In this document: positions 1-64,000 of the stretch, piece by piece
Position numbering within the stretch: position 1 is the first letter of the stretch
Layout: each line of letters starts with the position of its first letter
Virus record (IMG/VR): IMGVR_UViG_3300031344_000007
Location: 7,083 to 71,082 of that record
Origin: a virus
Reading direction: 5' to 3' (one strand)
Length of the DNA: 64,000 nt
Program-made: the position numbers and the translations under genes
Notes under the pieces: generated by a model
The model's input: the letters and a program-made list of their open reading frames with translations, nothing else
Databases searched by the model: none
Told to the model about the DNA's origin: nothing

Positions 1-170
1 TTATAAATGTATTGAAAAACATTTATAAATACAAGCGTATATGAGTTTTTATTTAGATTTTATTAATTATTTTTTTAAATTTTTTAATGATTTAGTACTG
101 AAACTTTTAACAAAAAAAGGGAGCAAATTTGCCCCCAAATAAAACGAAATTAGATACAAAAAAACAGAAA

Positions 171-980
171 TTATTTATTGTCTTTAGTAACTATTAAAGT
201 ATTGGTTGATGTTACTGAATTTCCATCTGCAGTGCTGAATAAACTCAAATTCCCACTATCTTTAACATCTTTTTTATTTTCATCATCAGTAGTAATTAAA
301 GATTTTGACAATTTTTGAAAATTACCATCTGTTGTGTTCATACTTCTATATGATACTGATGCATTATTCAATGTATTTGACATACTAACTACTCCATCAG
401 TTGTTGCCATATAAGTAAAAGTATTTCCAGCACTTACACCAAATGATTGACCAACAGAAAATGCATCTTGATTTGCAGCCAAATAAATAATATTCCAATT
501 ATCATTCTCGCATTCTTTTATAAGTTTTTTAATATCATCAAGTTTATATTCATGACTAGCATTTTCCTCACCATCAGTTACAATACAAACCAAAACTTTC
601 GAAGGTTTTTCATTGCCAAGACGTGCATGTATACTTTTAACATTATTAATTGTTTTACCTATTGCATCATAAAGAGCAGTCATTCCTCTTGGAATCCAGA
701 TTTCACTTGTGAGTTCTTCTGCTTTCTTTATATCAATATTGTCATAAAGTAAATTGTATTCATTATCAAATAATACAACAGTTATTGTTGCTTCATCTTT
801 TAATTCTTTTTGCTTTCTTAAAAAAGTATTAAATCCACCAATACTATCAGATATAATACTTGACATTGAACCACTTCGGTCAAGTATACAGATAATTTGA
901 GTTTTTTCGTTTGTAGGAACGTCAACAATTTCTTCAGTGACGGTGGTTGTAGTTGTTTTTTTAATTTTTTTGTTTGCCAT
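171..980 (-). CDS. von Willebrand factor A (vWA) domain protein
   Basis: MIDAS motif ILDRSGSM, plus RGMTALYDAIG and IVTDGEEN. Confidence 0.85.
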   Translation of the reverse strand: MANKKIKKTTTTTVTEEIVDVPTNEKTQIICILDRSGSMSSIISDSIGGFNTFLRKQKELKDEATITVVLFDNEYNLLYDNIDIKKAEELTSEIWIPRGMTALYDAIGKTINNVKSIHARLGNEKPSKVLVCIVTDGEENASHEYKLDDIKKLIKECENDNWNIIYLAANQDAFSVGQSFGVSAGNTFTYMATTDGVVSMSNTLNNASVSYRSMNTTDGNFQKLSKSLITTDDENKKDVKDSGNLSLFSTADGNSVTSTNTLIVTKDNK

Positions 981-1104
981 TTTTCATATTACTTAAGCAT
1001 AAAATTATTTTATCCCAAATATAACATCTTTTTATCAAAAATGCAAGTTATTTTTATTTAATCCAAATAAAAATAATAAGTATGGGAATATAAATACATT
1101 AAAT

Positions 1105-1137
1105 AAAAAAACCTGCTAGTTAATTCTAACAGGTTTT
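1105..1137 (-). terminator. Rho-independent terminator ending tRNA operon 1
   Basis: Minus strand AAAACCTGTTAG-AATTAA-CTAGCAGGTTTTTTT, just downstream of tRNA-Lys(CTT). Confidence 0.75.
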
Positions 1138-1145
1138 AAATTACG

Positions 1146-1218
1146 TACCTTTGATGGGACTTGAACCCACAACCCGATGATTAAGAATCACCTACTCTAC
1201 CAATTGAGCCACAAAGGT
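1146..1218 (-). tRNA. tRNA-Lys(CTT)
   Basis: Acceptor ACCTTTG/CAAAGGT, anticodon arm GGTGA-TT CTT AA-TCATC, T arm GTGGG-TTCAAGT-CCCAT. Confidence 0.93.
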
Positions 1219-1845
1219 ATTTTCATATTCTTTTTTTAATTTATGACATCTACAATAATTTCCACCCTTTGCTGCCAATCCAACAGAAATTAATGCTTGC
1301 CTCATATTAAAATTATAATCAATTAATGCCATTAATAACTCTTCATCATTTATTTTACGTTTATTATTTTGTTTGTTTCTTCCTCTCCATGTTGGGGTTA
1401 ATGAATGACAATTGGGACATAATGCTTCAAGATTTTCTCTTTTATTATTTTGATGATTACCATCAATATGTTCTAATTCTAATGTTATTTTTTCATCAAG
1501 CCATTTAGATAATTTACATTTATTACATTGTTCGTTTTGTTCTAAAATAACTTTATTTCTTTTACTATCAACCCCCAAATCATTAAAATTTGTATTAAAT
1601 AATTTATTTTTCCAATATTCTTTTCTTTTTTCATTAATTTCTTTCCATTTTTCTTTTGAAAAATTATTAAATCTATTAATTCCAGTAGGTTTTCCTTTTA
1701 ATTTGTTACTTAATTTTTCATTAATTTCTTTTCTTTTTTCTTTGGTGCTAAAACTTCTTGCACATTTTGATGAACAAAAATTACCGTTACTATATTTACT
1801 ATATTTAATAGCATCTTTACTTTGACAATTTTTACATTTTTTCAT
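1192..1845 (-). CDS. HNH homing endonuclease
   Basis: CNKC...LELEHIDGNHQNNKRENLEALCPNCHS HNH motif, N-terminal Cys clusters. Stop codon lies inside tRNA-Lys(CTT). Confidence 0.88.
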   Translation of the reverse strand: MKKCKNCQSKDAIKYSKYSNGNFCSSKCARSFSTKEKRKEINEKLSNKLKGKPTGINRFNNFSKEKWKEINEKRKEYWKNKLFNTNFNDLGVDSKRNKVILEQNEQCNKCKLSKWLDEKITLELEHIDGNHQNNKRENLEALCPNCHSLTPTWRGRNKQNNKRKINDEELLMALIDYNFNMRQALISVGLAAKGGNYCRCHKLKKEYENTFVAQLVE

Positions 1846-1892
1846 TTCGAACTATTTTAATATAAATACATAATAAATTAAAATAGTTCGAA
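1846..1892 (-). promoter_or_regulatory. Perfect 16-bp inverted repeat over the HNH translation-initiation region, with a late-promoter-like GTATTTATA at the loop
   Basis: ttcgaactattttaat (1846-1861) / attaaaatagttcgaa (1877-1892); tataaatac at 1861-1869. Confidence 0.75.
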
Positions 1893-1897
1893 TTTTG

Positions 1898-1970
1898 TCT
1901 CCCCGCTTGGAATCGAACCAAGCCCTTCGGTTTAAAAGACCGAAGCAATACACCTGTTTGCTACGAGGAG
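1898..1970 (-). tRNA. tRNA-Lys(TTT)
   Basis: Acceptor CTCCTCG/CGGGGAG, anticodon arm TCGGT-CT TTT AA-ACCGA, T loop TTCGATT. Confidence 0.92.
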
Positions 1971-1981
1971 AAATTATAAAG

Positions 1982-2066
1982 TGAGAGTGGTAGGATTCGA
2001 ACCTACTGAGTATCATAGTGCGGGATTTACAGTCCCGTGCCCATCCACCATCTGAGCAGCACTCCC
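1982..2066 (-). tRNA. tRNA-Tyr(GTA)
   Basis: Acceptor GGGAGTG/CACTCTC, anticodon arm CGGGA-CT GTA AA-TCCCG, long variable region, T arm GTAGG-TTCGAAT-CCTAC. Confidence 0.93.
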
Positions 2067-2084
2067 ATGACATATATTAAAAGC

Positions 2085-2113
2085 AAAAAACCCGAAACTT
2101 TCGAATCGGGTTT
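2085..2113 (-). terminator. Attenuator terminator of tRNA operon 1
   Basis: AAACCCGA-TTCGAAAGTT-TCGGGTTTTTT. Its 5' arm CCCGATTC is complementary to GAATCGGG in the leader ORF. Confidence 0.85.
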
Positions 2114-2137
2114 ATGTTATTTATACTTTGTAATTTA

Positions 2138-2230
2138 TTAGCATTGTATTTTGAACACAGCATTCCCGATTCTCATAAGTTGTTTCTTATAAGATTTTTT
2201 ACCGTAATAATATGTTCCAAATGTAAACAT
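2138..2230 (-). CDS. Leader peptide 1 (MFTFGTYYYGKKSYKKQLMRIGNAVFKIQC)
   Basis: 30-codon ORF read from the sequence, between a TACATTTG promoter and the terminator. Tyr/Lys codon cluster. Confidence 0.8.
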   Translation of the reverse strand: MFTFGTYYYGKKSYKKQLMRIGNAVFKIQC

Positions 2231-2266
2231 TGCTTTATTTTTTATTTTAATTATTAATTTCTTTTG

Positions 2267-2274
2267 CAAATGTA
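2267..2274 (-). promoter_or_regulatory. Bacteroidota-type -7 promoter element TACATTTG
   Basis: Matches TAnnTTTG, 36 nt upstream of leader 1. Confidence 0.65.
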
Positions 2275-2341
2275 TATCATAAATACGAATAAAACAAATA
2301 AATGTTACAAAAAATTAAATTATTTTAAATTAATGTGTGAT

Positions 2342-3610
2342 TTATGAAATTTGTATTGCTTCTCTCATTATTTTAATTTCTTGTTGTTTAATATAATTAC
2401 CTAAATTAGAAGCAAATATCCAACCCGACCTTTCAAATGGAGTTTTACCACCGTTATAAATAAAATGAATTTTAAATTTTAGTTTTTTATTATCTTCTTC
2501 ATTTTCGTCATATTTAAATTCGGTGATATTAATTGTTTTATCTTGTTGTTTATATGTAGCAATTATTCCTTTCTTATTAACAGGTGTAAATTTATATTTA
2601 GAAATATATTCTTGTAATTCTGTATATCCTTTAACAAGTCCATAATAATCACTATCAGGGTCATCAAATCCATTAATAATATCAACTAATTTATCATCAA
2701 TTGCTTGATTAAGTTCAGTTAAATCCATATTATTATATGCCGTTTCATAAATATTTTCATAATTAATATCATTTTTCGTTCCCAAATTATCTAAAAATTG
2801 GTCAAAAGTTGAAATGTTTTTAAAATTATTTTTATATATAAAAGGTAATAATTTATCAATCATAAATTCAGTTTCATCATTATTAATTTTCAATGGAAAT
2901 GTTTCTAATTGTTCTTCTGCTGCAGTTATATTGGCATTGTCAAATGCTTCACCATATTCAGATAAATAAATTTCATTAATTATATTTAATTTATGCTCAT
3001 CTAAAAAATCTGAGAGATTACCTTCTTTCTGAAATCCAGATATTGTTTCATCATCTGCTCCCATCATTTTAGCAATTTCATTTATTTTTGACATATTATT
3101 ATTAGATAATGTACGTTGCATATATAATAACTTATCAGAATCTGCATATCCATTACCATAATATCCACCAGCAGTTGAGGTAACATTTTCGTAATTATCA
3201 CCTAAATTAAGTATGTTAATAACATTATCTTTATCTACTTTAATTGTAAAATAATCATTTTGAAAATAAATTCCTCTTCCATTTTCTTTATAAAAATTAC
3301 TATTTGTAATAAAATTTTCTAATTCTTTAAAATTATCGCCATGTTCATAATTTAGAAGTATTTTTAAAAATCCGGTACTTTCTTTATTATATGCATCCAG
3401 TATTGGTGTGATATATTGTTGAACTTTAGGATTTGTAGTATAAATTTCATAAACATCACCAATACTTAATTTACTAAAATCCATAATTTTATTTTCCAAT
3501 GCATATTTACTATATTCATACGGTAAATATTTATATCTTAGCTTATGGCTTGCAGCTATTGCCCTTTTACGATAATATGTGTCAATTAGTGACTTTTGTG
3601 CTTTATCCAT
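2342..3610 (-). CDS. Hypothetical protein
   Basis: 422-aa ORF, no recognised motif. Confidence 0.6.
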   Translation of the reverse strand: MDKAQKSLIDTYYRKRAIAASHKLRYKYLPYEYSKYALENKIMDFSKLSIGDVYEIYTTNPKVQQYITPILDAYNKESTGFLKILLNYEHGDNFKELENFITNSNFYKENGRGIYFQNDYFTIKVDKDNVINILNLGDNYENVTSTAGGYYGNGYADSDKLLYMQRTLSNNNMSKINEIAKMMGADDETISGFQKEGNLSDFLDEHKLNIINEIYLSEYGEAFDNANITAAEEQLETFPLKINNDETEFMIDKLLPFIYKNNFKNISTFDQFLDNLGTKNDINYENIYETAYNNMDLTELNQAIDDKLVDIINGFDDPDSDYYGLVKGYTELQEYISKYKFTPVNKKGIIATYKQQDKTINITEFKYDENEEDNKKLKFKIHFIYNGGKTPFERSGWIFASNLGNYIKQQEIKIMREAIQIS

Positions 3611-3619
3611 AAAAAAATA

Positions 3620-4669
3620 TTAAACCTCTTCATTTATTAATACATTAAATTGTTTTTCTGGTATTGGTTGTCCAGTATCAAGATATTGATGAAGTAAATG
3701 AAATCCACCCTTATCATTTTTATATTGCCATAAATATTCAAATTGTTCATCACCAAGTAATTGTCCACGTCCAATATATTTTGATTTTTCTTCAAATGTA
3801 AGTTTTTTGAACCAATCTAAATTATGATTTTTTGTACCCAAATTTGCTGTTTCTTTTTCTTCTTCAGGTGTTTTTGGTTTATTAACAAATAATTTATTTA
3901 TTGGAACACCTTTAGTTTTTAAATATCTTAAATAAGCATTAGTATTGTTTGCATATTTTGCAATATTACCAGTACTATTACTAGCATCAGTTAATTCAAT
4001 TCCTCTATCAGTAGCATCAACAACAACAATATGTAACGGATTACTTAAATCATAATTACCATCAATAACATAATAAAATGTACTTGTTTTAGTATCTCGA
4101 TAACTTTGCCACATGGTATTTGCTGGTTGCCCAATACAAAAACCATAATGTTGTCCTGTAAGTGCACCAGTAGTATAATGAATACATTTACCAACATCAT
4201 TACCATCATAAATTTTAATATTATTACCTTCCCATATTGGTGGTTCATTAGTATCTACATTAATTTTACCTTTCCATTGTTCATGACCTTTAGACATAAA
4301 TTCTAAACCATGAATAAATTCAGCAAACTTTAAATAATTTGAAAAAGTTTTATTATTGATGATATATCTTGTATCTGATATTTGTGGTGTGGTAATTTTA
4401 TTTGTATTAAGTAATTCAGATATTGTTGTAAATAAATGTAGCATATCATTTAATCCTCTATCACCAACTTCAAGATATGCTTTAGACATGATTGGAATAA
4501 GCACTTGATTTTTTGACCTATCAATACCTCGAAATTTAATTATTAAATTATTAATGTTATTATCTGCAATTCCACCTTTTTTTAATATAGCAATTGCTTG
4601 TTGTTCTGTTTGCTTAGATTCCGTTAAATAATTTTTAACTTCTTCTCGTATGATTTCAATTATATTCAT
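3620..4669 (-). CDS. Hypothetical (probably late/virion) protein
   Basis: 349-aa ORF preceded by GTATTTATA (4704-4712); N-terminal IIREEVKNYLTE motif. Confidence 0.6.
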   Translation of the reverse strand: MNIIEIIREEVKNYLTESKQTEQQAIAILKKGGIADNNINNLIIKFRGIDRSKNQVLIPIMSKAYLEVGDRGLNDMLHLFTTISELLNTNKITTPQISDTRYIINNKTFSNYLKFAEFIHGLEFMSKGHEQWKGKINVDTNEPPIWEGNNIKIYDGNDVGKCIHYTTGALTGQHYGFCIGQPANTMWQSYRDTKTSTFYYVIDGNYDLSNPLHIVVVDATDRGIELTDASNSTGNIAKYANNTNAYLRYLKTKGVPINKLFVNKPKTPEEEKETANLGTKNHNLDWFKKLTFEEKSKYIGRGQLLGDEQFEYLWQYKNDKGGFHLLHQYLDTGQPIPEKQFNVLINEEV

Positions 4670-4712
4670 GATTATATAATTAATCTATTTAATAACATTT
4701 TTTTATAAATAC

Positions 4713-4741
4713 AAAAAAAGCGAAGAAAATTCTTCGCTTTT
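4713..4741 (-). terminator. Rho-independent terminator
   Basis: AAAAGCGAAGAA-TT-TTCTTCGCTTTTTTT downstream of the RNA ligase. Confidence 0.75.
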
Positions 4742-4766
4742 AAATACTATGACAATATAAAATGAA

Positions 4767-5861
4767 TTAATTATTTTCCAAACTATTTTCTGTATTTCGA
4801 GAAAACGGTTTCGAAAATACTGGTCGTATTTGCTTCCATATAATATTATTATAATTTTTTTTATCATATAATTGAAATAATATTGAGCGATATTCTGATT
4901 TTATTGATTCCATAGCAAATGCTTTACGGTCAGTAATTCCATTAACATGGTAAATTCTTACAAATTCTTTTAATGATTTTCTTTCGATTTCATTGAAATT
5001 CAATTGTAATTCTTTAATTGTTTTATTCAACCAACCCAAAAATTCATCAGGAACTTTATCAAGTAAAGCATCAAAATCATAATTATTCATCAAATGTTCC
5101 CAAACAGTTAGATTTGAAACATTAGTTAAAATACCATGTAATCTAACATATTCTGCAAATTTAACTTTTACTCTGAATCCATCTTTGAATTTCACAACGA
5201 ATCCTTCTCGGTTTTCTTCTTCAAGTTTTTGTAAATCTTTAAGATTTTTAATATTATTTATATTGTATTTCTTAACGATTGTAAAATACTTTGAATAAGT
5301 AGATACAATATCGTCATAGCATATTTCATCACCAGTTTTTGTATTAATTATGGTAAGTAATACAAGTTCTCTTCTATCACCATAATCAACAACAATGCGG
5401 TTTTCAGGTGCTAAGTATTCTAAAACATACGTAAAATTCTTATTTAAATTATCATAAACAGAATTATTAATTAATTTTTTTGCCTCAATTGCTTGTTCAG
5501 AAATAAATGAACCTCTACTAGCTACAATCCACTCCATACGTGGAATATAATAAAAAATTTCTATATAACTACCATCAATTTTTTCCAATATCTCAAATTC
5601 TTGTGACATATCAATTTCTGAAGGGTCATGTTCTTCATAGTTCTTGAATTTTTTTATACACCTAGCTAAAATATTACCTTCTGCATCAATAACCAATCCT
5701 CTACAAGAACTGGTATATAAATCCCAAAATTTTTTGAATTGAACTTTAGGTGAATAATTTAATATCCAAATCTCATATTCTGGATGTTTATTTGCAATTA
5801 TGAGATTGTTGTCAACATAACTTTTTAATACATTCCAATCAATTTTTTCTAATATTTCCAT
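4767..5861 (-). CDS. T4 Rnl1 (RnlA)-like RNA ligase
   Basis: CRGLVID, KFKN, motif I EKIDGS, ASRGSF, ENRIVVDY, motif IV EGFVV, RVKVK. Confidence 0.88.
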   Translation of the reverse strand: MEILEKIDWNVLKSYVDNNLIIANKHPEYEIWILNYSPKVQFKKFWDLYTSSCRGLVIDAEGNILARCIKKFKNYEEHDPSEIDMSQEFEILEKIDGSYIEIFYYIPRMEWIVASRGSFISEQAIEAKKLINNSVYDNLNKNFTYVLEYLAPENRIVVDYGDRRELVLLTIINTKTGDEICYDDIVSTYSKYFTIVKKYNINNIKNLKDLQKLEEENREGFVVKFKDGFRVKVKFAEYVRLHGILTNVSNLTVWEHLMNNYDFDALLDKVPDEFLGWLNKTIKELQLNFNEIERKSLKEFVRIYHVNGITDRKAFAMESIKSEYRSILFQLYDKKNYNNIIWKQIRPVFSKPFSRNTENSLENN

Positions 5862-5862
5862 A

Positions 5863-6732
5863 TTAATTTCCTCTTTCTTTTGGATATTGAAAGATTTTGT
5901 TTCTTTCTATAAATATTTTTCTCAATTTTTTTGTTTCAGTATTATTCATACCTAATACATATGCATATTTATGTTTAGGTTTCATTTCTCTACTTTCACA
6001 AGATAATAAATATTCTTTTGAAAGTTTTCTTATTTGTAATGCAATTTCTTCTGGCATTTTATCAAACATTACACTATCACCATTTTGCCATTCGTCATGC
6101 CAAATGATTTCATTTTCTTTTGCAAGTCTTTTATAGACTGACCTCGCTCGAAAATATCTATCAGATACCCATCTTCCAGTTTCAATTTTATATTGATTTT
6201 TTGCACCAGATTTTTTACCTAAATAATAAAAATTACATGCTTGATAAATTGTACCTAATTCTTTTGCTTCAACATCTGAATAAGCAACAAATAAACGATA
6301 TTGTGTATTTTTTACCATCCAATTAATTGTAAACATAATTAAAGAACTTCCTAAATTTTTTGGTGACCAACTGATACAAGCACCTCTACTTATTAATCTT
6401 TCAATTTTTTTTGTATCTTCTCCTAATAATTTTGAAAATACACTTGGCATATCAATAATTACTACACCAGCCAAAATTCCTTTATATCTTGCTGTAAATA
6501 TGTGTGTTGGGTATAAACTTACTCTTTGCAACCATTCATGTCTTTCAATAAATTTTTTAATTTCATCAAAACATGTTTTCTTATCTTCATTCTGAAAAAC
6601 AAAATCACCAACTTTTAATTTTTTTGCTTCATCAATAGTTATATTCGCTTGCTTTAAATCATTGGTCAAATTATTTAACCTGATATCATATTGCCAACAA
6701 TGTTGTTGATTATAATTATTAATCATTTCCAA
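5863..6732 (-). CDS. Mom-like (GNAT-fold) DNA-modification acyltransferase
   Basis: LISRGAC..PKNLGSSLI, VAYSD...GTIYQACNFYYLG, typical of the Mu Mom family. Confidence 0.7.
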   Translation of the reverse strand: MEMINNYNQQHCWQYDIRLNNLTNDLKQANITIDEAKKLKVGDFVFQNEDKKTCFDEIKKFIERHEWLQRVSLYPTHIFTARYKGILAGVVIIDMPSVFSKLLGEDTKKIERLISRGACISWSPKNLGSSLIMFTINWMVKNTQYRLFVAYSDVEAKELGTIYQACNFYYLGKKSGAKNQYKIETGRWVSDRYFRARSVYKRLAKENEIIWHDEWQNGDSVMFDKMPEEIALQIRKLSKEYLLSCESREMKPKHKYAYVLGMNNTETKKLRKIFIERNKIFQYPKERGN

Positions 6733-7024
6733 TAATTTTAATTTTTTTTGCTAAAAACCATTTACCACCTTGATGTATTGGTCTATTAAATTCTGAATAT
6801 TCTTTCATTTCAACTTTAAGCCAAATTCTATTTTTATTACTTAAATGCGGTGCTTCTGGTTTTTCAGTACAATGCCAAAATGGTCGTACTTTATATCCTT
6901 TAGTCGGATAACAATTTGCTTCTAGCCATGCATTTCTTTTTAATTGTTCCGATTTATTAATAAAAAGTGATGTTATTTCACCAGATTTTAATTCTCTAAA
7001 TAATTTATACGCAATTTTTGACAT
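6719..7024 (-). CDS. Hypothetical protein
   Basis: 101-aa ORF (AYKLFR...WHC..KPEAPHL), TATATTTG promoter upstream. Confidence 0.6.
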   Translation of the reverse strand: MSKIAYKLFRELKSGEITSLFINKSEQLKRNAWLEANCYPTKGYKVRPFWHCTEKPEAPHLSNKNRIWLKVEMKEYSEFNRPIHQGGKWFLAKKIKIIGND

Positions 7025-7103
7025 AATGTTACAAATTTATTTGTTTTTAATATATGCAAATATATAAAAAAATTAAAGAATCACAGAGTATTTATATAAA
7101 ATT

Positions 7104-7550
7104 ATGTTTATGGGTGGTTTAAATATTAATAACTTCATTAAAAAAGAGGTGCAAAATTTTCTAAATGAAGCATCAGTTGTAAAAGATAATAGATTTCATT
7201 TCAATCAAAGATTAAATAATTCTTCATTTTCTAATTATGATACATTTACTTCAGAATTTGATGCAAATATTATTGAAAGTGACATTGTTATAACATGGAT
7301 AGTTTTATTTTGGTTAAATGATATGGGAATTGAAAATTTTGTAATAGAAGTGGAAAAAGCAGAAGGAACATTTACAATTGAAATGCGTGATAAACATAGT
7401 GATGAAATAAAACAAAATACACCAAAAAATATTAATGACTTTAATTGGAAATTTGTTATTGATGATGCTGTTTTACAAAAAAGCGGTTCGTTATATATTT
7501 CAGGATTAGAATTTGATTTTAAATCACAAATTTGTAAATTAAAATTTTAA
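7104..7550 (+). CDS. Hypothetical late protein
   Basis: 148-aa ORF, GTATTTATA at 7088; N-terminal FIKKEVQNFLNE motif. Confidence 0.6.
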   Translation: MFMGGLNINNFIKKEVQNFLNEASVVKDNRFHFNQRLNNSSFSNYDTFTSEFDANIIESDIVITWIVLFWLNDMGIENFVIEVEKAEGTFTIEMRDKHSDEIKQNTPKNINDFNWKFVIDDAVLQKSGSLYISGLEFDFKSQICKLKF

Positions 7551-7569
7551 ATAAAAAAATATAATTATT

Positions 7570-7821
7570 ATGAAAAAAATTTGGGAAGAAATTAAAGCAT
7601 GGTTCATTACAAAATGGACCGCATTAAAAGCATGGTTCATTGCAAAACCATTGGCTTGGATTAAAAAAAATTGGTTTATGATTGTCAATTACATAGTAAT
7701 AGTATTGGCATACAATAATATTTATGGTAAAACTAATGCCGAATTTGCTGAAGTTTTATTAGGACTTTGGATATTTACATCTGTTGCATATGCTGGATGG
7801 AAACTGTTTATAAAAAAATAA
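7570..7821 (+). CDS. Small membrane protein (two TM segments)
   Basis: Amphipathic Trp/Lys-rich N-terminus plus two hydrophobic stretches. Confidence 0.6.
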   Translation: MKKIWEEIKAWFITKWTALKAWFIAKPLAWIKKNWFMIVNYIVIVLAYNNIYGKTNAEFAEVLLGLWIFTSVAYAGWKLFIKK

Positions 7822-7865
7822 ACATGTTGGAATTCTAAATCTGTTATTGATAATGTTTTTATTCG

Positions 7866-7936
7866 TAGCGATAATAAGAATCGAACTTATATGTCCTCCT
7901 TATGAGAGAGTTATCCTACCATTGAATGATATCGCT
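7866..7936 (-). tRNA. tRNA with CAT anticodon (Met, or lysidine-Ile)
   Basis: Acceptor AGCGATA/TATCGCT, loop CT CAT AA, T arm ATAAG-TTCGATT-CTTAT. Confidence 0.82.
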
Positions 7937-7939
7937 ATA

Positions 7940-8269
7940 TTATGTTGAGAATTTAATCTCAACATAAGTTCTTTTGTGTCCAATTCTATGTTCTTCAACA
8001 ATTTTAATTGGTTTTCGCATCCATTGTTTTTTATTTTTAGAAACCAATTTCCAGTTTGGAAATCTTGTATTAGTTCCTTTTCTTTTACCATGACAAGTTT
8101 CCATATCATCGTAAATAATTCCGCCATACCATTTTTTATCATTGTTTTCATTTTGATGATAACCACAGTATGAACAATGAATTTTTCCTGTTTGTTCAAG
8201 ATGCAATTTATATGCACGATTGAATTCACCACGATTTGTGGTTGTTTTAACTAAATTTTTACTTCCCAT
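7940..8269 (-). CDS. Basic hypothetical protein with CxxCxxH
   Basis: 109-aa ORF, IHCSYCGYH, preceded by a uORF and hairpin. Confidence 0.65.
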   Translation of the reverse strand: MGSKNLVKTTTNRGEFNRAYKLHLEQTGKIHCSYCGYHQNENNDKKWYGGIIYDDMETCHGKRKGTNTRFPNWKLVSKNKKQWMRKPIKIVEEHRIGHKRTYVEIKFST

Positions 8270-8292
8270 TTTTCTTGTTACGCTTTAGTGCG

Positions 8293-8319
8293 TTACAAGA
8301 ATTCAAAATTTTTTTTCAT
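8293..8319 (-). CDS. Putative uORF MKKNFEFL
   Basis: Its stop codon lies in the 5' arm of hairpin TTCTTGTAACGC-ACTAAA-GCGTAACAAGAA, which abuts the next ATG. Confidence 0.45.
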   Translation of the reverse strand: MKKNFEFL

Positions 8320-8490
8320 AATTTTATATTTTTGAGATTATATCTTTATGTTCTTTTAATGACCATTCAATACTTTTAAATGTTAATTCCATTATTTCAG
8401 GATTAGCTAAATCAATTTCAGATTCATCAATTTCATCTTCATAATTTTTGAATCTTATTTTACTATTTTTTCTTAATCCAAAATTCATTG

Positions 8491-8979
8491 TTATTCGCTT
8501 TTAATTATTACTGATTTAGTATATTTTTTATCATTCCATTCATCATGCCAACGATTATTAAATTGGTCAAATGTAAATAATTTAATTCCACCAATATATG
8601 GGTCATAAATAAATACTCGAAAATCATCGAAACCAAATACAATACAGTAATGTCCATGACTCCAAGTATTTTTCCAAGATTTTCTATATTCTTTTCTTGC
8701 TTGTAAAAGAACAATTACTGGTTTTTTATTGTTTATTTGATTTTTTAAATATCTTATATTTTTATGTTCTTCTAATTTGGTTTCTAAACCAAATTTTTTT
8801 AGTAAAGTAACTAATTTTTCTGGACATAATCCATCAATTGGTGAAATCTTTGATATCTTTAAAAGTGTATTATAATCAACTTTTATTTTAGAATGTTTTA
8901 AGTGTGACCATGCTACTGCAAGACTACAATCAAAATCATAATTCTGTTCACGCATGGGAATTTGTAATATCATGTACAT
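8491..8979 (-). CDS. Peptidase C39-like cysteine protease
   Basis: Q..DFDCSLA, KPVIV, HGHYCIVFGFD, IYDP. Start trimmed to MYMIL because the longer ORF runs through the tRNA. Confidence 0.8.
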   Translation of the reverse strand: MYMILQIPMREQNYDFDCSLAVAWSHLKHSKIKVDYNTLLKISKISPIDGLCPEKLVTLLKKFGLETKLEEHKNIRYLKNQINNKKPVIVLLQARKEYRKSWKNTWSHGHYCIVFGFDDFRVFIYDPYIGGIKLFTFDQFNNRWHDEWNDKKYTKSVIIKSE

Positions 8980-8997
8980 AAAATTTCCCTCTATTTG

Positions 8998-9080
8998 TTT
9001 CCTTGGTGGGAGTCGAACCCACACGCCCGAAGGCACTCGCTTTTGGGGAGAGCATGTGCTGCCAATTTCATCACAAGGAA
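8998..9080 (-). tRNA. tRNA-Leu(CAA), with C33 and an anticodon-stem mismatch
   Basis: Acceptor TTCCTTG/CAAGGAA, loop CC CAA AA, variable arm GCC-TTCG-GGC. Confidence 0.8.
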
Positions 9081-9081
9081 A

Positions 9082-9198
9082 TTATACTTTTTTCTTTATA
9101 ATTCGTCTATAGTTTATTTTTTTCCTTTCAGTTATTTTAACCGATTTTCCACATCCACAATCATCTTCTTTTTGAAGTGGTTTTCTAATATTTGTCAT
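9082..9198 (-). CDS. 38-aa basic peptide (MTNIRKPLQKEDDCGCGKSVKITERKKINYRRIIKKKV)
   Basis: Below the ORF-track cut-off; has its own GTATTTATA motif at 9207-9215. Confidence 0.5.
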   Translation of the reverse strand: MTNIRKPLQKEDDCGCGKSVKITERKKINYRRIIKKKV

Positions 9199-9357
9199 AA
9201 TTTTAATATAAATACTTGGTTTGTTTATTTGTAGCTCTGACGGGATTTAAACTCTTACGAACTTTTGGTTCAAGTTGTTGTAATAATTTTTCTGCGTTCT
9301 TTCCAATTTGCCACAGTATTATATTTTCATATGAATACTGTGGAATTGGAAATTATG

Positions 9358-9719
9358 TGGTGGAGATGCGGGGCATCGATTCCCCGGTGTTGCAATGTGA
9401 TTAATAAGTTTTCTACAAGTTTATTTGATTTTCATAAATCAGCAAAATGTTAATTGTATTTTTCCAGAACAACTACAAAACTGTCCAGAACTTATTTTAC
9501 TTCCTTTCTGATTTGGGAAGTTTTTTGCTGTTTATTTTTTCCTGTTACGCAATTGAAAGTACGGCACTCTTTACAAATACGCTGTTTCCTTTTGTCAAGG
9601 AAGTAGGAATAGACATAATGTCTTCTGCATTTATTGTTTTGAACCTTTTTAAAGTAGTCCGATTCAACTACTACTTGCTTACATCATTTTTCTACATACA
9701 GTCAAATCCATTCATCCCC
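9358..9719 (-). ncRNA. ssrA: tmRNA
   Basis: 5' GGGGATGAATGGATTTGAC, 3' CATCTCCACCA, G3:U70 pair, resume context ATAAAT-GCA, tag ORF 9628-9545. Confidence 0.93.
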
Positions 9720-9761
9720 ATTATTTTAAAGAACTTTTATTCTAATAATAAATAGTTGTTA

Positions 9762-10487
9762 TTATTTTTTATTTTTCGGTTCTTTTCTAAAACTCCATTT
9801 ATAATCAAAACCGTGTTGTTCAATTTTATATTTATCAGCCACTTCAATAATTTCTTTTTCACCTCTACCAAGAACACCACCAATAAACATACTTATTTCC
9901 TGAAATGCTTGAAAACTATCAAATACTCTATAAAACAGATAATCACTTAAAATTGGATTAATAAAAAGTTTTTCATCACGTCTATAATAATGACCAACAC
10001 TTTTTCTATTATAATCACTATCATAAATAAAAATAGGTGCTTTAAAATCTCTAAATAATTGAAGAGCATCGTAATTTTTAATATAATTATAGTGTTCTTC
10101 AAGATTTCCATACCAACCTTTATTATCAATAATTGTTTTTATTAAATCAAAATCATATGTAATTGTAGTTATAAGTGTTTCTGGATAATCTTTTTTGTTT
10201 TCATAATATAATTTCCAACCAATATATAATTTTCCACAAAATCCAATAATAAAAGAACTACAATTTTGATAATTTTTATATTGTTCATTTTTTATTGTAT
10301 GATTTCCAATATTTAAAAAAGGCGAATCTTTACTTTTTTTAAAAGAAAATCCCTTTCTTTGAAATATTGATGGGAATTTTTTTTCTTCAACCTCAATTAT
10401 TTCACGGTCATAAACAAGTGTCTTATCAATACCCATAGTACCAACAACACCATCGTAAAAATCTTTTTTCTTCGAAATTATTAACAT
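9762..10487 (-). CDS. Conserved-looking phage hypothetical protein
   Basis: 241 aa; KDFYDG, IGFCGKLY, KIEQHGFD..WSFRK. Confidence 0.65.
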   Translation of the reverse strand: MLIISKKKDFYDGVVGTMGIDKTLVYDREIIEVEEKKFPSIFQRKGFSFKKSKDSPFLNIGNHTIKNEQYKNYQNCSSFIIGFCGKLYIGWKLYYENKKDYPETLITTITYDFDLIKTIIDNKGWYGNLEEHYNYIKNYDALQLFRDFKAPIFIYDSDYNRKSVGHYYRRDEKLFINPILSDYLFYRVFDSFQAFQEISMFIGGVLGRGEKEIIEVADKYKIEQHGFDYKWSFRKEPKNKK

Positions 10488-10556
10488 AATTTTACAAATT
10501 TAGTCTATTATATAAATATATGCAAATAAAAAATAAGTTTTATTTAGATATCAAAG

Positions 10557-10639
10557 CACACCGAGAACGATTCGAACGCTCAAAACCATTACTGGTCGCA
10601 CTTTTGGAGAGTGTTTGGCTTACCAATGCCTACCGATGT
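10557..10639 (-). tRNA. tRNA-Trp(CCA) with a long variable arm
   Basis: Acceptor ACATCGG/TCGGTGT, G73, loop CT CCA AA, variable arm ACCA-GTAA-TGGT. Confidence 0.82.
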
Positions 10640-10662
10640 GTATATTACTGAAATAATTTTTG

Positions 10663-10744
10663 TAGCTCTGGTCGGATTCGAACCGACACGCCCGAAGACA
10701 TTTGCTTTTAAGACAAACACGTCTACCAATTCCATCACAGAGCC
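10663..10744 (-). tRNA. tRNA-Leu(TAA)
   Basis: Anticodon arm TTTGT-CT TAA AA-GCAAA, class II variable arm, T arm GTCGG-TTCGAAT-CCGAC. Confidence 0.92.
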
Positions 10745-10750
10745 ATATTG

Positions 10751-10821
10751 TGGATACTTCGGGACTCGAACCCAATCTTCTGAGTGCAAAACAGACGTTC
10801 TTTCCTTTGAACTAAAGACCC
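10751..10821 (-). tRNA. tRNA-Ala(TGC)
   Basis: G3:U70, A73, loop TT TGC AC; some stem mismatches. Confidence 0.8.
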
Positions 10822-10883
10822 ATATTAAATTTCTATGCTTTCCATTACTTGGAACTATGAAATTTTTAACAGTCTTTCTACCG

Positions 10884-10957
10884 TGGAATCGAAGGGCATC
10901 GAACCCTCACTCTCCTGATTGCAGGTCAGGTGCTTTAGCCAGTTAAGCTACGACCCC
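10884..10957 (-). tRNA. tRNA-Ala(TGC), with C33
   Basis: Acceptor GGGGTCG/CGATTCC with G3:U70, anticodon arm CCTGA-CC TGC AA-TCAGG. Confidence 0.88.
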
Positions 10958-10970
10958 AATTATTATTTAG

Positions 10971-11049
10971 TAGCCAAGAAGAGACTCGAACTCTCACCAA
11001 TGATTATGCGTTCTAAGCGCACAGACTTTACCATTTTGTCCACTCGGCT
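10971..11049 (-). tRNA. tRNA-Leu(TAG)
   Basis: Anticodon arm GTGCG-CT TAG AA-CGCAT, T arm GAGAG-TTCGAGT-CTCTT. Confidence 0.88.
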
Positions 11050-11054
11050 AAATG

Positions 11055-11146
11055 TACCCTAAATCCGACTCGAACGGATATTTTAGTTTTCACTAAAAAA
11101 TTGCTTCTTAGACAATCGTGTCTCACTCCAGTTGCACCATTAGGGC
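11055..11146 (-). tRNA. tRNA-Leu(AAG)
   Basis: Acceptor GCCCTAA/TTAGGGT, anticodon arm ATTGT-CT AAG AA-GCAAT, long variable arm. Confidence 0.85.
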
Positions 11147-11251
11147 ATTTAATTATCGGTTGTAGAACAAATATCGCCTTTTTAACCGATAAATATTAAA
11201 TATCGGTAATTAAGGCGATATTATGATTGTATTTGGCACTACAATCTTTTG

Positions 11252-11326
11252 TATTCCCTGTAGGCTTCGAACCTACGACATCTTGCTTGTAGGGCAAGCA
11301 CTCTGACCCATCTGAGTTAAGGGAAT
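11252..11326 (-). tRNA. tRNA-Val(TAC), with C33
   Basis: Acceptor ATTCCCT/AGGGAAT, anticodon arm CTTGC-CC TAC AA-GCAAG. Confidence 0.9.
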
Positions 11327-11426
11327 ATATTTGTTAGTAAAAGCCAGCATTAAATCAAATTTTATATGATAATGTTAGTATTTCTGTAAGTTTTGACATT
11401 ATTTTAATGAATCTTATGTAAAATAA

Positions 11427-12392
11427 TTATTTCCAAACACTATTTCTATTATTACCTTTACCAGCACATTGTCTTGAGCAATATATATTTTTTGATTTAC
11501 ATTGCTTTCCACAGACTTTACAAAAATTAGTTAACTTATTATATGGATTATCATCATATAAATGAATATAATTTTTACCATATTTTTCAATTATATATGA
11601 AAAAATATGTTTTAGTTCGTTTTTTTTCATAACAATTAATGGTTTTTTAAAAGAATTATATTTTAAAATATCTTTTTTCCTTTCATATCCTTTTATTTCA
11701 TAATAAACATTGTCGATAATAAAATCAGGATAATATTTGTGTTTTATATTATCAATGTAATATTCGAATCCATTATTATTTCTTTCAAAAATAATTTTAT
11801 GGTCTATATTATAGATAACAAATGCTAATTCATAACTACTATCACACCAATATCCTTTATACCAACCAGATTTACCTCTACCAGAACCTTTTCTATAACC
11901 ACCCTTACTAACACCTCTATATTTACAATTTTTATCATTACAATAACATTTTTTTGAACAATATATTCTATTATTTCCAGATTCTCTCACCCAAAAATCA
12001 TTTTTACAAATAGGACAAGTTTTTAATATTCTTTTATTTAAATTTTTTTGTACCCACCTTTTATTTTTATCGTGTAACAAATAATTTTTTTTATTAATAA
12101 AACCTATTTTAAGTTTTGTTTCTTCACTATGTTTTCTAGTGTTTGCACAACTTCTTGAACAAAAATATTTTTCTTTTTTTGGAATATTAACGTTATATTC
12201 ACTAATTTCAAATTCGCTTTTACATGTAAAACATTTAACTTTAAAAATTTTCCATTTGTTTAAAACAGTTATTTTTTGTTTTTCAATACTTTCTAATGTA
12301 GGAATATATTTTGTAGGGTTGTGTTTATTTCTACATTTTGAATTACAATATTTATTTTTTACTTCTTTACCACAATTTAAACATTTATTCAT
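11427..12392 (-). CDS. Free-standing PD-(D/E)XK endonuclease with Cys-rich Zn fingers and a NUMOD3-like motif
   Basis: DSSYE...YYPDF...YEIKG; repeated CxxC..(Y/F)CSxxC; HSEETKLKI. Confidence 0.78.
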   Translation of the reverse strand: MNKCLNCGKEVKNKYCNSKCRNKHNPTKYIPTLESIEKQKITVLNKWKIFKVKCFTCKSEFEISEYNVNIPKKEKYFCSRSCANTRKHSEETKLKIGFINKKNYLLHDKNKRWVQKNLNKRILKTCPICKNDFWVRESGNNRIYCSKKCYCNDKNCKYRGVSKGGYRKGSGRGKSGWYKGYWCDSSYELAFVIYNIDHKIIFERNNNGFEYYIDNIKHKYYPDFIIDNVYYEIKGYERKKDILKYNSFKKPLIVMKKNELKHIFSYIIEKYGKNYIHLYDDNPYNKLTNFCKVCGKQCKSKNIYCSRQCAGKGNNRNSVWK

Positions 12393-12467
12393 ATATAATA
12401 TTTTATATAAATACTATATACTCTTAAAAAGAATCGAAATTGTTTAATTAGAATGATTTAAATTTTG

Positions 12468-12551
12468 TACTGCATGAGGAATTCGAATCCTGCGAAGCCT
12501 TTCGGCACTTGCTTGAGAGGCAAGTCGCTTTAACCACTTGCATAATGCAGC
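12468..12551 (-). tRNA. tRNA-Glu(CTC) with a long variable arm
   Basis: Acceptor GCTGCAT/ATGCAGT, A73, anticodon arm CTTGC-CT CTC AA-GCAAG, variable arm GCC-GAAA-GGC. Confidence 0.82.
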
Positions 12552-12630
12552 AAATTAATTATTTCGTTTTTCTATTATTAATTCATTCAATTTTAAAAAC
12601 AATATAACAAATAGTTATCTTAATTATCAA

Positions 12631-12683
12631 TGCTGAGAACGTAGAATGAGAATCTTTTGTCCTAACCATTAGACGAACCGAGC
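12631..12683 (-). pseudogene. Truncated conventional tRNA-Glu(CTC) remnant
   Basis: GCTCGGT TCGTCTAATGGTTAGGAC...AGA-TT CTC AT-TCT; T arm missing. Confidence 0.6.
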
Positions 12684-12687
12684 ATTT

Positions 12688-13083
12688 CTATTTAAATTGT
12701 TTTGGAAGTAAAAAATGCTTATATTGAAAATGAATTTTAGGTTTAAGTGATGTTTCAAAAAATTCTCCTTGTTCTTTCATATCTTCATCATCTTCTTCAT
12801 ATTTCCAAACAACTAAAATATTGGTAAGGGATTTTGCAACTTTTTGTAATATATTAAAAAGTGCTTTATTTGATGATGAATTAATATATTCAAATTCACA
12901 AGTAATTGTTAAATCAACATCTGAATGGTTTTTAATAAATTCATCTAATGCTTTATCAATATTATCAAAGAACATTAAGGAATTCTCAGGAAATGATTTT
13001 CCAGTTATTGTAAGAATACCTCTTTTAATATTAAAAAAAACTGCGGGTGTGTTGTTCGTTGCATTAATATACAAATTTTCCAT
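12688..13083 (-). CDS. SiaC-family (DUF1987) phosphoprotein
   Basis: ATNNTPAV, GKSFPEN, EYINSSSNK, WKYEEDDEDMKEQGE. Start set at MENLY because the upstream extension overlaps the tRNA. Confidence 0.8.
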   Translation of the reverse strand: MENLYINATNNTPAVFFNIKRGILTITGKSFPENSLMFFDNIDKALDEFIKNHSDVDLTITCEFEYINSSSNKALFNILQKVAKSLTNILVVWKYEEDDEDMKEQGEFFETSLKPKIHFQYKHFLLPKQFK

Positions 13084-13112
13084 AATTAAAATTAGTTTTA
13101 ATTTAACATTTG

Positions 13113-13196
13113 TACAGCGTGTGGGATTCGAACCCAGCGAAACCTTTCGGTACAAGATTGAAGGTCTTGCCACTTTAACCGCTTGTATAACGCTGC
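13113..13196 (-). tRNA. tRNA-Glu(TTC) with a long variable arm and C33
   Basis: Acceptor GCAGCGT/ACGCTGT, A73, anticodon arm CAAGA-CC TTC AA-TCTTG, variable arm ACC-GAAA-GGT. Confidence 0.82.
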
Positions 13197-13200
13197 ATAA

Positions 13201-13294
13201 AATATTAATGTCGCTCTTCCTTGCTGAGTCGTACACCTAATTCAGAATTTTCATCTGAGGTCACAAGAATCGAACTTGCGTCCACATTAATATT
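13201..13294 (-). ncRNA. Circularly permuted tRNA-mimic RNA (YrlA-like order: T arm, closed acceptor, D arm)
   Basis: Terminal 11-bp stem AATATTAATGT/ACATTAATATT encloses GCAAG-TTCGATT-CTTGT, a closed acceptor-like stem and CTC-AGCAAGGAA-GAG. Confidence 0.65.
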
Positions 13295-13298
13295 TTGC

Positions 13299-13369
13299 CG
13301 AGACTGAGAGATTCGAACTCTAACCCACTGCGTGACAGGCAGTTATACTAGCCATTATACTACAGCCTC
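13299..13369 (-). tRNA. tRNA-Asp(GTC)
   Basis: Anticodon arm ACTGC-CT GTC AC-GCAGT, G73, T stem apparently 4 bp. Confidence 0.88.
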
Positions 13370-13382
13370 GAAAATTTCCAAC

Positions 13383-13395
13383 ATGTCAAAGAACA
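13383..13395 (-). promoter_or_regulatory. boxA-like antitermination site TGTTCTTTGACAT
   Basis: Resembles rrn boxA (TGCTCTTTAACA); similar GTTCTTTRA at 9724-9735 and 15263-15274. Confidence 0.55.
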
Positions 13396-13432
13396 TTATA
13401 CGAACAATATTAATTTTTGTTACATTCTTTTC

Positions 13433-13473
13433 AAAAAAAAATCTCGACCATTTTTAAGTGGTCGAGATTTTTT
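13433..13473 (-). terminator. Attenuator terminator of tRNA operon 2
   Basis: AAAAAATCTCGACCA-CTTAAAAA-TGGTCGAGATTTTTTTTT; 5' arm complementary to TGGTCGAGA in the leader. Confidence 0.88.
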
Positions 13474-13490
13474 CATTAAGAAAGGAAATA

Positions 13491-13586
13491 TTATCTTTCT
13501 CGACCAAATATAACAATATCTTCTGCATCTGCCCATAATAGGACAACTGCCATCTCTGATACTAATATGTCGAGTAATCTTTTCAT
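13491..13586 (-). CDS. Leader peptide 2 (MKRLLDILVSEMAVVLLWADAEDIVIFGRER)
   Basis: 31-codon ORF between a TATCTTTG promoter (13642-13649) and the terminator. Confidence 0.8.
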   Translation of the reverse strand: MKRLLDILVSEMAVVLLWADAEDIVIFGRER

Positions 13587-13678
13587 TATTTTTTAATTAT
13601 TAAATTTGTTTTACTAACTTCGTTTAATTCTAAATACGTTGCAAAGATATAAAATGTTACAATATATACAAACTTTTT

Positions 13679-14050
13679 TTAAAATATTTTTTTATAAGTA
13701 TCAAATAATGATTTAATATTTCGACTTCCAACCGGATTCATTGAGTGTATTAGAATTGTTTTAGGTATTTCTAATTTATTGTCAATACAATAATATATTA
13801 ACCATTTAGCACAATGATAACCAGTTTTTTCTGGATTATCATCATAATTAGCAACTCTTTCATAATCAATATAATTAAGGTCATGGTCAAAACTAATAGT
13901 TTCTGGAATACCATTTTCTTGAATCATTTTTACAAACTCATCATAATTTCTTACAATTTTCCAATCAAGAATATTATATGTTGGATTCCCTAAATAATAA
14001 AAAGAATCTACAGGTTCTCTGAAGTCATCGAGATAAAGATTATATATCAT
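13679..14050 (-). CDS. Cyclic-phosphate-processing receiver-like domain protein
   Basis: LYLDDFR, ISFDHDL, TGYHCAKWL, IHSMNPVG motifs. Confidence 0.72.
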   Translation of the reverse strand: MIYNLYLDDFREPVDSFYYLGNPTYNILDWKIVRNYDEFVKMIQENGIPETISFDHDLNYIDYERVANYDDNPEKTGYHCAKWLIYYCIDNKLEIPKTILIHSMNPVGSRNIKSLFDTYKKIF

Positions 14051-14117
14051 AATTTTTAATTATTAATTTGCAAAGATAATAAAAAAATAGATTAAATTTT
14101 ATAAAAAATATAAATAG

Positions 14118-14188
14118 TTCCCTTATTAGGATTTGAACCTAAATATTCATTTTCAGAGAATGAAATGTTACCATTACATCATAAGGAA
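14118..14188 (-). tRNA. tRNA-Gln(CTG)
   Basis: U1:A72 acceptor TTCCTTA/TAAGGGA, anticodon arm TCATT-CT CTG AA-AATGA. Confidence 0.88.
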
Positions 14189-14194
14189 ATATTG

Positions 14195-14267
14195 TTGCCA
14201 TGTACAGATTCGAACTGTAACTAATTGATTCAAAGTCAATTGTGCTAATCCATTACACAACAAGGCA
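14195..14267 (-). tRNA. tRNA-Gln(TTG)
   Basis: Anticodon arm ATTGA-CT TTG AA-TCAAT, T arm TACAG-TTCGAAT-CTGTA. Confidence 0.9.
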
Positions 14268-14273
14268 ATATTG

Positions 14274-14345
14274 GGGGTGATGAGGTATTTGAAACCTCCC
14301 CGACAGAATCACAATCTGGCATGCTACCGCTACACCAATCATCCC
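14274..14345 (-). tRNA. tRNA-His(GTG)
   Basis: Encoded G-1 and C73, loop TT GTG AT. Confidence 0.88.
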
Positions 14346-14352
14346 ATATAAA

Positions 14353-15201
14353 TTATATATTATTATAATATTCTAAAAATTTATTTATTTCATTCTTTAT
14401 ATATTGTTTACCATTTTCAGTATTAATATTTTTCCATTTTATTCTATAAACAACGTATCCATTATCATTTAATATTTTATCTCTAATTACATCATGTTCT
14501 TTTCTATAATTATGTTGTTTACCATCAATTTCTAAATCAATATTTTTATCTTCAATATAAAAATCTAAAAAATAATTACATGAATCGGTTAAGCCTAAAT
14601 TTCTTTTATTTACTGGATAATTATGTTTATAACCAATATTATTATTTTTTAGTACATTAATAAAAAACCGTTCAGGATAACTAATAATATTTCTTGCTGT
14701 CCAACCTTTATGAATACCATTTGCAATTCTTTTATTTATAAAATCTTTAGTATTATTACTTTTTAATTTTAAATGGCATTCTTTTGAACAACATTTAGAT
14801 TTACTTGGTTTTCCACTTAAACATTTTTGAGAAATAAATTCATTTTTACATATTACACATATTTTTTTAGTTTCACGATTAACTTTATTATTAATAAATC
14901 TATTGTTTAATAATGAATCACTTATTTTATTTTTTGTTTCGTTACTTAATTTTCTTTTTTTATTATTAAATGTTGCAGCACATGAACTATTACAAAATTT
15001 GTTTCTACTATTTATTTTTTTATTACAATTTAAACAATATTTTATTTTTTTATTAAAATGTGATACATTAATATCATTTTCTAATATAAATTCGTTTAAT
15101 TCTTCATATACTCTAGCATTTGAAAATCCAAAATATTTTAATAATATTTCATTTTTAGATTTAGATGTTTCAATAATCTCAATTAATTTTTTTTCACACA
15201 C
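14353..15201 (-). CDS. Free-standing DUF559/Vsr-like endonuclease with Zn-finger and NUMOD3-like motifs
   Basis: YFLDF...LEIDGKQH...HDVIRDKIL...GYVVYRIKW. Confidence 0.78.
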   Translation of the reverse strand: MCEKKLIEIIETSKSKNEILLKYFGFSNARVYEELNEFILENDINVSHFNKKIKYCLNCNKKINSRNKFCNSSCAATFNNKKRKLSNETKNKISDSLLNNRFINNKVNRETKKICVICKNEFISQKCLSGKPSKSKCCSKECHLKLKSNNTKDFINKRIANGIHKGWTARNIISYPERFFINVLKNNNIGYKHNYPVNKRNLGLTDSCNYFLDFYIEDKNIDLEIDGKQHNYRKEHDVIRDKILNDNGYVVYRIKWKNINTENGKQYIKNEINKFLEYYNNI

Positions 15202-15345
15202 AATATTTAAATTTATTATAAATACTGTGGATGTCGAAAAAATACGAGTTGAACTATAGGTATTTCAAAGAACTTTGCTAAATTTTTAGTTAACCTTTTG
15301 GTTATGCAGTGATTACTACGTGCAAGTAATTTAACATCAATCACT

Positions 15346-15430
15346 TCGGGGTGACACGGTTCGAACGTGCGAGGGATTTCTCCACCTGCTTCCAAGGCAG
15401 GACTGCTACCAACTACAGACCTACACCCCG
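15346..15430 (-). tRNA. tRNA-Pro(TGG) with a long variable arm
   Basis: Acceptor CGGGGTG/CACCCCG, A73, anticodon arm CCTGC-CT TGG AA-GCAGG, variable arm GGA-GAAA-TCC. Confidence 0.85.
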
Positions 15431-15441
15431 ATATATATAAT

Positions 15442-15470
15442 AAAAAACCCCATTCGTTTGAATGGGGTCT
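15442..15470 (-). terminator. Attenuator terminator of tRNA operon 3
   Basis: AGACCCCATTC-AAAC-GAATGGGGTTTTTT; 5' arm complementary to TGAATGGGG in the leader. Confidence 0.88.
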
Positions 15471-15499
15471 ACTAATTGCTCTCTCACTTCTTAAAAAAC

Positions 15500-15568
15500 T
15501 TAAGCATAGTTTCCCCATTCAGTCACCTGTGGATGTTGTTGGGGGTTAATATGCATTAAATTTTTCAT
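15500..15568 (-). CDS. Leader peptide 3 (MKNLMHINPQQHPQVTEWGNYA)
   Basis: 22-codon ORF between a TATATTTG promoter (15606-15613) and the terminator; PQQHPQ run. Confidence 0.85.
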   Translation of the reverse strand: MKNLMHINPQQHPQVTEWGNYA

Positions 15569-15792
15569 AACTAAAATTTTATAACTATGTTTAACAAAAT
15601 CATTGCAAATATATGCATTAAAATTATAAATACAAGCATTTTTTAAAAAAATTTTTATTAATAAGAAAAAATGTGTGAATCATGTAACATATTATCGGAA
15701 ATGTGTAACCTTTTTTAAATACCCTAAATGTATTTATTAGTGTTAGATAGCCACATTTTTCAATAAAAATTTAACACCAATAAAATAAATCA

Positions 15793-16212
15793 ATGAAAAC
15801 TACTAAACAAATTTGGACGCTTGAAGCTCTTAAGGAGCATTATGATATTGTATTGAAAAATCAATATGAACACTATAATGTATTGCTTGCTGAACGAGAT
15901 GAACGAGTAACACAAAGATATCAAGCAATGGAATTGGCAGTAAATAAAGCAGAAACTGCAACTGAAAAGCGTTTTGAAGGTGTAAACGAATTTCGTGCAC
16001 AACTTGGTGACCAGTCAAGAACACTTATGCCACGTATTGAAACAGAAGTGTTATTAAAAAATGCTAACGATAAAATTGACGCACTTACAATTAAAGTTGA
16101 AAAAAGCGAAAATATTAAAGCAGGTGGAAATACAGTAATTGCATATATTGTTGCTGGTATATCATTAATTGTAACACTTATTACATTATTGGGAAAATTT
16201 AAAATAATATAA
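15793..16212 (+). CDS. Coiled-coil protein with C-terminal TM helix
   Basis: AVNKAETATEKRFEGVNEFR, hydrophobic C-terminus. Confidence 0.65.
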   Translation: MKTTKQIWTLEALKEHYDIVLKNQYEHYNVLLAERDERVTQRYQAMELAVNKAETATEKRFEGVNEFRAQLGDQSRTLMPRIETEVLLKNANDKIDALTIKVEKSENIKAGGNTVIAYIVAGISLIVTLITLLGKFKII

Positions 16213-16234
16213 AAAAAATTGATTATAATTAAAA

Positions 16235-16387
16235 ATGAAAATTAATATAGATAATGTTAATATGCCATATGAGTCATATGAAGTACATTCACTTAAAATT
16301 CTCAATAAAATAAAAACTGATTTAGTTTTACGACTTAAATATATTAATGAACGAATTATAAATTTAATAAAGAAAGAAAATGAGTAA
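16235..16387 (+). CDS. Small hypothetical protein (50 aa)
   Basis: MKINIDNVNMPYESYEV..., fills the gap and overlaps the next start. Confidence 0.45.
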   Translation: MKINIDNVNMPYESYEVHSLKILNKIKTDLVLRLKYINERIINLIKKENE

Positions 16388-16805
16388 TAATGAAAAAAAT
16401 TATGATGATATTCTATTAATTGAGAATATGACATTAAATGAATTTGATGTGAAGTTTATTAAAAATTTATTAATACGTCAGGATGAAATAAAGGAAATGG
16501 AATTATCAAATATGTTAAAAAATAATGTAGATACTATTGTTAATGCAATTATTACCGAATTAAATAGTAGAGAAGAAAGAATATTTGATGCATTAAAGTA
16601 TCAAGAAAATAAAGTACATAATGCATTAAAAATTCAAGAAGATAAAGTACATGATGCAGTAAAAGAACAAGAAATTAAGGTTCTTGCAGCAGTAAAAAAT
16701 CAAGAAGATAAAGTATTAAGGGCTTTAAAAGAACAAGAAGATAAAGTATTAAAGGCTTTAAAAGAACAAGAAGATAAAGTATTAAAGGCAATTAATGGTC
16801 AATAA
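16380..16805 (+). CDS. Coiled-coil protein with 11-aa tandem repeats
   Basis: About six copies of QEDKVxxAxKx. Confidence 0.65.
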   Translation: MSNNEKNYDDILLIENMTLNEFDVKFIKNLLIRQDEIKEMELSNMLKNNVDTIVNAIITELNSREERIFDALKYQENKVHNALKIQEDKVHDAVKEQEIKVLAAVKNQEDKVLRALKEQEDKVLKALKEQEDKVLKAINGQ

Positions 16806-16810
16806 ATAAT

Positions 16811-18040
16811 TTGAAAATGAAAAATTCCATTAGAATACTTTTATTGGAAAATTCCAATGTTCAAGCAAAGACGATACTTCAATTATTAAGAAACGGTGAA
16901 AACAATATATCAGTATTGATTGCCGAAAACAGAAAATCTTATATTGAATTATTAAATGATAATGCTATTGATATTATCATATGTAATCATGTATTACCAG
17001 AAGGTTTCAATTCATTAGAAGCAATGAGAATTGCTAAGAATATTTATCCAAATATTCCATGTATATTACTTTCAGGGTCAATTAATGATGATTTTGCTAT
17101 CGAGTTACTTAAAGAAGGATTTGATGATTACGTTAGTAATGACCATTTATTCTTTTTACCATTTTCAATTGAAAACGTTTTTCTTAAATATTCATATAAG
17201 GCAGAAATTACTAAATTAGAATCTGAAATCAAAATATTGCAAGAATCTTATAATATAATTGATGATGAGAAAAGAAGTATGACACAAAGTATTATTTTTG
17301 CTGAAAGAATTCAAAGTTTAACATTACCCAAAATTGATTTATTACTTAATAATTTCAAAGAAGCATTTATATATTATAAACCAAAAGATATTGTAAGTGG
17401 AGATTTTTATTGGTTTTCAGCAGATGGTGATAATGTTGTTATTGTGGTTGCCGATTGTACTGGACATGGTGTATCTGGTTCATTATTAGCCATGCTTGGT
17501 TCTAATTTTTTAAATGAAATTGTTGAAAATGAAAATAATTATGATAATCCAACAGATATACTTATAAAACTTGATGCTAATCTTTGTAAAGTATTAAAAC
17601 AATCAGTAGAGAATAATTATCAAGATGGAATTGATTTAGCTTTAATTTCCATTAATAAAAAAGAAAAGAAAATACGTTTTAGTGGATGTAATGGTTCATT
17701 ATTATATATTATGAAAGGTCAAAAGAAAATCAACATATATAAAGGAAATTCATATTTAATTGGTGGTATTGATTATTATAGTATTAATAAAAAATTTGTT
17801 ACAGAAGAAATAAATTATGAAACAGGTGATGTAATTTATATGCACACAGATGGATATGTTGACCAATTTGGTGGAGATAATAATAAAAAATTTAATAAAA
17901 ATGTTTTTTATAATTTATTATGTTCATTTCAACATTTAAGTTTACAATATCAATGTCAATTAATCGAACAAAGATTATTAAAATGGAAAGGTTGTTTCCC
18001 ACAAACAGATGATATTTTAGTTGTTGGCATTAAATTATAA
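16811..18040 (+). CDS. Receiver-like domain fused to a SpoIIE/PP2C phosphatase
   Basis: KPKDIVSGDFYW, ADCTGHGVSG, DGIDLA, TDGYVDQFGG, QTDDILVVG. Confidence 0.88.
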   Translation: MKMKNSIRILLLENSNVQAKTILQLLRNGENNISVLIAENRKSYIELLNDNAIDIIICNHVLPEGFNSLEAMRIAKNIYPNIPCILLSGSINDDFAIELLKEGFDDYVSNDHLFFLPFSIENVFLKYSYKAEITKLESEIKILQESYNIIDDEKRSMTQSIIFAERIQSLTLPKIDLLLNNFKEAFIYYKPKDIVSGDFYWFSADGDNVVIVVADCTGHGVSGSLLAMLGSNFLNEIVENENNYDNPTDILIKLDANLCKVLKQSVENNYQDGIDLALISINKKEKKIRFSGCNGSLLYIMKGQKKINIYKGNSYLIGGIDYYSINKKFVTEEINYETGDVIYMHTDGYVDQFGGDNNKKFNKNVFYNLLCSFQHLSLQYQCQLIEQRLLKWKGCFPQTDDILVVGIKL

Positions 18041-18313
18041 AATTTTTTTATTTTATGATAATAACACATAAAAAAATTGCATCATAATAAATATGATGCA
18101 ATTACATTTTAAATATCATTTTATTTTAAAAAATAACCACTATCTGGCATTAAATTTTTAAAAATCATTCCTGATTCTCAGAACTAACTTAATTACTAGT
18201 TAAGCAATGATTCTCTGTATATAAATACTTATAATATAAATATAATTTAAGTATTTTTGATGATATTAATCAACTTTTAAATAAAATATTTAGTATTTAT
18301 AAAAAATGATTTT

Positions 18314-18919
18314 ATGGAGAATAAAAAAATCATAAAAATAATTAATGAAGAAATTACAAATTTTGATTTTTTAAGTAATGATGAACGTCTTAAGGGACAG
18401 GAAGACACTGATTTACTAAAAAATGAAGATATGCAAAAACAATTTATTTGTGATTCGCTTTTAAATAAAAAAGATAAAATAAAAATTGTAGAAGTTACTG
18501 ACGCTCGTATTGGTGGAAATTGGAAAGAGGATGTTGACGATGCAAATAAACTTACCATTGAATATTATTTAAAGATTCAATATACTTATGACCCACAAAA
18601 AAAACCAATTATTTTTTATTTAAATTTCGATAGTGATGATATTTCATTTAGTAAAAATGTTTCTTATGATAAGGGTAGTAATGATGTTGCACCATATGGT
18701 GAATCATGGTTTAACTCATTAAATTGGAACGATATAAATGTTATATTATCTACTGAAGATGGTGATGAAATAGAATTTATTGCATTCAAAAAAGCACCAC
18801 AAAAAATACAAATGTTGTTTATTAGGGAATATACTGCAGACTTTATTGAAAATGAAACTAATATGGATATCCGTACAAGAGAAATGAATGATAAGATTCA
18901 AAATATTCCTTATTGTTAA
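18314..18919 (+). CDS. Hypothetical late protein
   Basis: GTATTTATA at 18293; N-terminal IIKIINEEITNF. Confidence 0.6.
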   Translation: MENKKIIKIINEEITNFDFLSNDERLKGQEDTDLLKNEDMQKQFICDSLLNKKDKIKIVEVTDARIGGNWKEDVDDANKLTIEYYLKIQYTYDPQKKPIIFYLNFDSDDISFSKNVSYDKGSNDVAPYGESWFNSLNWNDINVILSTEDGDEIEFIAFKKAPQKIQMLFIREYTADFIENETNMDIRTREMNDKIQNIPYC

Positions 18920-19063
18920 TATATGATAAACGAAAGAAAAAAGATATTAAATAAAGTCAACGAATTAATTGATAGAAGAAAAAATGAGTTACTTAATGAG
19001 CTACAAAAAAACAATGTGTCGGAATTAAATAATATATATGTAGTTACAAGTAATACTATTTAA

Positions 19064-19267
19064 TTACCATTTTTTTAAGATACAATGGGCTTTTGGACTG
19101 CGAACCTTGGCTAGCATATAACAACCACATAGTTTACAAGTATTTCTTTTAGTTAATTTATCACAAACAATACAAATTTCAATTCTTCTTTTTGCCTCTG
19201 CTTCTATTTTTGGATTAGGAAATGTAAAATTTTTCCAACCTTCATATATTTCAGATAATTTACTCAT
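19064..19267 (-). CDS. Small Cys-rich Zn-binding protein
   Basis: RIEICIVC...CKLCGC...AKVR...C..KKW. Confidence 0.65.
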   Translation of the reverse strand: MSKLSEIYEGWKNFTFPNPKIEAEAKRRIEICIVCDKLTKRNTCKLCGCYMLAKVRSPKAHCILKKW

Positions 19268-19332
19268 AAAATTTTATTTTTTGTAAATTTAACAATTTTA
19301 CTATTATAATTTTAAATTTTTAATATATTTTT

Positions 19333-22300
19333 TTAATCTAAAACAATGGTATATTCATTTGTACTAATAATAAAATTTCTTATATAAACTGTACTTCCTA
19401 CTCCAGCTTGTACATAAATTGTTATATCATCACCGGGAGACCAACCTGCTATATCTTCACTATAAGTAACATAACTTGTAGTTGCAGTTCGTGGTGTTCC
19501 TACTCCACTAGCACCTTTTTCAATTAGTGCTGCTCCACCTGCTCCACTTGCATATTTAACATCAAATTTAATTCTATATGTTCCTGAATAAGCATTTATT
19601 TTAATATCTTTTAACTTGGTTGGAGTAGTAGATGTTGATGTTCTTTCAGTTAATGATTGAGCTATAATAGAATCTCCTGCTAAACTAACTATATTAGTTA
19701 CTCCATAAATAGTTGTACCTGATATAATTGGACTTTTTACACTTGTTGCTGCATAAAGATTTCCTGATGTTGTATCAATTCTAACAACATTAGTAGTACC
19801 AGCAGCATTTGTAAAAGTAAATCCTGAATAACTATCAACTCTTGGTTTAAAAGTTAAATTACCAGAATTATTATAAAGAGTATGACTATAATCACTAATA
19901 CTTGTAGATGTTCCACCCATTACCAATGAATTTGCACCTATTATTCTTGCACTACCATTAACATCAAGCATATACATAGGTGCTGTTGCAAAACCTATTG
20001 CCATACTTCCATTTTGGGCAATGCCATCCACGTAAGTATAACCCCCACCATTTCTATCAAAAGCAAATCTCAATAGTGAAGTTGGAGTAGTACCTTTAGT
20101 AGATAAGTTTTCTATTATCCAGTTCATCGTATTACTAACTGCTACTGCAGTTGTATTCCAAGCCGTACCAGATAATCTAATACGGGGAGATATCTGGTCT
20201 TGTCCTACTAAAGCAGCAGTAGTATTGGTTACAACTAATCCATCAGTTGATGTTAGTGTTAAAGCTGTTTTTGTTGATGCTACATAGCTAAATGCTCCTG
20301 TAGTCGCAGCTAATGCAGCAGTCGTTATATTTCCAGCATAAAGATATGATTGAGTTCCTAAAGTAATAACTGGTAGGGCATTCGTAGCACTTGAGCCAGC
20401 TATAGACCATGACATTAAGGTAATACCATCCGCAGTTTGAATTTGATTTGATGCTAATTTTAAATTACCATCAATTAATAAATCGCCTGTTCCTACTGTT
20501 TTATCTTTTATACTAATAGATGTTATAGTTATTGTTTGAGATGCGGGAGCTATAATAATTAGTTTACCAGTTGTTGTAGCTAATATATCACAAGTATATG
20601 TTCTTGCACTTAGTAAATAATAAAGACCAGAAACTCCTCCAAGTTGATAATTTATTGAACTACCTACGGAAACAGCACTAACTATAATGGTTACTCTATA
20701 TGTATGTCCTATTTGAATGTTTGATGTTCCTGTTGGAGTTGCAGTTAATGAATTAGTACTTGCTGTTTTTACTAAAGTACCGCCAGTTGCTTTCCAACCA
20801 CCAACACCAGCATCATACCCTAATGTCCAAAATGATGTGGTTAATGGTGGTGCTAATTCTGCACCAATGGTGGCATAAGTTTTTGCATTTTGTCCTGCAG
20901 TATTTGAACCAATATCTAACCCTATTGTAGGTGAAGCATTTCCTATTCCTATTTTTCCACTATTTAAAATTCTCATTGCTTCAGTATTACCATTATTTCC
21001 AACTTTAAAAACAATATCAGCACCTGTTGTACCACTTGCAGAAGTTGATATTATATTTAATCCTGAATTTGTTGAGGTTGAACCAATTATTGTTTGACCA
21101 CCACTAAGACCAGTAATTAAATTATTTTTAACGATTCTGCTACTTAATGTTATACCTGATGTTGCACCAGTAATTGCATTAGTTATTGCAGTATTGGTTT
21201 TACCTGTATAACTATTAATTTGTGTTTTATTATAATAATTTGCAGGTTCAGTAGTACCAGTATAATAATTAATTTGTGATGTTGTACTATATTGACTATG
21301 TGTATGTCCAGTTTGAAAGATACTTAAAGTCGTACCTGATAACCATGCAGGTTTATTAGTTAATGTAGTCCAAGATGGTGTTGCTATAATTGGAGAATAT
21401 ATTGTAACAGTATTTGTAGCTCCAGTTTTAATAATAGTTGCTCCACTTTGAATAAATGTATAATAATTGGTTTTAGTTAAACCTGAAACTCCTTGTATAC
21501 CCTGAATGCCTTGACTTCCAGTATCACCCTTATCACCTTTAATTCCCTGTATGCCTTGAATACCCTGCGCTCCAGTTGCACCACTTAAACCACGTATACC
21601 TTGTATACCCTGAGCACCTGTAGCTCCTGAAATGCCTCTTATGCCCTGTATTCCCTGTATACCTTGAGCACCAGTAGCTCCTGAAATGCCTTGAATCCCT
21701 TGACTTCCAGTATCACCTTTATCGCCTTTAATTCCCTGTATGCCTTGTATACCCTGTGCTCCAGTTGCGCCACTAATACCACGTATACCTTGAATTCCCT
21801 GTATACCCTGAGCACCTGTAGCTCCACTAATACCACGTATACCTTGGATGCCTTGAGCACCAGTAGCTCCACTTAAACCACGAATACCTTGAATACCCTG
21901 TATACCTTGAGCACCAGTTGCACCACTAATTCCTCTTATGCCTTGGATACCCTGACTTCCAGTAGCACCACTTAAACCTCTTATGCCCTGTATTCCCTGT
22001 ATACCTTGAGCACCAGTAGCTCCTGAAATGCCTTGAATGCCTTGTGCTCCTGTAGCTCCTGAAATGCCTCTTATGCCTTGTGCACCTGTAGCTCCACTAA
22101 TACCTTGTATTCCTTGTGCACCAGTGTGTCCTGAAATTCCTTGAATACCTTGTATACCCTGTGCACCAGTAGCTCCACTTAAACCTCTTATACCTTGTAT
22201 ACCTTGAATTCCCTGTATACCTTGTGCACCTGTAGCTCCACTTAAACCACGAATACCCTGTATACCTTGAATTCCCTGTGCTCCAGTTGCACCTGAAATT

Positions 22301-24156
22301 CCTCTTATACCTTGTGCTCCAGTTGCGCCACTAATACCACGTATACCTTGAATACCTTGTGCACCAGTAGCTCCTGAAATGCCTCTTATGCCTTGAATAC
22401 CTTGTATTCCTTGAGCACCTGTTGCTCCACTTAAACCTCTTATACCTTGAATACCTTGAGCACCAGTTGCTCCTGAAGGTACATAGATATTTAATGTGTA
22501 GGCATTACCTATTTTATTTTGATGTACAATTGTTGAACCTGAACCAGAAAAAGTAAATGTTGGCGTTATTCCTGAAATGCCTTGTATACCCTGAACACCA
22601 GTATGTCCACTAACCCCTTGTATGCCTTGAATTCCCTGTATACCTTGTGCACCAGTAGCACCACTTAAACCTCTTATACCTTGAATACCCTGTGCTCCCG
22701 TAGCTCCACTTAAACCACGAATACCCTGAATACCTTGACTTCCCTGTGCACCAGTTGCACCACTTAAACCACGAATACCCTGAATACCTTGTGCTCCTGT
22801 TGCACCACTAATTCCTCTTATGCCTTGGATACCTTGAGCACCAGTATGTCCACTAACCCCTTGAATGCCTTGTATACCCTGTATGCCTGTATGTCCACTA
22901 ACTCCTTGAATTCCCTGAATGCCTGTATGTCCACTAACTCCTTGAATTCCCTGAATGCCTTGGATGCCTTGAGCACCAGTAGCTCCTGAAATTCCTTGGA
23001 TACCTTGACTTCCAGTATCACCTTTATCACCCTTAATACCTTGTATACCCTGAATACCTTGTGCTCCTGTTGCACCACTAATTCCTCTTATGCCTTGAAT
23101 TCCCTGTATGCCTTGTATTCCCTGAGCACCCGTAGCACCACTAATACCACGTATACCCTGAATACCTTGTACTCCAGTATGTCCTGAAGGTGCATAGATA
23201 TTTAAAGTATAATTGTTACCTACTTTATGCTGGTTAATTATTGTACTTCCTGAACCAGAAAAGGTAAAAGTTGGGGTCACGCCTGAAATTCCTTGAATAC
23301 CTTGACTTCCAGTATCTCCTTTTACACCAGTGTGTCCCGAAACTCCTTGAATACCCTGTACACCAGTACGTCCACTAATTCCTTGAATTCCTTGTGCTCC
23401 TGTTGCACCCGAAGGCGAATAAATATAAATTTTAGTTATATCACCAATTGTTGTTGCACTAACCACAGTTGGTGTTACACCAGTAAAAATATAATTTCCC
23501 GAACCTCCTGTTGATATTCGAGTATAAATTCTATATGTATTATCCACCAATTTTACAATAGTTTCACCACTACCTAAAAATGAAGGTTTATTTGTTATTG
23601 TATTTCCAGTATAACTATGATTATGTGCTAATTCAAAATTAATTAAAGTTGTTCCAGTTAACCATGTAGGACGATTTTTTAGAGTTAACCAAGAAGTTGA
23701 TATACCAGTAATTGCATTATAAACAGCAAGTGTTGAAGTATATCCGGTTATATTTGGATTTAATAAATCGTTCTTTTTATTAGCAATGTTTTCTGCAATA
23801 TATGGTGGTCTAATTACTGGTATATTTGAATTATAATCAGTTAAGACAACCATATCTTTAGCTGCATCAATAATACCTTGTCCGGTATTAGTAACTTCAA
23901 CATATTCTAATAAGTTAGAATTGTTACTACTTAAAACAATTACTTCGTTATTTGTATTAACAATTTTTTTGTGATTATGTACTAATCCATAAGTTAATGG
24001 TATTGTTGTACCAGTATAAATATTAAATTTTGAACCATAATCAGTTAAGACAATCATATCTTTAGCTGCATCTTGTCCAGTATTTGTAACTTCAACATAT
24101 TCTAATAAGTTAGAATTGTTATCATTTATAACAATTTCTTCATTATTTGTATTCAC
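19333..24156 (-). CDS. Tail fibre-like protein with collagen (Gly-X-Y) repeats
   Basis: About 600 aa of GIQ/GAQ/GAT/GIS triplets, Thr/Gly-rich C-terminal region with EAMRI..GKIGIG motif. Confidence 0.85.
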   Translation of the reverse strand: MNTNNEEIVINDNNSNLLEYVEVTNTGQDAAKDMIVLTDYGSKFNIYTGTTIPLTYGLVHNHKKIVNTNNEVIVLSSNNSNLLEYVEVTNTGQGIIDAAKDMVVLTDYNSNIPVIRPPYIAENIANKKNDLLNPNITGYTSTLAVYNAITGISTSWLTLKNRPTWLTGTTLINFELAHNHSYTGNTITNKPSFLGSGETIVKLVDNTYRIYTRISTGGSGNYIFTGVTPTVVSATTIGDITKIYIYSPSGATGAQGIQGISGRTGVQGIQGVSGHTGVKGDTGSQGIQGISGVTPTFTFSGSGSTIINQHKVGNNYTLNIYAPSGHTGVQGIQGIRGISGATGAQGIQGIQGIQGIRGISGATGAQGIQGIQGIKGDKGDTGSQGIQGISGATGAQGIQGIQGIQGVSGHTGIQGIQGVSGHTGIQGIQGIQGVSGHTGAQGIQGIRGISGATGAQGIQGIRGLSGATGAQGSQGIQGIRGLSGATGAQGIQGIRGLSGATGAQGIQGIQGIQGVSGHTGVQGIQGISGITPTFTFSGSGSTIVHQNKIGNAYTLNIYVPSGATGAQGIQGIRGLSGATGAQGIQGIQGIRGISGATGAQGIQGIRGISGATGAQGIRGISGATGAQGIQGIQGIRGLSGATGAQGIQGIQGIQGIRGLSGATGAQGIQGIQGISGHTGAQGIQGISGATGAQGIRGISGATGAQGIQGISGATGAQGIQGIQGIRGLSGATGSQGIQGIRGISGATGAQGIQGIQGIRGLSGATGAQGIQGIRGISGATGAQGIQGIQGIRGISGATGAQGIQGIQGIKGDKGDTGSQGIQGISGATGAQGIQGIQGIRGISGATGAQGIQGIRGLSGATGAQGIQGIQGIKGDKGDTGSQGIQGIQGVSGLTKTNYYTFIQSGATIIKTGATNTVTIYSPIIATPSWTTLTNKPAWLSGTTLSIFQTGHTHSQYSTTSQINYYTGTTEPANYYNKTQINSYTGKTNTAITNAITGATSGITLSSRIVKNNLITGLSGGQTIIGSTSTNSGLNIISTSASGTTGADIVFKVGNNGNTEAMRILNSGKIGIGNASPTIGLDIGSNTAGQNAKTYATIGAELAPPLTTSFWTLGYDAGVGGWKATGGTLVKTASTNSLTATPTGTSNIQIGHTYRVTIIVSAVSVGSSINYQLGGVSGLYYLLSARTYTCDILATTTGKLIIIAPASQTITITSISIKDKTVGTGDLLIDGNLKLASNQIQTADGITLMSWSIAGSSATNALPVITLGTQSYLYAGNITTAALAATTGAFSYVASTKTALTLTSTDGLVVTNTTAALVGQDQISPRIRLSGTAWNTTAVAVSNTMNWIIENLSTKGTTPTSLLRFAFDRNGGGYTYVDGIAQNGSMAIGFATAPMYMLDVNGSARIIGANSLVMGGTSTSISDYSHTLYNNSGNLTFKPRVDSYSGFTFTNAAGTTNVVRIDTTSGNLYAATSVKSPIISGTTIYGVTNIVSLAGDSIIAQSLTERTSTSTTPTKLKDIKINAYSGTYRIKFDVKYASGAGGAALIEKGASGVGTPRTATTSYVTYSEDIAGWSPGDDITIYVQAGVGSTVYIRNFIISTNEYTIVLD
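21490..23410 (-). repeat. Collagen-like tandem repeat region
   Basis: Degenerate 9-nt units, e.g. GGTATACAA/GGTGCTCAA; boundaries approximate. Confidence 0.9.
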
Positions 24157-24157
24157 A

Positions 24158-26617
24158 TTAATAATTTTTTATTGTATTATCTAATAAATTACCATATGTA
24201 ATATCGATTACAAATATTTTATCAAAAATATTATCGATATCATTTGGGTCTGCCCATTGAAATTTAATTTCAGCAAATAATGTTTCATTTGGATGTTGTC
24301 CTGTAATTGTATTTGGAACAATAAAATCGTATGTGGTATCATTAATAAAAATTAATTGAGTCCAACCACTCGTTGCTATTTTCTTAAATTTAATTAATTC
24401 AATACTTGGGTTATTTCTACTTTTAACGATTACTTTAATATCAATCATTTGATACAAATCTTTATACGAACCATCATTATTTCTATAACGTATTGATTTT
24501 CTAATATCCGAACCAGAACTTTGTTGAGGTATGTATGGAACATCTTCATATTGTTGAATAATTCTACCACCTTTAGAAATTAAAATACCAAATCCAGTAT
24601 TATTTTTTGCTTCAACAATGGCATTATGTAATATTTCTTGTGGTTGTAATGCAATATCATATACTCTTAATTTTTGAATACTTCCAATATATGATGAATT
24701 GAAATATTTTTCAATTAATAAATTATTTTTATTTTTGTCTTGAGATATATTATCCGCAGCAATGCATTTAAAATCATTAATATATAATGTACCACCAGTA
24801 TTGAATAATCCATCTGTTTCAATTAATATTCCTATATATACAATATTTTTTCCTGAATTATCTTCTGTTTTAAATGTTGTTTTTATTGGTAACCAACTAT
24901 TTTCGCCAGTTAGTATAATGTTTGGACTTTCATTACCAAATCCAACAATAGATGCATTTTCTAAGGTAACAGGAATTCCGTTTACACCATAATACATTAT
25001 CTTATTCAACATATATTCATATTCACATTTATCTGCAAATGGGTGTAATCCAAGATTTTGAAGGCTCAATATATATTCATTAGTTAATGGATATATATAT
25101 TCGGTATTATTAATAATATTAATGTCGACATTATCACTATACATTATTATAGATATTTTACTAATATCACCACCATTAAAAAAAGAGTTATTAAATAATG
25201 ATAAATTAACAATATAATCTCTATTAGATAAAACCGAAATTGGTTGGTCATATTTTATAAAATATGTATTTCCCGTTCCACCAGTATATTGTATACGCAT
25301 CACAGTCAAAGGATATTTAACATTAGAATTACATTTATCAGCATATGTAAATGTTGTATTATCAGCACTTAATGATAATCCAGCTAAATATGTATCACCT
25401 GTTGGTGCTATGTAACAATCACTTGAAATTGGGTCTGCTTCGACAATAAAATTATTATTAATATATGTTGTACTTTGACCAGTATACATAAAATGCGTTT
25501 GATAATCATAATGCCATGAATTTTTTAAACCAAAACTACCACCACCCCAACTAATATTATATGGAACACCTAATTGTTTTTCTTTATCATTATCAAGTCC
25601 TTTAAAATAAAATTCATCAAAATCTTTAATCTTCCAAAATATTCTACCATTAATATAAAAAATAAGGTCTCCTTTTCTTCTTGGATAACATTTACTTAAT
25701 GAATCAAAATCATCAATTATTTCATATGGTTTAAATACAATACCAATAATTGTCCAACCAATTCTATTTATTATATTTGGTGATTCGTTTTGAATAATAT
25801 TACCATTAGAATCGACATATTTATATTTAATTTTCTTATTGTTAGTTATTTCAAATGAAATTATATTATTACTAATATTATTCAATTGTTGAATGCTATC
25901 AAAAATAATTGTATTGGCATATTCTGGTTGTCTAAAATTTGATAAATTTTTACTATCTTTACTATAAGCAACTAAATAATTATTTTCTGATGTTGTAACA
26001 CCACTAAATTGATATTCATAACCAGTTGATTTTCCGCCATATGATATGTTTGTTGTATTTGTAATTGTTGTTTCACCACTAAAAAATGGATTATATTTAT
26101 CCTCTGCCCTTGTTCCCATGTAATAAAATATTCCTTCTGATTGAGGAAGAATTTCGATAATTGTTTCGATTGTAATACCTTTATTATATCGAAATGGAAG
26201 TAAATTAAAATTATAATCTTCTAATTTAAAAAATCCTTGTAGATATCCTCCAGATAATGAAAAATATCTACCAACCGAACTTCCAGTTATTCCAGATATT
26301 GCATAACCTGTATAAAAAGTACCACCGCTATTATTATTAAAACCAATACGATAAAGAGCTAATTTATCATTATTTTGCGTTAATGTTAAACCACTATATA
26401 ATTTATCAATTCTTCCATTATCAAATGCTGTTAATCCAAAATCAATTAAGTTTAAATCATCAACAGTTGCATTTTTCCATTTAGTTAAACTAAATAATGT
26501 TAATCCAGTATTTAGATTCCATGAATTAAGATTAGTTAAGTCAATATGTATTGCTAAATTATCTGTTATTATGCTATTAAGACAGTTTAAATTCATATTA
26601 TATGAGAATTTAAACAT
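24158..26617 (-). CDS. Virion structural protein (possible split LamG-like fold)
   Basis: GIFYYMGTRAE, LIFYINGR, YIGSIQKLRVYDIAL. Confidence 0.55.
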   Translation of the reverse strand: MFKFSYNMNLNCLNSIITDNLAIHIDLTNLNSWNLNTGLTLFSLTKWKNATVDDLNLIDFGLTAFDNGRIDKLYSGLTLTQNNDKLALYRIGFNNNSGGTFYTGYAISGITGSSVGRYFSLSGGYLQGFFKLEDYNFNLLPFRYNKGITIETIIEILPQSEGIFYYMGTRAEDKYNPFFSGETTITNTTNISYGGKSTGYEYQFSGVTTSENNYLVAYSKDSKNLSNFRQPEYANTIIFDSIQQLNNISNNIISFEITNNKKIKYKYVDSNGNIIQNESPNIINRIGWTIIGIVFKPYEIIDDFDSLSKCYPRRKGDLIFYINGRIFWKIKDFDEFYFKGLDNDKEKQLGVPYNISWGGGSFGLKNSWHYDYQTHFMYTGQSTTYINNNFIVEADPISSDCYIAPTGDTYLAGLSLSADNTTFTYADKCNSNVKYPLTVMRIQYTGGTGNTYFIKYDQPISVLSNRDYIVNLSLFNNSFFNGGDISKISIIMYSDNVDINIINNTEYIYPLTNEYILSLQNLGLHPFADKCEYEYMLNKIMYYGVNGIPVTLENASIVGFGNESPNIILTGENSWLPIKTTFKTEDNSGKNIVYIGILIETDGLFNTGGTLYINDFKCIAADNISQDKNKNNLLIEKYFNSSYIGSIQKLRVYDIALQPQEILHNAIVEAKNNTGFGILISKGGRIIQQYEDVPYIPQQSSGSDIRKSIRYRNNDGSYKDLYQMIDIKVIVKSRNNPSIELIKFKKIATSGWTQLIFINDTTYDFIVPNTITGQHPNETLFAEIKFQWADPNDIDNIFDKIFVIDITYGNLLDNTIKNY

Positions 26618-26742
26618 AAATAGTTTTGAATTTTATTTAAAATAAATAAAATCGTTTTTTTATATTGTTTAGTTATTTATTAATTTTAATAAATAATTCT
26701 GTATTTATATGAAAATAAATTAAATCATAAAAAATCAAGAAT

Positions 26743-27258
26743 ATGAAAAAAAATAGTAAAGAAAGACTTTTTGAAGTCATGAGTAGGCTCGATAAAACAT
26801 TCAAGCCAAAATTAAATGAAGATGTTGAGATAGGTGCTGAAGTAAGTCCCGAAGAACCTGTAGCTGCATTACCATCTAGTGAAGAAACACAGGAAGAAAA
26901 AACTCCTGAAGAAAAACTTGAAGAATTAACGGCAAAAGTTGATGAACTTTATGCTATACTTCACGGTGAAGAAGAAACATCTACTGAAGAGATTCCTGCT
27001 GAAGAAACTGGTGAAAACCTTCAAGAATGGAATTTCGATAAGAAAAAGGGTGAAAAGAAAGAAGAAAAACCAAAAGACAAAACCCAATTTAATTTTGACA
27101 AGAAAGAAGATAAAGAATCTAAGGAACATGAAGATGCTGAAACTCCTGCTGAAGAAAAAAAGGAACATAAAGAAAAGAAAGAGTTGAAAGAAGTAGAAAA
27201 CAATGATGGAAAAAAAGTTCCTGTTGCTACTTGGGATAAAGCGAAAACTGGTAAATAA
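26743..27258 (+). CDS. Acidic/charged late protein (possible head-internal protein)
   Basis: GTATTTATA at 26701; N-terminal KERLFEVMSRLDKTFKPKLNE. Confidence 0.6.
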   Translation: MKKNSKERLFEVMSRLDKTFKPKLNEDVEIGAEVSPEEPVAALPSSEETQEEKTPEEKLEELTAKVDELYAILHGEEETSTEEIPAEETGENLQEWNFDKKKGEKKEEKPKDKTQFNFDKKEDKESKEHEDAETPAEEKKEHKEKKELKEVENNDGKKVPVATWDKAKTGK

Positions 27259-27284
27259 TTAGATTTTAATATATAATAATTGAA

Positions 27285-27842
27285 ATGAAAAAAGTACTTG
27301 ATACTAAATCATTGCTTTTGGAAAATATGGCAAAATTAAATCCAGATTTCCAGTTAAGAGAAGAAGATAAAAAATGGATTCAAAAGGCTGTTAATCCAGA
27401 ACATAAGGGTTATTGCTCACCGATGACAAAGCCAACGTGCACATCGAAACGTAAAGCATTGGCAAAACGTTTTAAAAAAGGTATTGAAGAATCAAAAATG
27501 ATTCTTAAAGAAGGTATCACTGATATGAACGCTCCGGAATATATTAATCAATATAAATCGAGGGTTATAAAAATAAAAGAATTTGTTGATTCATTATTAA
27601 ATCAGGGTGAATATGATATTATTGATACATTATTTAAATTATTGATTGATAGGAAAAAACAAGTTCCAGCATCAGTTAATGAAAATAATTCATTTAAATA
27701 TCAAGAAAAGGTTGAACATCTTAAAGGTAAAATCGATTATCTTTTTGATACAAATCATTATGATATTCTTGATAAAATTGATGGTATAATTTCAAAATTA
27801 TTTCCAATTAGTGATGAAGAACTTGCAGCAGAATTAGCTTAA
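27285..27842 (+). CDS. Hypothetical late protein
   Basis: 185 aa; KWIQKAV..HKGYC, RKALAKRFK. Confidence 0.6.
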   Translation: MKKVLDTKSLLLENMAKLNPDFQLREEDKKWIQKAVNPEHKGYCSPMTKPTCTSKRKALAKRFKKGIEESKMILKEGITDMNAPEYINQYKSRVIKIKEFVDSLLNQGEYDIIDTLFKLLIDRKKQVPASVNENNSFKYQEKVEHLKGKIDYLFDTNHYDILDKIDGIISKLFPISDEELAAELA

Positions 27843-27859
27843 AGTATTGATTAAATTTT

Positions 27860-28672
27860 ATGATTGAAGAAAAAAAAACACCACGTTCTTGGTCTGGCAG
27901 GTATTGGAAAAATCACAATATTTCAGATACTTTGAAAGAAGTCGTTGAGCCAGATAATGTTAATGTATCGTCAATTCAAATGCATGATACATTATCACCA
28001 TTTATTTGGGAATCTGATAAAAAAATGAAACCGGAAGTTAGAAAAATTTTATTAATGAATGCTAAGAGATTCATTGAATTTTGCGATGCTGAAAATCTTA
28101 AATTTAATGATATTATATTAACAGGAAGTCTTGCAAATTATAATTATAATGAAAATTCTGATTTAGATGTTCATATTATTCTTGATTTCAATCAAATATC
28201 GGAAAATAAAGAATTTGTGGGTGACTTTTTTAAAATGAAAAAACAATTATGGGCAGAAAATTTACCAATTCAAGTAAAGGGGCATGATGTTGAAATATAT
28301 TTTCAAGATAGTGCAGAACCACATCATTCTTCTGGTACATATTCTCTTATTAAAGATGATTGGCTTAGAAAACCAATAAAAAAAATTGTCAATATTGATA
28401 GTGCTGATGTACAATTAAAAACAGCAGATATTATGAATTCTATTGATGATTTGGAAGCACATGAAAATCAAAAAGATTTTTTAAAAAAGCATGAAATTTT
28501 AAAAGAAAAAATAAAAAAATATAGACAATCTGGACTTGAAACTGGTGGAGAATATTCAATTGAAAATCTTGTATTTAAATTATTAAGAAATACTGGTTAT
28601 CTTGAAAAAATGGTTGAATTAAAAAATGACTATTTAACACAAGAATTAAGTCTCAAGGAATTTACGAATTAA
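27860..28672 (+). CDS. Pol-beta-superfamily nucleotidyltransferase
   Basis: ILTGSLANYNYNENSDLDVH (GS..DxD), VEIY. Confidence 0.8.
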   Translation: MIEEKKTPRSWSGRYWKNHNISDTLKEVVEPDNVNVSSIQMHDTLSPFIWESDKKMKPEVRKILLMNAKRFIEFCDAENLKFNDIILTGSLANYNYNENSDLDVHIILDFNQISENKEFVGDFFKMKKQLWAENLPIQVKGHDVEIYFQDSAEPHHSSGTYSLIKDDWLRKPIKKIVNIDSADVQLKTADIMNSIDDLEAHENQKDFLKKHEILKEKIKKYRQSGLETGGEYSIENLVFKLLRNTGYLEKMVELKNDYLTQELSLKEFTN

Positions 28673-28675
28673 GTC

Positions 28676-28924
28676 ATGAAAAGATTTATTGTAACAAAAG
28701 AGCAATTAAAAGAATACGTTGAAAGAAAAAAATCTGAAAAAGTATTCTATGATATATTAGAATGTTTACACAAAAATTCAAAATATTTAAATGAAAGTAT
28801 TTCACATAAAAAAGCAAACCAAACAATTATTAATGATTATCAACGAAAAGGTTTAATTACACCATTGATATATGAAATGCTTATGAAGCATAAAATAATT
28901 GGTGAAAAACTGGAAATATTATAA
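28676..28924 (+). CDS. Hypothetical protein
   Basis: 82-aa ORF in operon context. Confidence 0.55.
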   Translation: MKRFIVTKEQLKEYVERKKSEKVFYDILECLHKNSKYLNESISHKKANQTIINDYQRKGLITPLIYEMLMKHKIIGEKLEIL

Positions 28925-29002
28925 GTTTCCAATTTTTTTGCTTTAAATTAAGTATTTATAAAAAAATATAAAGTAAATAATAAGACATTAAATAATATTC
29001 AA

Positions 29003-31444
29003 ATGAAAAAACACACATCAGAAGAAGCATATTACGAAAGATTAAGAAATTTAGCAGTTGTTAATAAAACAATTGTAAAAGAATCTCAGAGTCGTAATTT
29101 AGGTACTTTAATTGATTATAAAAGAGCTGCAGATGGCATTGCTTATGGCATTATTAAAGAAAATCATAGTTATTATATTAAGAAATCTGGTCTTAAAGAA
29201 GACCCCAATGTTGCCGATTTTGCATATATTGGTGGATTAGCAAATGTTACTGATTATCAATATAAGAAACTTTCAGAAGCCGAAAAACAAAGAAATATGT
29301 TGTTTCGTACAATTAATGAAGCGGTTTCATTAAAACCAAATAAAACTGGTAGTAAAAAAAGATTAAATGAAGATAAAGCTGGTGAAGAAATTAAGGCAAG
29401 TCAAGAAATGGCTGCTGGATTAGATGCTGCAAAAAATACAACTTCTACTTCAGAACCAACTCTCGATTTAGGTGGTGAACCCGAAAATGGTTTAGAAACC
29501 TCTGCCCCTACCGAAGAACCTATTCCTAATACAGGTGCTGAAGAACAAACACCACCTACTGATATTGCAACTGATGGAGCACCTACTGATGATGAAACTG
29601 GTGAAGCACCTGTTGGTGGCAATGAAACTGGTGAAGCACCTACTGATGATGAAACTGGTGAAGCACCTGTTGGTGGCGATGAAACAGGTGAAGAAAATCC
29701 CACTCCAGAAGATGGTACAGAAAGTAATCCAGAAGACCAAAAAAATATTACCACAAAAGAAATTGAAAAATCTCTTGGTAAATTGACGGAAAAAATAAGA
29801 AAAACAGAAATGACAGATTCTCAAGTTAAGTCATATGTTAATTCATTTCTTGCATCATTTAAAGATAAATTTCCTGATGTTGAAATCGAAGATAGAAAAA
29901 CAATGGCAGAAAAAATAACTAAAGTTGTTCCTGATGAAGATATTGAAGACTTAGGACAAAATGTTGAAAAAACTGAACCTGCTGAAGTAGAAGAAGGACA
30001 ATGTGCAGAATGCGGTAGTTTTGCTAAATTTGCAGAATCAAGAGGATATAATGCACAATCAATTCAAGAATGTGGAGAAGAAGAAATGACAAATTTGGTT
30101 AGTGGTTATGCAAATGCGCATAATGATGGACAAAATGATGGTGATTTTAAAGCAGTCGCATTATTTATTTCTCCTAAAATCCTTGGTAAATTGAAATCAG
30201 ATTATGGTCATGATGAATATAGTGAAAAATTAACTCCTTATACTAATGAATTAGGTGAGAGTGATGAAGCATCTAAAACTCAACAAATTGAAGAACTTTT
30301 TGGTGGTATTGGTGGTGCATTTAAAAAAGTTGGCGGTGATATTAAAAATAGCGCACAAGCAGTCGGTAATGCTGTTGGTAATATAGTTCAAAAAGGTGCA
30401 CAAGCTGTTGGTCAATATGCACAAGGTGTTAAACAAGCATATCATGCTGGTGAAGTACCCGGTGAAGTAAAAAAACTTGAAGGTATTGCTGCTAATTTGG
30501 GTAAACAAGTTCAATCATTAAATACAAGATTAACTAAATCTGGTCAACAACCTATTGATATTAAAAATATAATAAAAGCAATATCACAACAAATTACAGG
30601 TAAGGGTGCTGGTGTTGCTGGTTTAAATCCAGTTGCTGAAAGTCTTGATGACCCAGCAAAAATTGAAACACAACCTATTGAAGAAATAAAAGTACCTGAA
30701 CCAAAATCGGGTCAAAAACTTAGTGCAACTGCACCTATAAAACAAATAAAAGAAGAAGAAGAACCGGAAGTTGAGGATGATACTACTGAAGAAAAACCAG
30801 AAATTGAAGTTGATGATACTACTGAAGAAAAACCAGAAATTAATATAGCCCCTGCTGGAGAAACTCTAGGTGGTGGCGTTGTTAAACCTGAAGGTGCTGG
30901 TATTGAAATTAGAATAGAACCTGATAAAAGTATTGATATTTCAATGAATGAATCAGAAAGAAAACTTAGAAAATATATTCGTAATAGACTTGAAGAACAT
31001 GCTGGTACTAGAAAACCTATTTTAAGTGAAAGTAAAAAATCTTTAACATTAAAAAAACTTGATTCAATAATTGATAAACAATTCAAATTATCTGAATCTG
31101 TTGTATTAAAAAAAAAAGATAATGTAAACGAAATTTTTGGGTTTGGGATTAAAGAAAAATTTGCAAAACTTGACCCAAATGATACTGCGGGTGTCGAAGC
31201 ATTATTTGCTGCAGCATTTAGAAATATATTGATTAATCCTAGTATGGGTGCAATTGGTAGAGCATCAAAAACAACCCCAATTAATAAGAAATATGATATA
31301 TTAAAACAATATGTTGATAATGGCGGTGGTACATTAAGACTTGCTGATAGTAAAACTGTAAAATATGCACCGCAATCAGTAAAAAATGCTGCAACAAAAA
31401 ATGATTATTCTGCTTCTGGCGGAAATGTAGCAGGAACAGTATAA
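29003..31444 (+). CDS. Large acidic late protein with low-complexity repeats
   Basis: GTATTTATA at 28952; ETGEAP and DDTTEEKPEI repeats; terminator at 31468-31495. Confidence 0.65.
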   Translation: MKKHTSEEAYYERLRNLAVVNKTIVKESQSRNLGTLIDYKRAADGIAYGIIKENHSYYIKKSGLKEDPNVADFAYIGGLANVTDYQYKKLSEAEKQRNMLFRTINEAVSLKPNKTGSKKRLNEDKAGEEIKASQEMAAGLDAAKNTTSTSEPTLDLGGEPENGLETSAPTEEPIPNTGAEEQTPPTDIATDGAPTDDETGEAPVGGNETGEAPTDDETGEAPVGGDETGEENPTPEDGTESNPEDQKNITTKEIEKSLGKLTEKIRKTEMTDSQVKSYVNSFLASFKDKFPDVEIEDRKTMAEKITKVVPDEDIEDLGQNVEKTEPAEVEEGQCAECGSFAKFAESRGYNAQSIQECGEEEMTNLVSGYANAHNDGQNDGDFKAVALFISPKILGKLKSDYGHDEYSEKLTPYTNELGESDEASKTQQIEELFGGIGGAFKKVGGDIKNSAQAVGNAVGNIVQKGAQAVGQYAQGVKQAYHAGEVPGEVKKLEGIAANLGKQVQSLNTRLTKSGQQPIDIKNIIKAISQQITGKGAGVAGLNPVAESLDDPAKIETQPIEEIKVPEPKSGQKLSATAPIKQIKEEEEPEVEDDTTEEKPEIEVDDTTEEKPEINIAPAGETLGGGVVKPEGAGIEIRIEPDKSIDISMNESERKLRKYIRNRLEEHAGTRKPILSESKKSLTLKKLDSIIDKQFKLSESVVLKKKDNVNEIFGFGIKEKFAKLDPNDTAGVEALFAAAFRNILINPSMGAIGRASKTTPINKKYDILKQYVDNGGGTLRLADSKTVKYAPQSVKNAATKNDYSASGGNVAGTV

Positions 31445-31467
31445 AACATATAAATTAATTAATTATT

Positions 31468-31495
31468 AAAAACCCGAATATTTTCGGGTTTTTTT
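31468..31495 (+). terminator. Rho-independent terminator
   Basis: AAAAACCCGAA-TATT-TTCGGGTTTTTTT. Confidence 0.8.
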
Positions 31496-31547
31496 GTAAC
31501 ATTTTTATATCTTTATCGTATATATTGTTTAACTAAATTATATTATT

Positions 31548-31970
31548 ATGATAGACAGAACATTTTTAAAATATAAATTTTTTAGAACACATATCGGTGG
31601 TGGTTCAAAGAAACATGAAATTGAAATATTTGAAAAAGTTCAAGGTAGTAATGATGATAATTCTGATTGTGATTGGTTTGAATATCGAAAAATATTTATT
31701 CAATATTTTGATGATTTGCTTAACGTTATTTTTAGCTGGAAAGTATTGTTGAAAAATTTGAGTTATATATTTGCCATTCTTTCAATATTTTTACTGTTTA
31801 AAAGTTTATTAATATTTATAATCATTTTTTCAATATCATTTATATTTCAAATTCTATATTTATTTTTAAAAAATAAAATAAGAAAAAGATTGAGGGAATA
31901 TAATATGTGTTTAACAATAATATTATATACAATAAAAGAACAAACAGGTTTCGAATTCGATAAAAATTAA
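31548..31970 (+). CDS. Membrane protein
   Basis: Two hydrophobic segments. Confidence 0.55.
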   Translation: MIDRTFLKYKFFRTHIGGGSKKHEIEIFEKVQGSNDDNSDCDWFEYRKIFIQYFDDLLNVIFSWKVLLKNLSYIFAILSIFLLFKSLLIFIIIFSISFIFQILYLFLKNKIRKRLREYNMCLTIILYTIKEQTGFEFDKN

Positions 31971-32021
31971 AACCACGCCAGTGGCTTTTTTTATTGAAAG
32001 TATTTATAATAAAATTACATT

Positions 32022-32507
32022 ATGGACTACGAAGATAATAAATTAAAATTAATTTTTATTTTAAAAATTGGTTATAATGCAAAAGGAGATGGTTTATATG
32101 AATTTATATTTTCGTTAGACCCTACAAATATTGATGTAGAAGGTTGGTTATGGGATATAAGTCCAGCTTGCGATAATGCAATGCCTCCGACTGAAAATTA
32201 TTTTAATGCAATTTTTAATCTAAAAACTAGTTCATTCGATTTATTTTGTTTACATGAAGCGGTGGATAGAGAATATATGCATGGTTATCATACAATACAT
32301 GCTTTAGCATATGAAACTGAAAAACAATCAGATGAAAATGGTAATTCTGGTGATTATGAAAAAATGTTTGAAAAAAATGAGGAGGAATTTCCATTATTAG
32401 TGTTTCATTATGGTATGACATTAACTAAAATCAAAGATTTACTTAGTGCTAGAAAAATTATTTTAAAAAATAATGAATTTGTTGAGACATCTTCAATAAA
32501 ATTATAG
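32022..32507 (+). CDS. Hypothetical late protein
   Basis: GTATTTATA at 32000; YEFIFS, LVFHYG. Confidence 0.6.
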   Translation: MDYEDNKLKLIFILKIGYNAKGDGLYEFIFSLDPTNIDVEGWLWDISPACDNAMPPTENYFNAIFNLKTSSFDLFCLHEAVDREYMHGYHTIHALAYETEKQSDENGNSGDYEKMFEKNEEEFPLLVFHYGMTLTKIKDLLSARKIILKNNEFVETSSIKL

Positions 32508-32524
32508 TATTTAATGAATAATAA

Positions 32525-32710
32525 ATGTGTAGCTTAATAGAAGAAATACAATATCAATCTATGATGCTAATTCGATGGATACGAGAACAAAAATTGTATT
32601 TATTTGGTGTTAGTAGAGCATTTTATTGCCAACGAGAAATTGAAGGACAAAGTAAATGCACTCATCAATGCGACCACTGTAAAGAATATTACAAACCTTT
32701 GGAACAATAA
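32525..32710 (+). CDS. Small Cys-rich protein
   Basis: FYCQRE...KCTHQCDHCKEYY. Confidence 0.5.
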   Translation: MCSLIEEIQYQSMMLIRWIREQKLYLFGVSRAFYCQREIEGQSKCTHQCDHCKEYYKPLEQ

Positions 32711-32715
32711 AAAAA

Positions 32716-33300
32716 TTAAGTTAAAGAATGAATAATATATAAAATTGTATCTTTACTAACGCCATATTCTTTTGCTAACATATTAGCAGTATATTGTTTA
32801 GGAATATATTTTTGTTTTATCTCGTTTCTTTGTATTGGTGTTGTTTTATACTTTCCATAAAATTTATTTTTTAATTTATCACTAATTTTCTTTTTTGATT
32901 CGACAGTATGCCTATATCCAATACGATTTTTATTACCTAAATTTATAACTCTCATTTTTTGACAAAATTCTTTAGGCATTTTTTTATTCTTATTCCAAGG
33001 TATTCTACCTAAACAATTTTTAGCATTTTTACAAATATTAAAATATGTATTGGTCATATCTAAGAAATATTGTTCTCTAACCAACAATTTTTCTTTTGAA
33101 CATTCTTCAATTAATGTAAAAATTAAATCATTTATACCATATTTATTAAAATGTCGTTGTAGTTTTATTGAATGATGTTTATTTTGTTTTAAATCATATC
33201 TGTGTTTATTCCATCGTTGGAAAACATTAATCGTACTTCCAATATATATTCGTTCTGGACGTATTATTGATTGGATTTTATATATACCAATTATTTTCAT
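32716..33300 (-). CDS. GIY-YIG homing endonuclease with NUMOD3/HTH
   Basis: GIYKIQ...IYIGS...RWNKH, HTVESKKKIS, C-terminal HTH. Confidence 0.9.
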   Translation of the reverse strand: MKIIGIYKIQSIIRPERIYIGSTINVFQRWNKHRYDLKQNKHHSIKLQRHFNKYGINDLIFTLIEECSKEKLLVREQYFLDMTNTYFNICKNAKNCLGRIPWNKNKKMPKEFCQKMRVINLGNKNRIGYRHTVESKKKISDKLKNKFYGKYKTTPIQRNEIKQKYIPKQYTANMLAKEYGVSKDTILYIIHSLT

Positions 33301-33365
33301 ATGTCTATATAAATACTGTGTTTTGCGGTTTTATAATATCGAGTATTTATTATAAATATTTATAA

Positions 33366-35423
33366 ATGTCTGAAGATATTGACAAATTAAAAGATAAAGA
33401 AGAAGAACAATTCCCTGACCATATTCCAGTAGTTCCATTTGATGTTCAAAAGGAAAGAGAAAAAGAAGAACAAAGAAAATTAGCAAAAGAACTTCGAAAA
33501 AAATCTAAGAATACTGAACCTATTATTATTACAAAATCTGGTGTAATAAAAAAAGCAAGCGAATTAAATTATACTGAACAAGAAGATGAGATTATTCGTT
33601 GCGCATCAAACCCAATCTATTTTATTGAAACATATTTAACAATTTTTGACCAAACTCAAGGTAAAGCTGGTCTTATTGTTCCTTTCAAATTATTTGAATT
33701 TCAAAAAGAATTAATTCAATCATATTTGGAAAATCGTTTTGTTGTTGCAAACAAATATAGACAAGCAGGAGTTACAACCACCACGTCAGCATATATAGCA
33801 TGGTATGTTATGTTTAATCGTAATAGACAAGTTGCAATTGTTGCTGATAAACTTGAAACTGCTCGTGATGAAATAATGAGTGATGTTGTTGATTTTATTG
33901 AAAATTGTCCTGTATGGCTTAGACCAAAAACTGGAAGAAATACAGAAAAGAACTTAAAAGATACGCAAAAATTAAAGTACTACGATAATGATTCAAAATT
34001 AGGTGCTTTTGCATCAAAGAGTTTACGTGGTATGACACCAACGCTCTTGTTTTGGGATGAAACTGCATGGGCGGAAAAGGGTGATAAATTCTGGACTTCA
34101 GCACAACCAACATTACAAACTGGTGGTGCTGCTATTATGGTTAGCACTCCATCTGGGATGGATTCTGTATTTTATAAACATTTTAGTGAAGCAAGAAAAG
34201 GAAAAAATAATTTTAAAGCAATTGAATTATGGTGGTTTAATGACCCTCGTTATAATAAAGAATTGGTTTGGCTTAAAAATAAAGGTAAAACCACTGAAAT
34301 TAAATTAATTGATGAAAATTGGACTAATGAAAAAAGAATTCAATTAATGGATGATGGCTGGGAAGCATCTTCACCTTGGTTTGAAGAACAGATTCGTAAC
34401 GCAAATGGCGATATGAAACGTATTGCGCAAGAACTTATGTGCAATTTTTTGGGGTCTGGTGATAATTTTATTGCAGAAGAATATTTAAAAAGAATTGAAG
34501 AAAATGAAAAACAGCCTCCTATTCGTCAAGAATATATAGATGGTAATATGTGGATTTGGAAAGACCCTGAACCCGGAGAAGATTATATTATGGCATTAGA
34601 TGCCTCTCCGGGTCATGGGGAAGATAATTCAACACTCAATATGCTTAAAACTATAGAAATTATTGAAGAAAAAATAATAAAAAAAGGTGATAAAATAAAA
34701 AAAGTTAAAACAAAAAGACATAAAGTTGAACAAGTTGCTGAGTATTATGGCAAAGTAACACCACAAATGTTATCAGAAATAGCATATCAATATGGTAAAA
34801 GATATAATAATGCATATTGTATTGTTGATATTACTGGCGGTTATGGTGTGCAGAGTGTTGAAAAATTATTAGAATTTGGGTATGGCAATGAACATATTCA
34901 TTATGCGGAAGTAACACATAAACCAAGTAGAGATAGATTACAAGGATATATAAAAAAAGGTCAAAAAATAATGTCTGATGGTAGTATAATAAATGTTGAT
35001 TTAATTCCCGGATTTTTTATTGGTAATAATCGTGCATCAGTTATTCAGGAAATGCAAAGAGCAATACATTTGGAAGATGTTATCATTAGGTCGATTAGAT
35101 TATTAGAAGAATTAAAAACATTTGTAACTATTGCAGGAAATAGAGTTGCCGACCATAAACGTACATTTCATGATGACTCAATTATGGGATTAAGTATTGG
35201 TTTATATGTGCTCAATTTTGATATGGCTAGATATAAACAAAGTAAAGGAATGACTGAACATATGCTTAATGCTATAATTACTAATAATGATATTAATGAA
35301 ATGAAGGGAAAAATGGATATTAAGAATAGACCAATGATTTCACCTAATAGCGTATCACCATTAAATCCCTATGGGGCAAATGCATGGTTATTTAATGGTA
35401 TTAAAGATAAAAAGAAAACATAG
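33366..35423 (+). CDS. terL: Terminase large subunit (T4 gp17-like)
   Basis: Walker A KYRQAGVTT, Walker B LLFWDE, STPSG, nuclease MALDAS..EDNS and HDDSIM. Confidence 0.92.
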   Translation: MSEDIDKLKDKEEEQFPDHIPVVPFDVQKEREKEEQRKLAKELRKKSKNTEPIIITKSGVIKKASELNYTEQEDEIIRCASNPIYFIETYLTIFDQTQGKAGLIVPFKLFEFQKELIQSYLENRFVVANKYRQAGVTTTTSAYIAWYVMFNRNRQVAIVADKLETARDEIMSDVVDFIENCPVWLRPKTGRNTEKNLKDTQKLKYYDNDSKLGAFASKSLRGMTPTLLFWDETAWAEKGDKFWTSAQPTLQTGGAAIMVSTPSGMDSVFYKHFSEARKGKNNFKAIELWWFNDPRYNKELVWLKNKGKTTEIKLIDENWTNEKRIQLMDDGWEASSPWFEEQIRNANGDMKRIAQELMCNFLGSGDNFIAEEYLKRIEENEKQPPIRQEYIDGNMWIWKDPEPGEDYIMALDASPGHGEDNSTLNMLKTIEIIEEKIIKKGDKIKKVKTKRHKVEQVAEYYGKVTPQMLSEIAYQYGKRYNNAYCIVDITGGYGVQSVEKLLEFGYGNEHIHYAEVTHKPSRDRLQGYIKKGQKIMSDGSIINVDLIPGFFIGNNRASVIQEMQRAIHLEDVIIRSIRLLEELKTFVTIAGNRVADHKRTFHDDSIMGLSIGLYVLNFDMARYKQSKGMTEHMLNAIITNNDINEMKGKMDIKNRPMISPNSVSPLNPYGANAWLFNGIKDKKKT

Positions 35424-35492
35424 AATGTATTTATATTTAAATAACTTTTCAAAAAATCTTAGTATTTATAAAAAAATATAAAAATTTATAAA

Positions 35493-38400
35493 ATGGCTGA
35501 ACCAGCAAAAAATAAAGGAACTGTATATCAAGAACTCAATAAAATGATGAATCTTGATGGGTTTGGTTTTCAAGATAATCAACCTACAAGTGTAATGCAA
35601 CAAGCATCCGCACCACCATCAGAAAAATCTAAAATAATTATTAAGGGTAATAGTCCTGAAGAAATTCATAAAAAGGGTTTAGAGTTAGAACAGAAAAGAG
35701 AACTTCAAAATAAATTTTTTAGAACAACTGATAGGGGTTTTCAAAAAGCACTTCAATATGAAGCAGCAAGATTACCTGCATACATGGATTATGAAGGGAT
35801 GGAATATTATCCTATTATCAGCAGTGCGTTAGATTTATTCATGGAAGAAGCAACTACAATTGGTTTCAATGGTAAAATGTTAAATATATATTCCAATAAA
35901 GAAAGAATAAAAATGTTGTTAGAGGAATTTTTTTATGATATAGTAAATGTTAATGTTAATTTACCATTCTGGGTAAGAAATACACCAATTAAATATGATA
36001 GTATTATCCCATTATTGAGTGGTGAAGAAATCACAATAAAAGAATTATCAGAAAGATTAAAGAAAAACCCAAAGGATGAAATTTGGACTTATTCAATTCA
36101 AGATAAAACAAATAAAATAGTTGCTGGTAAAATAGTTTGGTGTGATTTAACTAGAAAAGATAGTGATATATTAAAAATTACTTTCGATGATGGTACATAT
36201 GTTGAAACAACACCAGACCATGAATATATGCTTAGAAATGGTTCATATTTAAGAGCAGATAAATTAAATGCTGGTTCTAGTTTAATGCCATTTTATACAT
36301 TAACAAGTAATGAGGCTAATTATATTTCTGGATACGAAAAAGTTTATAATCCAGCATCAAATCATCATGTATTTACCCATAGAATTGTTGCACAAGAATG
36401 TGTTATTAATTTAGATGAAGAGAATAGAATAAAAGAAGATTTTGTTACACACCATGTTGATTTTAATAAAAAGAATAATAGTCCTTCAAATTTATTAAGA
36501 ATGACAAATGCTGAACATGGTAATTATCATGCTAAACTAGGTAATGTGGGAAAAATTATATTACAAAGAGAAGATGTAAGAAAAAATAGAATGTTAGGTA
36601 TTGATAAATATTTACGTTCAGAAAAAAGAAAAAAAAGATTATCAAAAGAAATGTTAGGAATTTACCCAACTTATTTTGATAAATATAATAACAGTCCATT
36701 ACATGATGAACATAATATTATTCGTAAGAATAAAATGACAGAATTGTGGTTAGATGAAAATTATCAGAATAAAGTAAAAGATAAGATGCAATTAAAATTA
36801 AATGATAATTGTTTAAAACATATAGTTAATATTTTGGGTCGTAGTAAGACATATATTGGATGTGCTAATTTAGGAAAAGAATTAATGAAAGATGCTCAAT
36901 TCATGCTATTATTTAAATCATCTAATCCTAATATTAGAAAAAATTTAAATAAATCATTAAGTAGTACTACATTATATAAACTTATATTTAGAAAAACGCA
37001 AATGAAATATTGTGATTTTGTGTCAAGTATTAATCCTAAGATAATTAATGAAACAAATTTTAAAAGAGCAAATGCTATTTCAAATAAATCTAATATAAAA
37101 GCATCATCAATATTAAATCATAAAGTATTATCGATTGAAAAAATTGATGAAAAATGCGATGTTTATTGTATGGAAGTTGTTGGCAAAAACAATGAGCAAG
37201 ATAGACATAATTTTCCTGTTTGTAGTAAAAATGAAAACGGTGAATATACCAGAAATGGTGTCTTTCTTTCGAATTGTAAATATGGCGATAATTTCGTCCT
37301 ATTATATGGTGAACGTAAAAAAGGTATTACTCATGTGAAACAATTAGTTAATTACGAAATTGAAAGATTTGAAAGAATTCAAAATGGTAAACCATTGGTT
37401 AAATTCAAAGAAAGAATGACTGGTGACGAATTTAATGTTTTTGAAATTGCTCATTTTCGACTTTTAGGTGATGATAAATATTTACCTTATGGAAGTTCTA
37501 TTTTAAATAAAGTTCGCAGAGTTTTTAGACAACTTGTAATGGCAGAAGATGCCATGCTTACATATCGTATTATTCGTGCTGGTGAAAAGAAAGTATTTAA
37601 AATTGATGTTGGAAATATTGATGAGGATGATATTGAAGAATATATTTATAAAGTTGCTACAAAATTTAAAAAATCAGCACAAGTAAATCCAAATGATGGT
37701 CAGATTGATTATCGTTTTAATATACTTGGTAATGATGAAGATTATTTTATTCCAGTTAGAAATGCAAATACTGAAACTGGTATTGATACATTACCCGGTG
37801 CAACTAACCTAGATGCTATACAAGATATTGAGTATCTGAGAGATAACCTTTTCATCGGACTTGGGATTCCAAAACCTTTTTTATCATTTCAAGATGCTGC
37901 AGGTGCAGGTAAAAATATGGCACAATATGATATTAGATTTTCAAAAAAAATAAATCGTATTCAACAAGCCATAATTCAAGAATTGAATAAAATGGCAATG
38001 GTTCATTTATATTTATTAGGATATACTGGCGAAGATTTAAGTAGTTTTACACTTACGCTCACAAATCCAAGTACTCAACAAGAATTATTAAAGTCTGAAT
38101 TAATGCGTGATAAAGCACAAACATATACTGAATTAACACGTGCTGAAGGTGGTATTGCAGCTATGTCACATACTACTGCAAAACGTATGATTTTCAATAT
38201 GAGTGATAAAGCTATTGTTGATGATTTGAAACAACAAAAAATGGAAAAAGTTGTTATGCAAGAACTTCAAGATTCTCCAGTTACAATTAAAAAATCTGGT
38301 TTGTTTACTGATATTGATAAACGTTTTGGTTCACCAGAAGAAATGCCAATATCTGGTGCAACTGCTGGTGGTGCTCTTCCTTCTGCTGGTGGTGGAACTG

Positions 38401-38816
38401 GTGCTCCACCTGCTGGTGGTGCTCTTCCTTCTGCTGGTGGTGGAACTGGTGCTCCACCTGCTGGTGGTGCTCTTCCTTCTGCTGGTGGTATAAATGGTGG
38501 TGGAGCAACAGGTGGTGCTGAAACAATGATGGAAAATAAAAAAAATAAATTAAGTGAAGAAGATTTTAATAAACATATTGAAAAATTAGTATATGGAAGT
38601 AGTAAGGAAACTGAAATTAAAAAAGAAACTGAACATACACAAATTATTCAAGAAAATAATGAAATTAATGATTATTTGAACAACAAAGCATTGAATATGG
38701 TTAACGAAATTACTAATTTATTAGAAAATCATGAAAGTATAAATACAGAACAAAAAAATATTGAAATACAAGATACTGAAATTATGGATATTGAAAACAT
38801 TGATTTAAACGAATAA
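35493..38816 (+). CDS. Portal protein (T4 gp20-like) with intein
   Basis: DYEGME.YPIISSALD, CKYGD, EDAMLTYRIIRA.EKKVFKIDVGN, EDYFIPVR, DTLPG. Confidence 0.92.
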   Translation: MAEPAKNKGTVYQELNKMMNLDGFGFQDNQPTSVMQQASAPPSEKSKIIIKGNSPEEIHKKGLELEQKRELQNKFFRTTDRGFQKALQYEAARLPAYMDYEGMEYYPIISSALDLFMEEATTIGFNGKMLNIYSNKERIKMLLEEFFYDIVNVNVNLPFWVRNTPIKYDSIIPLLSGEEITIKELSERLKKNPKDEIWTYSIQDKTNKIVAGKIVWCDLTRKDSDILKITFDDGTYVETTPDHEYMLRNGSYLRADKLNAGSSLMPFYTLTSNEANYISGYEKVYNPASNHHVFTHRIVAQECVINLDEENRIKEDFVTHHVDFNKKNNSPSNLLRMTNAEHGNYHAKLGNVGKIILQREDVRKNRMLGIDKYLRSEKRKKRLSKEMLGIYPTYFDKYNNSPLHDEHNIIRKNKMTELWLDENYQNKVKDKMQLKLNDNCLKHIVNILGRSKTYIGCANLGKELMKDAQFMLLFKSSNPNIRKNLNKSLSSTTLYKLIFRKTQMKYCDFVSSINPKIINETNFKRANAISNKSNIKASSILNHKVLSIEKIDEKCDVYCMEVVGKNNEQDRHNFPVCSKNENGEYTRNGVFLSNCKYGDNFVLLYGERKKGITHVKQLVNYEIERFERIQNGKPLVKFKERMTGDEFNVFEIAHFRLLGDDKYLPYGSSILNKVRRVFRQLVMAEDAMLTYRIIRAGEKKVFKIDVGNIDEDDIEEYIYKVATKFKKSAQVNPNDGQIDYRFNILGNDEDYFIPVRNANTETGIDTLPGATNLDAIQDIEYLRDNLFIGLGIPKPFLSFQDAAGAGKNMAQYDIRFSKKINRIQQAIIQELNKMAMVHLYLLGYTGEDLSSFTLTLTNPSTQQELLKSELMRDKAQTYTELTRAEGGIAAMSHTTAKRMIFNMSDKAIVDDLKQQKMEKVVMQELQDSPVTIKKSGLFTDIDKRFGSPEEMPISGATAGGALPSAGGGTGAPPAGGALPSAGGGTGAPPAGGALPSAGGINGGGATGGAETMMENKKNKLSEEDFNKHIEKLVYGSSKETEIKKETEHTQIIQENNEINDYLNNKALNMVNEITNLLENHESINTEQKNIEIQDTEIMDIENIDLNE
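35985..37274 (+). mobile_element. Intein with HNH endonuclease, Pro1 (class-3-like)
   Basis: WVRNT|PIKYDSIIPLLSG...TTPDH...HHVDFNKKNN...VYCMEV...VFLSN|CKYGD. Confidence 0.85.
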
Positions 38817-38897
38817 TTTAGATATATTATTTATATATTGCATGATGATAACATTTACAATTAATTTTAGTATTTATTATAAATCGAATAATATCAT

Positions 38898-39686
38898 ATG
38901 AAAAACGCCAACATAGGAGTAGTTAATTTAATAATTTCAAACAAATTAAAAGATTCTTATTTTAATGATAAATTGATTGAAGAATCTAAAAAAATTGCTT
39001 TTGATTTTCTTGATATAATCAAAAGTTCTCCAATTTTACAATTAGAATTTAAAGTGTTTAATAATATGGAAAATAAACACATTGAAAATGATGTTGCTGC
39101 AACTCGTTATATAGATAATAATATTAAATTATTTGAAGTTTATACTATTCAAGAAATTGATGCTGCGCATGAAAAGTTGACTACTTTGTATGAAGAAGTT
39201 CCCGCATTTTACGGTCAAACAGAACAAGATAAACTTAAATTATATGAAGCAATAGATAATTTAATTAGAGAATCTCTCCAAGATTATGATAATATTAATG
39301 TTGATAATTTACATGAATCATTTACTTTAGTTTTAAATCATATAAAAACACAAAGGAAATCATTAATTGAAAATGTTGAAGTAAAACCTATTGATGAAAA
39401 TGTTATTGAAATTGCAGTAAATAAATTTAATGAAAAATATGAATCATTGGATGAAAATGATAGAAATTTACTTACAACTCTTATTAAATCAAATGATATA
39501 AGCAAAAAAATACTTCTTGAAACTTATAAAACTGAAACTCTTACTATTTTAGAAAGCATATATAAAGATAATGCTAAAGATAGTGTTGTAAATGCTATTC
39601 AAAAAATAAAAGAAATGATTTATAAACAAGAAAATGTTGATGATAATATTATCAGCTTGCATGAACTAAAAAAAGAATTACTTTAA
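38898..39686 (+). CDS. Hypothetical head-region protein
   Basis: 262 aa, directly after the portal gene. Confidence 0.6.
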   Translation: MKNANIGVVNLIISNKLKDSYFNDKLIEESKKIAFDFLDIIKSSPILQLEFKVFNNMENKHIENDVAATRYIDNNIKLFEVYTIQEIDAAHEKLTTLYEEVPAFYGQTEQDKLKLYEAIDNLIRESLQDYDNINVDNLHESFTLVLNHIKTQRKSLIENVEVKPIDENVIEIAVNKFNEKYESLDENDRNLLTTLIKSNDISKKILLETYKTETLTILESIYKDNAKDSVVNAIQKIKEMIYKQENVDDNIISLHELKKELL

Positions 39687-40507
39687 GTTCTAAGATGTGT
39701 TTCATCTACTTGAGCTTGATAAGAATCAAAAGGTAATTTCATTCCCAATTCATCATAACCAAAATTATTATATAAGAATTTAAATATACTTAATACATAA
39801 TTAACTCCTTCTAATTCAGAACCGGGTTTATGTTTCGATGCATTTTGTATTGATGTACTGTAAGAAGGGGTACAAGGGAGGTGTTCACCTCTACTATAAC
39901 CAAATAATGTGCTACTTGCAGTACCTTTAGTGAAATTATCTGAAATATATTTCATATAAACAAATTGTGCCTTAATCATTATTTTAGGATTATCACAAAT
40001 ATTTTGATGTAAAAATGGTCTATTTTTTGGTCCATCTTGCCAATTTATATAACTACTTGGCAAATTAGGATTACTTAAAAAACCAATAGTAAGTGCATCT
40101 TTTTCTAATTGAGAAAAGAAATTCTTATTAACTTTAAATATTTGGTCATAAACTGTTGGCATAATAAATTGACTAATTCCTCCTGCAGTACTTACAACTT
40201 TTTCATTTTCAGCAACATAATTCCACACCTTATATGCAGATTCTTGATATGCTTGTGCTGCAATAATGTTTGGGTCTATTTTATATAAACCGCCAAATTC
40301 ATTAAGCCAATTAATTAATGCTTCACCTAATTGTTGATTTGTTTTAATATTTCCATTAATATTTGGATTTGATGTCCAAGATTTATTTATTTTTGGGTCG
40401 CTATCAGGTAAAGGTCCATTATTTCCAACCAATAATGAGTTACCTGTTCCATTACATGCATTACGAATAAATGTTTTACCTTTTTCAGTTAATGATGTTT
40501 TTGCCAT
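39683..40507 (-). CDS. Lytic transglycosylase (SLT-like)
   Basis: IIAAQAYQES and AGGISQF motifs. Confidence 0.7.
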   Translation of the reverse strand: MAKTSLTEKGKTFIRNACNGTGNSLLVGNNGPLPDSDPKINKSWTSNPNINGNIKTNQQLGEALINWLNEFGGLYKIDPNIIAAQAYQESAYKVWNYVAENEKVVSTAGGISQFIMPTVYDQIFKVNKNFFSQLEKDALTIGFLSNPNLPSSYINWQDGPKNRPFLHQNICDNPKIMIKAQFVYMKYISDNFTKGTASSTLFGYSRGEHLPCTPSYSTSIQNASKHKPGSELEGVNYVLSIFKFLYNNFGYDELGMKLPFDSYQAQVDETHLRT

Positions 40508-40508
40508 A

Positions 40509-43500
40509 TTATGATATTTTAAGTGTATACATTGAATTATATTTTGTTTGTGGAATATCTGTTAAAAGTGCTCCTTGTACAATTTGACCTGCAGATAAAT
40601 TACTAATATCTTCATCAATACCTACAAATGCTACTGGATTTAGTACACGAGGTACTGGATATTTTAATATTTTAACTCCAGAAAATTCTGTCATCATTTT
40701 ATTTGGAGTAATTGTATGTTCAACACTTAATATGATATATGCGCCATTAAATAATGGAACATTTTCAATTTGAAAATATTGTGTAGGTTGAATTGTTGCA
40801 TTACCCATTGAAGTAATGGTTGCTTTATATGACCTATTTTCATATAAATTATATAGATTTTGACCTTTTGGTGTTGGTGCTTCTACTTTATTATCTCCGG
40901 CAAGTCTTGCAAGAATATTAATTGATTCGTTTGTGTCCGTATATTCTTTACTATCAATTTTTATATTAGTAAACATCGATTGATTTTGTTCACCAAATCT
41001 AACTCTAAATGCACGTACTTGTTGCCAAGGAAATGTTGGATTTTTTATTTCTTGGTCTTGTTTTGTATTATTGTTGTTATCTTTATTATTAATTGAATTA
41101 AAATCTGGAACACCCGGATGAAGTAAATCAATAACACCATCATTTACAAATCCATTAGTTTCTGGACTTGATGTTGATGGATAACAAGATGAACCACCAA
41201 TATACATACACACAAATGCACTTGAAGTTTTTAAAGTGGGAATACTTGTGGTTATTCTAAATGAATCCTCCCAACCTTTATTATCAGCAAATGACATGAA
41301 ATTTTGAAGTGGAAAAAATTCAAAACCATTGGCGGATAATAATTGTGATAATACACTAAAAACAGAAACATTATTGTCTTCAAATAATTGTGGAAGTAAT
41401 TCAGCATTAATCATTGTATCACCAATAGGATTCATTGCTCTATCAACAAATGCAAATGAATCAATTAAATCTTTTCCCGCATCATTATATGGATATCCAG
41501 TAGTTGTTTCAGTAGGACTTGTTAACCATTTATCATTTATATTTTTAAACGAATAATATGTTTGTGTTATAATATCAATATCTCCCTTTATTTTATCTTG
41601 TTTATCCTTTTCTTCTTTTGTTTTATCATTTATTGTAAGAATTTCGCTATTTAATTTTTTGAAAAAAATACTAAAAAATTTATCATTTATTTTTTTTGTA
41701 TTAGGCTTGTTATTTTTTGTTTTAAGTGAAATATAACCAGCATTATAAGTAGTATCCATTTTAAAAGTAATTTGACTAAATATAACAATATTTTTTCTGG
41801 TAATTAATGGTGTAATTATATTATCGCAATATTGTCCATGTGCTAAAGCTGGCAAATTTTCTGAATTTGGGTTTAATAATACATCATATGCGGTTTTTAA
41901 GTCTCTGTATATAAAATGTGTAACACCATTATGAGCTTCATTATATAATTTTATAACTGATGATGATAATGATGAGTATCCTTGAGGATTAGAATAAAAT
42001 AAATTAAATTCATTTTTAAAAATTGCTTTATCTTTTGCTGATAAATATAATTTAACATCGTGTAAATCTGCAGCAATATAAATTCCATGTTCTTGAATAG
42101 TTTTACCACTACCAACAGTAAAAAAATTATTAATAGTATTAACCCAAGGAGGATATGTATCACCACCTTCAATTGCATCAATTAATGCTCCAATATATAT
42201 TGGTAAATAAGCTGGAACTTCAATTACAGCAGTATTGCCAAAAATTATTTCATTTAATCCAATTGTTAAATTAAATGGTCCAAGAGTATATCCAAAATTT
42301 GATACAAACATTAGTGCGCTTAAACGTGATTGAGTATTTATTATATCATTAAATATTTCAACATCATGTTGTGATAAAATATTAGTCCAGACATTAAAAA
42401 TACTTTCATTATAATTAAGATTTGATGCTGGAAAATTTGATGTTCCATTGGGAGCAAGAGCAATATTACCATTAGCTAACATATTATTATACTGTGTTAT
42501 TATACTACCAAATGAAGTTGCATTACTAAATTTAGCCAAATATCTTGTACCAAAATATATGCCATTGTATATATATTTTGTCTCACCAACATCCTCAATG
42601 TACATTATATTTTCTTGAGTAAATTCAGAATAAAATTGTGGCGGACTGCCATAAAAAATTCTTTCAAAAAAAGAACCCTCTAAATTTGAAATAAAATTAT
42701 CAATAAGATTGCTTGAATTTTCTGTATCAGTTTTATTTTCTCTTTTTTGTATACCTGATGTATATAAATTAACTCCAACAAATCCAGCATTATTTTTATT
42801 TGTATATGCCAATCCATTCATATCATCAGTTGGTGTTATTGGAAAAGCTACGATACTATTATCAGTAAAATTATATAATTTAACACCATTTTCATTTGGC
42901 ATTGTAGCTAAATAATTATAAAAATTTGTAAGGTTTTGTGAAAAATTATTTATGTTGGTTTTTATTAAATCATTTAATTTTGAATTTGGAATTGCTGCAA
43001 GAGATTCGGCTAGATTTACTGCTTCAGAATTAGCATATAAATCAATATATGCATTAGATGCTGTAGTATTTTCAGAAAATTGATATGGAATTGTACCTTG
43101 AGATAAAATATAATACCTTCTTAATAATATTTGAAAAATTTGTGCCAAATTATCAGAAGAAGAAGTAACTATTCCAAAATATGGACTTGTTGGAGATGCA
43201 CCACCAAGTATTGAATCAGATGGAGATACTGGAATCCATTTATATGTTCCATCATCATTTTGTTCAGTTCTCATATTAAGTTCTGCATCAGCATTTTTTT
43301 GCGTTTGAAAACTATCAATAAATTCTTGAACTAATGTTAATTCAGGAAAATTAGCACCACGTTTTTGTAATTCAATTGGTGCAATTCTTTCTTGTGTTGT
43401 ACTAGTTGTTCGAACAATCAATGGAAATGAATAAATATGTTTTCCACTCACATCTGTATTATTATCAGCAATAATATTTTTATCTGGAATATTATTGTGT

Positions 43501-45014
43501 GCTATTTCTGCTAAATTTGAAGTTTTTCTAAGTGTATCAAAAAAAGTATCAACATCGTGTAAAATTATTTTGAATATATTATAAACAGTTGGCAACATTC
43601 CCAAATCTCTTATAATAATATCATTAACCGTATTGTTAATATCTAATGCAAGACTAGTTTTTTGTTTATTTAAATTATTTTTTGTATTATATAAGTTAGT
43701 ATAATAATCAGTAATATCAAGTGTAACATATCTTGTTGATGTGTTTATTTTTGATTCAATATTATATTTATTATAATTATTAATATTGGCATCAGAAATT
43801 TTTATATTTTTTATTGATGATGGTATTATAAGTTTATTGCGATATGAATTTAAAGTATCTTTTAATTTATTAATACGTCCCATATCACCAAGATTTGATG
43901 GTGAAATATTAGTTGCAGCAACATATCCAATATATAATCTCATATTTGAATTAGTTACAATTCCAGATGATGATTGTTTTTTTAACATGTCATCAAATTG
44001 ACTTAAAGAATCAATTTTTTGATAATCAGAATTTTGATTAGGTTGCGTTGCAGGAATTTGTTTTATGTTAGGTGTTATGGATTCTACATATTGTACAATT
44101 AAATATATGGTATTACTATTACTTTTTAATTCTTCATTTTTATTAAATTCATCTAACATTATTATAGCATTATCGATTTCTGCTAATTTTTTAAGTACCA
44201 CATCATAATCTTGACTTACTGGTTGTGTTTTAAATTGTTTATCAATATCTGAATATAAATTTTTTAATTTAAGTATTAATTCAAATGTGGTTGTTGGTGG
44301 AGTCTTTGCTTCAGGATTCATTGATATGTTATTTGTAATTAATGGTACATTTACAATATATCTAAATAATATATCACTTAGTGGTGCAAATGTCATTGCA
44401 ACAAAATCAGCATTAATTACAAAATTACCATTTTCTGCTTGAAATTCTGTCGTATATTTAACAAGATGTAATTTATAAGTTAATGCTTTACCATAGTATC
44501 CTTTAACTGTTAATGTGAACATTGGTGGTGGAAAATCAAATAATACTCGATATGGCGAATTTTTGGTATTGAAAAACGATAATCCTCTTATATCTACGAA
44601 TTGAATTGTAACTTGTGGAACATATGATGAGTTAACAGTTATTTTAATACTTGTAATACCAAAACTTTCAAGAACATCTTTATTACCCATACTACCATCA
44701 TAATAATTTGTGGTAAAATTTAAATAATCAGGATTATTGGATGTATTATCTTGATTCATTCCCATCATATTAATTTTTACCCCATTATCACTTTCTATTG
44801 TTACGTTATTACTATTAAAATTAATAACAGACCTTCCTTTACTTACTGCAGTTAATTCTGCAAAAATAAACATATCTTGATATTGAGGAATACCGTTAAC
44901 GAACGAAACACCATCAATAAGATTAGTATTTATATTTATATCATTAGGTTCTACAAGAATTACATTACCATTGGTTTCTGAATGAGTATCTTTTATTGTA
45001 GGGTCATTTGCCAT
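40509..45014 (-). CDS. Large baseplate/tail-hub-like structural protein
   Basis: 1501 aa; PQVTIQFVDIRG, FTLTVKGYYG; C-terminal MGNATIQPTQYF..GAYIILSVEHTI. Confidence 0.6.
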   Translation of the reverse strand: MANDPTIKDTHSETNGNVILVEPNDININTNLIDGVSFVNGIPQYQDMFIFAELTAVSKGRSVINFNSNNVTIESDNGVKINMMGMNQDNTSNNPDYLNFTTNYYDGSMGNKDVLESFGITSIKITVNSSYVPQVTIQFVDIRGLSFFNTKNSPYRVLFDFPPPMFTLTVKGYYGKALTYKLHLVKYTTEFQAENGNFVINADFVAMTFAPLSDILFRYIVNVPLITNNISMNPEAKTPPTTTFELILKLKNLYSDIDKQFKTQPVSQDYDVVLKKLAEIDNAIIMLDEFNKNEELKSNSNTIYLIVQYVESITPNIKQIPATQPNQNSDYQKIDSLSQFDDMLKKQSSSGIVTNSNMRLYIGYVAATNISPSNLGDMGRINKLKDTLNSYRNKLIIPSSIKNIKISDANINNYNKYNIESKINTSTRYVTLDITDYYTNLYNTKNNLNKQKTSLALDINNTVNDIIIRDLGMLPTVYNIFKIILHDVDTFFDTLRKTSNLAEIAHNNIPDKNIIADNNTDVSGKHIYSFPLIVRTTSTTQERIAPIELQKRGANFPELTLVQEFIDSFQTQKNADAELNMRTEQNDDGTYKWIPVSPSDSILGGASPTSPYFGIVTSSSDNLAQIFQILLRRYYILSQGTIPYQFSENTTASNAYIDLYANSEAVNLAESLAAIPNSKLNDLIKTNINNFSQNLTNFYNYLATMPNENGVKLYNFTDNSIVAFPITPTDDMNGLAYTNKNNAGFVGVNLYTSGIQKRENKTDTENSSNLIDNFISNLEGSFFERIFYGSPPQFYSEFTQENIMYIEDVGETKYIYNGIYFGTRYLAKFSNATSFGSIITQYNNMLANGNIALAPNGTSNFPASNLNYNESIFNVWTNILSQHDVEIFNDIINTQSRLSALMFVSNFGYTLGPFNLTIGLNEIIFGNTAVIEVPAYLPIYIGALIDAIEGGDTYPPWVNTINNFFTVGSGKTIQEHGIYIAADLHDVKLYLSAKDKAIFKNEFNLFYSNPQGYSSLSSSVIKLYNEAHNGVTHFIYRDLKTAYDVLLNPNSENLPALAHGQYCDNIITPLITRKNIVIFSQITFKMDTTYNAGYISLKTKNNKPNTKKINDKFFSIFFKKLNSEILTINDKTKEEKDKQDKIKGDIDIITQTYYSFKNINDKWLTSPTETTTGYPYNDAGKDLIDSFAFVDRAMNPIGDTMINAELLPQLFEDNNVSVFSVLSQLLSANGFEFFPLQNFMSFADNKGWEDSFRITTSIPTLKTSSAFVCMYIGGSSCYPSTSSPETNGFVNDGVIDLLHPGVPDFNSINNKDNNNNTKQDQEIKNPTFPWQQVRAFRVRFGEQNQSMFTNIKIDSKEYTDTNESINILARLAGDNKVEAPTPKGQNLYNLYENRSYKATITSMGNATIQPTQYFQIENVPLFNGAYIILSVEHTITPNKMMTEFSGVKILKYPVPRVLNPVAFVGIDEDISNLSAGQIVQGALLTDIPQTKYNSMYTLKIS

Positions 45015-45106
45015 CTATTAATTTTTTATATAAATACGGAATAACAAAAAATATAAAATTAATAATAACAATCATGTTATTTATACTATTTATTAAAAAC
45101 AAAAAT

Positions 45107-45532
45107 ATGTTAACTCAATCAATATTATTACGGACAATACAAAATGTTTATCCAATATGGGGGGATACTTTTTTTTATTTATTTATTATTTCAGGAATAT
45201 TATTTTTTCCCATAACATTAGTTATAATGAGGGTGTTAAAGAAAAAAAATATGGAAATAAAATTGATACAACAACAACACGTTGCAAAGATTGATATAAT
45301 TAGAAAAGAACATTCAGATACATTGGAAAAAATTAGAGTTGAAATGCTTAAACGTGAAGAAGAAAGAAATCGTCAATGGATAGAATCAGAAAAAGAAACA
45401 CTACATGTATTAAATGGTGTTTCCATATTATTAGATTTAAGTGAAAAAATTGGTAGAGTTGAATCAGATAAAATTTTGAAAAAACTTAATGAAATTCAAA
45501 CACAAGTAATAAAAATAACAACACCAGAATAA
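45107..45532 (+). CDS. Membrane-anchored coiled-coil protein
   Basis: N-terminal TM helix; start adjusted to MLTQS. Confidence 0.55.
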   Translation: MLTQSILLRTIQNVYPIWGDTFFYLFIISGILFFPITLVIMRVLKKKNMEIKLIQQQHVAKIDIIRKEHSDTLEKIRVEMLKREEERNRQWIESEKETLHVLNGVSILLDLSEKIGRVESDKILKKLNEIQTQVIKITTPE

Positions 45533-45706
45533 TCTTTATGTCAAAAAAATTAAATAAACTTAAAGAAATTAAATTACAGGTTAATGATGTATTAATGGAA
45601 TTGGAAACTCAAATATTTATTGAAAATATTAATGATTTCAAGAAAAATATAATTAAAGAAAAAACTTAAAATAGTATTTGAAACTATTTATATAAAAATA
45701 TTTAAC

Positions 45707-47611
45707 ATGAGTAAGATATTACGAGCAGGTGAAATAGGATTCGGGATTTTGGTGGAAAATGATGCAGGATTTATTAATTCAAATATTAATAAAGATATTC
45801 TCAATGAAAATTTTGAACTTAAACCTAATGAACCAGTTATGGTTAATTGTATATTACAAAAATGGGGCGTTAAAAATAAAAATGGTCGTATCTATCCTAA
45901 AGATGTTTTAGTACCACAAGTTAAATTATATCAAGAATTGGTTGATACTAATAGTGCAGTATCAGAAAGTGACCATCCTGATTGTGTTCAAGCATCTAAT
46001 TCTCAAATACTTACAAAGAATGGTTGGAAGTGGTTTAAAGATATTAGCGATGAAGAAGAAATTTTGACATTAAATGTTGAAACAAATCAAATTGAAATTC
46101 AAAAGATTGATAAAAAAATATATATGCCATATGAAGGTAAAATGTATAAATTTCTTAGTAATTCAATTGATTTAACTGTCACCGCTAATCATAGATTTTT
46201 ATTGGAGAATTCTAAAGGTAATAGAGAATATTATTATGCCAAAGATATTTATGATAATAAAAATAATATTTTATCATCGGGTAAGTATAAAATACTAAAA
46301 ATTGCTGATTGGAACGGACAATATTTAGAATATTTTACCATAAATGGAGTAAATAGAAATACATTAAGTTTTAATTTAAAACACGATTTAATTGAAAAAT
46401 ATATAAAATCTATTAATATTAAATCAGAAGATTGGTTTGCATTTATGGGAATATATCTAGCTGAAGGTCATTGTTCTGGAACAAAATCAAATCAATATAA
46501 ATTAAAAGGATATGATGTCGTTATAACACAAAAAAATGAAGAAAAAAAGAAATTAATTGTTGATTTATTAAATAAAATGCCTTTTGAATATTGGATATCT
46601 GAACATGAAGATGGAAAATGTCAATATCATATTGCAGATGCTAGATTATATGATTATTTATATGTTTTAGGTGATTCACATAATAAATATATACCAATTG
46701 AATTAAAACAAGCATCTTCCGATTTATTAAAAATATTATTTAAATGGTTTGAATTGGGTGATGGGAGATTAGTAAAAAACAAAATTACTAATAAAATACG
46801 AAAAGAATCGGTTTTTTCAATATCAAAAAATTTAATTGAAGATTTACATGAAGTTTTAATTAAAATTGGTGGTAGTGGTAATATTACTACATATCAACCA
46901 AAAAATAGGGAAATTATTGACCATAAAATATTAAAAAAAGAGATTGTTCTTTCAGATGGAACTATTGAATATGTTAATGAAACCACTGATAATAAAAGAC
47001 TAATTAAATCCGAAAATAGTCATTTACAATATAATTTAAATATTTCAAGAACAAAACATATTTATTTAGATAAAAGATGTATTGAAATCTCTGAAATAGA
47101 TTTTAATGATAATATTGCTTGTATAAGAGTAAAAAATGGTAATTTTTTAATTAAAGTAAATGGTAAATCTCATTGGACGGGTAATTCGTCAATTATTTCA
47201 CTTCAAAATATTTCACATATGATTACTAAAATGTGGTGGGGTACTGGTGAGCAAGAAAATGTTTTATATGGTAAATTAAAAATAATTGTTAGTCCGGGAT
47301 ATATTAGATATGGTGTTGTTTCAGTAATTGGAGATAAAATTGTTTTGTATTTACAAAACAAAATTAAATTAGGAATTTCAAGTCGTGGTGTTGGAACACT
47401 AAAAGAAATAAATGGTGAAAATTTTGTTCAAGGAGATTTTGAATTAATTGGTTTTGATTTAGTTTCAACTCCAAGTACTCCGGGTGCATATTTGTTTCCA
47501 GAAAAACATGGTGATAAAAGTTTTGGTGAGAATTATGTAAATAAAAATGGTATTCTTATTAAAGAAGATGAAAATAAAATAATAAAAGCAATTAATAATT
47601 TCTTATTATAA
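45707..47611 (+). CDS. Prohead protease (T4 gp21-like) with intein
   Basis: NKNGRIYP, ESDHP, LGISSRGVG, FDLVSTPSTPGAY. Confidence 0.92.
   Translation: MSKILRAGEIGFGILVENDAGFINSNINKDILNENFELKPNEPVMVNCILQKWGVKNKNGRIYPKDVLVPQVKLYQELVDTNSAVSESDHPDCVQASNSQILTKNGWKWFKDISDEEEILTLNVETNQIEIQKIDKKIYMPYEGKMYKFLSNSIDLTVTANHRFLLENSKGNREYYYAKDIYDNKNNILSSGKYKILKIADWNGQYLEYFTINGVNRNTLSFNLKHDLIEKYIKSINIKSEDWFAFMGIYLAEGHCSGTKSNQYKLKGYDVVITQKNEEKKKLIVDLLNKMPFEYWISEHEDGKCQYHIADARLYDYLYVLGDSHNKYIPIELKQASSDLLKILFKWFELGDGRLVKNKITNKIRKESVFSISKNLIEDLHEVLIKIGGSGNITTYQPKNREIIDHKILKKEIVLSDGTIEYVNETTDNKRLIKSENSHLQYNLNISRTKHIYLDKRCIEISEIDFNDNIACIRVKNGNFLIKVNGKSHWTGNSSIISLQNISHMITKMWWGTGEQENVLYGKLKIIVSPGYIRYGVVSVIGDKIVLYLQNKIKLGISSRGVGTLKEINGENFVQGDFELIGFDLVSTPSTPGAYLFPEKHGDKSFGENYVNKNGILIKEDENKIIKAINNFLL
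45983..47185 (+). mobile_element. Intein with LAGLIDADG-type endonuclease
   Basis: DHPD|CVQAS...VTANHRF...FMGIYLAEG...FELGDG...HWTGN|SSII. Confidence 0.88.
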
Positions 47612-47709
47612 AAAAGATATATAAATAAGAATTTTAGCTTATAAATACACTTTTTCATAAAAAGAGTGTATTTATATAAAAATTATGATATTAGTTATAC
47701 ATTAATAAT

Positions 47710-49350
47710 ATGAAAGACGATAAAAAATCATCGATAATCAAAGAAGCATTAACTGATTATAATACAATTAAGGAATCTGCTGAAGCTAATGCCAAGCAAA
47801 AATTAGCTGAAGAATTTCCTGAAAAGTTTAATAACTTATTAAAAGAAGAATTACAAAATAAAAATAAAAAAACAAAAGAGTCATATAAAAAAGTTGACGA
47901 AACTAAAGAACCTATAGTTGTAGGTAAAATTGAATCAAACAAAGAATCTGATATGAAAAAAGATGTAAAAGAGACCAAAAAGGTTGAAGAAACTGCTGGA
48001 AAAGATGGTGTATTCACAATACCAGCAAAAAAAGTGGCAAAAGTTGAAGAAACTGCTGGAAAAGATGGTGTATTCACAGAAAAACCAAAAAAAATTGAAA
48101 AGGTAGAGGAAGATGTAAAAATCACTGATACTGTTGGTAAGGGTGACCCATTTAAAGAAAAAGCTAAAGTTACTAAAAAAGTTGAAGAAACTACTAGTAA
48201 AAATAAACCACTTCAAACTGAAGAATTTAACATAACAGAACTTGATGTTGATGGTGTTGGTTCTGCTTTAGAAGGTGCAGAAAATGAAGATGAAGTTATT
48301 ACAATGGATGAAATCGAACAAGAGATTTCAACAATGCAAGGACTTGGTGAAGAACTGAAAGGTATTAAACCAGAATCACCTTCATATATGGAAAAAGACA
48401 ATAACGGAAATGCATTTAATCAATTAGTTAGTATGAGAAATCAAATCGATGAAATGATTAAATCAATGGATGGTAATAATATGGAAGAAATGCATGCTGG
48501 TGGTGCAACTGATGGTGCTCAAACTTATGGTACTGACAGTCAAATATCAACACAACACGCACAAGGTCCTACCGATAAACTTATTGACGAAAAAAACATA
48601 GAAGAAATGCATCAAGGCAATTTTCCTATTGACAAAATGCATGCTGGTGATTATGATAATAAACTTATTGATGAAGAACCGATTACTAATAAAGATGTTG
48701 AAGCTGTATTAGGTGGTGGTGTTTCAGAAAGTGAAATCGAAGAAAGTAAAACACAAACGCTTGCAAATATGAAAAAAGTAACGGCAGCTATTCCCGGTAA
48801 AGGATATAGAGATACTGCTGCAGCAAATAAAATGCGTAGTGGTCTTCAAACCGAATCTGAGAAAAAACTTGGTGGTTTAATTGATGAAAATAAGAAATTA
48901 ACAAAACAATTAAATGAAACTAAGAAATATAAACAATCAGTAACAACATTAGTAGAACAATACAAATCTGCATTGGGAAAATACCGTAATCAATTGAAAG
49001 AAATGGCAACATTCAATACCAATTTGGCTCATGTAAATAACCTTTTAGTAAATGAAAGTTTGGCATTAACACAAGATGATAAAATTAAAATTATCAATGA
49101 ATTTAAAAAAATTGATACAATCGCTGAATCATTGAAAAAGTATAAAACAATCCTTACAGAAATGAAAGGTAGTCGTAAAACTTTAACTGAAAGCATTGAA
49201 AACAAAGTATCTGCTTCGATACAACCGTCTTCAAAGCAAAAACTTGATGAAGTAGTTGAAAAAACAGCATACGAAAATAATGAACATATTAATAGAATGA
49301 GACAATTAATTGAGTATGCAGAAAAAACAAGAAGCAAAAAAATAATTTAA
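47710..49350 (+). CDS. Prohead core/scaffold protein
   Basis: Acidic coiled-coil protein located between the protease and the MCP. Confidence 0.7.
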   Translation: MKDDKKSSIIKEALTDYNTIKESAEANAKQKLAEEFPEKFNNLLKEELQNKNKKTKESYKKVDETKEPIVVGKIESNKESDMKKDVKETKKVEETAGKDGVFTIPAKKVAKVEETAGKDGVFTEKPKKIEKVEEDVKITDTVGKGDPFKEKAKVTKKVEETTSKNKPLQTEEFNITELDVDGVGSALEGAENEDEVITMDEIEQEISTMQGLGEELKGIKPESPSYMEKDNNGNAFNQLVSMRNQIDEMIKSMDGNNMEEMHAGGATDGAQTYGTDSQISTQHAQGPTDKLIDEKNIEEMHQGNFPIDKMHAGDYDNKLIDEEPITNKDVEAVLGGGVSESEIEESKTQTLANMKKVTAAIPGKGYRDTAAANKMRSGLQTESEKKLGGLIDENKKLTKQLNETKKYKQSVTTLVEQYKSALGKYRNQLKEMATFNTNLAHVNNLLVNESLALTQDDKIKIINEFKKIDTIAESLKKYKTILTEMKGSRKTLTESIENKVSASIQPSSKQKLDEVVEKTAYENNEHINRMRQLIEYAEKTRSKKII

Positions 49351-49378
49351 TTAAAAATAAATATTTAAATAAAAAAAA

Positions 49379-51067
49379 ATGGGATATTTAATGGAATCTG
49401 CGGAAGTTGGAAACATTGGTTTAAAACAACTCCGTGAACAAAGAGAAATAACTACTAACAGATGGGAAAAAATCGGTTTGTTAGAAGGTTTGGAAGGTAA
49501 TGTAAAAGAAAATTGTGCTCAATTATTCGAAAATCAATTGTCACATATGATTAATGAATCAAGTGATTCTTCTTCAAGTGGTCAATTTGAAACAGTTGCA
49601 TTCCCTGTAATTAGAAGAGTATTTGCTAAATTGTTAGCAAATGATATCGTGTCTGTACAAGCACTTAACTTACCTATTGGTAAATTGTACTTTATTAACC
49701 CTAAAACAAGTGTTAGAGTAAATAGTTCTACTACAACAACTACTCCGGGTAATTTGCACACATCACCAGATGGTGCTTATGGTAATGCTGCTGAAAAGGC
49801 TGCTACAAGTTTAACACAATTTGAAACACGTTCATTATATGATGCATTCTATGCAACTTCATATAATGATGAAGGTACTTCATTATTTGACCGTTCAAAA
49901 GGTACTATGTCAGTAATTTCTGGAACAACTGCACTTTCATTACCTTTCACAATTGGTACTGACAAATTTGCAACCATAACACTTAGCGGTTTTTCAACTA
50001 CTAATGATGGTAAATTAATTGGTCCTGCTGGTGTTCAAATTGATAGTGAATCTTTCCTTGCTGGTTTGCATATCACATCAACTAAAACTTTTACCGCACC
50101 TGCTCCTTATGCAAGTGAAACTATAGTAGCTGGTAATCCTATTCCTTTCAATGTAAAGGTTCAGAAATATGGACAAGGTATTGTTAACAAATTAGGACAA
50201 ATTGTTTTCAATGTTGACCTTCAATATCCGGGTGCAAATGGTTATCAACCATTATCTGGCACAACTGGTGCAACAGTGTTCTATGCAACATATAGAACAT
50301 ATAGTGACCTTGAAGAAGATTCAAGAATGGCTGAAGTAACTTTCGTACTTGACCAAGTAACAGTATCTGTAGAAACACGTAAAATGCGTGCTATGTGGAC
50401 ACCTGAATTGGCACAAGACGTTAGTGCATTCCACAATATTGATGCTGAAGCTGAATTAACAGCTTTATTGTCAGAACAAATGGCTGCTGAAATTGACCGT
50501 GAAATTCTTCGTGACTTACGTAGAGGTGCTGCTTGGACTGCTCGTTGGGATTACAATGGACTTCGTAAAGGAACTAACACTTATTATGGTGTACAGAAAG
50601 ACTGGAATCAAACTTTGGTAACAAAGATTAACCAGATTTCTGCTCAAATTCATAAATCAACATTGCGTGGTGGTGCATCATGGGTAGTTGTATCTCCTGA
50701 AGTATCTGCAGTATTTGATGACCTTGAATATTTTCACGTAAGTAATGCTGCTCCTGAACAGGATAAGTATAATATGGGTATTGAAAAAATTGGTACTCTT
50801 AGTGGAAGATATTTAGTATATCGTGACCCTTATTCACCAGCTAATACAGTATTAATTGGTCATAAAGGAACAAGTATCTTGGAAACAGGATACATATATG
50901 CTCCATACGTTCCAATGCAGTTAACACCTGTGATGTATAATCCGTTTGACTTCACACCCATACGTGGTATCATGACACGTTATGCTAAGAAAATGGTATT
51001 AAATAGATATTACGGTAGAATCTACTGTGATGGTTTACAGACTTTTGGAATTGGTGACTTACAATAA
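49379..51067 (+). CDS. Major capsid protein (T4 gp23-like)
   Basis: GLLEGL, WTPELAQD..AFHNIDAEAEL, EIDREIL, GYIYAPYVP, GIMTRYA. Confidence 0.95.
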   Translation: MGYLMESAEVGNIGLKQLREQREITTNRWEKIGLLEGLEGNVKENCAQLFENQLSHMINESSDSSSSGQFETVAFPVIRRVFAKLLANDIVSVQALNLPIGKLYFINPKTSVRVNSSTTTTTPGNLHTSPDGAYGNAAEKAATSLTQFETRSLYDAFYATSYNDEGTSLFDRSKGTMSVISGTTALSLPFTIGTDKFATITLSGFSTTNDGKLIGPAGVQIDSESFLAGLHITSTKTFTAPAPYASETIVAGNPIPFNVKVQKYGQGIVNKLGQIVFNVDLQYPGANGYQPLSGTTGATVFYATYRTYSDLEEDSRMAEVTFVLDQVTVSVETRKMRAMWTPELAQDVSAFHNIDAEAELTALLSEQMAAEIDREILRDLRRGAAWTARWDYNGLRKGTNTYYGVQKDWNQTLVTKINQISAQIHKSTLRGGASWVVVSPEVSAVFDDLEYFHVSNAAPEQDKYNMGIEKIGTLSGRYLVYRDPYSPANTVLIGHKGTSILETGYIYAPYVPMQLTPVMYNPFDFTPIRGIMTRYAKKMVLNRYYGRIYCDGLQTFGIGDLQ

Positions 51068-51091
51068 GTCAATCGATTAATAATATTTCTT

Positions 51092-51126
51092 AAAAAGAAC
51101 CCATATAAAATATGGGTTCTTTTTTT
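51092..51126 (+). terminator. Rho-independent terminator after the MCP gene
   Basis: AAAAAGAACCCATAT-AAA-ATATGGGTTCTTTTTTT. Confidence 0.85.
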
Positions 51127-51263
51127 ATATAAAATATTCGTATATTGTCTAAAAAAGAATTTAATTATTATTATTTCACCCCAATTTAAAGATTTTTATT
51201 CGATGAATTGTATTTATGATATAAATTATATATCTTTGTATCATAAATAATTTATATAAAAAT

Positions 51264-52907
51264 ATGGAAAAATACAATATTCCTATTGAGATTAGAACTA
51301 CAATATATAATAAATATAAATTAGGAGTTCGAATGAAAAAAATTGGTGAGGAATATGGATATTCGTTTACCGTGGTTCAAAAAGTAATTAATTCATTTAA
51401 TTATGAAAATCAAATTAAAAGTAATTATCCTCAGAAAGAAGGATATTATATAGTTGCTATTTGTAATCAAACATTGAAAGAAATAAAGGATTATAGAAAT
51501 GAATCGGGTGCTATTGCTGAACATGTCTTTAAATTATATCCAGAGGAAGCAAAAAACAGTAAATTTATTCGCAAATCAAAAGAATATGAAACTGGAAAAT
51601 TTTGGTATGATAAATATTTTACTTTTGATTATAGGAAATTTAAAGAAGTTAAAAATTGTCATTATTGTGAATGGACAACTGAAGATATAGAAAATTTATC
51701 TGGTGCATATAAAAAACATTTAATGATAAACCATAATTTATCTCCAGAAAGACACATAGAACAAGTACCTGCAGACCAATTTTATTTTAAAAAAAAATTA
51801 CCTCTAAAAGATGGGGTTGTTTGTGCGATTTGTGGTAAAAAATTACGTATATTAAATCATAAACATTTAATGCGTAAACATAATATTTCATTATGGGAAT
51901 ATAAAATACAATATGGTACTGATAATATGGTTTCACCATCAACTAAAATCAAACTAAGCGATTCATGGAGTATAAATTTAAAAAATCAGGGATTTAAAAA
52001 ATCTTCGAGTTATGAAACTGATATACTATCAATTTTAAATAAAAAATCATTAGTTTCTGGTGATAGAACTGTATTAAATGGTCTTGAAATAGATATTTAT
52101 GATACTGAATTAAAAATTGGTTTTGAAATTAATGGCATTTATTATCATTCAGAAAACAAAGGAAGAAAAGATAAATATTATCATCTAAATAAACAAGAAC
52201 TTGCAAATAAAAGTGGGGTTGAATTAATACATATTTTTGAAGATGAAATATATTATAAAAAAGAAATTGTTATTAATAAAATGAAACATGCATTAGGTAT
52301 TAATGATAATGAAAAATTATATGCAAAAAATTGTGAAGTAAAAGTAATTGATTCGATAATTGCAAATACATTTTATAATGATAATCATATTCAAGGTTAT
52401 TCTCCATCATTAATTGATTTAGGTCTTTATTCTGAAGATATTTTAGTTGGGGCAATGTCATTTGACAATAAACGATATATGAATAAAGAATTAATTCATA
52501 ATTCAAATATTTATGAATTAACTAGATTCACCACATCAATTAAATATATTGTAGTTGGTGGTGGTGGTAAATTATTGAATTATTTTATTACCAAATATAA
52601 ACCAATAAGAATTATTACTTTTGCTGATAGGCGATGGACAATCAATAGTAACGATAACTTTTACACTAAATTGAGATTTAAATTAGTTAAAACATTAAAA
52701 CCTGATTATATGTATGTTAATGGAAAAATTGATAGATATAGAAGATTACATAAATTTGGTTTTGGTAAAAACAGTATTAAGAAAAGATTTCCTGAAATAT
52801 ATGATGAATCTAAAACAGAGTGGGAAATGATGCAAGAATTAGGTTATGATAGAATTTGGGATTGTGGAAAATTTAAATATGAATTAATGTTAAATATTAA
52901 AGTTTAA
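51264..52907 (+). CDS. Hef-like homing endonuclease
   Basis: LEIDIY..FEINGIYYHS, LIHIFEDE, ELTRF, ITFADRRW, RIWDCG. Confidence 0.75.
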   Translation: MEKYNIPIEIRTTIYNKYKLGVRMKKIGEEYGYSFTVVQKVINSFNYENQIKSNYPQKEGYYIVAICNQTLKEIKDYRNESGAIAEHVFKLYPEEAKNSKFIRKSKEYETGKFWYDKYFTFDYRKFKEVKNCHYCEWTTEDIENLSGAYKKHLMINHNLSPERHIEQVPADQFYFKKKLPLKDGVVCAICGKKLRILNHKHLMRKHNISLWEYKIQYGTDNMVSPSTKIKLSDSWSINLKNQGFKKSSSYETDILSILNKKSLVSGDRTVLNGLEIDIYDTELKIGFEINGIYYHSENKGRKDKYYHLNKQELANKSGVELIHIFEDEIYYKKEIVINKMKHALGINDNEKLYAKNCEVKVIDSIIANTFYNDNHIQGYSPSLIDLGLYSEDILVGAMSFDNKRYMNKELIHNSNIYELTRFTTSIKYIVVGGGGKLLNYFITKYKPIRIITFADRRWTINSNDNFYTKLRFKLVKTLKPDYMYVNGKIDRYRRLHKFGFGKNSIKKRFPEIYDESKTEWEMMQELGYDRIWDCGKFKYELMLNIKV

Positions 52908-52948
52908 TTTTTTCATTATATAAGTATTTATGTAAAAATATTATATAT

Positions 52949-53404
52949 ATGAAATTAAAATCGGTATTAATATTAGTTTTAGTGTTTATTTTAAGTTTAG
53001 TATTAAAATCACAGACATATAGTGAAAAAAAGATATTTATTAAATATAGTGATTGGGATTTTAAATTAAGTTATGCAAGTCAAATAAGTATTTCATCGTA
53101 TGTTACAAAACAAGAAATTTTAACACATAAGGATTTTAAACAAAAAGAAAAATCACTATCGGTATTATCAAAATATAGATATGAATTAATTTTAATCAGT
53201 AAATCAACAATAGATACTAAATTAGTAAATACATGGATTTTTAATACACGTGTATTTATTAATGATATTGATATAAATAAAAATCGATTTCCAAATGGAT
53301 TTACTGTACTTATAAAAAATAAACCTACTTTAATATATTGGTATGAAACAGATGCCGATTCGATTAATATTAAAATTACTTGGGAAAATTGTAAAAATTT
53401 TTAA
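52949..53404 (+). CDS. Secreted/periplasmic hypothetical protein
   Basis: Signal-peptide-like N-terminus ending ..LKSQ. Confidence 0.55.
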   Translation: MKLKSVLILVLVFILSLVLKSQTYSEKKIFIKYSDWDFKLSYASQISISSYVTKQEILTHKDFKQKEKSLSVLSKYRYELILISKSTIDTKLVNTWIFNTRVFINDIDINKNRFPNGFTVLIKNKPTLIYWYETDADSINIKITWENCKNF

Positions 53405-53411
53405 TATTAAT

Positions 53412-53864
53412 ATGAGCACAATTTCGCAATGGCATAAAAAAGGAAATAATCATAAAATGTTAAAAAAAACTAATAACAATTCAACAACTGATAGTTCTAC
53501 ACCAAAAATTGTTCAAATTGGTGCAAATACTGAAATCCTTTTTACTATAAAAAGTTTTTTTGGTTTAATTGGTGCTATTTTAATGATTTTTTATGGTTTT
53601 TATCAACTTGTTATAGTACCAAAAGAAAATTCTATGGAAAAACATTATCAGGAAATGTTTGATGCGCAAAGAGGACAAAACACAATTTTTTATCAAGACC
53701 TTGGAAATATTAATTCTTCACTTGGCTCATTAAATTCAACAACGAGTTCATTGGTTGAAATGATAAATCAAATAAAAACGAATAATCAATCACCATCCAA
53801 AATTGGTGGTTCTATTGGTAGTACAAATTATAATAAATCAACCAATAGTATTGCAATAAAATAA
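53412..53864 (+). CDS. Membrane protein
   Basis: One TM helix; start adjusted to MSTISQW. Confidence 0.55.
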   Translation: MSTISQWHKKGNNHKMLKKTNNNSTTDSSTPKIVQIGANTEILFTIKSFFGLIGAILMIFYGFYQLVIVPKENSMEKHYQEMFDAQRGQNTIFYQDLGNINSSLGSLNSTTSSLVEMINQIKTNNQSPSKIGGSIGSTNYNKSTNSIAIK

Positions 53865-53867
53865 TCA

Positions 53868-54152
53868 TTAATCTTCTTTAATTTCAATTACTTTAATTAA
53901 TGTAAAACCTTCTGCAATTTCTACATATGCATCAATTCTTTTTTTCATTGTTTCATACGTTCTAAGCAAAGTATTTTGAATAGTTTCTACATTAGTTTTC
54001 ATTGGACATTTATCTTCAGACCAAATTTTCCATTCGAGATTATGTGGATTTGGTTTATATTCACCATAAAAAAATAATGATTCTTCTTTAGGATTAAATT
54101 CAACTTTAATCCTTTGATTTTCTTTTCCTTCAATTTTTACTTTCCATTCCAT
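53868..54152 (-). CDS. Hypothetical protein
   Basis: 94-aa ORF. Confidence 0.6.
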   Translation of the reverse strand: MEWKVKIEGKENQRIKVEFNPKEESLFFYGEYKPNPHNLEWKIWSEDKCPMKTNVETIQNTLLRTYETMKKRIDAYVEIAEGFTLIKVIEIKED

Positions 54153-54176
54153 GTTTTTAAGTTTTTAAAATGAATC

Positions 54177-54248
54177 TTTAAAATATTATCATATTTATTA
54201 TTCATAATCAAATAGTTATATGCATTATCGTATATATAATAGTTAGGC
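54177..54248 (+). repeat. attI-like anchor, copy 1
   Basis: 43-bp repeat (one mismatch to 58451-58493), with GTTAGGC starting 23 nt after its end. Confidence 0.6.
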
Positions 54249-54260
54249 ACAATAAAAAAG

Positions 54261-54491
54261 CTACTCATTTTTCTTTGCCTTGTTTAATATATTATCAAAT
54301 ATTTCCTTCCATTTAGCTTTATCCTCTTTCGATTGTTTTGGAGCTTTTTTGCACTTATGCTTTGAATACTCCCATCTTTCAAAATCATCACCATATACAG
54401 GAGCTTGCCAAGGCATCCGTATTTTCATTATTGGTTTAGCAATTATTTTACCACACCAAGGGCATTTCGGAGTTTCTCTATATACTGCCAT
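54261..54491 (-). CDS. Cassette ORF, small Zn-ribbon protein (MAVYRETPKCPWCG)
   Basis: Bounded by GTTAGGC...GCCTAAC. Confidence 0.6.
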   Translation of the reverse strand: MAVYRETPKCPWCGKIIAKPIMKIRMPWQAPVYGDDFERWEYSKHKCKKAPKQSKEDKAKWKEIFDNILNKAKKNE

Positions 54492-54508
54492 TATTAATAG
54501 TTTACTGT

Positions 54509-54638
54509 GCCTAACACATGCTATAAAAAATAGCGGTTTTAGTGGTTTGCACAAGGTTTATACTTCTATTTAATTTCATTGCATTTTGATAATTTATATC
54601 TTCGATTTCCGCTACTTTTCATAGCATCAACGTTAGCC
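54509..54638 (+). mobile_element. attC-like site 1
   Basis: GCCTAAC-ACATG-CTATAAAAAATAGCGG...CCGCTACTTTTCATAG-CATCAAC-GTTAGCC, 130 bp. Confidence 0.75.
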
Positions 54639-54644
54639 GTCAGT

Positions 54645-54905
54645 TTAAAGTCGGCACGATGAACAACCTTCGTACAGTTGTTCAAATCCCATTTCTTTTA
54701 ATTTTTCTTCGAATATTTTAGTACATTTATTACACATGCAAATCTCTTCCCCATTTACACCTAATGTAACTTCGCCGTTTCCAACACTTTCTCTATTGAA
54801 TACTTTTTTATATTCAAGAAAACACATAGCAGGGTCATTGTAAGATGGTTCATTAAATTCACTTCCGCAGCAATTGCATTTAAAAACTTTTCTATAATTA
54901 CTCAT
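54645..54905 (-). CDS. Cassette ORF, Cys-rich protein
   Basis: Bounded by GTTAGCC...GGCTAAC. Confidence 0.6.
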   Translation of the reverse strand: MSNYRKVFKCNCCGSEFNEPSYNDPAMCFLEYKKVFNRESVGNGEVTLGVNGEEICMCNKCTKIFEEKLKEMGFEQLYEGCSSCRL

Positions 54906-54946
54906 AATTATTTGTTTTAAAATTAGTTACTAAATAAAAACCGAAC

Positions 54947-55077
54947 GGCTAACACAACCTATAACCAATAAAGGTTTTAGTGGGTAATTGCAACGTTGTG
55001 GCTCGCATCAGTTTCGGTATATTTTGACAGGCACGAAGCCCGTAATCCTTTACTGGTCATAGCTTCGACCGTTATGT
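54947..55077 (+). mobile_element. attC-like site 2
   Basis: GGCTAAC-ACAAC-CTATAACCAATAAAGG...CCTTTACTGGTCATAG-CTTCGACC-GTTATGT, 131 bp. Confidence 0.75.
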
Positions 55078-55081
55078 GGCA

Positions 55082-55279
55082 TTAAACCCGAATGCTCACA
55101 ATTATATCACCCTTATTTAGTTGCATAATTGTTTTTGCAGCATTTGACAATCCATTATCATTGGTATTTTCAACCCACACTTCATAATCTTCACCATATT
55201 CATCTACTTCTGGCAAGTCTTTAACCAATTCTTTCAACTCTTTAATTGTAATTCCTGTTTTATTTACTAATGCTTTCAT
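55082..55279 (-). CDS. Cassette ORF, hypothetical (MKALVNKTGITIKELKE)
   Basis: Bounded by GTTATGT...ACATAAC. Confidence 0.6.
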   Translation of the reverse strand: MKALVNKTGITIKELKELVKDLPEVDEYGEDYEVWVENTNDNGLSNAAKTIMQLNKGDIIVSIRV

Positions 55280-55361
55280 AATAATTAACGCCACATAACA
55301 ACGTGTATAAAACATTGCCTTTTGTGGTCTTTTTTAAGTTTATACCAAATATTTAAGTAAG

Positions 55362-57932
55362 TTATTCTTCGTCTGTCCAATTTCTATCAAAAATTAATTC
55401 TAATTTGGCTCTTGTAATTGCAACATAATATAGGTTCATTTCTTGAATATATTGCCAAGGTTTCACATTTTGCATTGGTAATAAATCAGGTCTAATAATA
55501 AATACTCGATTTGCTTCTAATCCTTTAATTTTATGTACAGTACTTAGCACTATGCCTTGAATTTCATCAGTAAAAATAGTTTTAATTTTATATTTTAAAT
55601 CCATAACACTATCAGAAAGTCTGGCTAAAAACAATAATGTCATTACTTTATCTTCAAGTGCAGTATATCCGCTATGTTCATTGGGGTTTAGAATACCCTC
55701 TGATTTTAAATCATGTCTAAATGTTACTAATTCTGCTTCCCAGAATTTAATTAATTTATCGATATTATTAATTTTACCAATTAATTCAATAAGATGTACG
55801 CCAATATCAGAACCTTTAATAATTGCTTTTCTATGTTGTGTAAGAAATTCGAAAAATAGTTTTACTAATGGCATTGTAGTTCTACATAGTACAAAATCAC
55901 CACTCTGTGCTTCACTTAATACGCCACCATCTCTTACCATACCATCAGGAGCATCATCTAATGCTTTAATATCTGGAACAATTTCTTGTGCTTTTTTTAT
56001 TACATTTTTTGAACATCTAAACGATGTTGTTAATGGCAATACTTTTGTATTTGGAAATTTTTCAAACCATTCAAAAGATTTATCATCTGCTGCATTGAAA
56101 CCATAGACTCCTTGAAAAAAATCTCCGAAAGAGAATAATCTGCCAGTATATTTTTTGCTGATTTTATCTCTTTTTATTATTTTTTCAATAATTCGAATTT
56201 GACAACGATTTAAATCTTGACAATTATGCGCAATTATTCCATAATTTTCTGCATTTGTTATTCTTAGATGTTCAGTTTTAATTTTACTTATTGAAGTAAC
56301 AATAAAATTATGATTGTCTTCAACATTCATATCATAAACTTTTTCGGATTTATAAAAACTAAATTCTTTTGTTACAACCATGCAACCAATATTATTATCT
56401 TTTTCTAATTTCCAATTATTTTTATTAAAAAACCCTCTATCTTCTGGACATAGTTTATATTCCATACTTTTATGAATATATGAAGATAATAATTTTGATA
56501 TTTTTTTTGTGTTTTCTTTATTAAATGAAAGCCAATAATAATTTCTTTTTGTTGTTGAACTTTTACCGATTTTAACTGATGATATAATATTCCAATTTTC
56601 ATATATTTTATTGGATAATAATTGTGATAATTCAAAACTTTTAGCTGTTGAATATAATCTTGATTCTAAATAATTTTTTGAAATATTACCATCATCCATC
56701 CATGAAATCGCTAATGATTGTAATGATATATTATTAATTATTTCATTATCATTCATATTAAAATAAAAACTCTTTGTTGTAAAAGTGTGTGCAATTTTTT
56801 TCGAATAACCATTATTTTTTATTGATTTTAATTTTCCATTAAAAAAATTTGATTTCCATTGAATGTATTCTTTTTGATTATTACCATGTATTATTCTTAA
56901 TCTAAAAATATTATTTGAAATTTTTGTTATGCATCCATCACCTAATTTAGAACCAATAATTATATTTTTTTGTGTATTATTTAATATTTGATGATATGGT
57001 TGTTTATTATAATTAGATAAAATAATATCATTAATTTTTAATTCATCTAATCTCTTCCAACCATCTAATGTTAGAAATCTATGATTTATTGTTGATTTTA
57101 GCTTTCTTTTTCCATTTAAAATAACACAATAAACATCTTTAATTCCATTACACCAAATCTTATTAACTTTTTTTTCTTCAAATAATTTAGTACTTTCATT
57201 ATATGTCGTAACTATTGGTAATTCACCAGTTTTTTCATATTTTTCACATAATGTTTTTATTTTAAATTTACCTTTTGTTGTTGAAATATATGTTTGAGCA
57301 GGTAAACATTCATCAACAAATACATAATCTTGAGGAAACATCCAAATACTATTATCAATTGCTGGTAAATATATCATGTCAGTATAATCGAAACTATGTC
57401 TATCTGTTGTCATTTCATCTAAAACCTTAAGAACTCTTTTAATATCTTTAGGTTTGGTTAAAGGAATATCATATTTTTCACTAATATATGGAATAAATTC
57501 AGGTTTTATTGTCAATGTTAATCTACATAAGTTTGCAAGTTTCTTTATATTATTTAAATATAATCCTATTTTTTCTTCATCATTAAATTCTTCATGTAAA
57601 TCCCAACTTTTTGACTTTTTTAATATAATTTTATCAGCCTTAAATTCATCAAATTGTATTTTATCACCATATTTTCTTTTAATTGCTGCAGTACCAAGTC
57701 CATAAGTGGTATAACAACGAATGTATTCAGGTAATTTTGTTTTAAGTTCTTCTTGAATGTGCTTATTAAATGCTAAAAACATTATTGATTTATCTTTAGA
57801 TAATAATTTAGCACATTCAATTGCAGTATATGTTTTACCAGTACCTGCGAGTGCTTTAATTAACAAATTTTCTGGTCTTTTTTTAGTAAAAAGAAATATT
57901 CTTTCTTGTTCAGGTGTTGGTTTATGATTCAT
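55362..57932 (-). CDS. UvrD/Rep-like SF1 helicase with intein
   Basis: ALAGTGKT, LAFNK, VDE|CQD, GDFFQGVYGF, SFRC, STVHKIKGLE, YVAITRAK. Confidence 0.9.
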   Translation of the reverse strand: MNHKPTPEQERIFLFTKKRPENLLIKALAGTGKTYTAIECAKLLSKDKSIMFLAFNKHIQEELKTKLPEYIRCYTTYGLGTAAIKRKYGDKIQFDEFKADKIILKKSKSWDLHEEFNDEEKIGLYLNNIKKLANLCRLTLTIKPEFIPYISEKYDIPLTKPKDIKRVLKVLDEMTTDRHSFDYTDMIYLPAIDNSIWMFPQDYVFVDECLPAQTYISTTKGKFKIKTLCEKYEKTGELPIVTTYNESTKLFEEKKVNKIWCNGIKDVYCVILNGKRKLKSTINHRFLTLDGWKRLDELKINDIILSNYNKQPYHQILNNTQKNIIIGSKLGDGCITKISNNIFRLRIIHGNNQKEYIQWKSNFFNGKLKSIKNNGYSKKIAHTFTTKSFYFNMNDNEIINNISLQSLAISWMDDGNISKNYLESRLYSTAKSFELSQLLSNKIYENWNIISSVKIGKSSTTKRNYYWLSFNKENTKKISKLLSSYIHKSMEYKLCPEDRGFFNKNNWKLEKDNNIGCMVVTKEFSFYKSEKVYDMNVEDNHNFIVTSISKIKTEHLRITNAENYGIIAHNCQDLNRCQIRIIEKIIKRDKISKKYTGRLFSFGDFFQGVYGFNAADDKSFEWFEKFPNTKVLPLTTSFRCSKNVIKKAQEIVPDIKALDDAPDGMVRDGGVLSEAQSGDFVLCRTTMPLVKLFFEFLTQHRKAIIKGSDIGVHLIELIGKINNIDKLIKFWEAELVTFRHDLKSEGILNPNEHSGYTALEDKVMTLLFLARLSDSVMDLKYKIKTIFTDEIQGIVLSTVHKIKGLEANRVFIIRPDLLPMQNVKPWQYIQEMNLYYVAITRAKLELIFDRNWTDEE
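56223..57308 (-). mobile_element. Intein with LAGLIDADG-type endonuclease, inserted in Walker B
   Basis: VDE|CLPAQT...STINHRF...GSKLGDG...WMDDG...VYDMNV...IIAHN|CQD. Confidence 0.9.
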
Positions 57933-58395
57933 TATCTATTTCTTTCCAATTTTCATTTGTTGTTCCATCTTGTAGTTCATATATTACATTATCTTCAAGT
58001 ACAAGGACTCTTAATCCTTCCTGTCTTGTATATATTTTGTCATTATAATGAATATATTTTTCGTTTAATTCATTTCTTAATTTAATGGTTTCAACCATTA
58101 AATGATATCTTTTCTTTAAAATAAATTCAAAATCACCAAGACTTTTCATATTATTCCATAATATTTCAGCCATTTCATCACCAACTTGTCCAAGTAAATT
58201 AATACTTGTTTCAATTACTTTAGCTGCTTCTTTATCAAATTCTGCACTTCTACGACCATATACCTCTTGAAGTATATATCGTGCTAATTCAATGGCAAAG
58301 AACTTATCTTCGGGTTTATGTTCGTAATCTTGTGGTAAATCAATACAAGGTCTTCCTTGTTCATTTAATTTGACATCATATTCAATTTTATACAT
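57922..58395 (-). CDS. Hypothetical protein
   Basis: 157-aa ORF overlapping the helicase start. Confidence 0.6.
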   Translation of the reverse strand: MYKIEYDVKLNEQGRPCIDLPQDYEHKPEDKFFAIELARYILQEVYGRRSAEFDKEAAKVIETSINLLGQVGDEMAEILWNNMKSLGDFEFILKKRYHLMVETIKLRNELNEKYIHYNDKIYTRQEGLRVLVLEDNVIYELQDGTTNENWKEIDNES

Positions 58396-58450
58396 TAGTT
58401 TTATGTATTTTAATATTTCTATAAAACATTTTTAGCTTTTTAAAACAAAT

Positions 58451-58522
58451 TTTAAAATATTATCATATTTATTATTCACAATCAAATAGTTATGTATATG
58501 ATTTTATATATTATAGTTAGCA
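58451..58522 (+). repeat. attI-like anchor, copy 2
   Basis: Same 43-bp repeat, with GTTAGCA again starting 23 nt after its end. Confidence 0.6.
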
Positions 58523-58726
58523 ACAATGCGTGTAGCCAATTACATATTTTTCGTTTAATTCTTCAATATAATCATCAACACTTTTAGGTTTCTTCCCTGT
58601 TCCATCATATTTATCCCATTTATTATTCCATGCTCTTACATCTTCCAATAAGTTACGTAATGCACTGTGGCTAACACCAAATATAGGTAATTTGCCATTC
58701 TCTTTTTTAACATTTTCTGTACTCAT
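58517..58726 (-). CDS. Cassette ORF starting inside attC-like site 3
   Basis: MSTENVKKENGKLPIFGVSHSA...; stop TAA inside the GTTAG core. Confidence 0.6.
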   Translation of the reverse strand: MSTENVKKENGKLPIFGVSHSALRNLLEDVRAWNNKWDKYDGTGKKPKSVDDYIEELNEKYVIGYTHCC

Positions 58727-58797
58727 AATTCAGTTATTTTTAATTAAGTTATTACTATTTTTTATGGGCAAACTACCCATATTTGTAAACGTTATAA
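58669..58797 (+). mobile_element. attC-like site 3
   Basis: GGCTAAC-ACCAA-ATATAGGTAATTTGCC...GGCAAACTACCCATATTTG-TAAAC-GTTATAA, 129 bp. Confidence 0.75.
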
Positions 58798-58841
58798 GCA
58801 AGGCGAAGACGCTCAGAATGAACGTCCTGCCAAACTTTAAA

Positions 58842-59099
58842 TTAGCATTCTCCAATACATTCACCTATTGGTGCATCGCATTCTGTTACGTTAAAATGTG
58901 ATTTAAGAACAGTTAAAGCAGCTTGAAAATTGTTTTCGGTTGTATCTTCAACATCTTTGTATTCAGAAGAACTATCTGCATACATAATTGTCCATCCGTT
59001 TTTACCAACTTCAACCCTAATTTTCAATCCTAAATCATCTTTAAATGTTTTGGAAACTTCGATTTCACTTGACGGCATCATGCCCATAAATCTTTTCAT
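58842..59099 (-). CDS. Hypothetical (cassette-derived) protein
   Basis: 85-aa ORF next to attC-like site 3. Confidence 0.6.
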   Translation of the reverse strand: MKRFMGMMPSSEIEVSKTFKDDLGLKIRVEVGKNGWTIMYADSSSEYKDVEDTTENNFQAALTVLKSHFNVTECDAPIGECIGEC

Positions 59100-59151
59100 G
59101 CTTTTTAATTTAATTTGTTAATATATAATTGTTTAATAATTTCAATTTATA

Positions 59152-59454
59152 TTATAAAGCATTACGAATACGTTGAATATTCAAATCATCTAAAATGAAA
59201 TGTTCCATTTCATCATCAATAATTCCTAAATTTCCAAAGAAACAATATTGAAGTACTGACTTTAATTCACTCCGTCTAATTGAATAGTTTTTTGCGTAAT
59301 CAATATACATTTCATTCTTTGTATCACGATAAAGTTTTTCATATTTTATAATATCTACAGTATGTTCACCAATTCGTTTTAAAATATTGTTTCTAACGTC
59401 AGATACACCCAATTTGGGGTTTTGTGTTTCAATTTTATTTTTATCTGTTTTCAT
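59152..59454 (-). CDS. Cassette-derived ORF (MKTDKNKIETQNPKLGVSDVRNN)
   Basis: Shares its start block with 59475-59684; TTCTAAC at 59391. Confidence 0.6.
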   Translation of the reverse strand: MKTDKNKIETQNPKLGVSDVRNNILKRIGEHTVDIIKYEKLYRDTKNEMYIDYAKNYSIRRSELKSVLQYCFFGNLGIIDDEMEHFILDDLNIQRIRNAL

Positions 59455-59474
59455 AATTTCAATTTATATTATAG

Positions 59475-59684
59475 TTAACGAGAATATAGTTGACATTCAT
59501 ACTCGTCTTTTAACATTTGTATTAATCTTGTTTTTGTTATTTTTATGCTAGTATTTTCTTGATGTTTTATAACAACATATATCATATTAATTTGTTTTTC
59601 AGTAAATGGAAATATATTTTCGCTAACAATAGGTATATTTAATTTGGGTTTCCGTGTTTCAATTTTATTTTTATCTGTTTTCAT
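59475..59684 (-). CDS. Cassette-derived ORF (MKTDKNKIETRKPKLNIPIVSEN)
   Basis: Bounded by GTTAACG (59474)...CGCTAAC (59621). Confidence 0.6.
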   Translation of the reverse strand: MKTDKNKIETRKPKLNIPIVSENIFPFTEKQINMIYVVIKHQENTSIKITKTRLIQMLKDEYECQLYSR

Positions 59685-59695
59685 AAATTTATTTT

Positions 59696-59890
59696 TTATT
59701 TATGTGTACTTCTCCAGTGTTCCCTGTCATTCAAATATCCTTCATATAATTGTTCACTTGAAATTTGATGACCCAATTCCCAATAATCTTGTTTCTTTTC
59801 AAGTGATTTAAAAGTTCTAATCCATTCTAATAATTCAATTGCTTCTATTCGCAAAGAATCGCAATTATCTGATATATCTAATTTATTCAT
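59696..59890 (-). CDS. Hypothetical protein
   Basis: 64-aa ORF. Confidence 0.5.
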   Translation of the reverse strand: MNKLDISDNCDSLRIEAIELLEWIRTFKSLEKKQDYWELGHQISSEQLYEGYLNDREHWRSTHK

Positions 59891-60479
59891 GTTTCAAAAA
59901 TAATTGAGCAAAATTAGTTATTATCTTTCCATCAAAATCAACATCTACCATATAAACAGTACCACTTGCAAATGAATGTAAATCCCTCCAACATCTTATA
60001 ACCCTACCAACCTTATTATAATCATCTAAATTGATTTTTTCATAAAACGAATCTTTGTGTGTATTAATTATTTCATAATTTGCTGGTATATCATCAGCAA
60101 ACACAACTAAATCACCTTCTTCAAAAAAATAATTCCATTCTCTTTGCTGAAATTTAGTTGGAAATTGTTTCATGTAATCATTAAATTCTTTCAAATCAGT
60201 AACTTTAGGTTGTGTGAATTTTCCTTCAACAATTGGAAAATGAAATTCTGATGTGGTATTTTTTTCATCCAAATATCTACCAGTAAATTTATATTCATTA
60301 CCTAAATCATTAAAATTTATAGGTAAACAATGATAATCTTTTGAATCATCTTCAATCAACATCACATATAATACCAAATCACCAACTTTCTTTTCTTTTC
60401 CATTGGCATAATGTTTTGATTTTAATTTATCAACATCTTCTTGTGTTAATTTAACACATAATTTTCTCAATTTTTCCAT
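59883..60479 (-). CDS. Hypothetical protein
   Basis: 198-aa ORF; TATATTTG promoter upstream. Confidence 0.6.
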   Translation of the reverse strand: MEKLRKLCVKLTQEDVDKLKSKHYANGKEKKVGDLVLYVMLIEDDSKDYHCLPINFNDLGNEYKFTGRYLDEKNTTSEFHFPIVEGKFTQPKVTDLKEFNDYMKQFPTKFQQREWNYFFEEGDLVVFADDIPANYEIINTHKDSFYEKINLDDYNKVGRVIRCWRDLHSFASGTVYMVDVDFDGKIITNFAQLFLKHE

Positions 60480-60590
60480 AATTTTTATTTGTTAATTGTT
60501 TCTAATTTATTTTTACAAATATATAACAATCTTTTGAGATTAAAATGTTTTTTTAAAAAAAGTTTTTAGTATTTATATCAAAATACTATT

Positions 60591-61709
60591 ATGGCATTAA
60601 TTACAACAGTAGATAAAAATAAATTATATCTTAGAGTTAAACATACATTAGGGTATCCATTACGACCATTTGAAATTAAAGATGAAATGCTAGATTCATA
60701 TCTTGAAATGGTTGTTGAAGACTATTCTGCATTAGTTAATACTTGGTTAATAGAACAGCAATGGATTGGATTAGAAGGTCTTAGTAAAGAAAATAGTGAT
60801 TTTCTTAGTGCTTTTACTACTAAACCAAATACTTATATGGAAAGTTTTACATATGCTTATTCAAAACAAGTTGGTTTAGGAACTAATGCTCCAGCAGCTA
60901 CTGGTTGGGAACTTAAAAGAGATTTTATTATTACTAGTGGACATACACAACATTATATTATCCCTAAAAATCGAGAAATAAATCAGGTTTTATGGGAAAC
61001 ACCACCTGAAATTGATGGCGGTTTGGTTGACCCATTTGCATTAAATGCATGGAGTGCTGGTATGATGGGAATGTCGTATTTAGGTAGACCTGCATTATAC
61101 GTTCAACCTACGTTTTCAACACTTTTATCTGCACAAGACCGTAGAATGAAACAAAGAGTATTACAATCAATATTAACATATCGTTTTACTGGTTTAGCAA
61201 CAGGTGAAAAAATGTTACATTTATATCCAATACCGGATAGTCGTTATGAAATTGGTTCTGTATGGGGAAAACATCATTCTGGTCGAAAAGTGTATTATTG
61301 GTATTATGATACAAATAAAGAAGGTAGAGATAAATGTTTGGAAGAAAATAATGATATTATTAAACTTCCATCAGATGCACCAACAAAAGTATTACAATGG
61401 AGTAATATGAATGATATCGCACAACAACAAATAAGAAATTTATTGATAGCTCAAGTAAAAATAGTTATTGGTGGAATTCGTGGATTTTATACTGGTGCTT
61501 TAGGAGTTACAGAAAAAGAACTTACAATGGATTATCGTCATTTATTAGATGAAGGTATTAAGTTAAAAGAAGATACAGAAAAACTTATTTTAGACCAATT
61601 AGAATATTTAAGTCAAGAAAATATGACTAAAATTCGTGCAGATATTGCTGAAAACGTTAACAATGCTATGAAATTCCAACCTCCAAAATTTCCAATTATC
61701 TCGATATAA
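60591..61709 (+). CDS. Neck protein (T4 gp13-like)
   Basis: LYLRVKHTLGYP..EI, K...G.IRG, LTMDY..LLDEG; late motif at 60569. Confidence 0.65.
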   Translation: MALITTVDKNKLYLRVKHTLGYPLRPFEIKDEMLDSYLEMVVEDYSALVNTWLIEQQWIGLEGLSKENSDFLSAFTTKPNTYMESFTYAYSKQVGLGTNAPAATGWELKRDFIITSGHTQHYIIPKNREINQVLWETPPEIDGGLVDPFALNAWSAGMMGMSYLGRPALYVQPTFSTLLSAQDRRMKQRVLQSILTYRFTGLATGEKMLHLYPIPDSRYEIGSVWGKHHSGRKVYYWYYDTNKEGRDKCLEENNDIIKLPSDAPTKVLQWSNMNDIAQQQIRNLLIAQVKIVIGGIRGFYTGALGVTEKELTMDYRHLLDEGIKLKEDTEKLILDQLEYLSQENMTKIRADIAENVNNAMKFQPPKFPIISI

Positions 61710-61714
61710 ACAAG

Positions 61715-62863
61715 TTATGTTGAAGAAATTATAGAATTAATTTGATTAGAGATTAGTTTTATATTTTCTTCAATATTTTTTAAAAATTCTTTTTCATTTA
61801 TTCTTATAATATGACAATTATGCATTTCCTTAAGATAATTTTCTTTAATTAAATCACGTTCTTTTTGTCGTTTAGCATTATGATGTTTTTCATCCCATTC
61901 AATACATATATTATATTTCGCAATAAAACCATCAACCCAATATCTTATAAATTTCTTTTCACCACCATTTAATGCATGTTGAATTTCTATCCCTAATTTT
62001 TCTGATAATAAATCTAAATATATTATTGAATTAGGATTATATTTTGGGGCATGTTTTAACCATAATTCGCCATATCTCTCAATCATGGTTGCTGCAATTT
62101 TTTCGGAAACCCTTTTATTTTGTGTAGCATATTCAACACCATATTTTTTCAAATAATAAATTTTCATTTTATTTTTATATTCTTCAGTTTTTGTGTGATG
62201 GTCAACACCATATTTAATTAAACAAGTTTTTTTTGATTTTTTTTTAAATTCATTTGTTGATAAAAACCATTCAGTATTATACTTTTCCAAATTTCTTTTT
62301 TTTGTTTCATTTTTTGATTTTTCTGTTTTATTATATGAATCCATACCATATCTTCTAATATTAGTTTGAATTCTTTTATTATGAAATTCTTTTGTTTTTG
62401 AAAAATGGTCAACACCATATTTTTTTAAATTAGTTTGTTTTGTTTTATTTTTGCATTCATCCGTTTGATTATACCATTTTCCATTTTTATATAATTTATT
62501 TTTTATTTTTTTCTTAATTTCGTTTGATTTTGATGGATTATCTACACCAAATGTATTTAAACAAGTTTGTTTTATTTTATCTTTATGTTGTTCTGATTTA
62601 TTTAAACAATTAATTGAACAATATTTGTGATATCCAATATTATATTTTTTTAAATGTAATATTTTGTTACAAGATATACATTTAGGGTTTTCAAATAAAT
62701 TATTAATGTAATTATATAATAATTCATGCCAACTATTTGAATTAGAGAATTCAATAATTTTATTGTATAGGTCAGGAAAATTATTTTTTATGTGTATTTC
62801 TCTTGTTTTATATCCAGATTTATTATTGGTTTCTAAATATACTTTTAATTCTTCACTTTCCAT
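61715..62863 (-). CDS. Putative homing endonuclease with KYGV repeats and a PD-(D/E)XK-like C-terminus
   Basis: Repeated T.L.KYGVD; YWVDG...IEWDEKHH...RD. Confidence 0.72.
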   Translation of the reverse strand: MESEELKVYLETNNKSGYKTREIHIKNNFPDLYNKIIEFSNSNSWHELLYNYINNLFENPKCISCNKILHLKKYNIGYHKYCSINCLNKSEQHKDKIKQTCLNTFGVDNPSKSNEIKKKIKNKLYKNGKWYNQTDECKNKTKQTNLKKYGVDHFSKTKEFHNKRIQTNIRRYGMDSYNKTEKSKNETKKRNLEKYNTEWFLSTNEFKKKSKKTCLIKYGVDHHTKTEEYKNKMKIYYLKKYGVEYATQNKRVSEKIAATMIERYGELWLKHAPKYNPNSIIYLDLLSEKLGIEIQHALNGGEKKFIRYWVDGFIAKYNICIEWDEKHHNAKRQKERDLIKENYLKEMHNCHIIRINEKEFLKNIEENIKLISNQINSIISST

Positions 62864-63005
62864 TTTTCATATCATTTTCAAGCAAAATTCTTATTCTTTT
62901 GGATAGACAATATCCATTATCTTTTATAAATCTTAAGTATTGTTCTTTTAAACCAATACTTAATCTAATATTAAGAACATCATTTTTATCTTTATCGTAT
63001 CTCAT
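62853..63005 (-). CDS. Ribbon-helix-helix-like small DNA-binding protein
   Basis: MRYDKDKNDVLNIRLSIGLKEQY...LSKRIRILL; late motif at 63033. Confidence 0.55.
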   Translation of the reverse strand: MRYDKDKNDVLNIRLSIGLKEQYLRFIKDNGYCLSKRIRILLENDMKNGK

Positions 63006-63090
63006 AACTTTGTATTTTAAATTAATTACAAATATAAATACTTTAAAGTTAATAAACAACAGTATTTATATAAAATAATTATGTTTATTA

Positions 63091-63654
63091 ATGAAAAAGA
63101 AAAAACAAATAGTTGACCTTGAATCTCAGCGATATGGATTATTTGTAACTCAAGGTTCAATTGATTTAGATATTATGTATGGTAGACAATTTTTAGAAAC
63201 TGATAATGCGCAAGAAGTTATTTTGCATAGAATTAACTTAATAGAAACCAAAACACATAATTTATATGGTCAAACCAAAGCAAATGATAAAAAGTTTATG
63301 TCACCAGTTAGATTAAAAGTTATGGTTACTATCGAAGAAGGTAAACAGGAAAATTATGGTAATAATCCAAGTGGTATTGCTCGTGATAATACTGGTAATA
63401 TTAGTTTTGGTGTATATCTTAAAGAACTTGAAGAAAAACAAGTAGAAATCAATAGAGGTGATATTATTGAATATAATATGAGTGGTGAAAAGAATAGATA
63501 TTATGAAGTTGAAAGTGCAAATAATGTTACAGATGAAACAAAAAAAACAATTGGAGGATTTTTTCCATATTGGAAAAGAGTAACTGGTGTTCCGGTAATT
63601 TCTGATACAATCAAATTTTTTGAGGGTGGTGAAAAAGGTACTTCTATTGTTTAA
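63091..63654 (+). CDS. Head-closure/neck protein (gp14-like)
   Basis: HNLYG..KA..KKF..PV, EINRGDII, YYEV. Confidence 0.55.
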   Translation: MKKKKQIVDLESQRYGLFVTQGSIDLDIMYGRQFLETDNAQEVILHRINLIETKTHNLYGQTKANDKKFMSPVRLKVMVTIEEGKQENYGNNPSGIARDNTGNISFGVYLKELEEKQVEINRGDIIEYNMSGEKNRYYEVESANNVTDETKKTIGGFFPYWKRVTGVPVISDTIKFFEGGEKGTSIV

Positions 63655-63706
63655 GATAAATGAAACAAAAGGAAATTAATTACGTATTTATATAAAAATT
63701 AATATA

Positions 63707-64000
63707 ATGGCAAATAATAAACAAAGACTTTTTGAAGTCATGCATAAAGTTAATCCAGATTTTAAACCTAAATTAAATGAGGAACTTTTAACAGTATCTA
63801 ATAGTGAATCAGTAAATGAAGATTTCACAAATTCATATGATGAAATAATAAATAGTTTTCCGGGTCATGCAAGACAAACAAATTCAATTGATTCTTCACA
63901 ATATAAATGGTTTGTTAATGTTTTAAATTTTATTAGTAGTAATAATAATGATATAAACCAAAAAGCAGAATTAATTAAATTTTTTCAAAATAATTTTTTA
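63707..64000 (+). CDS. Partial late protein (MANNKQRLFEVMHKVNPDFKPKLNEE...)
   Basis: Open to the window end; GTATTTATA at 63684; N-terminus paralogous to 26743. Confidence 0.65.
   Translation, partial: MANNKQRLFEVMHKVNPDFKPKLNEELLTVSNSESVNEDFTNSYDEIINSFPGHARQTNSIDSSQYKWFVNVLNFISSNNNDINQKAELIKFFQNNFL

What the first reader, a model, noticed from the sequence alone, without database searches (positions are those of the whole stretch)
2085..15613. Codon-matched leader-peptide attenuators in front of all three phage tRNA operons
Seen: each tRNA operon starts with the same layout: TAnnTTTG promoter, 22-31-codon ORF, intrinsic terminator, first tRNA. In all three, a segment late in the leader is an exact 8-9-nt complement of the terminator's 5' arm, and can alternatively pair with an upstream segment at or near the control codons (1:2, 2:3, 3:4). 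The three elements share no obvious sequence, yet each leader is enriched in codons read by its own operon's tRNAs. Established: this is the trp/his-type ribosome-mediated attenuation layout, known for amino-acid biosynthesis and synthetase operons. Inference: the phage senses loss of specific functional tRNAs (starvation or host anticodon nucleases) through ribosome stalling and switches on the matching tRNA set. I know of no description of attenuation controlling tRNA genes themselves, but cannot search the literature here.
Basis: partly seen in the sequence, partly recalled or inferred. Interest (0 to 1): 0.96.

Follow-up and report, generated by a model that had tools for sequence, protein, structure and literature searches.

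The report
Leader-peptide attenuators gating phage tRNA operons
Each block of tRNA genes in this phage sits behind a tiny test gene, written in the codons that block's tRNAs read and wired to a switchable transcription stop, so the phage probably makes a tRNA set only when ribosomes decode its codons slowly.

Summary
All three units are real: a promoter-like motif, a 22-31-codon ORF, an intrinsic terminator, then the first tRNA. A late leader segment is an exact 9-, 9- or 8-nt complement of the terminator's 5' arm.

A fourth unit lies on the same contig just outside the window. Its leader composition predicted the tRNAs missing beyond the contig end, and near-identical relatives carry them.

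Leaders are enriched about 2-4-fold in residues of their own operon's tRNAs. 30 of 33 anticodons have a cognate codon in their own leader, against 17.0 +/- 2.3 by simulation. Enrichment sits in the codons where a stalled ribosome would leave the antiterminator free.

In relatives and in cultured Cellulophaga phage phi4:1, tRNA groupings differ and the leaders change with them. The own operon was the best match in 24 of 24 and 3 of 3 cases.

No transcript or translation data exist. Eight literature searches found no account of leader-peptide attenuation of tRNA genes. This scan has already reported the same device on other phage genomes.

Verdict: a new variant of ribosome-mediated attenuation, in silico only, confidence about 0.7.

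The parts
15606..15613 (-). Promoter-like Bacteroidota -7 motif of unit 3
   Evidence: Motif position; sequence read. The motif alone is not enriched in the window.
15500..15568 (-). Leader ORF 3, 22 codons plus stop. Codons 9-14 are all Pro, Gln or His, and there is one more His at codon 6.
   Evidence: In-set residues 7/21 against an expected 0.08, p=9e-4.
15513..15521 (-). Region 2 of unit 3, the antiterminator arm: exact 9-nt complement of 15467-15459. It also pairs with the C-run at 15545-15541 in the control codons (region 1).
   Evidence: The 2:3 duplex is -13.4 kcal/mol.
15445..15470 (-). Terminator/attenuator hairpin of unit 3, followed by a T-run, 13 nt before tRNA-Pro
   Evidence: (dG -16.1).
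14117..15431 (-). Operon 3: tRNA-Pro(tgg), an inserted DUF559/NUMOD3 endonuclease ORF (15201-14353), then tRNA-His(gtg), Gln(ttg) and Gln(ctg)
   Evidence: Relatives lack the ORF between Pro and His.
13642..13649 (-). Promoter-like motif of unit 2. The promoter region is nearly identical to that of the fourth unit.
13491..13586 (-). Leader ORF 2, 31 codons plus stop. 18 of codons 2-23 are Asp, Glu, Val, Leu, Ala, Trp or Met.
   Evidence: In-set residues 20/30 against an expected 0.32, p=1e-4.
13498..13506 (-). Region 2 of unit 2: exact 9-nt complement of 13467-13459
   Evidence: The 2:3 duplex is -15.2 kcal/mol against -16.3 for the terminator.
13439..13470 (-). Terminator/attenuator hairpin of unit 2, followed by a T-run
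   Evidence: dG -17.5.
13376..13394 (-). Conserved box between the terminator and tRNA-Asp, of unknown role. It could be a weak second promoter or a processing signal.
   Evidence: Present in 11 of 28 units, 4-9 nt before the first tRNA in most.
4717..13370 (-). Predicted transcription unit 2. It holds tRNA Asp, Glu, Glu, Val, Leu, Leu, Ala, Ala, Leu, Trp, then a tmRNA (9719-9358), then tRNA-Leu(caa) and tRNA-Met, protein genes including a T4 Rnl1-type RNA ligase (5861-4767), and the next terminator at 4740-4717.
   Evidence: No minus-strand terminator was called between 13439 and 4740.
2267..2274 (-). Promoter-like motif of unit 1
2138..2230 (-). Leader ORF 1, 30 codons plus stop. 8 of the 10 codons 7-16 are Tyr or Lys.
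   Evidence: In-set residues 9/29 against an expected 0.14, p=0.017. 6 in-set codons in the best 8-codon window, reached by 3 of 506 small ORFs.
2165..2172 (-). Region 2 of unit 1: exact 8-nt complement of 2110-2103. It also sits in a long imperfect hairpin with the control codons (region 1).
   Evidence: The 2:3 duplex is -13.0 kcal/mol against -11.6 for the terminator.
2088..2113 (-). Terminator/attenuator hairpin of unit 1, followed by a T-run, 21 nt before tRNA-Tyr
1109..2066 (-). Operon 1: tRNA-Tyr(gta), Lys(ttt), a 217-aa ORF, Lys(ctt), and the closing terminator at 1136-1109

Best explanation
Each unit is a ribosome-mediated (leader-peptide) transcription attenuator placed in front of a phage tRNA operon.

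Proposed mechanism:
1. Transcription starts at a Bacteroidota-type promoter, and a ribosome translates the short leader.
2. If codons read by the operon's own tRNA species are decoded slowly, the ribosome stalls in the first two thirds of the leader. Region 2, late in the leader, stays free and pairs with the 5' arm of the terminator (2:3). RNA polymerase then reads through into the tRNA genes.
3. If decoding is fast, the ribosome runs onto region 2. The terminator (3:4) forms and transcription stops 10-70 nt before the first tRNA.

Each tRNA block is therefore under negative feedback from the decoding speed of its own codons. Block 2 would also carry a tmRNA and an Rnl1-type RNA ligase under the same switch.

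Shown here: the sequence anatomy, its statistics and its co-variation across phages. Inferred: leader translation, termination, read-through and the physiological trigger.
For: 1. Anatomy. Three units lie in the window and a fourth on the contig, all with the same order of parts.

2. Antiterminator.
- Exact 9-, 9-, 8- and 8-nt complements to the terminator 5' arm.
- Complements of 7 nt or more occur at 18/30 tRNA-proximal terminators against 4/111 others.
- Own 2:3 duplexes average -12.1 kcal/mol against -8.3 for cross pairs; 0 of 20000 permutations reached that.
- Relatives with a different terminator stem carry the matching change in region 2: L007 and L010 against the window type.

3. Codon match.
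- Binomial p values of 9e-4, 1e-4 and 0.017, and 5e-9 for unit 4 using the tRNA set of the near-identical relative.
- 30 of 33 anticodons are represented in their own leader, against 17.0 +/- 2.3 (maximum 26) in 20000 simulated leaders.
- Among 506 small ORFs of the contig, 10 to 24 reach each leader's matched fraction.

4. Prediction met. The fourth leader is rich in Thr, Asn, Arg, Gly and Phe, whose tRNAs are absent from the contig. Relatives L054/L055 and G005 show Thr, Thr, Cys, Ile, Ser, Ser, Phe, Gly, Met, Asn, Thr, Arg after the same leader.

5. Position. With a 30-nt ribosome mask on transcripts ending before region 4, the terminator arm is sequestered when the A site is on the enriched codons and freed when it is on later codons. 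In-set residues number 257/375 in that window against 69/210 downstream, over 20 units.

6. Co-variation.
- The own operon is the best match in 24 of 24 leaders from records with two or more units.
- In G001, tRNA-Trp sits in the Asn-type block. That leader has a Trp codon and the Asp-type leader has none.
- G003 groups Leu, His, Ser and Trp, and its leader has 11/20 such residues against an expected 0.18.
- Cultured Cellulophaga phage phi4:1 has three units with yet other groupings. The own operon is best in 3 of 3, and the terminators lie 9 nt from the first tRNA.

7. Reading frame.
- Pairwise differences at codon positions 1/2/3 are 221/221/404 for the Pro type and 386/387/527 for the Asp type.
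- 301 of 581 replacements in the Asp type, and 46 of 64 in the Cys type, swap one in-set residue for another.

8. Geometry. The stop codon lies 20-37 nt before the terminator in 28 of 28 units.
Against: - No expression data. The only RNA run holding related sequence is kept as contigs and shows no ends.
- On full-length transcripts at equilibrium the terminator wins at every ribosome position for units 2 and 3. The switch therefore has to be kinetic, as in trp.
- Units 2 and 4 fold into the antiterminator even without a ribosome (0.75 and 0.68). An untranslated leader would then read through, unlike trp.
- In unit 1 a ribosome at the stop codon leaves region 2 free (0.65-0.67).
- A conserved box after the terminator in 11 of 28 units could be a second promoter that bypasses the switch.
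- Some relatives have weak 2:3 pairing: G001 Lys/Tyr -5.4, G003 second unit -7.1, L004 Asp -8.7 kcal/mol.
- Enrichment for unit 1 is modest (p=0.017), and its first sense codons (Phe, Thr, Gly) are out of set.
- G005's Asp-type block has no called tRNA-Ala although its leader has Ala codons. The L003 and L004 leaders have Trp codons but no tRNA-Trp within the fetched stretch.
- Many of the 28 units are homologous, so pooled p values overstate independence.
- The promoter motif is not statistically distinctive.
Confidence: 0.7

Rival explanations
1. The units are attenuators, but they report general translation stress or amino-acid starvation rather than the supply of particular tRNAs. The tRNA blocks would then simply be part of a translation-stress regulon.
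For: Stalling at a codon cannot tell missing amino acid from missing tRNA. Block 2 also carries a tmRNA and an RNA ligase. The Anabaena tRNA array is induced by general translational stress (PMC8421152, passages read; PMC10272220, abstract read).
Against: A general sensor would not need a separate leader per block, each spelling that block's own tRNA set down to isoacceptors: 30 of 33 anticodons. It would also not need to follow tRNAs that move between blocks. Making more uncharged tRNA does not relieve starvation.
Confidence: 0.15
2. The small ORFs are independent genes for short peptides, some of them hydrophobic, each with its own terminator. The tRNAs are made from separate promoters downstream, and the terminator is not regulated.
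For: The Asp-type leaders are hydrophobic and conserved at the peptide level. A conserved box resembling a weak promoter follows the terminator in 11 of 28 units. One such ORF is annotated as a hypothetical protein in phi4:1.
Against: - In 11 of 28 units, and in all three phi4:1 units, only 9-22 nt separate the terminator from the first tRNA, which leaves no room for a promoter.
- Peptide function does not explain why composition mirrors the downstream tRNAs in unrelated leader families.
- It does not explain why replacements keep the set but not the residue.
- It does not explain why the ORF carries a copy of the terminator's 3' arm.
Confidence: 0.07
3. Chance: short ORFs and hairpins are common in AT-rich DNA, and the reader picked matching ones after seeing the tRNAs.
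For: The promoter motif is frequent. ORFs of 22-30 codons are not rare at 27% G+C. Single-unit p values are modest: the leaders are matched or beaten by 10-24 of 506 small ORFs.
Against: A rule-based pipeline that never looks at composition recovers the same ORFs. The joint statistics, the fulfilled prediction for the fourth unit and the recurrence in phi4:1 are not compatible with chance. crAss001 gives no such units under the same inspection.
Confidence: 0.02

Closest known systems
Multivalent leader-peptide attenuators of enterobacterial amino-acid operons (thr leader sensing Thr and Ile; ilvGMEDA leader sensing Ile, Val, Leu), with trp and his as the single-amino-acid type. These names are recalled from textbook knowledge, not taken from a call.
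   Same: A short translated leader with control codons, an intrinsic terminator, a mutually exclusive antiterminator overlapping its 5' arm, and (in units 3 and 1) a 1:2 hairpin over the control codons. Several amino acids are sensed by one leader.
   Different: The regulated genes are tRNAs, not enzymes, so the signal acts on the decoder itself. Up to 9-17 amino acids are sampled in one leader. The host is a Bacteroidota-type organism and the carrier is a phage. There is no sequence relation to Rfam leader families. Units 2 and 4 seem to default to read-through when untranslated.
pheST (phenylalanyl-tRNA synthetase) attenuator and T-box riboswitches: attenuation of translation-apparatus genes. 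Recalled, not taken from a call.
   Same: Transcription attenuation tied to the state of a specific tRNA or amino acid, controlling a component of the decoding machinery.
   Different: pheST controls a synthetase and senses one amino acid. T-boxes bind uncharged tRNA directly, without a ribosome or ORF. No T-box or other Rfam element was found in window 1-16500 at E up to 0.1.
The long tRNA array (trn operon) of Anabaena sp. PCC 7120, induced under translational stress (PMC8421152; PMC10272220)
   Same: An accessory tRNA array that is kept low and switched on when translation is impaired. An RNA ligase gene (rtcB) is co-regulated there; here an Rnl1-type ligase lies in the block.
   Different: Control there is by the repressor TrcR at direct repeats in the promoter. 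The words 'attenuat', 'leader' and 'terminator' do not occur in PMC8421152. There is no leader ORF and no codon specificity.
Drug-sensing leader peptides (erm, cat, msrD and similar)
   Same: A ribosome stalled on a short leader remodels downstream RNA structure.
   Different: Stalling there is caused by an antibiotic and the nascent peptide, not by codon supply. The targets are resistance genes, and several act on translation rather than termination. These papers were seen only in search listings.

Membership tests
Ribosome-mediated (leader-peptide) transcription attenuators, trp/his type | Short ORF between the promoter and the first regulated gene | tested here: met
   ORFs of 22, 31, 30 and 42 codons, starting 36-55 nt after the promoter-like motif.
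Ribosome-mediated (leader-peptide) transcription attenuators, trp/his type | Control codons cognate to what the operon supplies | tested here: met
   30 of 33 anticodons are represented, and enrichment is 2-4-fold. The supply here is tRNA, not amino acid.
Ribosome-mediated (leader-peptide) transcription attenuators, trp/his type | Intrinsic terminator between the leader ORF and the first gene | tested here: met
   Hairpins of -11.8 to -17.5 kcal/mol, each with a T-run, 13-68 nt before the first tRNA.
Ribosome-mediated (leader-peptide) transcription attenuators, trp/his type | Antiterminator (2:3) mutually exclusive with the terminator | tested here: met
   Exact 8-9-nt complements. Duplexes of -13.0 to -16.9 kcal/mol. 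Specific to the unit's own terminator.
Ribosome-mediated (leader-peptide) transcription attenuators, trp/his type | Anti-antiterminator or pause hairpin (1:2) covering the control codons | tested here: inconclusive
   Clear in units 3 and 1: arm sequestration is 0.16 and 0.29 without a ribosome. Weak in units 2 and 4: 0.75 and 0.68.
Ribosome-mediated (leader-peptide) transcription attenuators, trp/his type | The leader is translated, and stalling raises read-through | not testable with these tools
   Only indirect support: third-position excess and set-preserving replacements. The RNA contigs were uninformative.
Rfam leader families (His, Trp, Thr, Leu leaders and others) and T-box | Match to the family covariance model | tested here: not met
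   cmscan of window 1-16500 at E up to 0.1 found 17 tRNAs, one tmRNA and one weak sRNA hit below its cut-off. No leader or T-box family was hit.

The most novel reading that the evidence does not exclude
The leaders are per-block decoding-speed gauges that work as an inducible counter-defence. When host anticodon nucleases or host shut-off remove the tRNAs of one set, ribosomes stall on that set's leader. The phage then switches on exactly the replacement tRNAs and, with block 2, a tmRNA and an Rnl1-type tRNA-repair ligase. The blocks start with Tyr/Lys, Asp/Glu and Pro/His/Gln. By recall, these are the tRNAs most often hit by known anticodon nucleases. This device would be widespread in phages of Bacteroidota.
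Probability: 0.25. Interest if true: 0.95.

Novelty: new variant of a known kind. Interest (0 to 1): 0.85.

Why it matters
If true, tRNA genes join amino-acid and synthetase operons as targets of leader-peptide attenuation. The ribosome is then used to measure the supply of the decoder itself, codon set by codon set.

It would explain how large phages with dozens of tRNAs dose them during infection. It would give a direct read-out of which host tRNAs are limiting or attacked. It would offer compact, codon-specific sensors for synthetic biology.

The same layout occurs in a cultured pair, Cellulophaga phage phi4:1 on C. baltica, so the idea can be tested at the bench now.

Tried and rejected
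- Full-length equilibrium folding with a ribosome mask. The terminator stays formed at all positions for units 2 and 3. This is uninformative about a kinetic switch, so I replaced it with transcripts truncated before region 4.
- Alignment A1 of nine Pro-type leaders. The two terminator types misalign, so I made no column-wise pair count and did not use the count of structure pairs. I used own-versus-cross duplex energies instead.
- The 'longest ORF' rule picked an ORF running across the promoter for unit 3, and a protein C-terminus in L004. I replaced it with complement-based rules and a promoter-anchored rule.
- One search used motif coordinates that were off by one base, so its output was discarded.
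- The promoter-anchored rule misses G003 and the Pro-type unit of G002. For these I used the pairs.
- Four units with a complement under 6 nt were left out of the window-versus-rest count.
- G005 was dropped as near-identical to the window, except for its fourth unit.
- Sequencing runs. One peat metatranscriptome run held 0.14 of the sampled words, and two runs of unknown kind held 0.29-0.32. All are contigs, so there are no starts, ends or strand. This is no evidence either way, for expression or for habitat.
- crAss001, MH675552.1. None of the 8 gaps of 110 nt or more before its tRNAs showed a terminator-like hairpin or a leader. The device is not universal in Bacteroidota phages.
- More distant cREC-bearing loci L024, L025 and L027-L030. 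I saw no unit by eye, and part of that output was cut.
- The promoter motif is not enriched.
- Pairing of the post-terminator box with the 5' end of the transcript, seen in the fold, is not kept in L001 on my reading. I dropped it.
- ended with script errors after printing. I used only what one search printed.
- Supplementary files of papers were not opened.

Full report
**What is there**

The window is most of a 71,082-bp virus contig of 27% G+C. It has a T4-type terminase and a prohead protease, and weak DNA similarity to Prevotella Lak megaphages.

All 19 tRNA genes called in the window are on the minus strand, within the first 15.5 kb. Only six minus-strand intrinsic terminators are called in window 1-16500. 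Three of them sit directly between a short promoter-proximal ORF and a tRNA gene.

The three units, in window coordinates:
- Unit 3: motif 15613-15606, ORF 15568-15500, terminator 15470-15445, tRNA-Pro at 15431.
- Unit 2: motif 13649-13642, ORF 13586-13491, terminator 13470-13439, tRNA-Asp at 13370.
- Unit 1: motif 2274-2267, ORF 2230-2138, terminator 2113-2088, tRNA-Tyr at 2066.

In each unit a segment late in the ORF is an exact reverse complement of the terminator's 5' arm, of 9, 9 and 8 nt.

**A fourth unit and a fulfilled prediction**

The 7 kb of contig before the window hold three more tRNAs: Cys, Ile and Ser. Upstream of them lies a fourth unit. It has:
- a promoter region nearly identical to that of unit 2;
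- a 42-codon ORF;
- a terminator whose 5' arm is matched by an exact 8-nt complement late in the ORF.

This leader is rich in Ser, Ile and Cys, but also in Thr, Asn, Arg, Gly and Phe. Those last five are exactly the amino acids whose tRNAs are missing from the contig. Near-identical relatives that extend further (L054, L055, record G005) show Thr, Thr, Cys, Ile, Ser, Ser, Phe, Gly, Met, Asn, Thr, Arg after the same leader.

With that set, 37 of 41 leader residues are in-set against an expected fraction of 0.47 (p=5e-9).

**Is the pairing more than chance?**

- I applied one detector to 11 records and 9 control loci. A complement of 7 nt or more to the terminator 5' arm lies within 110 nt upstream of 18 of 30 terminators that precede a tRNA, and of 4 of 111 other terminators. 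One of those four is probably a displaced unit in L003.
- The best duplex between each leader's distal part and its own terminator arm averages -12.1 kcal/mol, against -8.3 for leaders paired with other units' arms. None of 20000 permutations reached the observed mean.
- For the window's units the 2:3 duplexes are -13.4, -15.2, -13.0 and -16.9 kcal/mol. The terminators are -16.0, -16.3, -11.6 and -13.9. The two states are comparable.
- Pro-type leaders of L007 and L010 have a different terminator stem, and region 2 changes in step.

**Is the codon match more than chance?**

- Backgrounds come from the long ORFs of each record. In-set residues are 7/21 against 0.08 for unit 3, 20/30 against 0.32 for unit 2, and 9/29 against 0.14 for unit 1. 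The p values are 9e-4, 1e-4 and 0.017.
- At codon level, with strict wobble rules, each leader matches its own set about twice the background. Only 10-24 of 506 small ORFs of the contig reach each leader's matched fraction.
- 30 of 33 distinct anticodons have at least one cognate codon in their own leader, including both Gln, both Lys, both Glu and all three Thr species. Simulated leaders drawn from the phage's own codon usage cover 17.0 +/- 2.3, with a maximum of 26 in 20000.

**Does position fit the mechanism?**

I folded each leader transcript truncated before the terminator's 3' arm, with a 30-nt ribosome footprint held unpaired at every A-site codon. The values are the probability that the terminator 5' arm is sequestered.

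| Unit | No ribosome | Ribosome on early codons | Ribosome on later codons |
|---|---|---|---|
| 3 | 0.16 | 0.77 (codons 1-12) | 0.04-0.08 (codons 14-19) |
| 1 | 0.29 | 0.72-0.81 (codons 1-15) | 0.02-0.18 (codons 17-27), then 0.65-0.67 near the stop |
| 2 | 0.75 | about 0.75 (up to codon 22) | falls to 0.27 at the stop |
| 4 | 0.68 | 0.68 (up to codon 31) | falls to 0.03-0.41 |

The enriched codons lie in the zone where a stall would favour read-through. Over 20 units with a complement of 6 nt or more, in-set residues number 257/375 in that zone and 69/210 after it.

At equilibrium on full-length RNA the terminator always wins for units 2 and 3. The switch must therefore be kinetic, as in the classical cases.

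**Related phages**

A search with the neighbouring cREC-domain protein, plus a promoter pattern, gave 57 loci. Whole-record tRNA maps of five large records added more.

A rule-based pipeline that never looks at composition finds 25 units in 11 records. Three more come from the complement-based rule.

- In all 28, the stop codon lies 20-37 nt before the terminator.
- In records with two or more units, the leader matches its own operon better than any other operon of that record in 24 of 24 cases.
- Where tRNAs are grouped differently, the leaders differ accordingly:
  - In G001, tRNA-Trp lies in the Asn-type block. That leader has a Trp codon, while the Asp-type leader has none and its block has no tRNA-Trp. 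The same block has three tRNA-Met, and its leader has two internal Met codons.
  - G003 has one block of Leu, His, Ser and Trp with a matching leader (11/20 against 0.18). A second block covers 17 amino acids, and its 38-codon leader contains 16 of them.

**A cultured phage and a negative control**

Cellulophaga phage phi4:1 (NC_021788.1) belongs to another lineage. It has three units with yet other groupings:
- Pro, Glu, Gln, His, Leu, Arg;
- Ala, Lys, Ile, Gly, Met, Asp, Thr, Val, Arg;
- Tyr, Ser, Asn, Trp, Phe.

In-set counts are 11/21, 28/38 and 14/31. The own operon is best in 3 of 3. The terminators lie 9 nt from the first tRNA, and the 2:3 duplexes are -11.8 to -14.6 kcal/mol. One of these ORFs is annotated only as a hypothetical protein.

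Bacteroides phage crAss001 shows no such unit under the same inspection.

**Is the frame read?**

- Between relatives, differences at codon positions 1/2/3 are 221/221/404 for the Pro type and 386/387/527 for the Asp type.
- Of the amino-acid replacements, 301 of 581 (Asp type) and 46 of 64 (Cys type) exchange one in-set residue for another.
- Composition is kept while sequence drifts. This fits a codon sampler better than a peptide with a function of its own.

**Mechanism and its weak points**

The best reading is ribosome-mediated attenuation giving each tRNA block negative feedback from the decoding speed of its own codons.

Weak points:
- There are no expression data.
- Units 2 and 4 appear to default to read-through when untranslated.
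- In unit 1, a ribosome at the stop codon leaves region 2 free.
- A conserved box lies between terminator and first tRNA in 11 of 28 units, at 13394-13376 in the window. It could be a second promoter.
- Several relatives have weak 2:3 pairing.
- A few leader residues have no called tRNA in the fetched stretch.
- Homologous units are not independent.

The trigger is open. A T4 Rnl1-type RNA ligase (4767-5861), a cREC-domain protein (13679-14050) and a tmRNA (9358-9719) lie in or beside block 2. No terminator is called between the unit 2 attenuator and 4740. That fits a response to tRNA damage or ribosome stalling, but it is only context.

**Known or new**

- Rfam holds no match for the leaders.
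- Eight full-text searches found no paper on leader-peptide attenuation of tRNA genes. For these I saw listings and abstract starts only.
- I read passages of PMC8421152, the abstract and outline of PMC10272220, and passages of PMC3082878 and PMC2965389.
- The nearest case in print is the Anabaena tRNA array, induced under translational stress through the repressor TrcR. It has no leader or attenuator.
- Subscription-only papers are not covered.
- This scan has already reported the same device on other phage genomes. I did not re-test those windows.

I class this as a new variant of a known kind: the classical attenuator logic, applied to the decoder genes themselves and sampling many amino acids at once.

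Noticed in passing
window 9358-9719 (-): A phage-encoded tmRNA: Rfam RF00023, 68.4 bits, E 4e-25. ARAGORN did not call it. It lies inside predicted transcription unit 2, downstream of tRNA-Trp.
   Followed up: partly
window 12467-12551, 13112-13196, 15345-15431, 10556-10639; contig C1 482-570: tRNA-Glu (two genes, 85 nt each), tRNA-Pro (87 nt), tRNA-Trp (84 nt) and tRNA-Cys (89 nt) are drawn by ARAGORN with long, class-II-like variable arms. That is unusual for these identities.
   Followed up: no
window 4767-5861 (-), 13679-14050 (-), 12688-13236 (-): A T4 Rnl1-type RNA ligase (Pfam RNA_lig_T4_1, E 3e-19), a cyclic-phosphate-processing receiver domain protein (cREC_REC, E 3e-23) and a SiaC-family protein are interleaved with the tRNA genes.
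   Followed up: partly
window 13376-13394 (-); also contig C1 about 575-595 (-): A conserved box of about 19 nt lies just before the first tRNA of the Asp-type and Cys-type blocks, in 11 of 28 units across relatives. Its role is unknown: possibly a weak second promoter or a processing signal.
   Followed up: partly
window 14353-15201 (-): A DUF559/NUMOD3 endonuclease-like ORF sits between tRNA-Pro and tRNA-His. Close relatives such as L011 have Pro and His about 120 nt apart without it, so it looks like a mobile insertion inside the operon.
   Followed up: partly
window about 12640-12685 (-): A stretch that reads like the 5' half of a tRNA (D arm and anticodon arm) lies upstream of tRNA-Glu(ctc). 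Neither ARAGORN nor Rfam calls it.
   Followed up: no
window 45707-47611 (+) and 55362-57932 (-): Intein-splicing domains lie inside a prohead protease gene and inside a UvrD-type helicase gene. The helicase one also carries a LAGLIDADG endonuclease domain.
   Followed up: no
relatives: end of the Cys/Thr-type blocks in G004 (L065), G005 (L069), G001 (L058): A tRNA with anticodon cta, which reads TAG, closes the last tRNA block. This hints at TAG recoding in this phage group. The four leaders of this contig all end with TAA.
   Followed up: no
L066 about 14890-15195 (-) (record G004): About 316 nt lie between the Pro-type attenuator and the first called tRNA-Pro. The stretch is G+C-rich and may hold an uncalled structured RNA or an interrupted tRNA.
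   Followed up: no
window 2227-2213 (-): The first five sense codons of leader 1 (Phe, Thr, Phe, Gly, Thr) match no tRNA of operon 1. They do match tRNAs of the next block downstream, the fourth unit. The relative G004 keeps Thr, Phe and Gly there.
   Followed up: no

What the first reader, a model, noticed from the sequence alone, without database searches (positions are those of the whole stretch)
2085..2230. Attenuator 1: Tyr/Lys sensor for the Tyr-Lys-Lys operon
Codons 7-16 read YYYGKKSYKK (TAT, TAC, AAA, AAG), and the downstream tRNAs are exactly Tyr(GTA), Lys(TTT) and Lys(CTT). A protector hairpin CGGT..TCTTATAAG/CTTATGAGA-ATCG covers the control codons. Antiterminator pairing is GAATCGGG/CCCGATTC. 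The N-terminal FTFGT has no matching tRNAs here. Inference: Phe/Thr/Gly tRNAs may have been lost from this operon.
Basis: partly seen in the sequence, partly recalled or inferred. Interest (0 to 1): 0.85.

Follow-up and report, generated by a model that had tools for sequence, protein, structure and literature searches.

The report
Leader-peptide attenuator controlling phage tRNA genes
A giant phage places a short Tyr/Lys-rich mini-gene and a switchable transcription stop signal in front of its own tyrosine and lysine tRNA genes, apparently so that these tRNAs are made only when the cell runs short of them, and the same design recurs for its three other tRNA operons.

Summary
After a TAnnTTTG promoter box come a 30-codon ORF (2230-2138; codons 7-16 = YYYGKKSYKK), a protector hairpin, the pairing GAATCGGG/CCCGATTC, and an intrinsic terminator (2113-2085). 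The terminator ends 18 nt before tRNA-Tyr, which is followed by Lys(ttt) and Lys(ctt).

The window is part of a 71-kb fragment of a roughly 320-kb jumbo phage. That fragment holds four such units, and each leader is enriched in the amino acids of the tRNAs behind it.

In 12 related jumbo-phage records plus one near relative, the operon's own tRNA set fits its leader best in 45 of 47 cases. Cognate residues make up 67.5% of codons upstream of the antiterminator and 28.3% from it onward. Where an operon gains, loses or splits tRNAs, its leader changes with it.

All 21 matches in IMG/VR (a public collection of viral contigs) to the motif G-T-Y-Y-Y-x-K-K-x-Y-K lie in this leader. 20 of them are followed by Tyr/Lys tRNAs; the 21st locus is cut short.

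Best reading (0.8): a classical ribosome-mediated attenuator, here controlling tRNA genes.

Seven literature searches, six of them aimed at such a system, found no prior report. There is no experimental evidence yet.

The parts
2267..2274 (-). Promoter-like -7 box TACATTTG (TAnnTTTG), 44 nt before the leader ATG
   Evidence: Read. The motif occurs near the leader start in 41 of 44 leaders, against 0.14 expected per 190 nt. TAnnTTTG is described as the -7 box of Flavobacterium and Bacteroides in passages of PMC7641319.
2138..2230 (-). Leader ORF, 30 codons plus stop: MFTFGTYYYGKKSYKKQLMRIGNAVFKIQC*
   Evidence: It is conserved in 14 distinct orthologues.
2183..2212 (-). Control codons 7-16, YYYGKKSYKK (4 Tyr and 4 Lys; uses TAT, TAC, AAA and AAG)
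   Evidence: It is one of only 2 such windows in the six-frame translation of the record.
2150..2221 (-). Protector (anti-antiterminator) hairpin. Top helix: 2204-2186 with 2179-2167. Base: UUUGGA 2221-2216 with UUCAAA 2155-2150.
   Evidence: In the 24-pair version 96.4% of cells pair, against 39-48% when the partners are slid. Two pairs show compensatory changes.
2165..2172 (-). Antiterminator 5' segment GAATCGGG (codons 20-22)
2103..2110 (-). Antiterminator partner CCCGATTC, which is the 5' arm of the terminator plus the first loop bases
2085..2113 (-). Intrinsic terminator AAACCCGA-loop-TCGGGTTT plus T-run. It ends 18 nt before tRNA-Tyr.
1981..2066 (-). tRNA-Tyr (gta)
1897..1970 (-). tRNA-Lys (ttt)
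1192..1845 (-). 217-aa ORF inserted between the two Lys tRNAs. I read it as an HNH-like homing endonuclease from a motif I recall; it has no Pfam hit.
1145..1218 (-). tRNA-Lys (ctt)
1108..1137 (-). Terminator-like hairpin that closes the operon
15439..15613 (-). Sister unit 2. Box TATATTTG; leader MKNLMHINPQQHPQVTEWGNYA (15568-15500); pairing GAATGGGG (15520-15513) with CCCCATTC (15467-15460); terminator 15470-15445. It is followed by tRNA Pro, His, Gln and Gln.
13432..13649 (-). Sister unit 3. Box TATCTTTG; leader MKRLLDILVSEMAVVLLWADAEDIVIFGRER (13586-13491); pairing GGTCGAGA (13505-13498) with TCTCGACC; terminator 13470-13432. It is followed by tRNA Asp, Glu, Glu, Val, Leu x3, Ala x2 and Trp.

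Best explanation
This is a ribosome-mediated (leader-peptide) transcription attenuator that controls a phage tRNA operon.

Proposed sequence of events:
1. Transcription starts at a Bacteroidota-type promoter (TACATTTG).
2. A ribosome translates the 30-codon leader.
3. If charged tRNA-Tyr or tRNA-Lys is scarce, the ribosome stalls in YYYGKKSYKK and covers the 5' strand of the protector hairpin. GAAUCGGG is then free to pair with CCCGAUUC, the terminator cannot form, and RNA polymerase reads on into tRNA-Tyr, Lys(ttt) and Lys(ctt).
4. If these tRNAs are plentiful, the ribosome runs on over the antiterminator segment and leaves. The protector hairpin closes, the terminator forms and transcription stops 18 nt before tRNA-Tyr.

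The product of the operon therefore relieves the signal that induces it, giving negative feedback on tRNA supply.

Shown by sequence and comparison: the parts, their conservation, the match between leader codons and tRNAs, and the alternative pairings. Inferred: translation of the ORF, the stalling, the kinetic order of folding, and the physiological trigger. Candidate triggers are depletion of host tRNA, a mismatch in codon usage, or host nucleases that cleave tRNA.
For: (1) Anatomy. Promoter box, ORF, protector, antiterminator and terminator lie in the right order, and only 18 nt separate the T-run from tRNA-Tyr, which leaves no room for another promoter.

(2) Four units of the same design occur in this phage, and each leader is enriched in the amino acids of the tRNAs behind it:
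- Tyr/Lys: 9/29 residues against 4.2 expected, p=0.017.
- Pro/His/Gln: 7/21 against 1.7, p=9e-4.
- Asp/Glu/Val/Leu/Ala/Trp: 19/30 against 9.1, p=2e-4.
- Thr/Cys/Ile/Ser/Phe/Gly/Met/Asn: 34/41 against 18.1, p=4e-7.
The true assignment of leaders to operons is the best of 24 permutations.

(3) A prediction was met. Leader 4 is rich in Thr, Phe, Gly and Asn, but its operon is cut by the end of the contig. In the near relative the same leader precedes Thr, Thr, Cys, Ile, Ser, Ser, Phe, Gly, Met, Asn.

(4) Across 12 related genomes plus the near relative:
- The operon's own tRNA set gives the best score in 45 of 47 leader-operon pairs.
- 861 of 1546 residues are cognate, against 441.7 expected.
- The true assignment ranks first in 10 of 11 genomes with 3 or more operons.

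(5) Position. 736/1091 codons upstream of the antiterminator are cognate, against 124/438 from it onward (Fisher p=2e-44).

(6) Leader composition changes with the operon's tRNA content:
- G014 splits operon 4. ..IITITQITRIRGTKT.. precedes Thr, Arg, Arg, Ile. ..FLNLNNNPSNLNSNFISGNIFLGTC.. precedes Phe, Ile, Ser, Gly, Gly, Ser, Asn, Leu, Leu, Cys.
- In G012 the leader has a Trp and the operon starts with tRNA-Trp.

(7) In Tyr/Lys leaders the order of residues varies (YYYGKKSYKK, YKKYKNY, SYSYKTYKKS, YYKKYYYKHY, KKYYYKKSSK, TYYGYKSYKK) while the composition is kept.

(8) Antiterminator pairing:
- Own energies have a median z of -3.7 against shuffles; 74 of 4400 shuffles do as well.
- The own arm is the best among same-genome arms in 38 of 44 cases.
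- Own pairing beats pairing with orthologues' arms in every class (Wilcoxon p=0.005-0.049).
- Divergent Tyr/Lys members carry matched changes: G014 GAAGATCAG with CTGATCTTC; G011 CTGGATCAGG with CCTGATTCAG.

(9) 21 of 21 IMG/VR matches to the leader motif are this leader, and 20 are followed by Tyr/Lys tRNAs. A second motif, PQPQQHPQ, gives 41 matches. By my reading of the listing, 30 are leader-type and 28 of these precede arrays that start with tRNA-Pro (2 loci are cut). The 11 matches in other contexts have no tRNA.

(10) Folding the transcript up to the terminator loop with a 30-nt ribosome footprint:
- A site on codons 1-15: the terminator's 5' arm is already paired upstream with probability 0.74-0.79.
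- A site on codons 17-27: probability 0.01-0.19.
Against: There is no experiment, and translation of the ORF has not been shown.

- Whole-ORF enrichment of this particular leader is the weakest of the four (p=0.017).
- Among the 14 close orthologues the 8-bp antiterminator is only conserved and shows no covariation. Covariation appears only with divergent members, where n=10, p=0.049, and there is no correction for phylogeny.
- The 47 pairs derive from four homologous leader families and are not independent.
- Equilibrium folding of the full transcript keeps the terminator (probability 0.86-0.94) at most ribosome positions. It drops only at codons 10-12 (0.20-0.40), so the switch would have to be kinetic.
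- On the truncated transcript, a ribosome parked at the stop codon still leaves the antiterminator favoured (0.66-0.68). The simplest model does not predict this.
- For units 3 and 4 the ribosome-free state also favours the antiterminator (0.65 and 0.74).
- One relative (G004) keeps the promoter and terminator before tRNA-Tyr but has no intact leader ORF.
- Seven relatives carry about 150 nt of repeats between the terminator and the first tRNA, which could hold another promoter.
- The host is unknown.
Confidence: 0.8

Rival explanations
1. The same attenuator hardware is present, but the signal is amino-acid starvation (uncharged tRNA) rather than a shortage of tRNA molecules. The unit would tune tRNA output to the host's nutritional state and would not act as a tRNA-supply or counter-defence sensor.
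For: A stalled ribosome cannot tell a missing tRNA from an uncharged one; this is established knowledge of trp- and his-type attenuation and is recalled here. All the structural evidence fits this reading equally well.
Against: Making more tRNA does not relieve amino-acid starvation, so induction would bring no benefit; this is an inference. Each leader matches exactly the tRNA species in its own operon, down to splits and transfers between operons. A T4 Rnl1-like RNA ligase lies 2.5 kb upstream, which points to pressure on tRNA integrity; its link to tRNA repair is recalled.
Confidence: 0.1
2. The terminator is overcome by a factor that does not depend on translating the leader, such as a phage antitermination protein or a small RNA. 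The ORF and its composition would be secondary.
For: - A conserved GTATTTA motif next to the promoter box and TGAAAAAC repeat arrays in some relatives could be protein-binding sites.
- Equilibrium folding does not by itself produce a clean switch.
Against: This does not explain three things:
- Cognate codons are concentrated upstream of the antiterminator (67.5% against 28.3%).
- Leader composition follows the operon's tRNA content.
- The ORF, with its ATG and stop placed around the antiterminator, is kept in four unrelated sequences.
Confidence: 0.06
3. Coincidence or plain termination. The hairpin would end the transcript of the upstream 422-aa gene, the ORF would be a chance frame in AT-rich DNA, and the tRNAs would be made constitutively.
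For: AT-rich DNA yields many short ORFs (207 ORFs of 20 aa or more in 16 kb) and many Lys and Tyr codons.
Against: - Only 2 windows this rich in Tyr/Lys occur in the whole record.
- The leader is nearly invariant, even at synonymous sites, in 14 orthologues whose flanks vary.
- 21 of 21 IMG/VR motif matches are this leader, and 20 precede Tyr/Lys tRNAs.
- Only 18 nt separate the terminator from the tRNA.
- Two tRNA-bearing outgroup phages give no such unit with the same scan.
Confidence: 0.03

Closest known systems
Leader-peptide attenuators of enterobacterial amino-acid operons (trpL, hisL, pheL, thrL, leuL, ilvL); recalled, with pheL seen in the listing of PMC3082878
   Same: A short leader ORF with clustered control codons. 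Hairpins of the 1:2 (protector), 2:3 (antiterminator) and 3:4 (terminator) type that share strands. An intrinsic terminator before the regulated genes. Leaders for several amino acids, as in thrL and ilvL.
   Different: The regulated genes are tRNA genes, not enzymes, so the sensed molecule and the product are the same and the feedback is direct. The unit is phage-encoded. Some leaders report up to 8-10 amino acids. The promoter is of the Bacteroidota type, and I saw no Shine-Dalgarno sequence before the ATG (my reading). The stop codon lies 25 nt past the antiterminator, so a terminating ribosome does not mask it.
pheST attenuator (pheM leader) that controls phenylalanyl-tRNA synthetase in E. 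coli; recalled
   Same: Leader-peptide attenuation applied to a component of the translation apparatus and read out through the supply of charged tRNA.
   Different: It controls a synthetase, not the tRNA. It senses a single amino acid. It is cellular, not viral.
T-box riboswitches (Rfam RF00230); recalled
   Same: A choice between terminator and antiterminator that depends on the status of a specific tRNA, upstream of translation-related genes.
   Different: No ORF is involved and the tRNA binds the RNA directly through a specifier codon and the T-box sequence. Rfam finds no T-box or any other family here, either at the curated (gathering) thresholds or at E-values up to 10. Sensing several amino acids with one leader fits a ribosome, not a T-box.
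tRNA clusters of T4-like and other large phages, and the T4 Rnl1/Pnk repair of tRNA-Lys cleaved by PrrC; recalled
   Same: - The capsid is T4-like (phrog_138).
- The tRNA array is interrupted by homing-endonuclease-like ORFs.
- An Rnl1-like RNA ligase lies nearby.
   Different: I know of no attenuator before those tRNA clusters, and six literature searches aimed at one found none. Two outgroups scanned with the same script lack the design: Flavobacterium phage immuto with 3 tRNAs, and LR756508, where 31 tRNAs were called in the fetched regions.

Membership tests
Ribosome-mediated (leader-peptide) transcription attenuator | A short translatable ORF in the 5' leader, downstream of a promoter | tested here: met
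   The ORF is 30 codons with an ATG start, 44 nt after a TAnnTTTG box. Translation itself is not shown.
Ribosome-mediated (leader-peptide) transcription attenuator | Clustered control codons for the amino acid(s) tied to the regulated genes | tested here: met
   8 of 10 codons in YYYGKKSYKK are Tyr or Lys, before tRNA-Tyr, Lys and Lys. The operon's own set fits best in 45 of 47 leader-operon pairs.
Ribosome-mediated (leader-peptide) transcription attenuator | An intrinsic terminator between the leader ORF and the regulated genes | tested here: met
   Hairpin 2113-2088 with a T-run to 2085, 18 nt before tRNA-Tyr. 91.1% of cells pair in 14 orthologues.
Ribosome-mediated (leader-peptide) transcription attenuator | An antiterminator that uses the terminator's 5' arm and excludes the terminator | tested here: met
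   - GAATCGGG pairs with CCCGATTC, with 97.3% of cells paired.
- The pairing beats shuffles (median z -3.7).
- Own pairing is better than pairing with orthologues' arms within every class.
Ribosome-mediated (leader-peptide) transcription attenuator | An anti-antiterminator (1:2 hairpin) whose 5' strand overlaps the control codons | tested here: met
   The protector is part of the minimum-energy fold. 96.1% of cells pair in the 13-pair version and 96.4% in the 24-pair version, with 2 compensatory pairs. For units 3 and 4 it is not clearly predicted.
Ribosome-mediated (leader-peptide) transcription attenuator | Read-through rises when the cognate charged tRNA is limiting | not testable with these tools
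   Only a footprint-constrained folding model is available. It is consistent on the truncated transcript and not on the full transcript at equilibrium.
Classical amino-acid operon attenuators (trp, his, phe, thr, leu, ilv) | The regulated genes encode amino-acid biosynthetic enzymes | tested here: not met
   The downstream genes are tRNAs plus an inserted endonuclease-like ORF. I therefore file it as a new variant and not as a member of these families.
T-box riboswitch | A match to the T-box covariance model (specifier loop and T-box sequence) | tested here: not met
   No Rfam match at the gathering threshold in the window. No T-box match at E-values up to 10 in 2040-2340.

The most novel reading that the evidence does not exclude
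A whole clade of soil and peat jumbo phages, about 320-365 kb, runs its near-complete tRNA set as four demand-sensing feedback circuits.

Each operon is gated by a leader peptide that works as a codon panel for exactly the tRNAs it controls. In G001 the four sets together cover all 20 amino acids.

The phage would then top up only those tRNAs that the infected cell lacks. The lack could come from a mismatch in codon usage, from host shut-off, or from host defences that cleave or deplete tRNA such as tRNA-Lys or tRNA-Tyr. This would be the first case of tRNA genes under leader-peptide attenuation, and a natural multi-channel sensor of tRNA availability.
Probability: 0.55. Interest if true: 0.92.

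Novelty: new variant of a known kind. Interest (0 to 1): 0.88.

Why it matters
Why phages carry large tRNA sets, and how they deploy them, are open questions. tRNA genes are normally thought to be controlled at promoters, not by sensing their own product.

A leader-peptide attenuator in front of tRNA genes would show three things:
- The classical attenuation mechanism has been turned into a direct homeostat of tRNA supply.
- A virus measures the translational capacity of its host codon by codon.
- Leader composition can be used to predict operon content; one such prediction was confirmed here.

It also links to the contest over tRNA-cleaving defences. Tyr and Lys tRNAs are known targets (recalled), and an Rnl1-like ligase lies nearby. 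Finally, it offers compact, reprogrammable sensors of tRNA availability for Bacteroidota and for cell-free systems.

Tried and rejected
Searches and tools that led nowhere
- Megablast of window 1-16000 and tblastn of the 422-aa neighbour against cultured phages found nothing. The nearest cultured capsid is only about 42% identical over 42% of its length.
- Rfam gave no family for the leader, at the gathering thresholds or at E-values up to 10. A T-box reading was rejected for that reason and because the leaders report several amino acids.

Hypotheses rejected
- The lost Phe/Thr/Gly tRNA hypothesis is rejected.
- Equilibrium folding of the full transcript with a ribosome footprint gave no clean switch. 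I judged it the wrong test for a co-transcriptional decision and used the transcript truncated before the terminator's 3' arm instead. That version fits for stalls at codons 1-15 but not for a ribosome at the stop codon.

Outgroups
- The same scan gave no convincing unit in Flavobacterium phage immuto (3 tRNAs) or the uncultured phage LR756508 (31 tRNAs called in the fetched regions). There was one weak candidate, at -9.5 kcal/mol, with a leader that does not match.

Errors of my own scan
- It missed the Tyr/Lys leader of G003, because a tRNA that ARAGORN did not call made the distance too large. I found it by eye.
- It scored the Tyr/Lys leader of G012 at -6.9 kcal/mol, under my -8 cut-off, so that leader is left out of the counts.
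- It produced two spurious units, G005 at 249499 and G008 at 92780. The G005 one is in the 47 pairs and causes both misses. The G008 one did not enter the 47 pairs, because fewer than two of its tRNAs were typed. The G005 one was dropped, and both were dropped.
- ARAGORN called the first tRNA after the G014 Tyr/Lys leader Leu(gag). From its anticodon loop I read it as Tyr(gta). That operon had fewer than 2 typed tRNAs and is not.

Sequencing runs
- Only Logan contigs were available.
- One contig from an RNA library (X24) covers 2074-2222 with no differences and runs on into the near relative's tRNA-Lys. That is across the terminator.
- Another contig (X22, 151 nt) covers 2174-2324, which reaches upstream of the predicted promoter box.
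- Contigs cannot show starts, ends or strand, and DNA can be present in RNA libraries. I therefore count this neither for nor against.
- Parts without cover mean nothing.

Not tried
- Protein homology searches, structure prediction and complex prediction were not used, because the object is an RNA switch and a 30-codon leader.
- Supplementary files of papers were not consulted.
Full report
WHAT IS THERE

Reading 5' to 3':
- A TACATTTG box at 2274-2267.
- An A-rich spacer.
- ATG at 2230, opening a 30-codon ORF, MFTFGTYYYGKKSYKKQLMRIGNAVFKIQC, with its stop at 2140-2138.
- Inside the ORF, the run TAT TAT TAC GGT AAA AAA TCT TAT AAG AAA (codons 7-16).
- A hairpin in which CGGT plus TCTTATAAG pairs with CTTATGAGA plus ATCG.
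- GAATCGGG at 2172-2165.
- After a 54-nt spacer, the intrinsic terminator AAACCCGA-loop-TCGGGTTTTTT (2113-2085). Its 5' arm contains CCCGATTC, the complement of GAATCGGG.
- tRNA-Tyr(gta) starts 18 nt after the T-run. Then come tRNA-Lys(ttt), a 217-aa endonuclease-like ORF, tRNA-Lys(ctt) and a closing terminator at 1137-1108.

RNAfold gives protector plus terminator as the minimum-energy structure, with z = -3.89 and none of 200 shuffles as stable. In all six frames of the whole record, only two 10-residue windows hold 8 or more Tyr/Lys, and this is one of them.

CONTEXT

- The window is bases 7083-71082 of a 71,082-base IMG/VR virus record, estimated to be 22% complete.
- It encodes a T4-like major head protein, a large terminase and a head protease.
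- It holds 19 tRNAs and a tmRNA in the window, plus 3 more tRNAs called by ARAGORN upstream of it and a further Rfam-only match.
- A T4 Rnl1-like RNA ligase lies 2.5 kb upstream of the Tyr/Lys unit.
- No cultured phage is close. The best capsid match is about 42% identical over 42% of its length and comes from Flavobacterium phage immuto and uncultured huge phages.
- IMG/VR holds at least 147 contigs whose capsid is a relative; the 80 kept are 75-96% identical. They include complete genomes of 320-365 kb with up to 65 tRNA matches.
- The DNA occurs in rhizosphere, peat and permafrost metagenomes.

THE SAME DESIGN, FOUR TIMES

Reading upstream of the other tRNA clusters showed the same architecture three more times.
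- Unit 2: MKNLMHINPQQHPQVTEWGNYA, pairing GAATGGGG/CCCCATTC, terminator, then Pro, His, Gln(ttg), Gln(ctg).
- Unit 3: MKRLLDILVSEMAVVLLWADAEDIVIFGRER, pairing GGTCGAGA/TCTCGACC, terminator, then Asp, Glu, Glu, Val, Leu x3, Ala x2, Trp.
- Unit 4, outside the window at genome positions 789-600: MMKTLTTNIFSSISTTTSRIGRTIFCSNFIGRNSNVSGILFS, pairing GTGTCGGG/CCCGACAC, terminator, then Cys, Ile, Ser, one more tRNA, and the end of the contig.

Measured against the amino-acid composition of the phage's own long ORFs, each leader is enriched in the set behind it. The p-values are 0.017, 9e-4, 2e-4 and 4e-7, the last using the operon content seen in the relative. The true pairing of leaders with operons is the best of 24 permutations, with a summed z of 15.7 against 8.1 for the next best.

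Leader 4 is rich in Thr, Phe, Gly and Asn, whose tRNAs were missing from the fragment. I predicted that they lie beyond the end of the contig. In the near relative (L002) the identical leader is followed by Thr, Thr, Cys, Ile, Ser, Ser, Phe, Gly, Met, Asn.

RELATIVES

I wrote a scan that looks for three things together: a terminator no more than 320 nt before a tRNA, the best duplex between the upstream 170 nt and the terminator's 5' arm, and an ATG-started ORF that ends between them. I ran it on the tRNA regions of 12 related genomes and on the near relative.

The four leader classes recur throughout. The main counts are:
- Over 47 leader-operon pairs, the operon's own tRNA set scores best in 45. 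Both misses come from one spurious call that splits an operon.
- 861 of 1546 leader residues are cognate, against 441.7 expected.
- The true assignment ranks first in 10 of 11 genomes with three or more operons.
- Cognate residues are 736/1091 of codons upstream of the antiterminator but 124/438, which is the background level, from it onward. An attenuator predicts this, because only stalls before the antiterminator can favour read-through.

These pairs belong to four homologous families and are not independent. The informative cases are therefore the ones where the operon content has changed:
- G014 has split operon 4. An Ile/Thr/Arg leader now precedes Thr, Arg, Arg, Ile. A Phe/Leu/Asn/Ser/Ile/Gly/Cys leader precedes Phe, Ile, Ser, Gly, Gly, Ser, Asn, Leu, Leu, Cys.
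- G012 has tRNA-Trp at the head of operon 4 and a Trp codon in that leader.
- G011 has three Leu tRNAs in operon 4 and LL in the control region.

Within a class the order of residues drifts while the composition stays. For Tyr/Lys the control regions are YYYGKKSYKK, YKKYKNY, SYSYKTYKKS, YYKKYYYKHY, KKYYYKKSSK and TYYGYKSYKK. This argues for selection on codon content and not on a particular peptide.

In G001 the four sets together cover all 20 amino acids.

THIS UNIT IN PARTICULAR

- A degenerate pattern for G-T-Y-Y-Y-x-K-K-x-Y-K matched 21 places in all of IMG/VR. All 21 lie in this leader, and 20 are followed by the antiterminator, the terminator and Tyr/Lys tRNAs. One locus ends too early to tell.
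- None of these clusters holds a Phe, Thr or Gly tRNA. One has a fifth tRNA that ARAGORN calls Leu(taa).
- The Tyr/Lys leader was found in 12 of the 13 genomes examined, 11 by the scan and G003 by eye. In G004 the promoter and terminator remain but the ORF is degenerate, and only a Tyr tRNA is left.
- In the alignment of 14 distinct sequences, the first 23 codons are nearly invariant even at synonymous sites. The 5' UTR and the spacer between stop codon and terminator vary.
- Pair counts are 96.1% for the protector, 97.3% for the antiterminator and 91.1% for the terminator. There is little covariation, because the sequences are so conserved.
- RNAalifold extends the protector to 24 pairs. These are 96.4% paired, against 39-48% when the partners are slid, and 2 pairs carry compensatory changes. 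The base of this hairpin is UUUGGA, the Phe4-Gly5 codons, paired with UCCAAA or UUCAAA. This explains why FGT is conserved without invoking lost tRNAs. The structure was derived from these same sequences, so the slide control is generous.

ANTITERMINATOR

- Across 44 units, the pairing between a unit's own upstream region and the 5' arm of its own terminator averages -15.1 kcal/mol. The median z against dinucleotide shuffles is -3.7, and 74 of 4400 shuffles do as well.
- The own arm is the best among the arms of the same genome in 38 of 44 cases.
- Within each class, own pairing beats pairing with orthologues' arms (Wilcoxon p = 0.042, 0.010, 0.049 and 0.005).
- Matched changes are clear in divergent Tyr/Lys members (G014, G011, G018, G002) and in unit 3: TGGTCGAGA with TCTCGACCA here, CAGTCGGG with CCCGACTG in the relative, and GTTCAGTCGGG with CCCGACTGAAC in G002.
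- I selected units by an energy cut-off, which inflates the absolute values. The swap tests are less affected.

PROMOTER AND HOST

- A TAnnTTTG box lies 18-71 nt before the leader ATG in most units. It is found in 41 of 44, against 0.14 expected per 190 nt.
- In three units it lies inside an over-long ORF call, which points to the internal ATG as the true start.
- Passages of PMC7641319 call this the consensus -7 box conserved in Flavobacterium and Bacteroides.
- I therefore infer a host in Bacteroidota; this is not shown.

MECHANISM

I read this as classical ribosome-mediated attenuation.
- A stall on the Tyr/Lys codons covers the 5' strand of the protector. GAAUCGGG then captures the terminator's 5' arm and the polymerase reads into the tRNAs.
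- A ribosome that runs on covers GAAUCGGG and then leaves. The local protector closes and the terminator forms.

A footprint-constrained partition-function model gives mixed support.
- On the transcript up to the terminator loop, with the A site on codons 1-15, the 5' arm is already paired upstream with probability 0.74-0.79. On codons 17-27 the probability is 0.01-0.19, and with no ribosome it is 0.33.
- The model does not fit everywhere. A ribosome at the stop codon gives 0.66-0.68.
- On the full transcript at equilibrium the terminator wins almost everywhere.
- The decision would therefore have to be kinetic, as in the trp attenuator (recalled).

What triggers stalling in nature is an inference. 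Candidates are codon demand of an AT-rich phage, loss of host tRNA, or tRNA-cleaving defences. The neighbouring Rnl1-like ligase fits the last option.

WHAT IS KNOWN

- Rfam has no family for it.
- Seven full-text searches were run. Six combined leader peptide, attenuation or attenuator, antiterminator, tRNA operon, array, cluster or genes, phage-encoded or viral tRNA, jumbo phage and Bacteroidetes. The seventh, on the TAnnTTTG promoter box, was not aimed at such a system. None returned a paper that describes leader-peptide attenuation of tRNA genes. From these I saw search listings and abstracts, plus passages of one paper.
- Two outgroup phages with tRNAs lack the design.

VERDICT

- The attenuator interpretation is well supported by comparative evidence, but it is untested at the bench.
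- The lost-tRNA inference is rejected.
- The mechanism is of a known kind. Its target is new: the tRNAs that it senses. So are its setting, a phage clade with four matched units, and its multi-amino-acid codon panels.

Noticed in passing
window 9358-9719 (-): A phage-encoded tmRNA gene (Rfam RF00023, 68.4 bits, full length) sits among the tRNA operons.
   Followed up: no
window 4767-5861 (-): A T4 Rnl1-like RNA ligase (Pfam RNA_lig_T4_1, E=2.6e-19) lies 2.5 kb upstream of the Tyr/Lys operon. Next to it is a Mom-like protein (5863-6732).
   Followed up: no
window 1192-1845, 11427-12392, 14353-15201 (-): ORFs inserted inside the tRNA operons. One has a DUF559 match and weak sub-threshold matches to NUMOD3-type and similar endonuclease-related domains. 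The others have Cys-rich or HNH-like motifs and no Pfam hit. They look like homing endonucleases that have invaded the arrays.
   Followed up: partly
upstream of 44 leaders, e.g. window 2290-2265 and 13650-13625: A GTATTTA motif accompanies the TAnnTTTG box in two arrangements. CGTATTTAT-N4-6-TAnnTTTG precedes the Tyr/Lys and Pro/His/Gln leaders. TAnnTTTG-N3-4-CGTATTTAGA precedes the other two classes. It may be a phage-specific promoter element or a regulator site.
   Followed up: no
L122, L109, L124, L126, L111, L112, L106, between the Tyr/Lys terminator and the first tRNA: In 7 relatives an insert of about 150 nt lies between the Tyr/Lys terminator and the first tRNA. It consists of TTGCATAAAAAC and TGAAAAAC repeats spaced roughly 27 nt apart and is not a conserved ORF. 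It is absent from the window.
   Followed up: partly
G001, G002, G003, G006, G014 (loci L091, L105, L088, L128, L132): A tRNA with anticodon CTA, which ARAGORN labels Pyl and which would read UAG, lies at the far end of the tRNA arrays. This hints at amber suppression or recoding in this clade. None was seen in the 71-kb record of the window.
   Followed up: no
window 2084-2293 compared with L002 11300-11530 and beyond: The Tyr/Lys leader DNA is identical in the window and in the 82%-identity relative. The tRNA genes behind it differ in order and in sequence, which suggests exchange of tRNA cassettes downstream of a fixed attenuator.
   Followed up: partly
G004 (L099), 420 nt upstream of tRNA-Tyr at 28056: The promoter box and terminator are kept, but the leader ORF is degenerate with no ATG, and the operon is reduced to a single Tyr tRNA. 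This looks like a decaying unit.
   Followed up: partly
window about 1893-1847 (-): A perfect 16-bp palindrome, TTCGAACTATTTTAAT...ATTAAAATAGTTCGAA, lies directly before the ATG of the endonuclease-like ORF, between the two Lys tRNAs.
   Followed up: no
window about 11240-11170 (-), after tRNA-Val: A long inverted repeat, ATATCGCCTTAATTACCGATA...TATCGGTTAAAAAGGCGATAT, lies between tRNA-Val and tRNA-Leu(aag). Its role is unknown.
   Followed up: no

Follow-up and report, generated by a model that had tools for sequence, protein, structure and literature searches.

Trp, Glu and Pro tRNA genes with a fifth hairpin arm in an uncultured clade of giant phages

An extra (fifth) hairpin arm is the textbook hallmark of leucine, serine and tyrosine tRNAs. 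Four viral genes with Trp, Glu and Pro anticodons exhibit such an arm, which raises the question of whether they encode working tRNAs and which amino acid these carry. The window analyzed here (64,000 nucleotides, positions 7,083 to 71,082 of IMG/VR record IMGVR_UViG_3300031344_000007) is a piece of an uncultured T4-like giant phage clade with genomes of 320-360 kb. Its relevant features are compiled in Table 1; a fifth long-armed tRNA gene (Cys) lies just beyond the window edge. We consider it probable, with moderate confidence, that the four loci are genuine elongator tRNA genes kept by selection and that they place the determinants of one isotype on a five-arm, class-II-style body.

Table 1. 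Long-armed tRNA genes and neighboring features (window coordinates)
Feature	Position	Strand	Properties	Basis
tRNA-Trp(CCA)	10557..10639	-	83 nt to discriminator; 3-bp D stem; 16-nt variable region	ARAGORN, direct reading
Extra arm of tRNA-Trp	10585..10596	-	ACCA-GTAA-TGGT	direct sequence reading
tRNA-Glu(CTC)	12468..12551	-	84 nt; tRNA-Tyr-like D arm; anticodon loop CTCTCAA	ARAGORN, Rfam
Extra arm of tRNA-Glu(CTC)	12497..12506	-	GCC-GAAA-GGC	direct sequence reading
tRNA-Glu(TTC)	13113..13196	-	84 nt; C33 (loop CCTTCAA)	ARAGORN, Rfam
Extra arm of tRNA-Glu(TTC)	13142..13151	-	ACC-GAAA-GGT	direct sequence reading
tRNA-Pro(TGG)	15346..15430	-	85 nt; 14-nt variable region	ARAGORN, Rfam
Extra arm of tRNA-Pro	15374..15383	-	GGA-GAAA-TCC	direct sequence reading
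Truncated class-I tRNA-Glu(CTC) remnant	12643..12683	-	41 nt; 3' half lost	
Homing-endonuclease-like ORF	11427..12392	-	321 aa	PHROG HNH endonuclease, E 1.2e-6
DUF559/NUMOD3 homing-endonuclease-like ORF	14353..15201	-	282 aa	
T4 Rnl1-type RNA ligase	4767..5861	-	tRNA repair context	Pfam RNA_lig_T4_1 E 2.6e-19; PHROG 562 E 3.5e-63
cREC_REC 'cyclic-phosphate processing receiver' domain protein	13679..14050	-	within tRNA array	Pfam PF20274 E 3e-23

ARAGORN called all four genes on the minus strand with printed spans of 84-87 nt (Trp(cca) 10556-10639, Glu(ctc) 12467-12551, Glu(ttc) 13112-13196, Pro(tgg) 15345-15431). The extra hairpins comprise 3-4 bp, reside in the variable region and consist of exactly the letters given in a first-pass annotation of this DNA, which had also described them as GNRA-capped; this motif fits all four loops. 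Direct reading likewise returned the acceptor features named there, C1:G72 with A73 for Pro and G73 for Trp, besides A1:U72 in the latter and G1.U72 with A73 in both Glu genes. Trp and both Glu tRNAs possess 3-bp D stems of the class-II type, and the Glu body is nearest to the tRNA-Tyr of the same phage clade. The Pro tRNA, with a 5-nt connector followed by a class-I-type D arm, looks like a class-I body carrying an inserted hairpin. Since CCA is not encoded in the long-armed genes of the window, a CCA-adding enzyme would be needed.

With the Rfam tRNA model RF00005 (cut-off 29 bits), none of the four genes was listed under default filters, while permissive filters gave 40.2 bits for Pro, 38.8 for Glu(CTC) and 35.9 for Glu(TTC). 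tRNA-Trp(CCA) did not match this model even under permissive filters, nor when 141 bases were searched alone. Single-sequence folding yielded the extra hairpin in all four genes and a five-arm shape for Trp, whose extra arm grows to 5 pairs in the minimum-energy fold. The folding z-scores were modest (-1.3 to -2.2), so that support for the structure is carried by covariation and not by energy. A consensus scan disclosed two terminator-like sites (1.9 expected), one of them directly upstream of Pro.

The two Glu genes had been regarded as paralogues with compensatory changes in every stem and a common A73. Their alignment bears this out, as paired differences occur in the acceptor, D, anticodon, extra and T stems. 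In the long Glu family (seven orthologues), 161 of 161 stem cells are paired and both sides have changed in 11 of 23 pairs, including two of the three extra-arm pairs; this covariation was reached by none of 500 shuffles, and slid controls were 30-46% paired. In the long Trp, Pro, Gln, Cys and Thr families, 98.0-99.5% of the acceptor, anticodon and T-stem cells are paired, and 39 of 40 members contain the extra hairpin with varied stems. Among 42 distinct viral tRNA-Trp sequences, whose alignment was fitted to the model, the three extra-arm pairs are formed in 35/38, 32/33 and 33/37 cases, with at least four pair types at each. The stem of the Trp orthologue in relative G004 is altered to ACCC/GGGT, while in the Pro tRNA the G011 relative keeps the GGA/TCC stem with a different loop; an identical copy of the Pro gene exists in G005. 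The extra arms were thereby shown to be conserved as structure rather than sequence, and the four genes are not decaying.

Extra arms of this kind are widespread among phage tRNA clusters and are conserved there. Each of the 18 related records examined harbors at least one long-armed tRNA other than Leu, Ser or Tyr. Altogether, ARAGORN calls within the array regions only gave 64 such tRNAs among 505 distinct ones, and the isotypes in relatives further include Gln, Cys, Thr, Lys, Asn, Val, His and Met. The terminases of phages sharing the arm are 56-86% identical to that of the window, and many viral contigs, including ones unrelated to the clade, carry a long-armed tRNA-Trp. This distribution bears on the idea that the arms are neutral scars of array reshuffling by duplication, recombination and anticodon change, i.e. 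tolerated baggage of a class-II ancestor or chance insertions, with some copies perhaps decaying. Such a history would fit the mixed body types of the long forms (Tyr/Ser-like, Leu-like, class-I with insert), the 26 distinct arm-less Leu tRNAs of the clade, the ability of the E. coli LeuRS to do without the arm (described in a part of PMC9976931), and the active rearrangement indicated by homing-endonuclease genes and a truncated tRNA. However, arm pairing is maintained by compensatory changes in every family, and a useless insert of 10-20 nt should often have been lost over such distances. Neutral reshuffling accounts for tolerance of the arm, not for its persistence, and appears unlikely to us.

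Regarding charging, the sections used here of the review by Giege and Eriani (2023, PMC9976931) name the discriminator, anticodon and first pair as Trp identity elements, G72, G35, G36 and A73 as those of Pro, and U73 plus GCA as those of Cys. In the clade, G73 was found in 6/7 long and 9/9 short Trp tRNAs and A1:U72 in 6/7 and 6/9, respectively; C1:G72 is present in 8/9 long and 20/24 short Pro forms, all with A73, and G1.U72 in 6/6 long and 21/22 short Glu forms, again all with A73. U73 is shared by 6/6 long and 7/7 short Cys and by 6/7 long and 14/14 short Thr tRNAs. Because acceptor end and discriminator of the long forms remain those of the respective isotype, charging with the cognate amino acid by host enzymes is the preferred interpretation, and the arm probably does not alter which amino acid is loaded. 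Judged by synthetase rules of E. coli and few other species, which may not be those of the host, TrpRS and ProRS of the host would charge the long forms with the cognate amino acid; this is less sure for GluRS, Glu being the weak case. Phage-encoded synthetases, which the first-pass annotation had advised looking for, did not show up: none of the three tested Pfam families (synthetase domains of the Glu/Gln, Trp/Tyr and Pro/Ser/Thr/His types) was detected in four complete relatives, the search covering G000-G003 and G013.

Alternatively, the class-II body could set the charging, with Glu tRNAs tyrosylated and the others serylated or leucylated, and GAA/GAG, TGG or CCA partly mistranslated. The annotation had envisaged Leu/Ser-charged missense tRNAs, a proposal that is disfavored for Trp, whose G73 and C2:G71 differ from A73 in 68/68 distinct clade Leu (and 16/16 Tyr) tRNAs and from G2:C71 in 21/22 Ser tRNAs, but is still conceivable for the A73-bearing Pro and Glu. 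LeuRS and SerRS ignore the anticodon (as stated in a part of PMC9976931), one Pro(TGG) tRNA, in G003, combines G1:C72 with a Leu-type D arm, and cellular genome records also hold long-armed tRNAs with a CCA anticodon, built on a Ser body (G1, G2, G73) or a Leu body (A73). For Glu, TyrRS is a more serious rival than LeuRS or SerRS. The long form has both A73 and U35, termed critical for tyrosylation in the same review, and phage tRNA-Tyr genes (67.1, 62.1 and 61.5 bits) are among the top-scoring hits of the Glu covariance model outside its own family. Furthermore, the E. coli Glu determinants given there (U11:A24, U13:G22:A46, nucleotide 47 absent) are present in class-I Glu tRNAs of the clade and lost in the long form. 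On the other hand, G1.U72 agrees with class-I Glu and not with G1:C72, found in 13/14 long Tyr forms, and the extra stems are shorter than those of clade Ser tRNAs (median 3 vs 6 pairs). No Trp tRNA other than the long form was called in G000, G002 or the covered part of G004. Since GAA makes up 806 of the 848 Glu codons (GAG 42), Glu mistranslation would strike nearly every phage protein. We rate missense decoding as improbable.

Codon usage and the Glu locus hint at a role in decoding. The commonest phage codons, such as CCA for Pro (216/397), are those matched by long forms, and the long Gln (11/11), Lys (5/5) and Thr (7/7) tRNAs of the clade have only U34 anticodons. The 41 nt of the Glu(CTC) remnant are identical to the beginning of an intact 74-nt gene of a relative, and contig joints and loose ends occur at 12643 in several runs. 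The long Glu gene downstream of it reads CTC in the window and TTC in G005, and contigs from three other runs have CCTTCAA at 12517/12518 in place of CTCTCAA. The long copy thus appears to have changed its anticodon following truncation of the ordinary Glu(CTC) gene, which suggests that decoding matters. RNA-library contigs span Pro (15257-15416) without differences and also a relative's long Glu gene with its neighbor, a weak hint of expression because DNA may occur in such libraries. Together, the compensatory changes, the isotype-specific acceptor and discriminator features and the apparent switch support the earlier suggestion of remodeled tRNAs acting as working decoders. The products might instead be expressed non-decoders, serving as decoys or sponges for host tRNA-targeting nucleases or toxins or in another non-translational role while short and host tRNAs decode. 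In four complete relatives, a short form duplicates 15 of the 20 long-form anticodons, the array lies among RNA-repair-type genes (Rnl1-type ligase, cREC_REC protein), and published phage tRNAs counteract tRNA-cleaving defences (parts of PMC10264068, PMC11555353, PMC13096335). Yet a mere decoy would not need the acceptor, discriminator and anticodon determinants, all of which are kept, five of the 20 anticodons exist in the long form only, and the switch to CTC suggests a part in decoding; a purely non-decoding role is quite improbable. The own anticodon recurs in the predicted extra loop of only 2 of the 64 clade long tRNAs.

That the hairpin breaks up the conserved tRNA-gene target of an adjoining free-standing homing endonuclease and so shields the carrier genome is highly improbable: the HNH-type and DUF559/NUMOD3 ORFs do lie directly downstream of long-armed Glu(CTC) and Pro, respectively, and are skipped in single contigs (one viral-metagenome contig of run X9 joins 12393 to 15211, omitting the intervening stretch, and one of RNA library X20 joins 14366 to 15257, omitting the DUF559/NUMOD3 ORF), but long-armed tRNAs occur far beyond the range of these two ORFs, and the identical Pro gene in G005 is only ~110 bases from the next tRNA, i.e. 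has no endonuclease gene alongside.

Under the preferred reading of maintained elongator tRNAs, the anticodon, first acceptor pairs and discriminator of one isotype would be housed on a body with a class-II-style fifth arm. Host TrpRS and ProRS, and less surely GluRS, would load the cognate amino acid, and the long forms would decode TGG, CCA/CCN, GAA and GAG normally. The other body plan, in conjunction with the C33 anticodon loops and the Leu tRNAs lacking an arm that occur in the same clade, may permit escape from shape-reading host nucleases or toxins; that evasion of tRNA-targeting defences is the purpose of the arm is a guess.

With class II tRNAs (bacterial tRNA-Leu, -Ser, -Tyr and -Sec) the genes share a variable-region stem-loop of at least 10 nt, Trp and Glu also the 3-bp D stem and large D loop, and the arm is often tetraloop-capped, a feature also seen in Leu and Tyr tRNAs of the clade. 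Unlike in class II tRNAs, the anticodons and acceptor ends of the genes belong to Trp, Glu and Pro. Nematode nev-tRNAs are reportedly charged with leucine, a true mismatch of body and anticodon, whereas the acceptor ends of the long forms follow the anticodon. These eukaryotic tRNAs similarly join a class-II body to the anticodon of another amino acid (Hamashima et al. 2012, PMC3333845, in part). Limiting bacterial long arms to Leu, Ser, Tyr and Sec was too strict, given the cellular CCA-anticodon examples and two published exceptions, allo-tRNAs and selC* tRNA-Cys (Mukai et al. 2017, PMC5389517). As described in parts of that paper, the acceptor/T branches of these exceptions are 8/4 or 9/3, their D arms are Sec-like, and Ser identity was inferred for most allo-tRNAs; the tRNAs presented here are 7/5, with one bulged T-stem base in the Glu family, and keep non-Ser discriminators. 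The tRNA-Trp of Caulobacter phage CcrColossus (JX100810.1, 59240-59325; 86 nt, A1:U72, G73, Tyr/Ser-like D arm, GCAA-capped 3-bp extra arm followed by TTC) shares the architecture of the G001/G002 Trp tRNAs. It was annotated without comment on the arm, and the word 'variable' is absent from the main text of the genome paper. This cultured siphophage has a host of 67% G+C and its tRNA-Trp encodes CCA; compared with it, the window Trp tRNA represents a more divergent subtype whose D loop is shorter. Defence-evading phage tRNAs, as far as parts of the reports (PMC10264068, PMC11555353, PMC13096335) describe them, also differ from the host at nuclease-read sites and reside in arrays with homing endonucleases, as here. 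The published changes are anticodon-loop point mutations or gene amplification (van den Berg et al. 2023, PMC10264068; Azam et al. 2024, PMC11555353), whereas in the genes described here the body plan itself is changed.

Nineteen tRNA genes, all located on the minus strand between positions 1145 and 15431, were identified in the window by ARAGORN. Four of them exceed the length of their isotype by 10-13 nt. The hairpins which the first-pass annotation had assigned to the tRNAs for Trp, Pro and, twice, Glu were recovered with exactly the same sequences, and in the ARAGORN cloverleaves they lie between the anticodon stem and the T stem, each capped by a 4-nt GNRA loop. With variable regions of 16, 15, 15 and 14 nt folding into stem-loops (stems of 3-5 bp), the four tRNAs show the long variable arm of class II, which begins at 10 nt, while by their anticodons (CCA, CTC, TTC and TGG) they fall outside the Leu, Ser, Tyr and Sec isotypes of this class. 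All four possess a 7-bp acceptor stem, anticodon and T stems of 5 bp, a 7-nt anticodon loop, the T-loop sequence TTCGAAY and the GG of the D loop; CCA is not encoded by any of the genes. A 3-bp D stem with an enlarged D loop exists in Trp (GGC/GCC) and in both Glu genes. Deviations are an A.C mismatch topping the Trp anticodon stem, C33 in Glu(TTC) and a single bulged base in the T stem of the Glu family, which the member from the relative G001 lacks. For Pro, minimum-energy folding revealed a 4-bp D arm of the class-I type, which is separated from the acceptor stem by five bases, not two. The same type of D arm was observed in a Pro tRNA (record position 50068) of the relative G011 and in a Met tRNA (record position 95429) of the relative G013.

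Features of the window, with coordinates and strand
Feature	Position	Strand	Remark
tRNA-Trp(CCA)	10557-10639	minus	extra arm ACCA-GTAA-TGGT
tRNA-Glu(CTC)	12468-12551	minus	extra arm GCC-GAAA-GGC
tRNA-Glu(TTC)	13113-13196	minus	extra arm ACC-GAAA-GGT; C33
tRNA-Pro(TGG)	15346-15430	minus	extra arm GGA-GAAA-TCC
tRNA with C33	8997-9080	minus	
tRNA with C33	10883-10957	minus	
tRNA with C33	11251-11326	minus	
Class-I Glu(CTC) remnant	12643-12683	minus	first 41 nt of the gene
tmRNA	9358-9719	minus	Rfam, 68.4 bits
Homing-endonuclease-like ORF	11427-12392	minus	HNH-like
Homing-endonuclease-like ORF	14353-15201	minus	DUF559/NUMOD3
SiaC-family phosphoprotein gene	12688-13083	minus	between the two Glu tRNAs
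Receiver + PP2C (SpoIIE) phosphatase gene	16811-18040	plus	near the SiaC gene
1607-aa ORF	19333-24156	minus	38% G+C patch, collagen-like repeats
Intein domain, portal	35493-38816		
Intein domain, prohead protease	45707-47611		
Intein domain, UvrD-like helicase	55362-57932		LAGLIDADG domain

Folded singly, all four tRNAs formed the extra hairpin and Trp adopted the complete five-arm shape, with modest z-scores (-1.3 to -2.2). The Rfam tRNA model RF00005, whose gathering cut-off is 29 bits, matched Pro, Glu(CTC) and Glu(TTC) with 40.2, 38.8 and 35.9 bits under permissive filters only, and gave no match to the window Trp gene under any filter setting used. Pipelines relying on covariance cut-offs may therefore miss such genes. 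A consensus scan of the window for promoters and terminators returned terminator-like sites at chance level.

A search with the terminase of the window gave 123 relatives, of which 80 (56-86% identical to the query) were kept. Three CheckV-complete relatives of 322-363 kb contain 50-60 tRNA-model matches apiece; the search also included a fourth complete relative and another 14 records. The tRNA tables were compiled from 30 stretches spanning the arrays of 17 records and from the locus L004, a sampling by arrays instead of whole genomes that misses a few scattered tRNAs; ARAGORN detected 552 tRNAs in this set (505 distinct). Each of the 18 records contained one or more long-armed tRNAs of an isotype other than Leu, Ser or Tyr. 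Altogether 64 distinct tRNAs of this kind with variable regions of 12-26 nt were found: 11 Gln, 9 Pro, 7 Trp, 7 Thr, 6 Cys, 6 Glu, 5 Asn, 5 Lys, 3 Val, 2 Met and one each for His, Asp and Ile. The converse case was encountered as well, namely class-I-sized tRNAs for Leu (26 distinct), Ser (3) and Tyr (2). All 26 class-I-sized Leu tRNAs have A73, and they are often neighbours of a normal long-armed Leu tRNA that shares their anticodon. Examples are L002 4532-4606 and, on L004, 2456-2530 and 6670-6744. In the fetched array regions of the four complete relatives, 15 of the 20 anticodons of long forms also occur on a short form.

The rule that a long variable arm marks tRNAs for Leu, Ser and Tyr (and Sec) underlies tRNA annotation as well as the picture of synthetase discrimination. 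In phage tRNA arrays this rule breaks in two directions. The observation made on the window is right, and larger than could be seen from the window alone.

To what extent these tRNAs retain the identity of their anticodons can be judged by identity rules. According to the compilation by Giege and Eriani 2023 (PMC9976931), Trp is defined by discriminator, anticodon and first pair (CCA, G73 and A1:U72 in bacteria), Pro by G72, G35, G36 and A73, Cys by U73 and GCA, Tyr by A73 and U35, and Ser by its arm together with G73 and acceptor pairs (G1:C72 and G2:C71). E. coli Leu depends on A73 along with tertiary determinants of the core (A15:U48 and the layout of the D loop) and can dispense with the arm, and the set of E. 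coli Glu consists of U34/U35/C36/A37, U11:A24, U13:G22:A46 and the lack of nucleotide 47 (PMC9976931). Within the clade, the acceptor-end signature of each isotype is common to long and short forms. G1.U72 of Glu was found in 6/6 long and 21/22 short tRNAs, U1:A72 of Gln in 9/11 and 25/30, G73 of Trp in 6/7 and 9/9, A1:U72 of Trp in 6/7 and 6/9, C1:G72 of Pro in 8/9 and 20/24, U73 of Cys in 6/6 and 7/7, and U73 of Thr in 6/7 and 14/14, respectively; A73 is invariant in long and short Glu and in all long (9/9) and short Pro tRNAs. The window Trp carries the full bacterial Trp set (CCA, G73, A1:U72) and the window Pro the full Pro set (G35, G36, A73, G72); C1:G72 and A73 of Pro and G73 of Trp, already noted in the first-pass annotation, were read as such from the sequence. 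By the published rules, both tRNAs therefore look like cognate substrates.

The identity of Glu is ambiguous, because the anticodon loop is Glu-like, the core is Tyr-like, and A73 and U35 are present. The loops CCTTCAA and CTCTCAA contain the anticodon-loop determinants of Glu, the CTC copy with C34. The E. coli Glu core set is absent from the long forms, which have a 15-nt variable region and, as second D-stem pair, A-U in 6/7 and G-C in 1/7 cases, whereas the class-I Glu tRNAs of the clade retain an E. coli-like D arm and a variable loop of 3-5 nt. A covariance model of the Glu family, whose members score at least 98.9 bits, has phage tRNA-Tyr among its nearest relatives (67.1, 62.1 and 61.5 bits). 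Charging with Tyr would fit this Tyr-like body along with A73 and U35; G1.U72, found in 6/6 long Glu tRNAs versus the G1:C72 of long Tyr tRNAs (13/14), argues for Glu and against Tyr.

Missense tRNAs charged with Leu or Ser, which the first-pass annotation had put forward as another possibility, do not agree with the Trp data. The window Trp has G73, while A73 was seen in 68/68 distinct Leu tRNAs of the clade, and C2:G71, while G2:C71 is typical of Ser (21/22). On the published rules it cannot be a substrate for Leu or Tyr. For Ser, its G73 is combined with A1:U72, C2:G71 and an arm of 4-5 bp, and Glu and Pro have A73. The comparison with Leu was made by A73, which is absent from Trp and present in Glu and Pro. 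Nor were phage-encoded synthetases, suggested earlier as something to look for, detected: the three domain types searched (Glu/Gln, Trp/Tyr and Pro/Ser/Thr/His) are missing in the four complete relatives and in the record of the window. Judged by these sequence features, charging with the amino acid of their own anticodon appears the somewhat likelier fate of the long-armed tRNAs overall, with presumably better chances for Trp and Pro and lower ones for Glu.

The extra arm is selected as a structure. A pattern derived from the two window Glu genes led to six viral contigs with syntenic arrays, and in the alignment of the seven long Glu orthologues 161/161 stem cells are paired. Both-sided changes affected 11 of the 23 pairs, including two of the three extra-arm pairs, whose stems read GCC/GGC, ACC/GGT or ATC/GAT. 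This covariation was reached by none of 500 shuffles, and slid partners were paired in only 30-46%. In the long Trp, Pro, Gln, Cys and Thr families, 98.0-99.5% of the acceptor, anticodon and T-stem cells are paired, and 39 of 40 members possess the extra hairpin, built from many different stems; a MAFFT alignment of seven Trp genes was poor across two subtypes and left out of the pair counts. By thermodynamics alone, a hairpin of at least three pairs was predicted in the variable region of 48/64 long tRNAs. GNRA fits 22/64 of their loops, and the median extra stem measures 3 bp, compared to 6 bp in the Ser tRNAs of the clade. Long-armed tRNAs and arm-less Leu tRNAs are all under structural selection. 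A pseudogene reading was rejected on account of the covariation in Glu and the other long families, and the long-armed genes of the window are very probably functional tRNAs. We also considered that the extra loop might be a copy of the cognate anticodon loop, and discarded this idea as the own anticodon resides in the predicted loop in only 2/64 cases.

The Glu genes of the window speak for a role in decoding. The remnant of a class-I Glu(CTC) gene, whose 3' half is lost, is identical to the start of an intact 74-nt gene of the relative G005, and contigs of several sequencing runs show joints or loose ends at position 12643. Just downstream of the remnant lies the long Glu gene, whose anticodon loop reads CTCTCAA (CTC, U33) in this phage only, as opposed to CCTTCAA (TTC, C33) in G005 and in contigs of three other runs. 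A switch of the anticodon may have restored a reader of GAG after the class-I gene had been truncated. Across 13,041 codons of 21 large ORFs, none of them an in-frame stop under code 11, we counted GAA 806 and GAG 42 times, CAA 453 and CAG 57 times and TGG 122 times, and CCA accounts for 216 of 397 Pro codons. The anticodons of long Gln (11/11), Lys (5/5) and Thr (7/7) tRNAs all begin with U34; by these data, the long forms therefore would serve the commonest codons of the phage. The window or large parts of it are present in assemblies from rhizosphere, pond, peat and viral metagenomes. Contigs of a peat metatranscriptome comprise Pro (15257-15416, no differences) and, from a relative, a long Glu gene with the neighbouring SiaC gene. 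Since such contigs disclose neither ends, levels nor strand, DNA may be present in the libraries and uncovered parts are uninformative, they are a weak hint of expression.

Some further tRNAs of the arrays are unusual. C33 instead of the near-universal U33 was found in 4/19 window tRNAs (Leu-CAA, one Ala-TGC, Val-TAC and Glu-TTC) and in 38/496 distinct clade tRNAs with 7-nt loops. Four of the first seven records tabulated (G001, G002, G003 and G005) have tRNAs with the anticodon CTA, by anticodon amber suppressors, and a few tRNAs of relatives with odd anticodon loops were labelled by ARAGORN as having 2- or 4-letter anticodons. A Pro(TGG) tRNA of G003 (L093 2140-2223) exhibits G1:C72, A73 and a D arm of the Leu type and may be a Leu-bodied tRNA whose anticodon has changed. 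Clustering by whole-tRNA similarity proved too noisy to trace origins; only the trends of the acceptor (same isotype) and the D arm (class-II type) were usable.

Long-armed tRNA-Trp is not restricted to the clade. We scanned for the Trp anticodon loop followed by a common T-loop word 17-28 bases on, a spacing by which class-I tRNAs are excluded. Among the matches listed for viral contigs, 77/80 loci have the match inside a long-armed tRNA-Trp and 70/77 of these have G73. With a covariance model built on the Trp tRNA of the G001 type, 42 distinct Trp tRNAs from these listed loci were aligned; in this alignment, which was fitted to the model, the extra arm stays paired although its pairs are of many types. 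Among the matches listed for genome records, 18/79 fell into long tRNA-Trp(CCA) calls. These are of four kinds: several in dense tRNA arrays on short MAG contigs, Ser-bodied ones (Pelagibius, Saccharibacteria, Planctomycetaceae, Ferruginibacter), Leu-bodied ones (Dehalococcoidia, Parcubacteria group) and, in a Collinsella MAG, a Trp body of class I into which a hairpin is inserted. Ser- or Leu-bodied tRNAs with CCA anticodon are located at the genome-contig loci L151, L158, L163, L175, L176, L182, L143 and L185. Four of five checked genomes with the long form also gave a class-I-spaced Trp match; the long forms are therefore extra copies and not the host norm. The cultured Caulobacter phages CcrColossus and CcrPW possess an annotated tRNA-Trp of the long-armed kind; that of CcrColossus measures 86 nt, has an arm capped by GCAA and shows A1:U72 and G73. 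The main text of the CcrColossus genome paper (PMC3556154) does not mention it as long-armed.

The source record (71 kb, estimated 22% complete, approximately 27% G+C), of which the window comprises bases 7083-71082, encodes within the window a T4-type portal, large terminase and prohead protease, a T4 Rnl1-type RNA ligase and, inside the tRNA array, a cREC_REC protein. By megablast, no near-identical DNA was found in cultured phages, whose best terminase matches are only about 27% identical. Upstream of the window, the record has three further tRNAs, including an 88-nt Cys(GCA) tRNA with a 4-bp extra arm and U73. The tmRNA of the window lies inside the tRNA array; L004 contains a tmRNA as well, whose tag peptide was called by ARAGORN. 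Each of the two homing-endonuclease-like ORFs among the tRNA genes is skipped by single contigs of other runs, and intein splicing domains interrupt three proteins. The SiaC-family protein and the receiver/PP2C phosphatase look like a signalling pair in a phage. The 1607-aa ORF matched phage tail-fibre or collagen-like proteins by its collagen repeats only.

Regarding the origin of the arms, phages may have placed the identity sets of Trp, Glu, Gln, Pro, Cys, Thr, Lys and other tRNAs on class-II bodies and, as part of the same swap of body plans, stripped the arm from their Leu tRNAs. Host synthetases and ribosomes would still accept the swapped tRNAs as substrates, while immune nucleases or toxins of the host reading the elbow, the variable region or U33 would no longer recognise them. 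Alternatively, an enzyme of the phage itself that degrades host tRNAs could be the one escaped, and the pairs of long and short forms may be a bet-hedged double set. That the arm is kept because it lets phage tRNAs evade shape-reading nucleases or toxins of the host is a guess we regard as doubtful, and systematic body-plan swapping for escape from shape-reading enzymes, taken as a whole, is likewise rather unlikely.

Long-armed Trp occurs in a whole giant-phage clade, in numerous unrelated viral contigs and in at least one cultured phage, and the clade additionally has long-armed Gln, Glu, Pro, Cys, Thr and other tRNAs along with arm-less Leu. If cognately charged, these tRNAs would be natural experiments on the parts of a tRNA needed by synthetases, EF-Tu, modification enzymes and defence nucleases, and could be used as they stand as scaffolds in tRNA engineering. 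Mischarging of some of them would mean that phages mistranslate on purpose. In the Caulobacter/CcrColossus system the question of charging is directly testable.

In the searchable literature, supplements and subscription journals aside, there was no description of 7/5 class-II-bodied Trp, Glu, Pro or Gln tRNAs or of arm-less Leu tRNAs in phages. The nearest published relatives are the class II tRNAs, from which those of the window differ in isotype, and the nematode nev-tRNAs (PMC3333845). Published phage tRNAs that escape tRNA-cleaving defences do so by changes in the anticodon loop (PMC10264068), not by 7/5 class-II bodies, and allo-tRNAs and selC* tRNA-Cys have 8/4 or 9/3 branches (PMC5389517), whereas the acceptor/T branch is 7/5 in all four tRNAs of the window.
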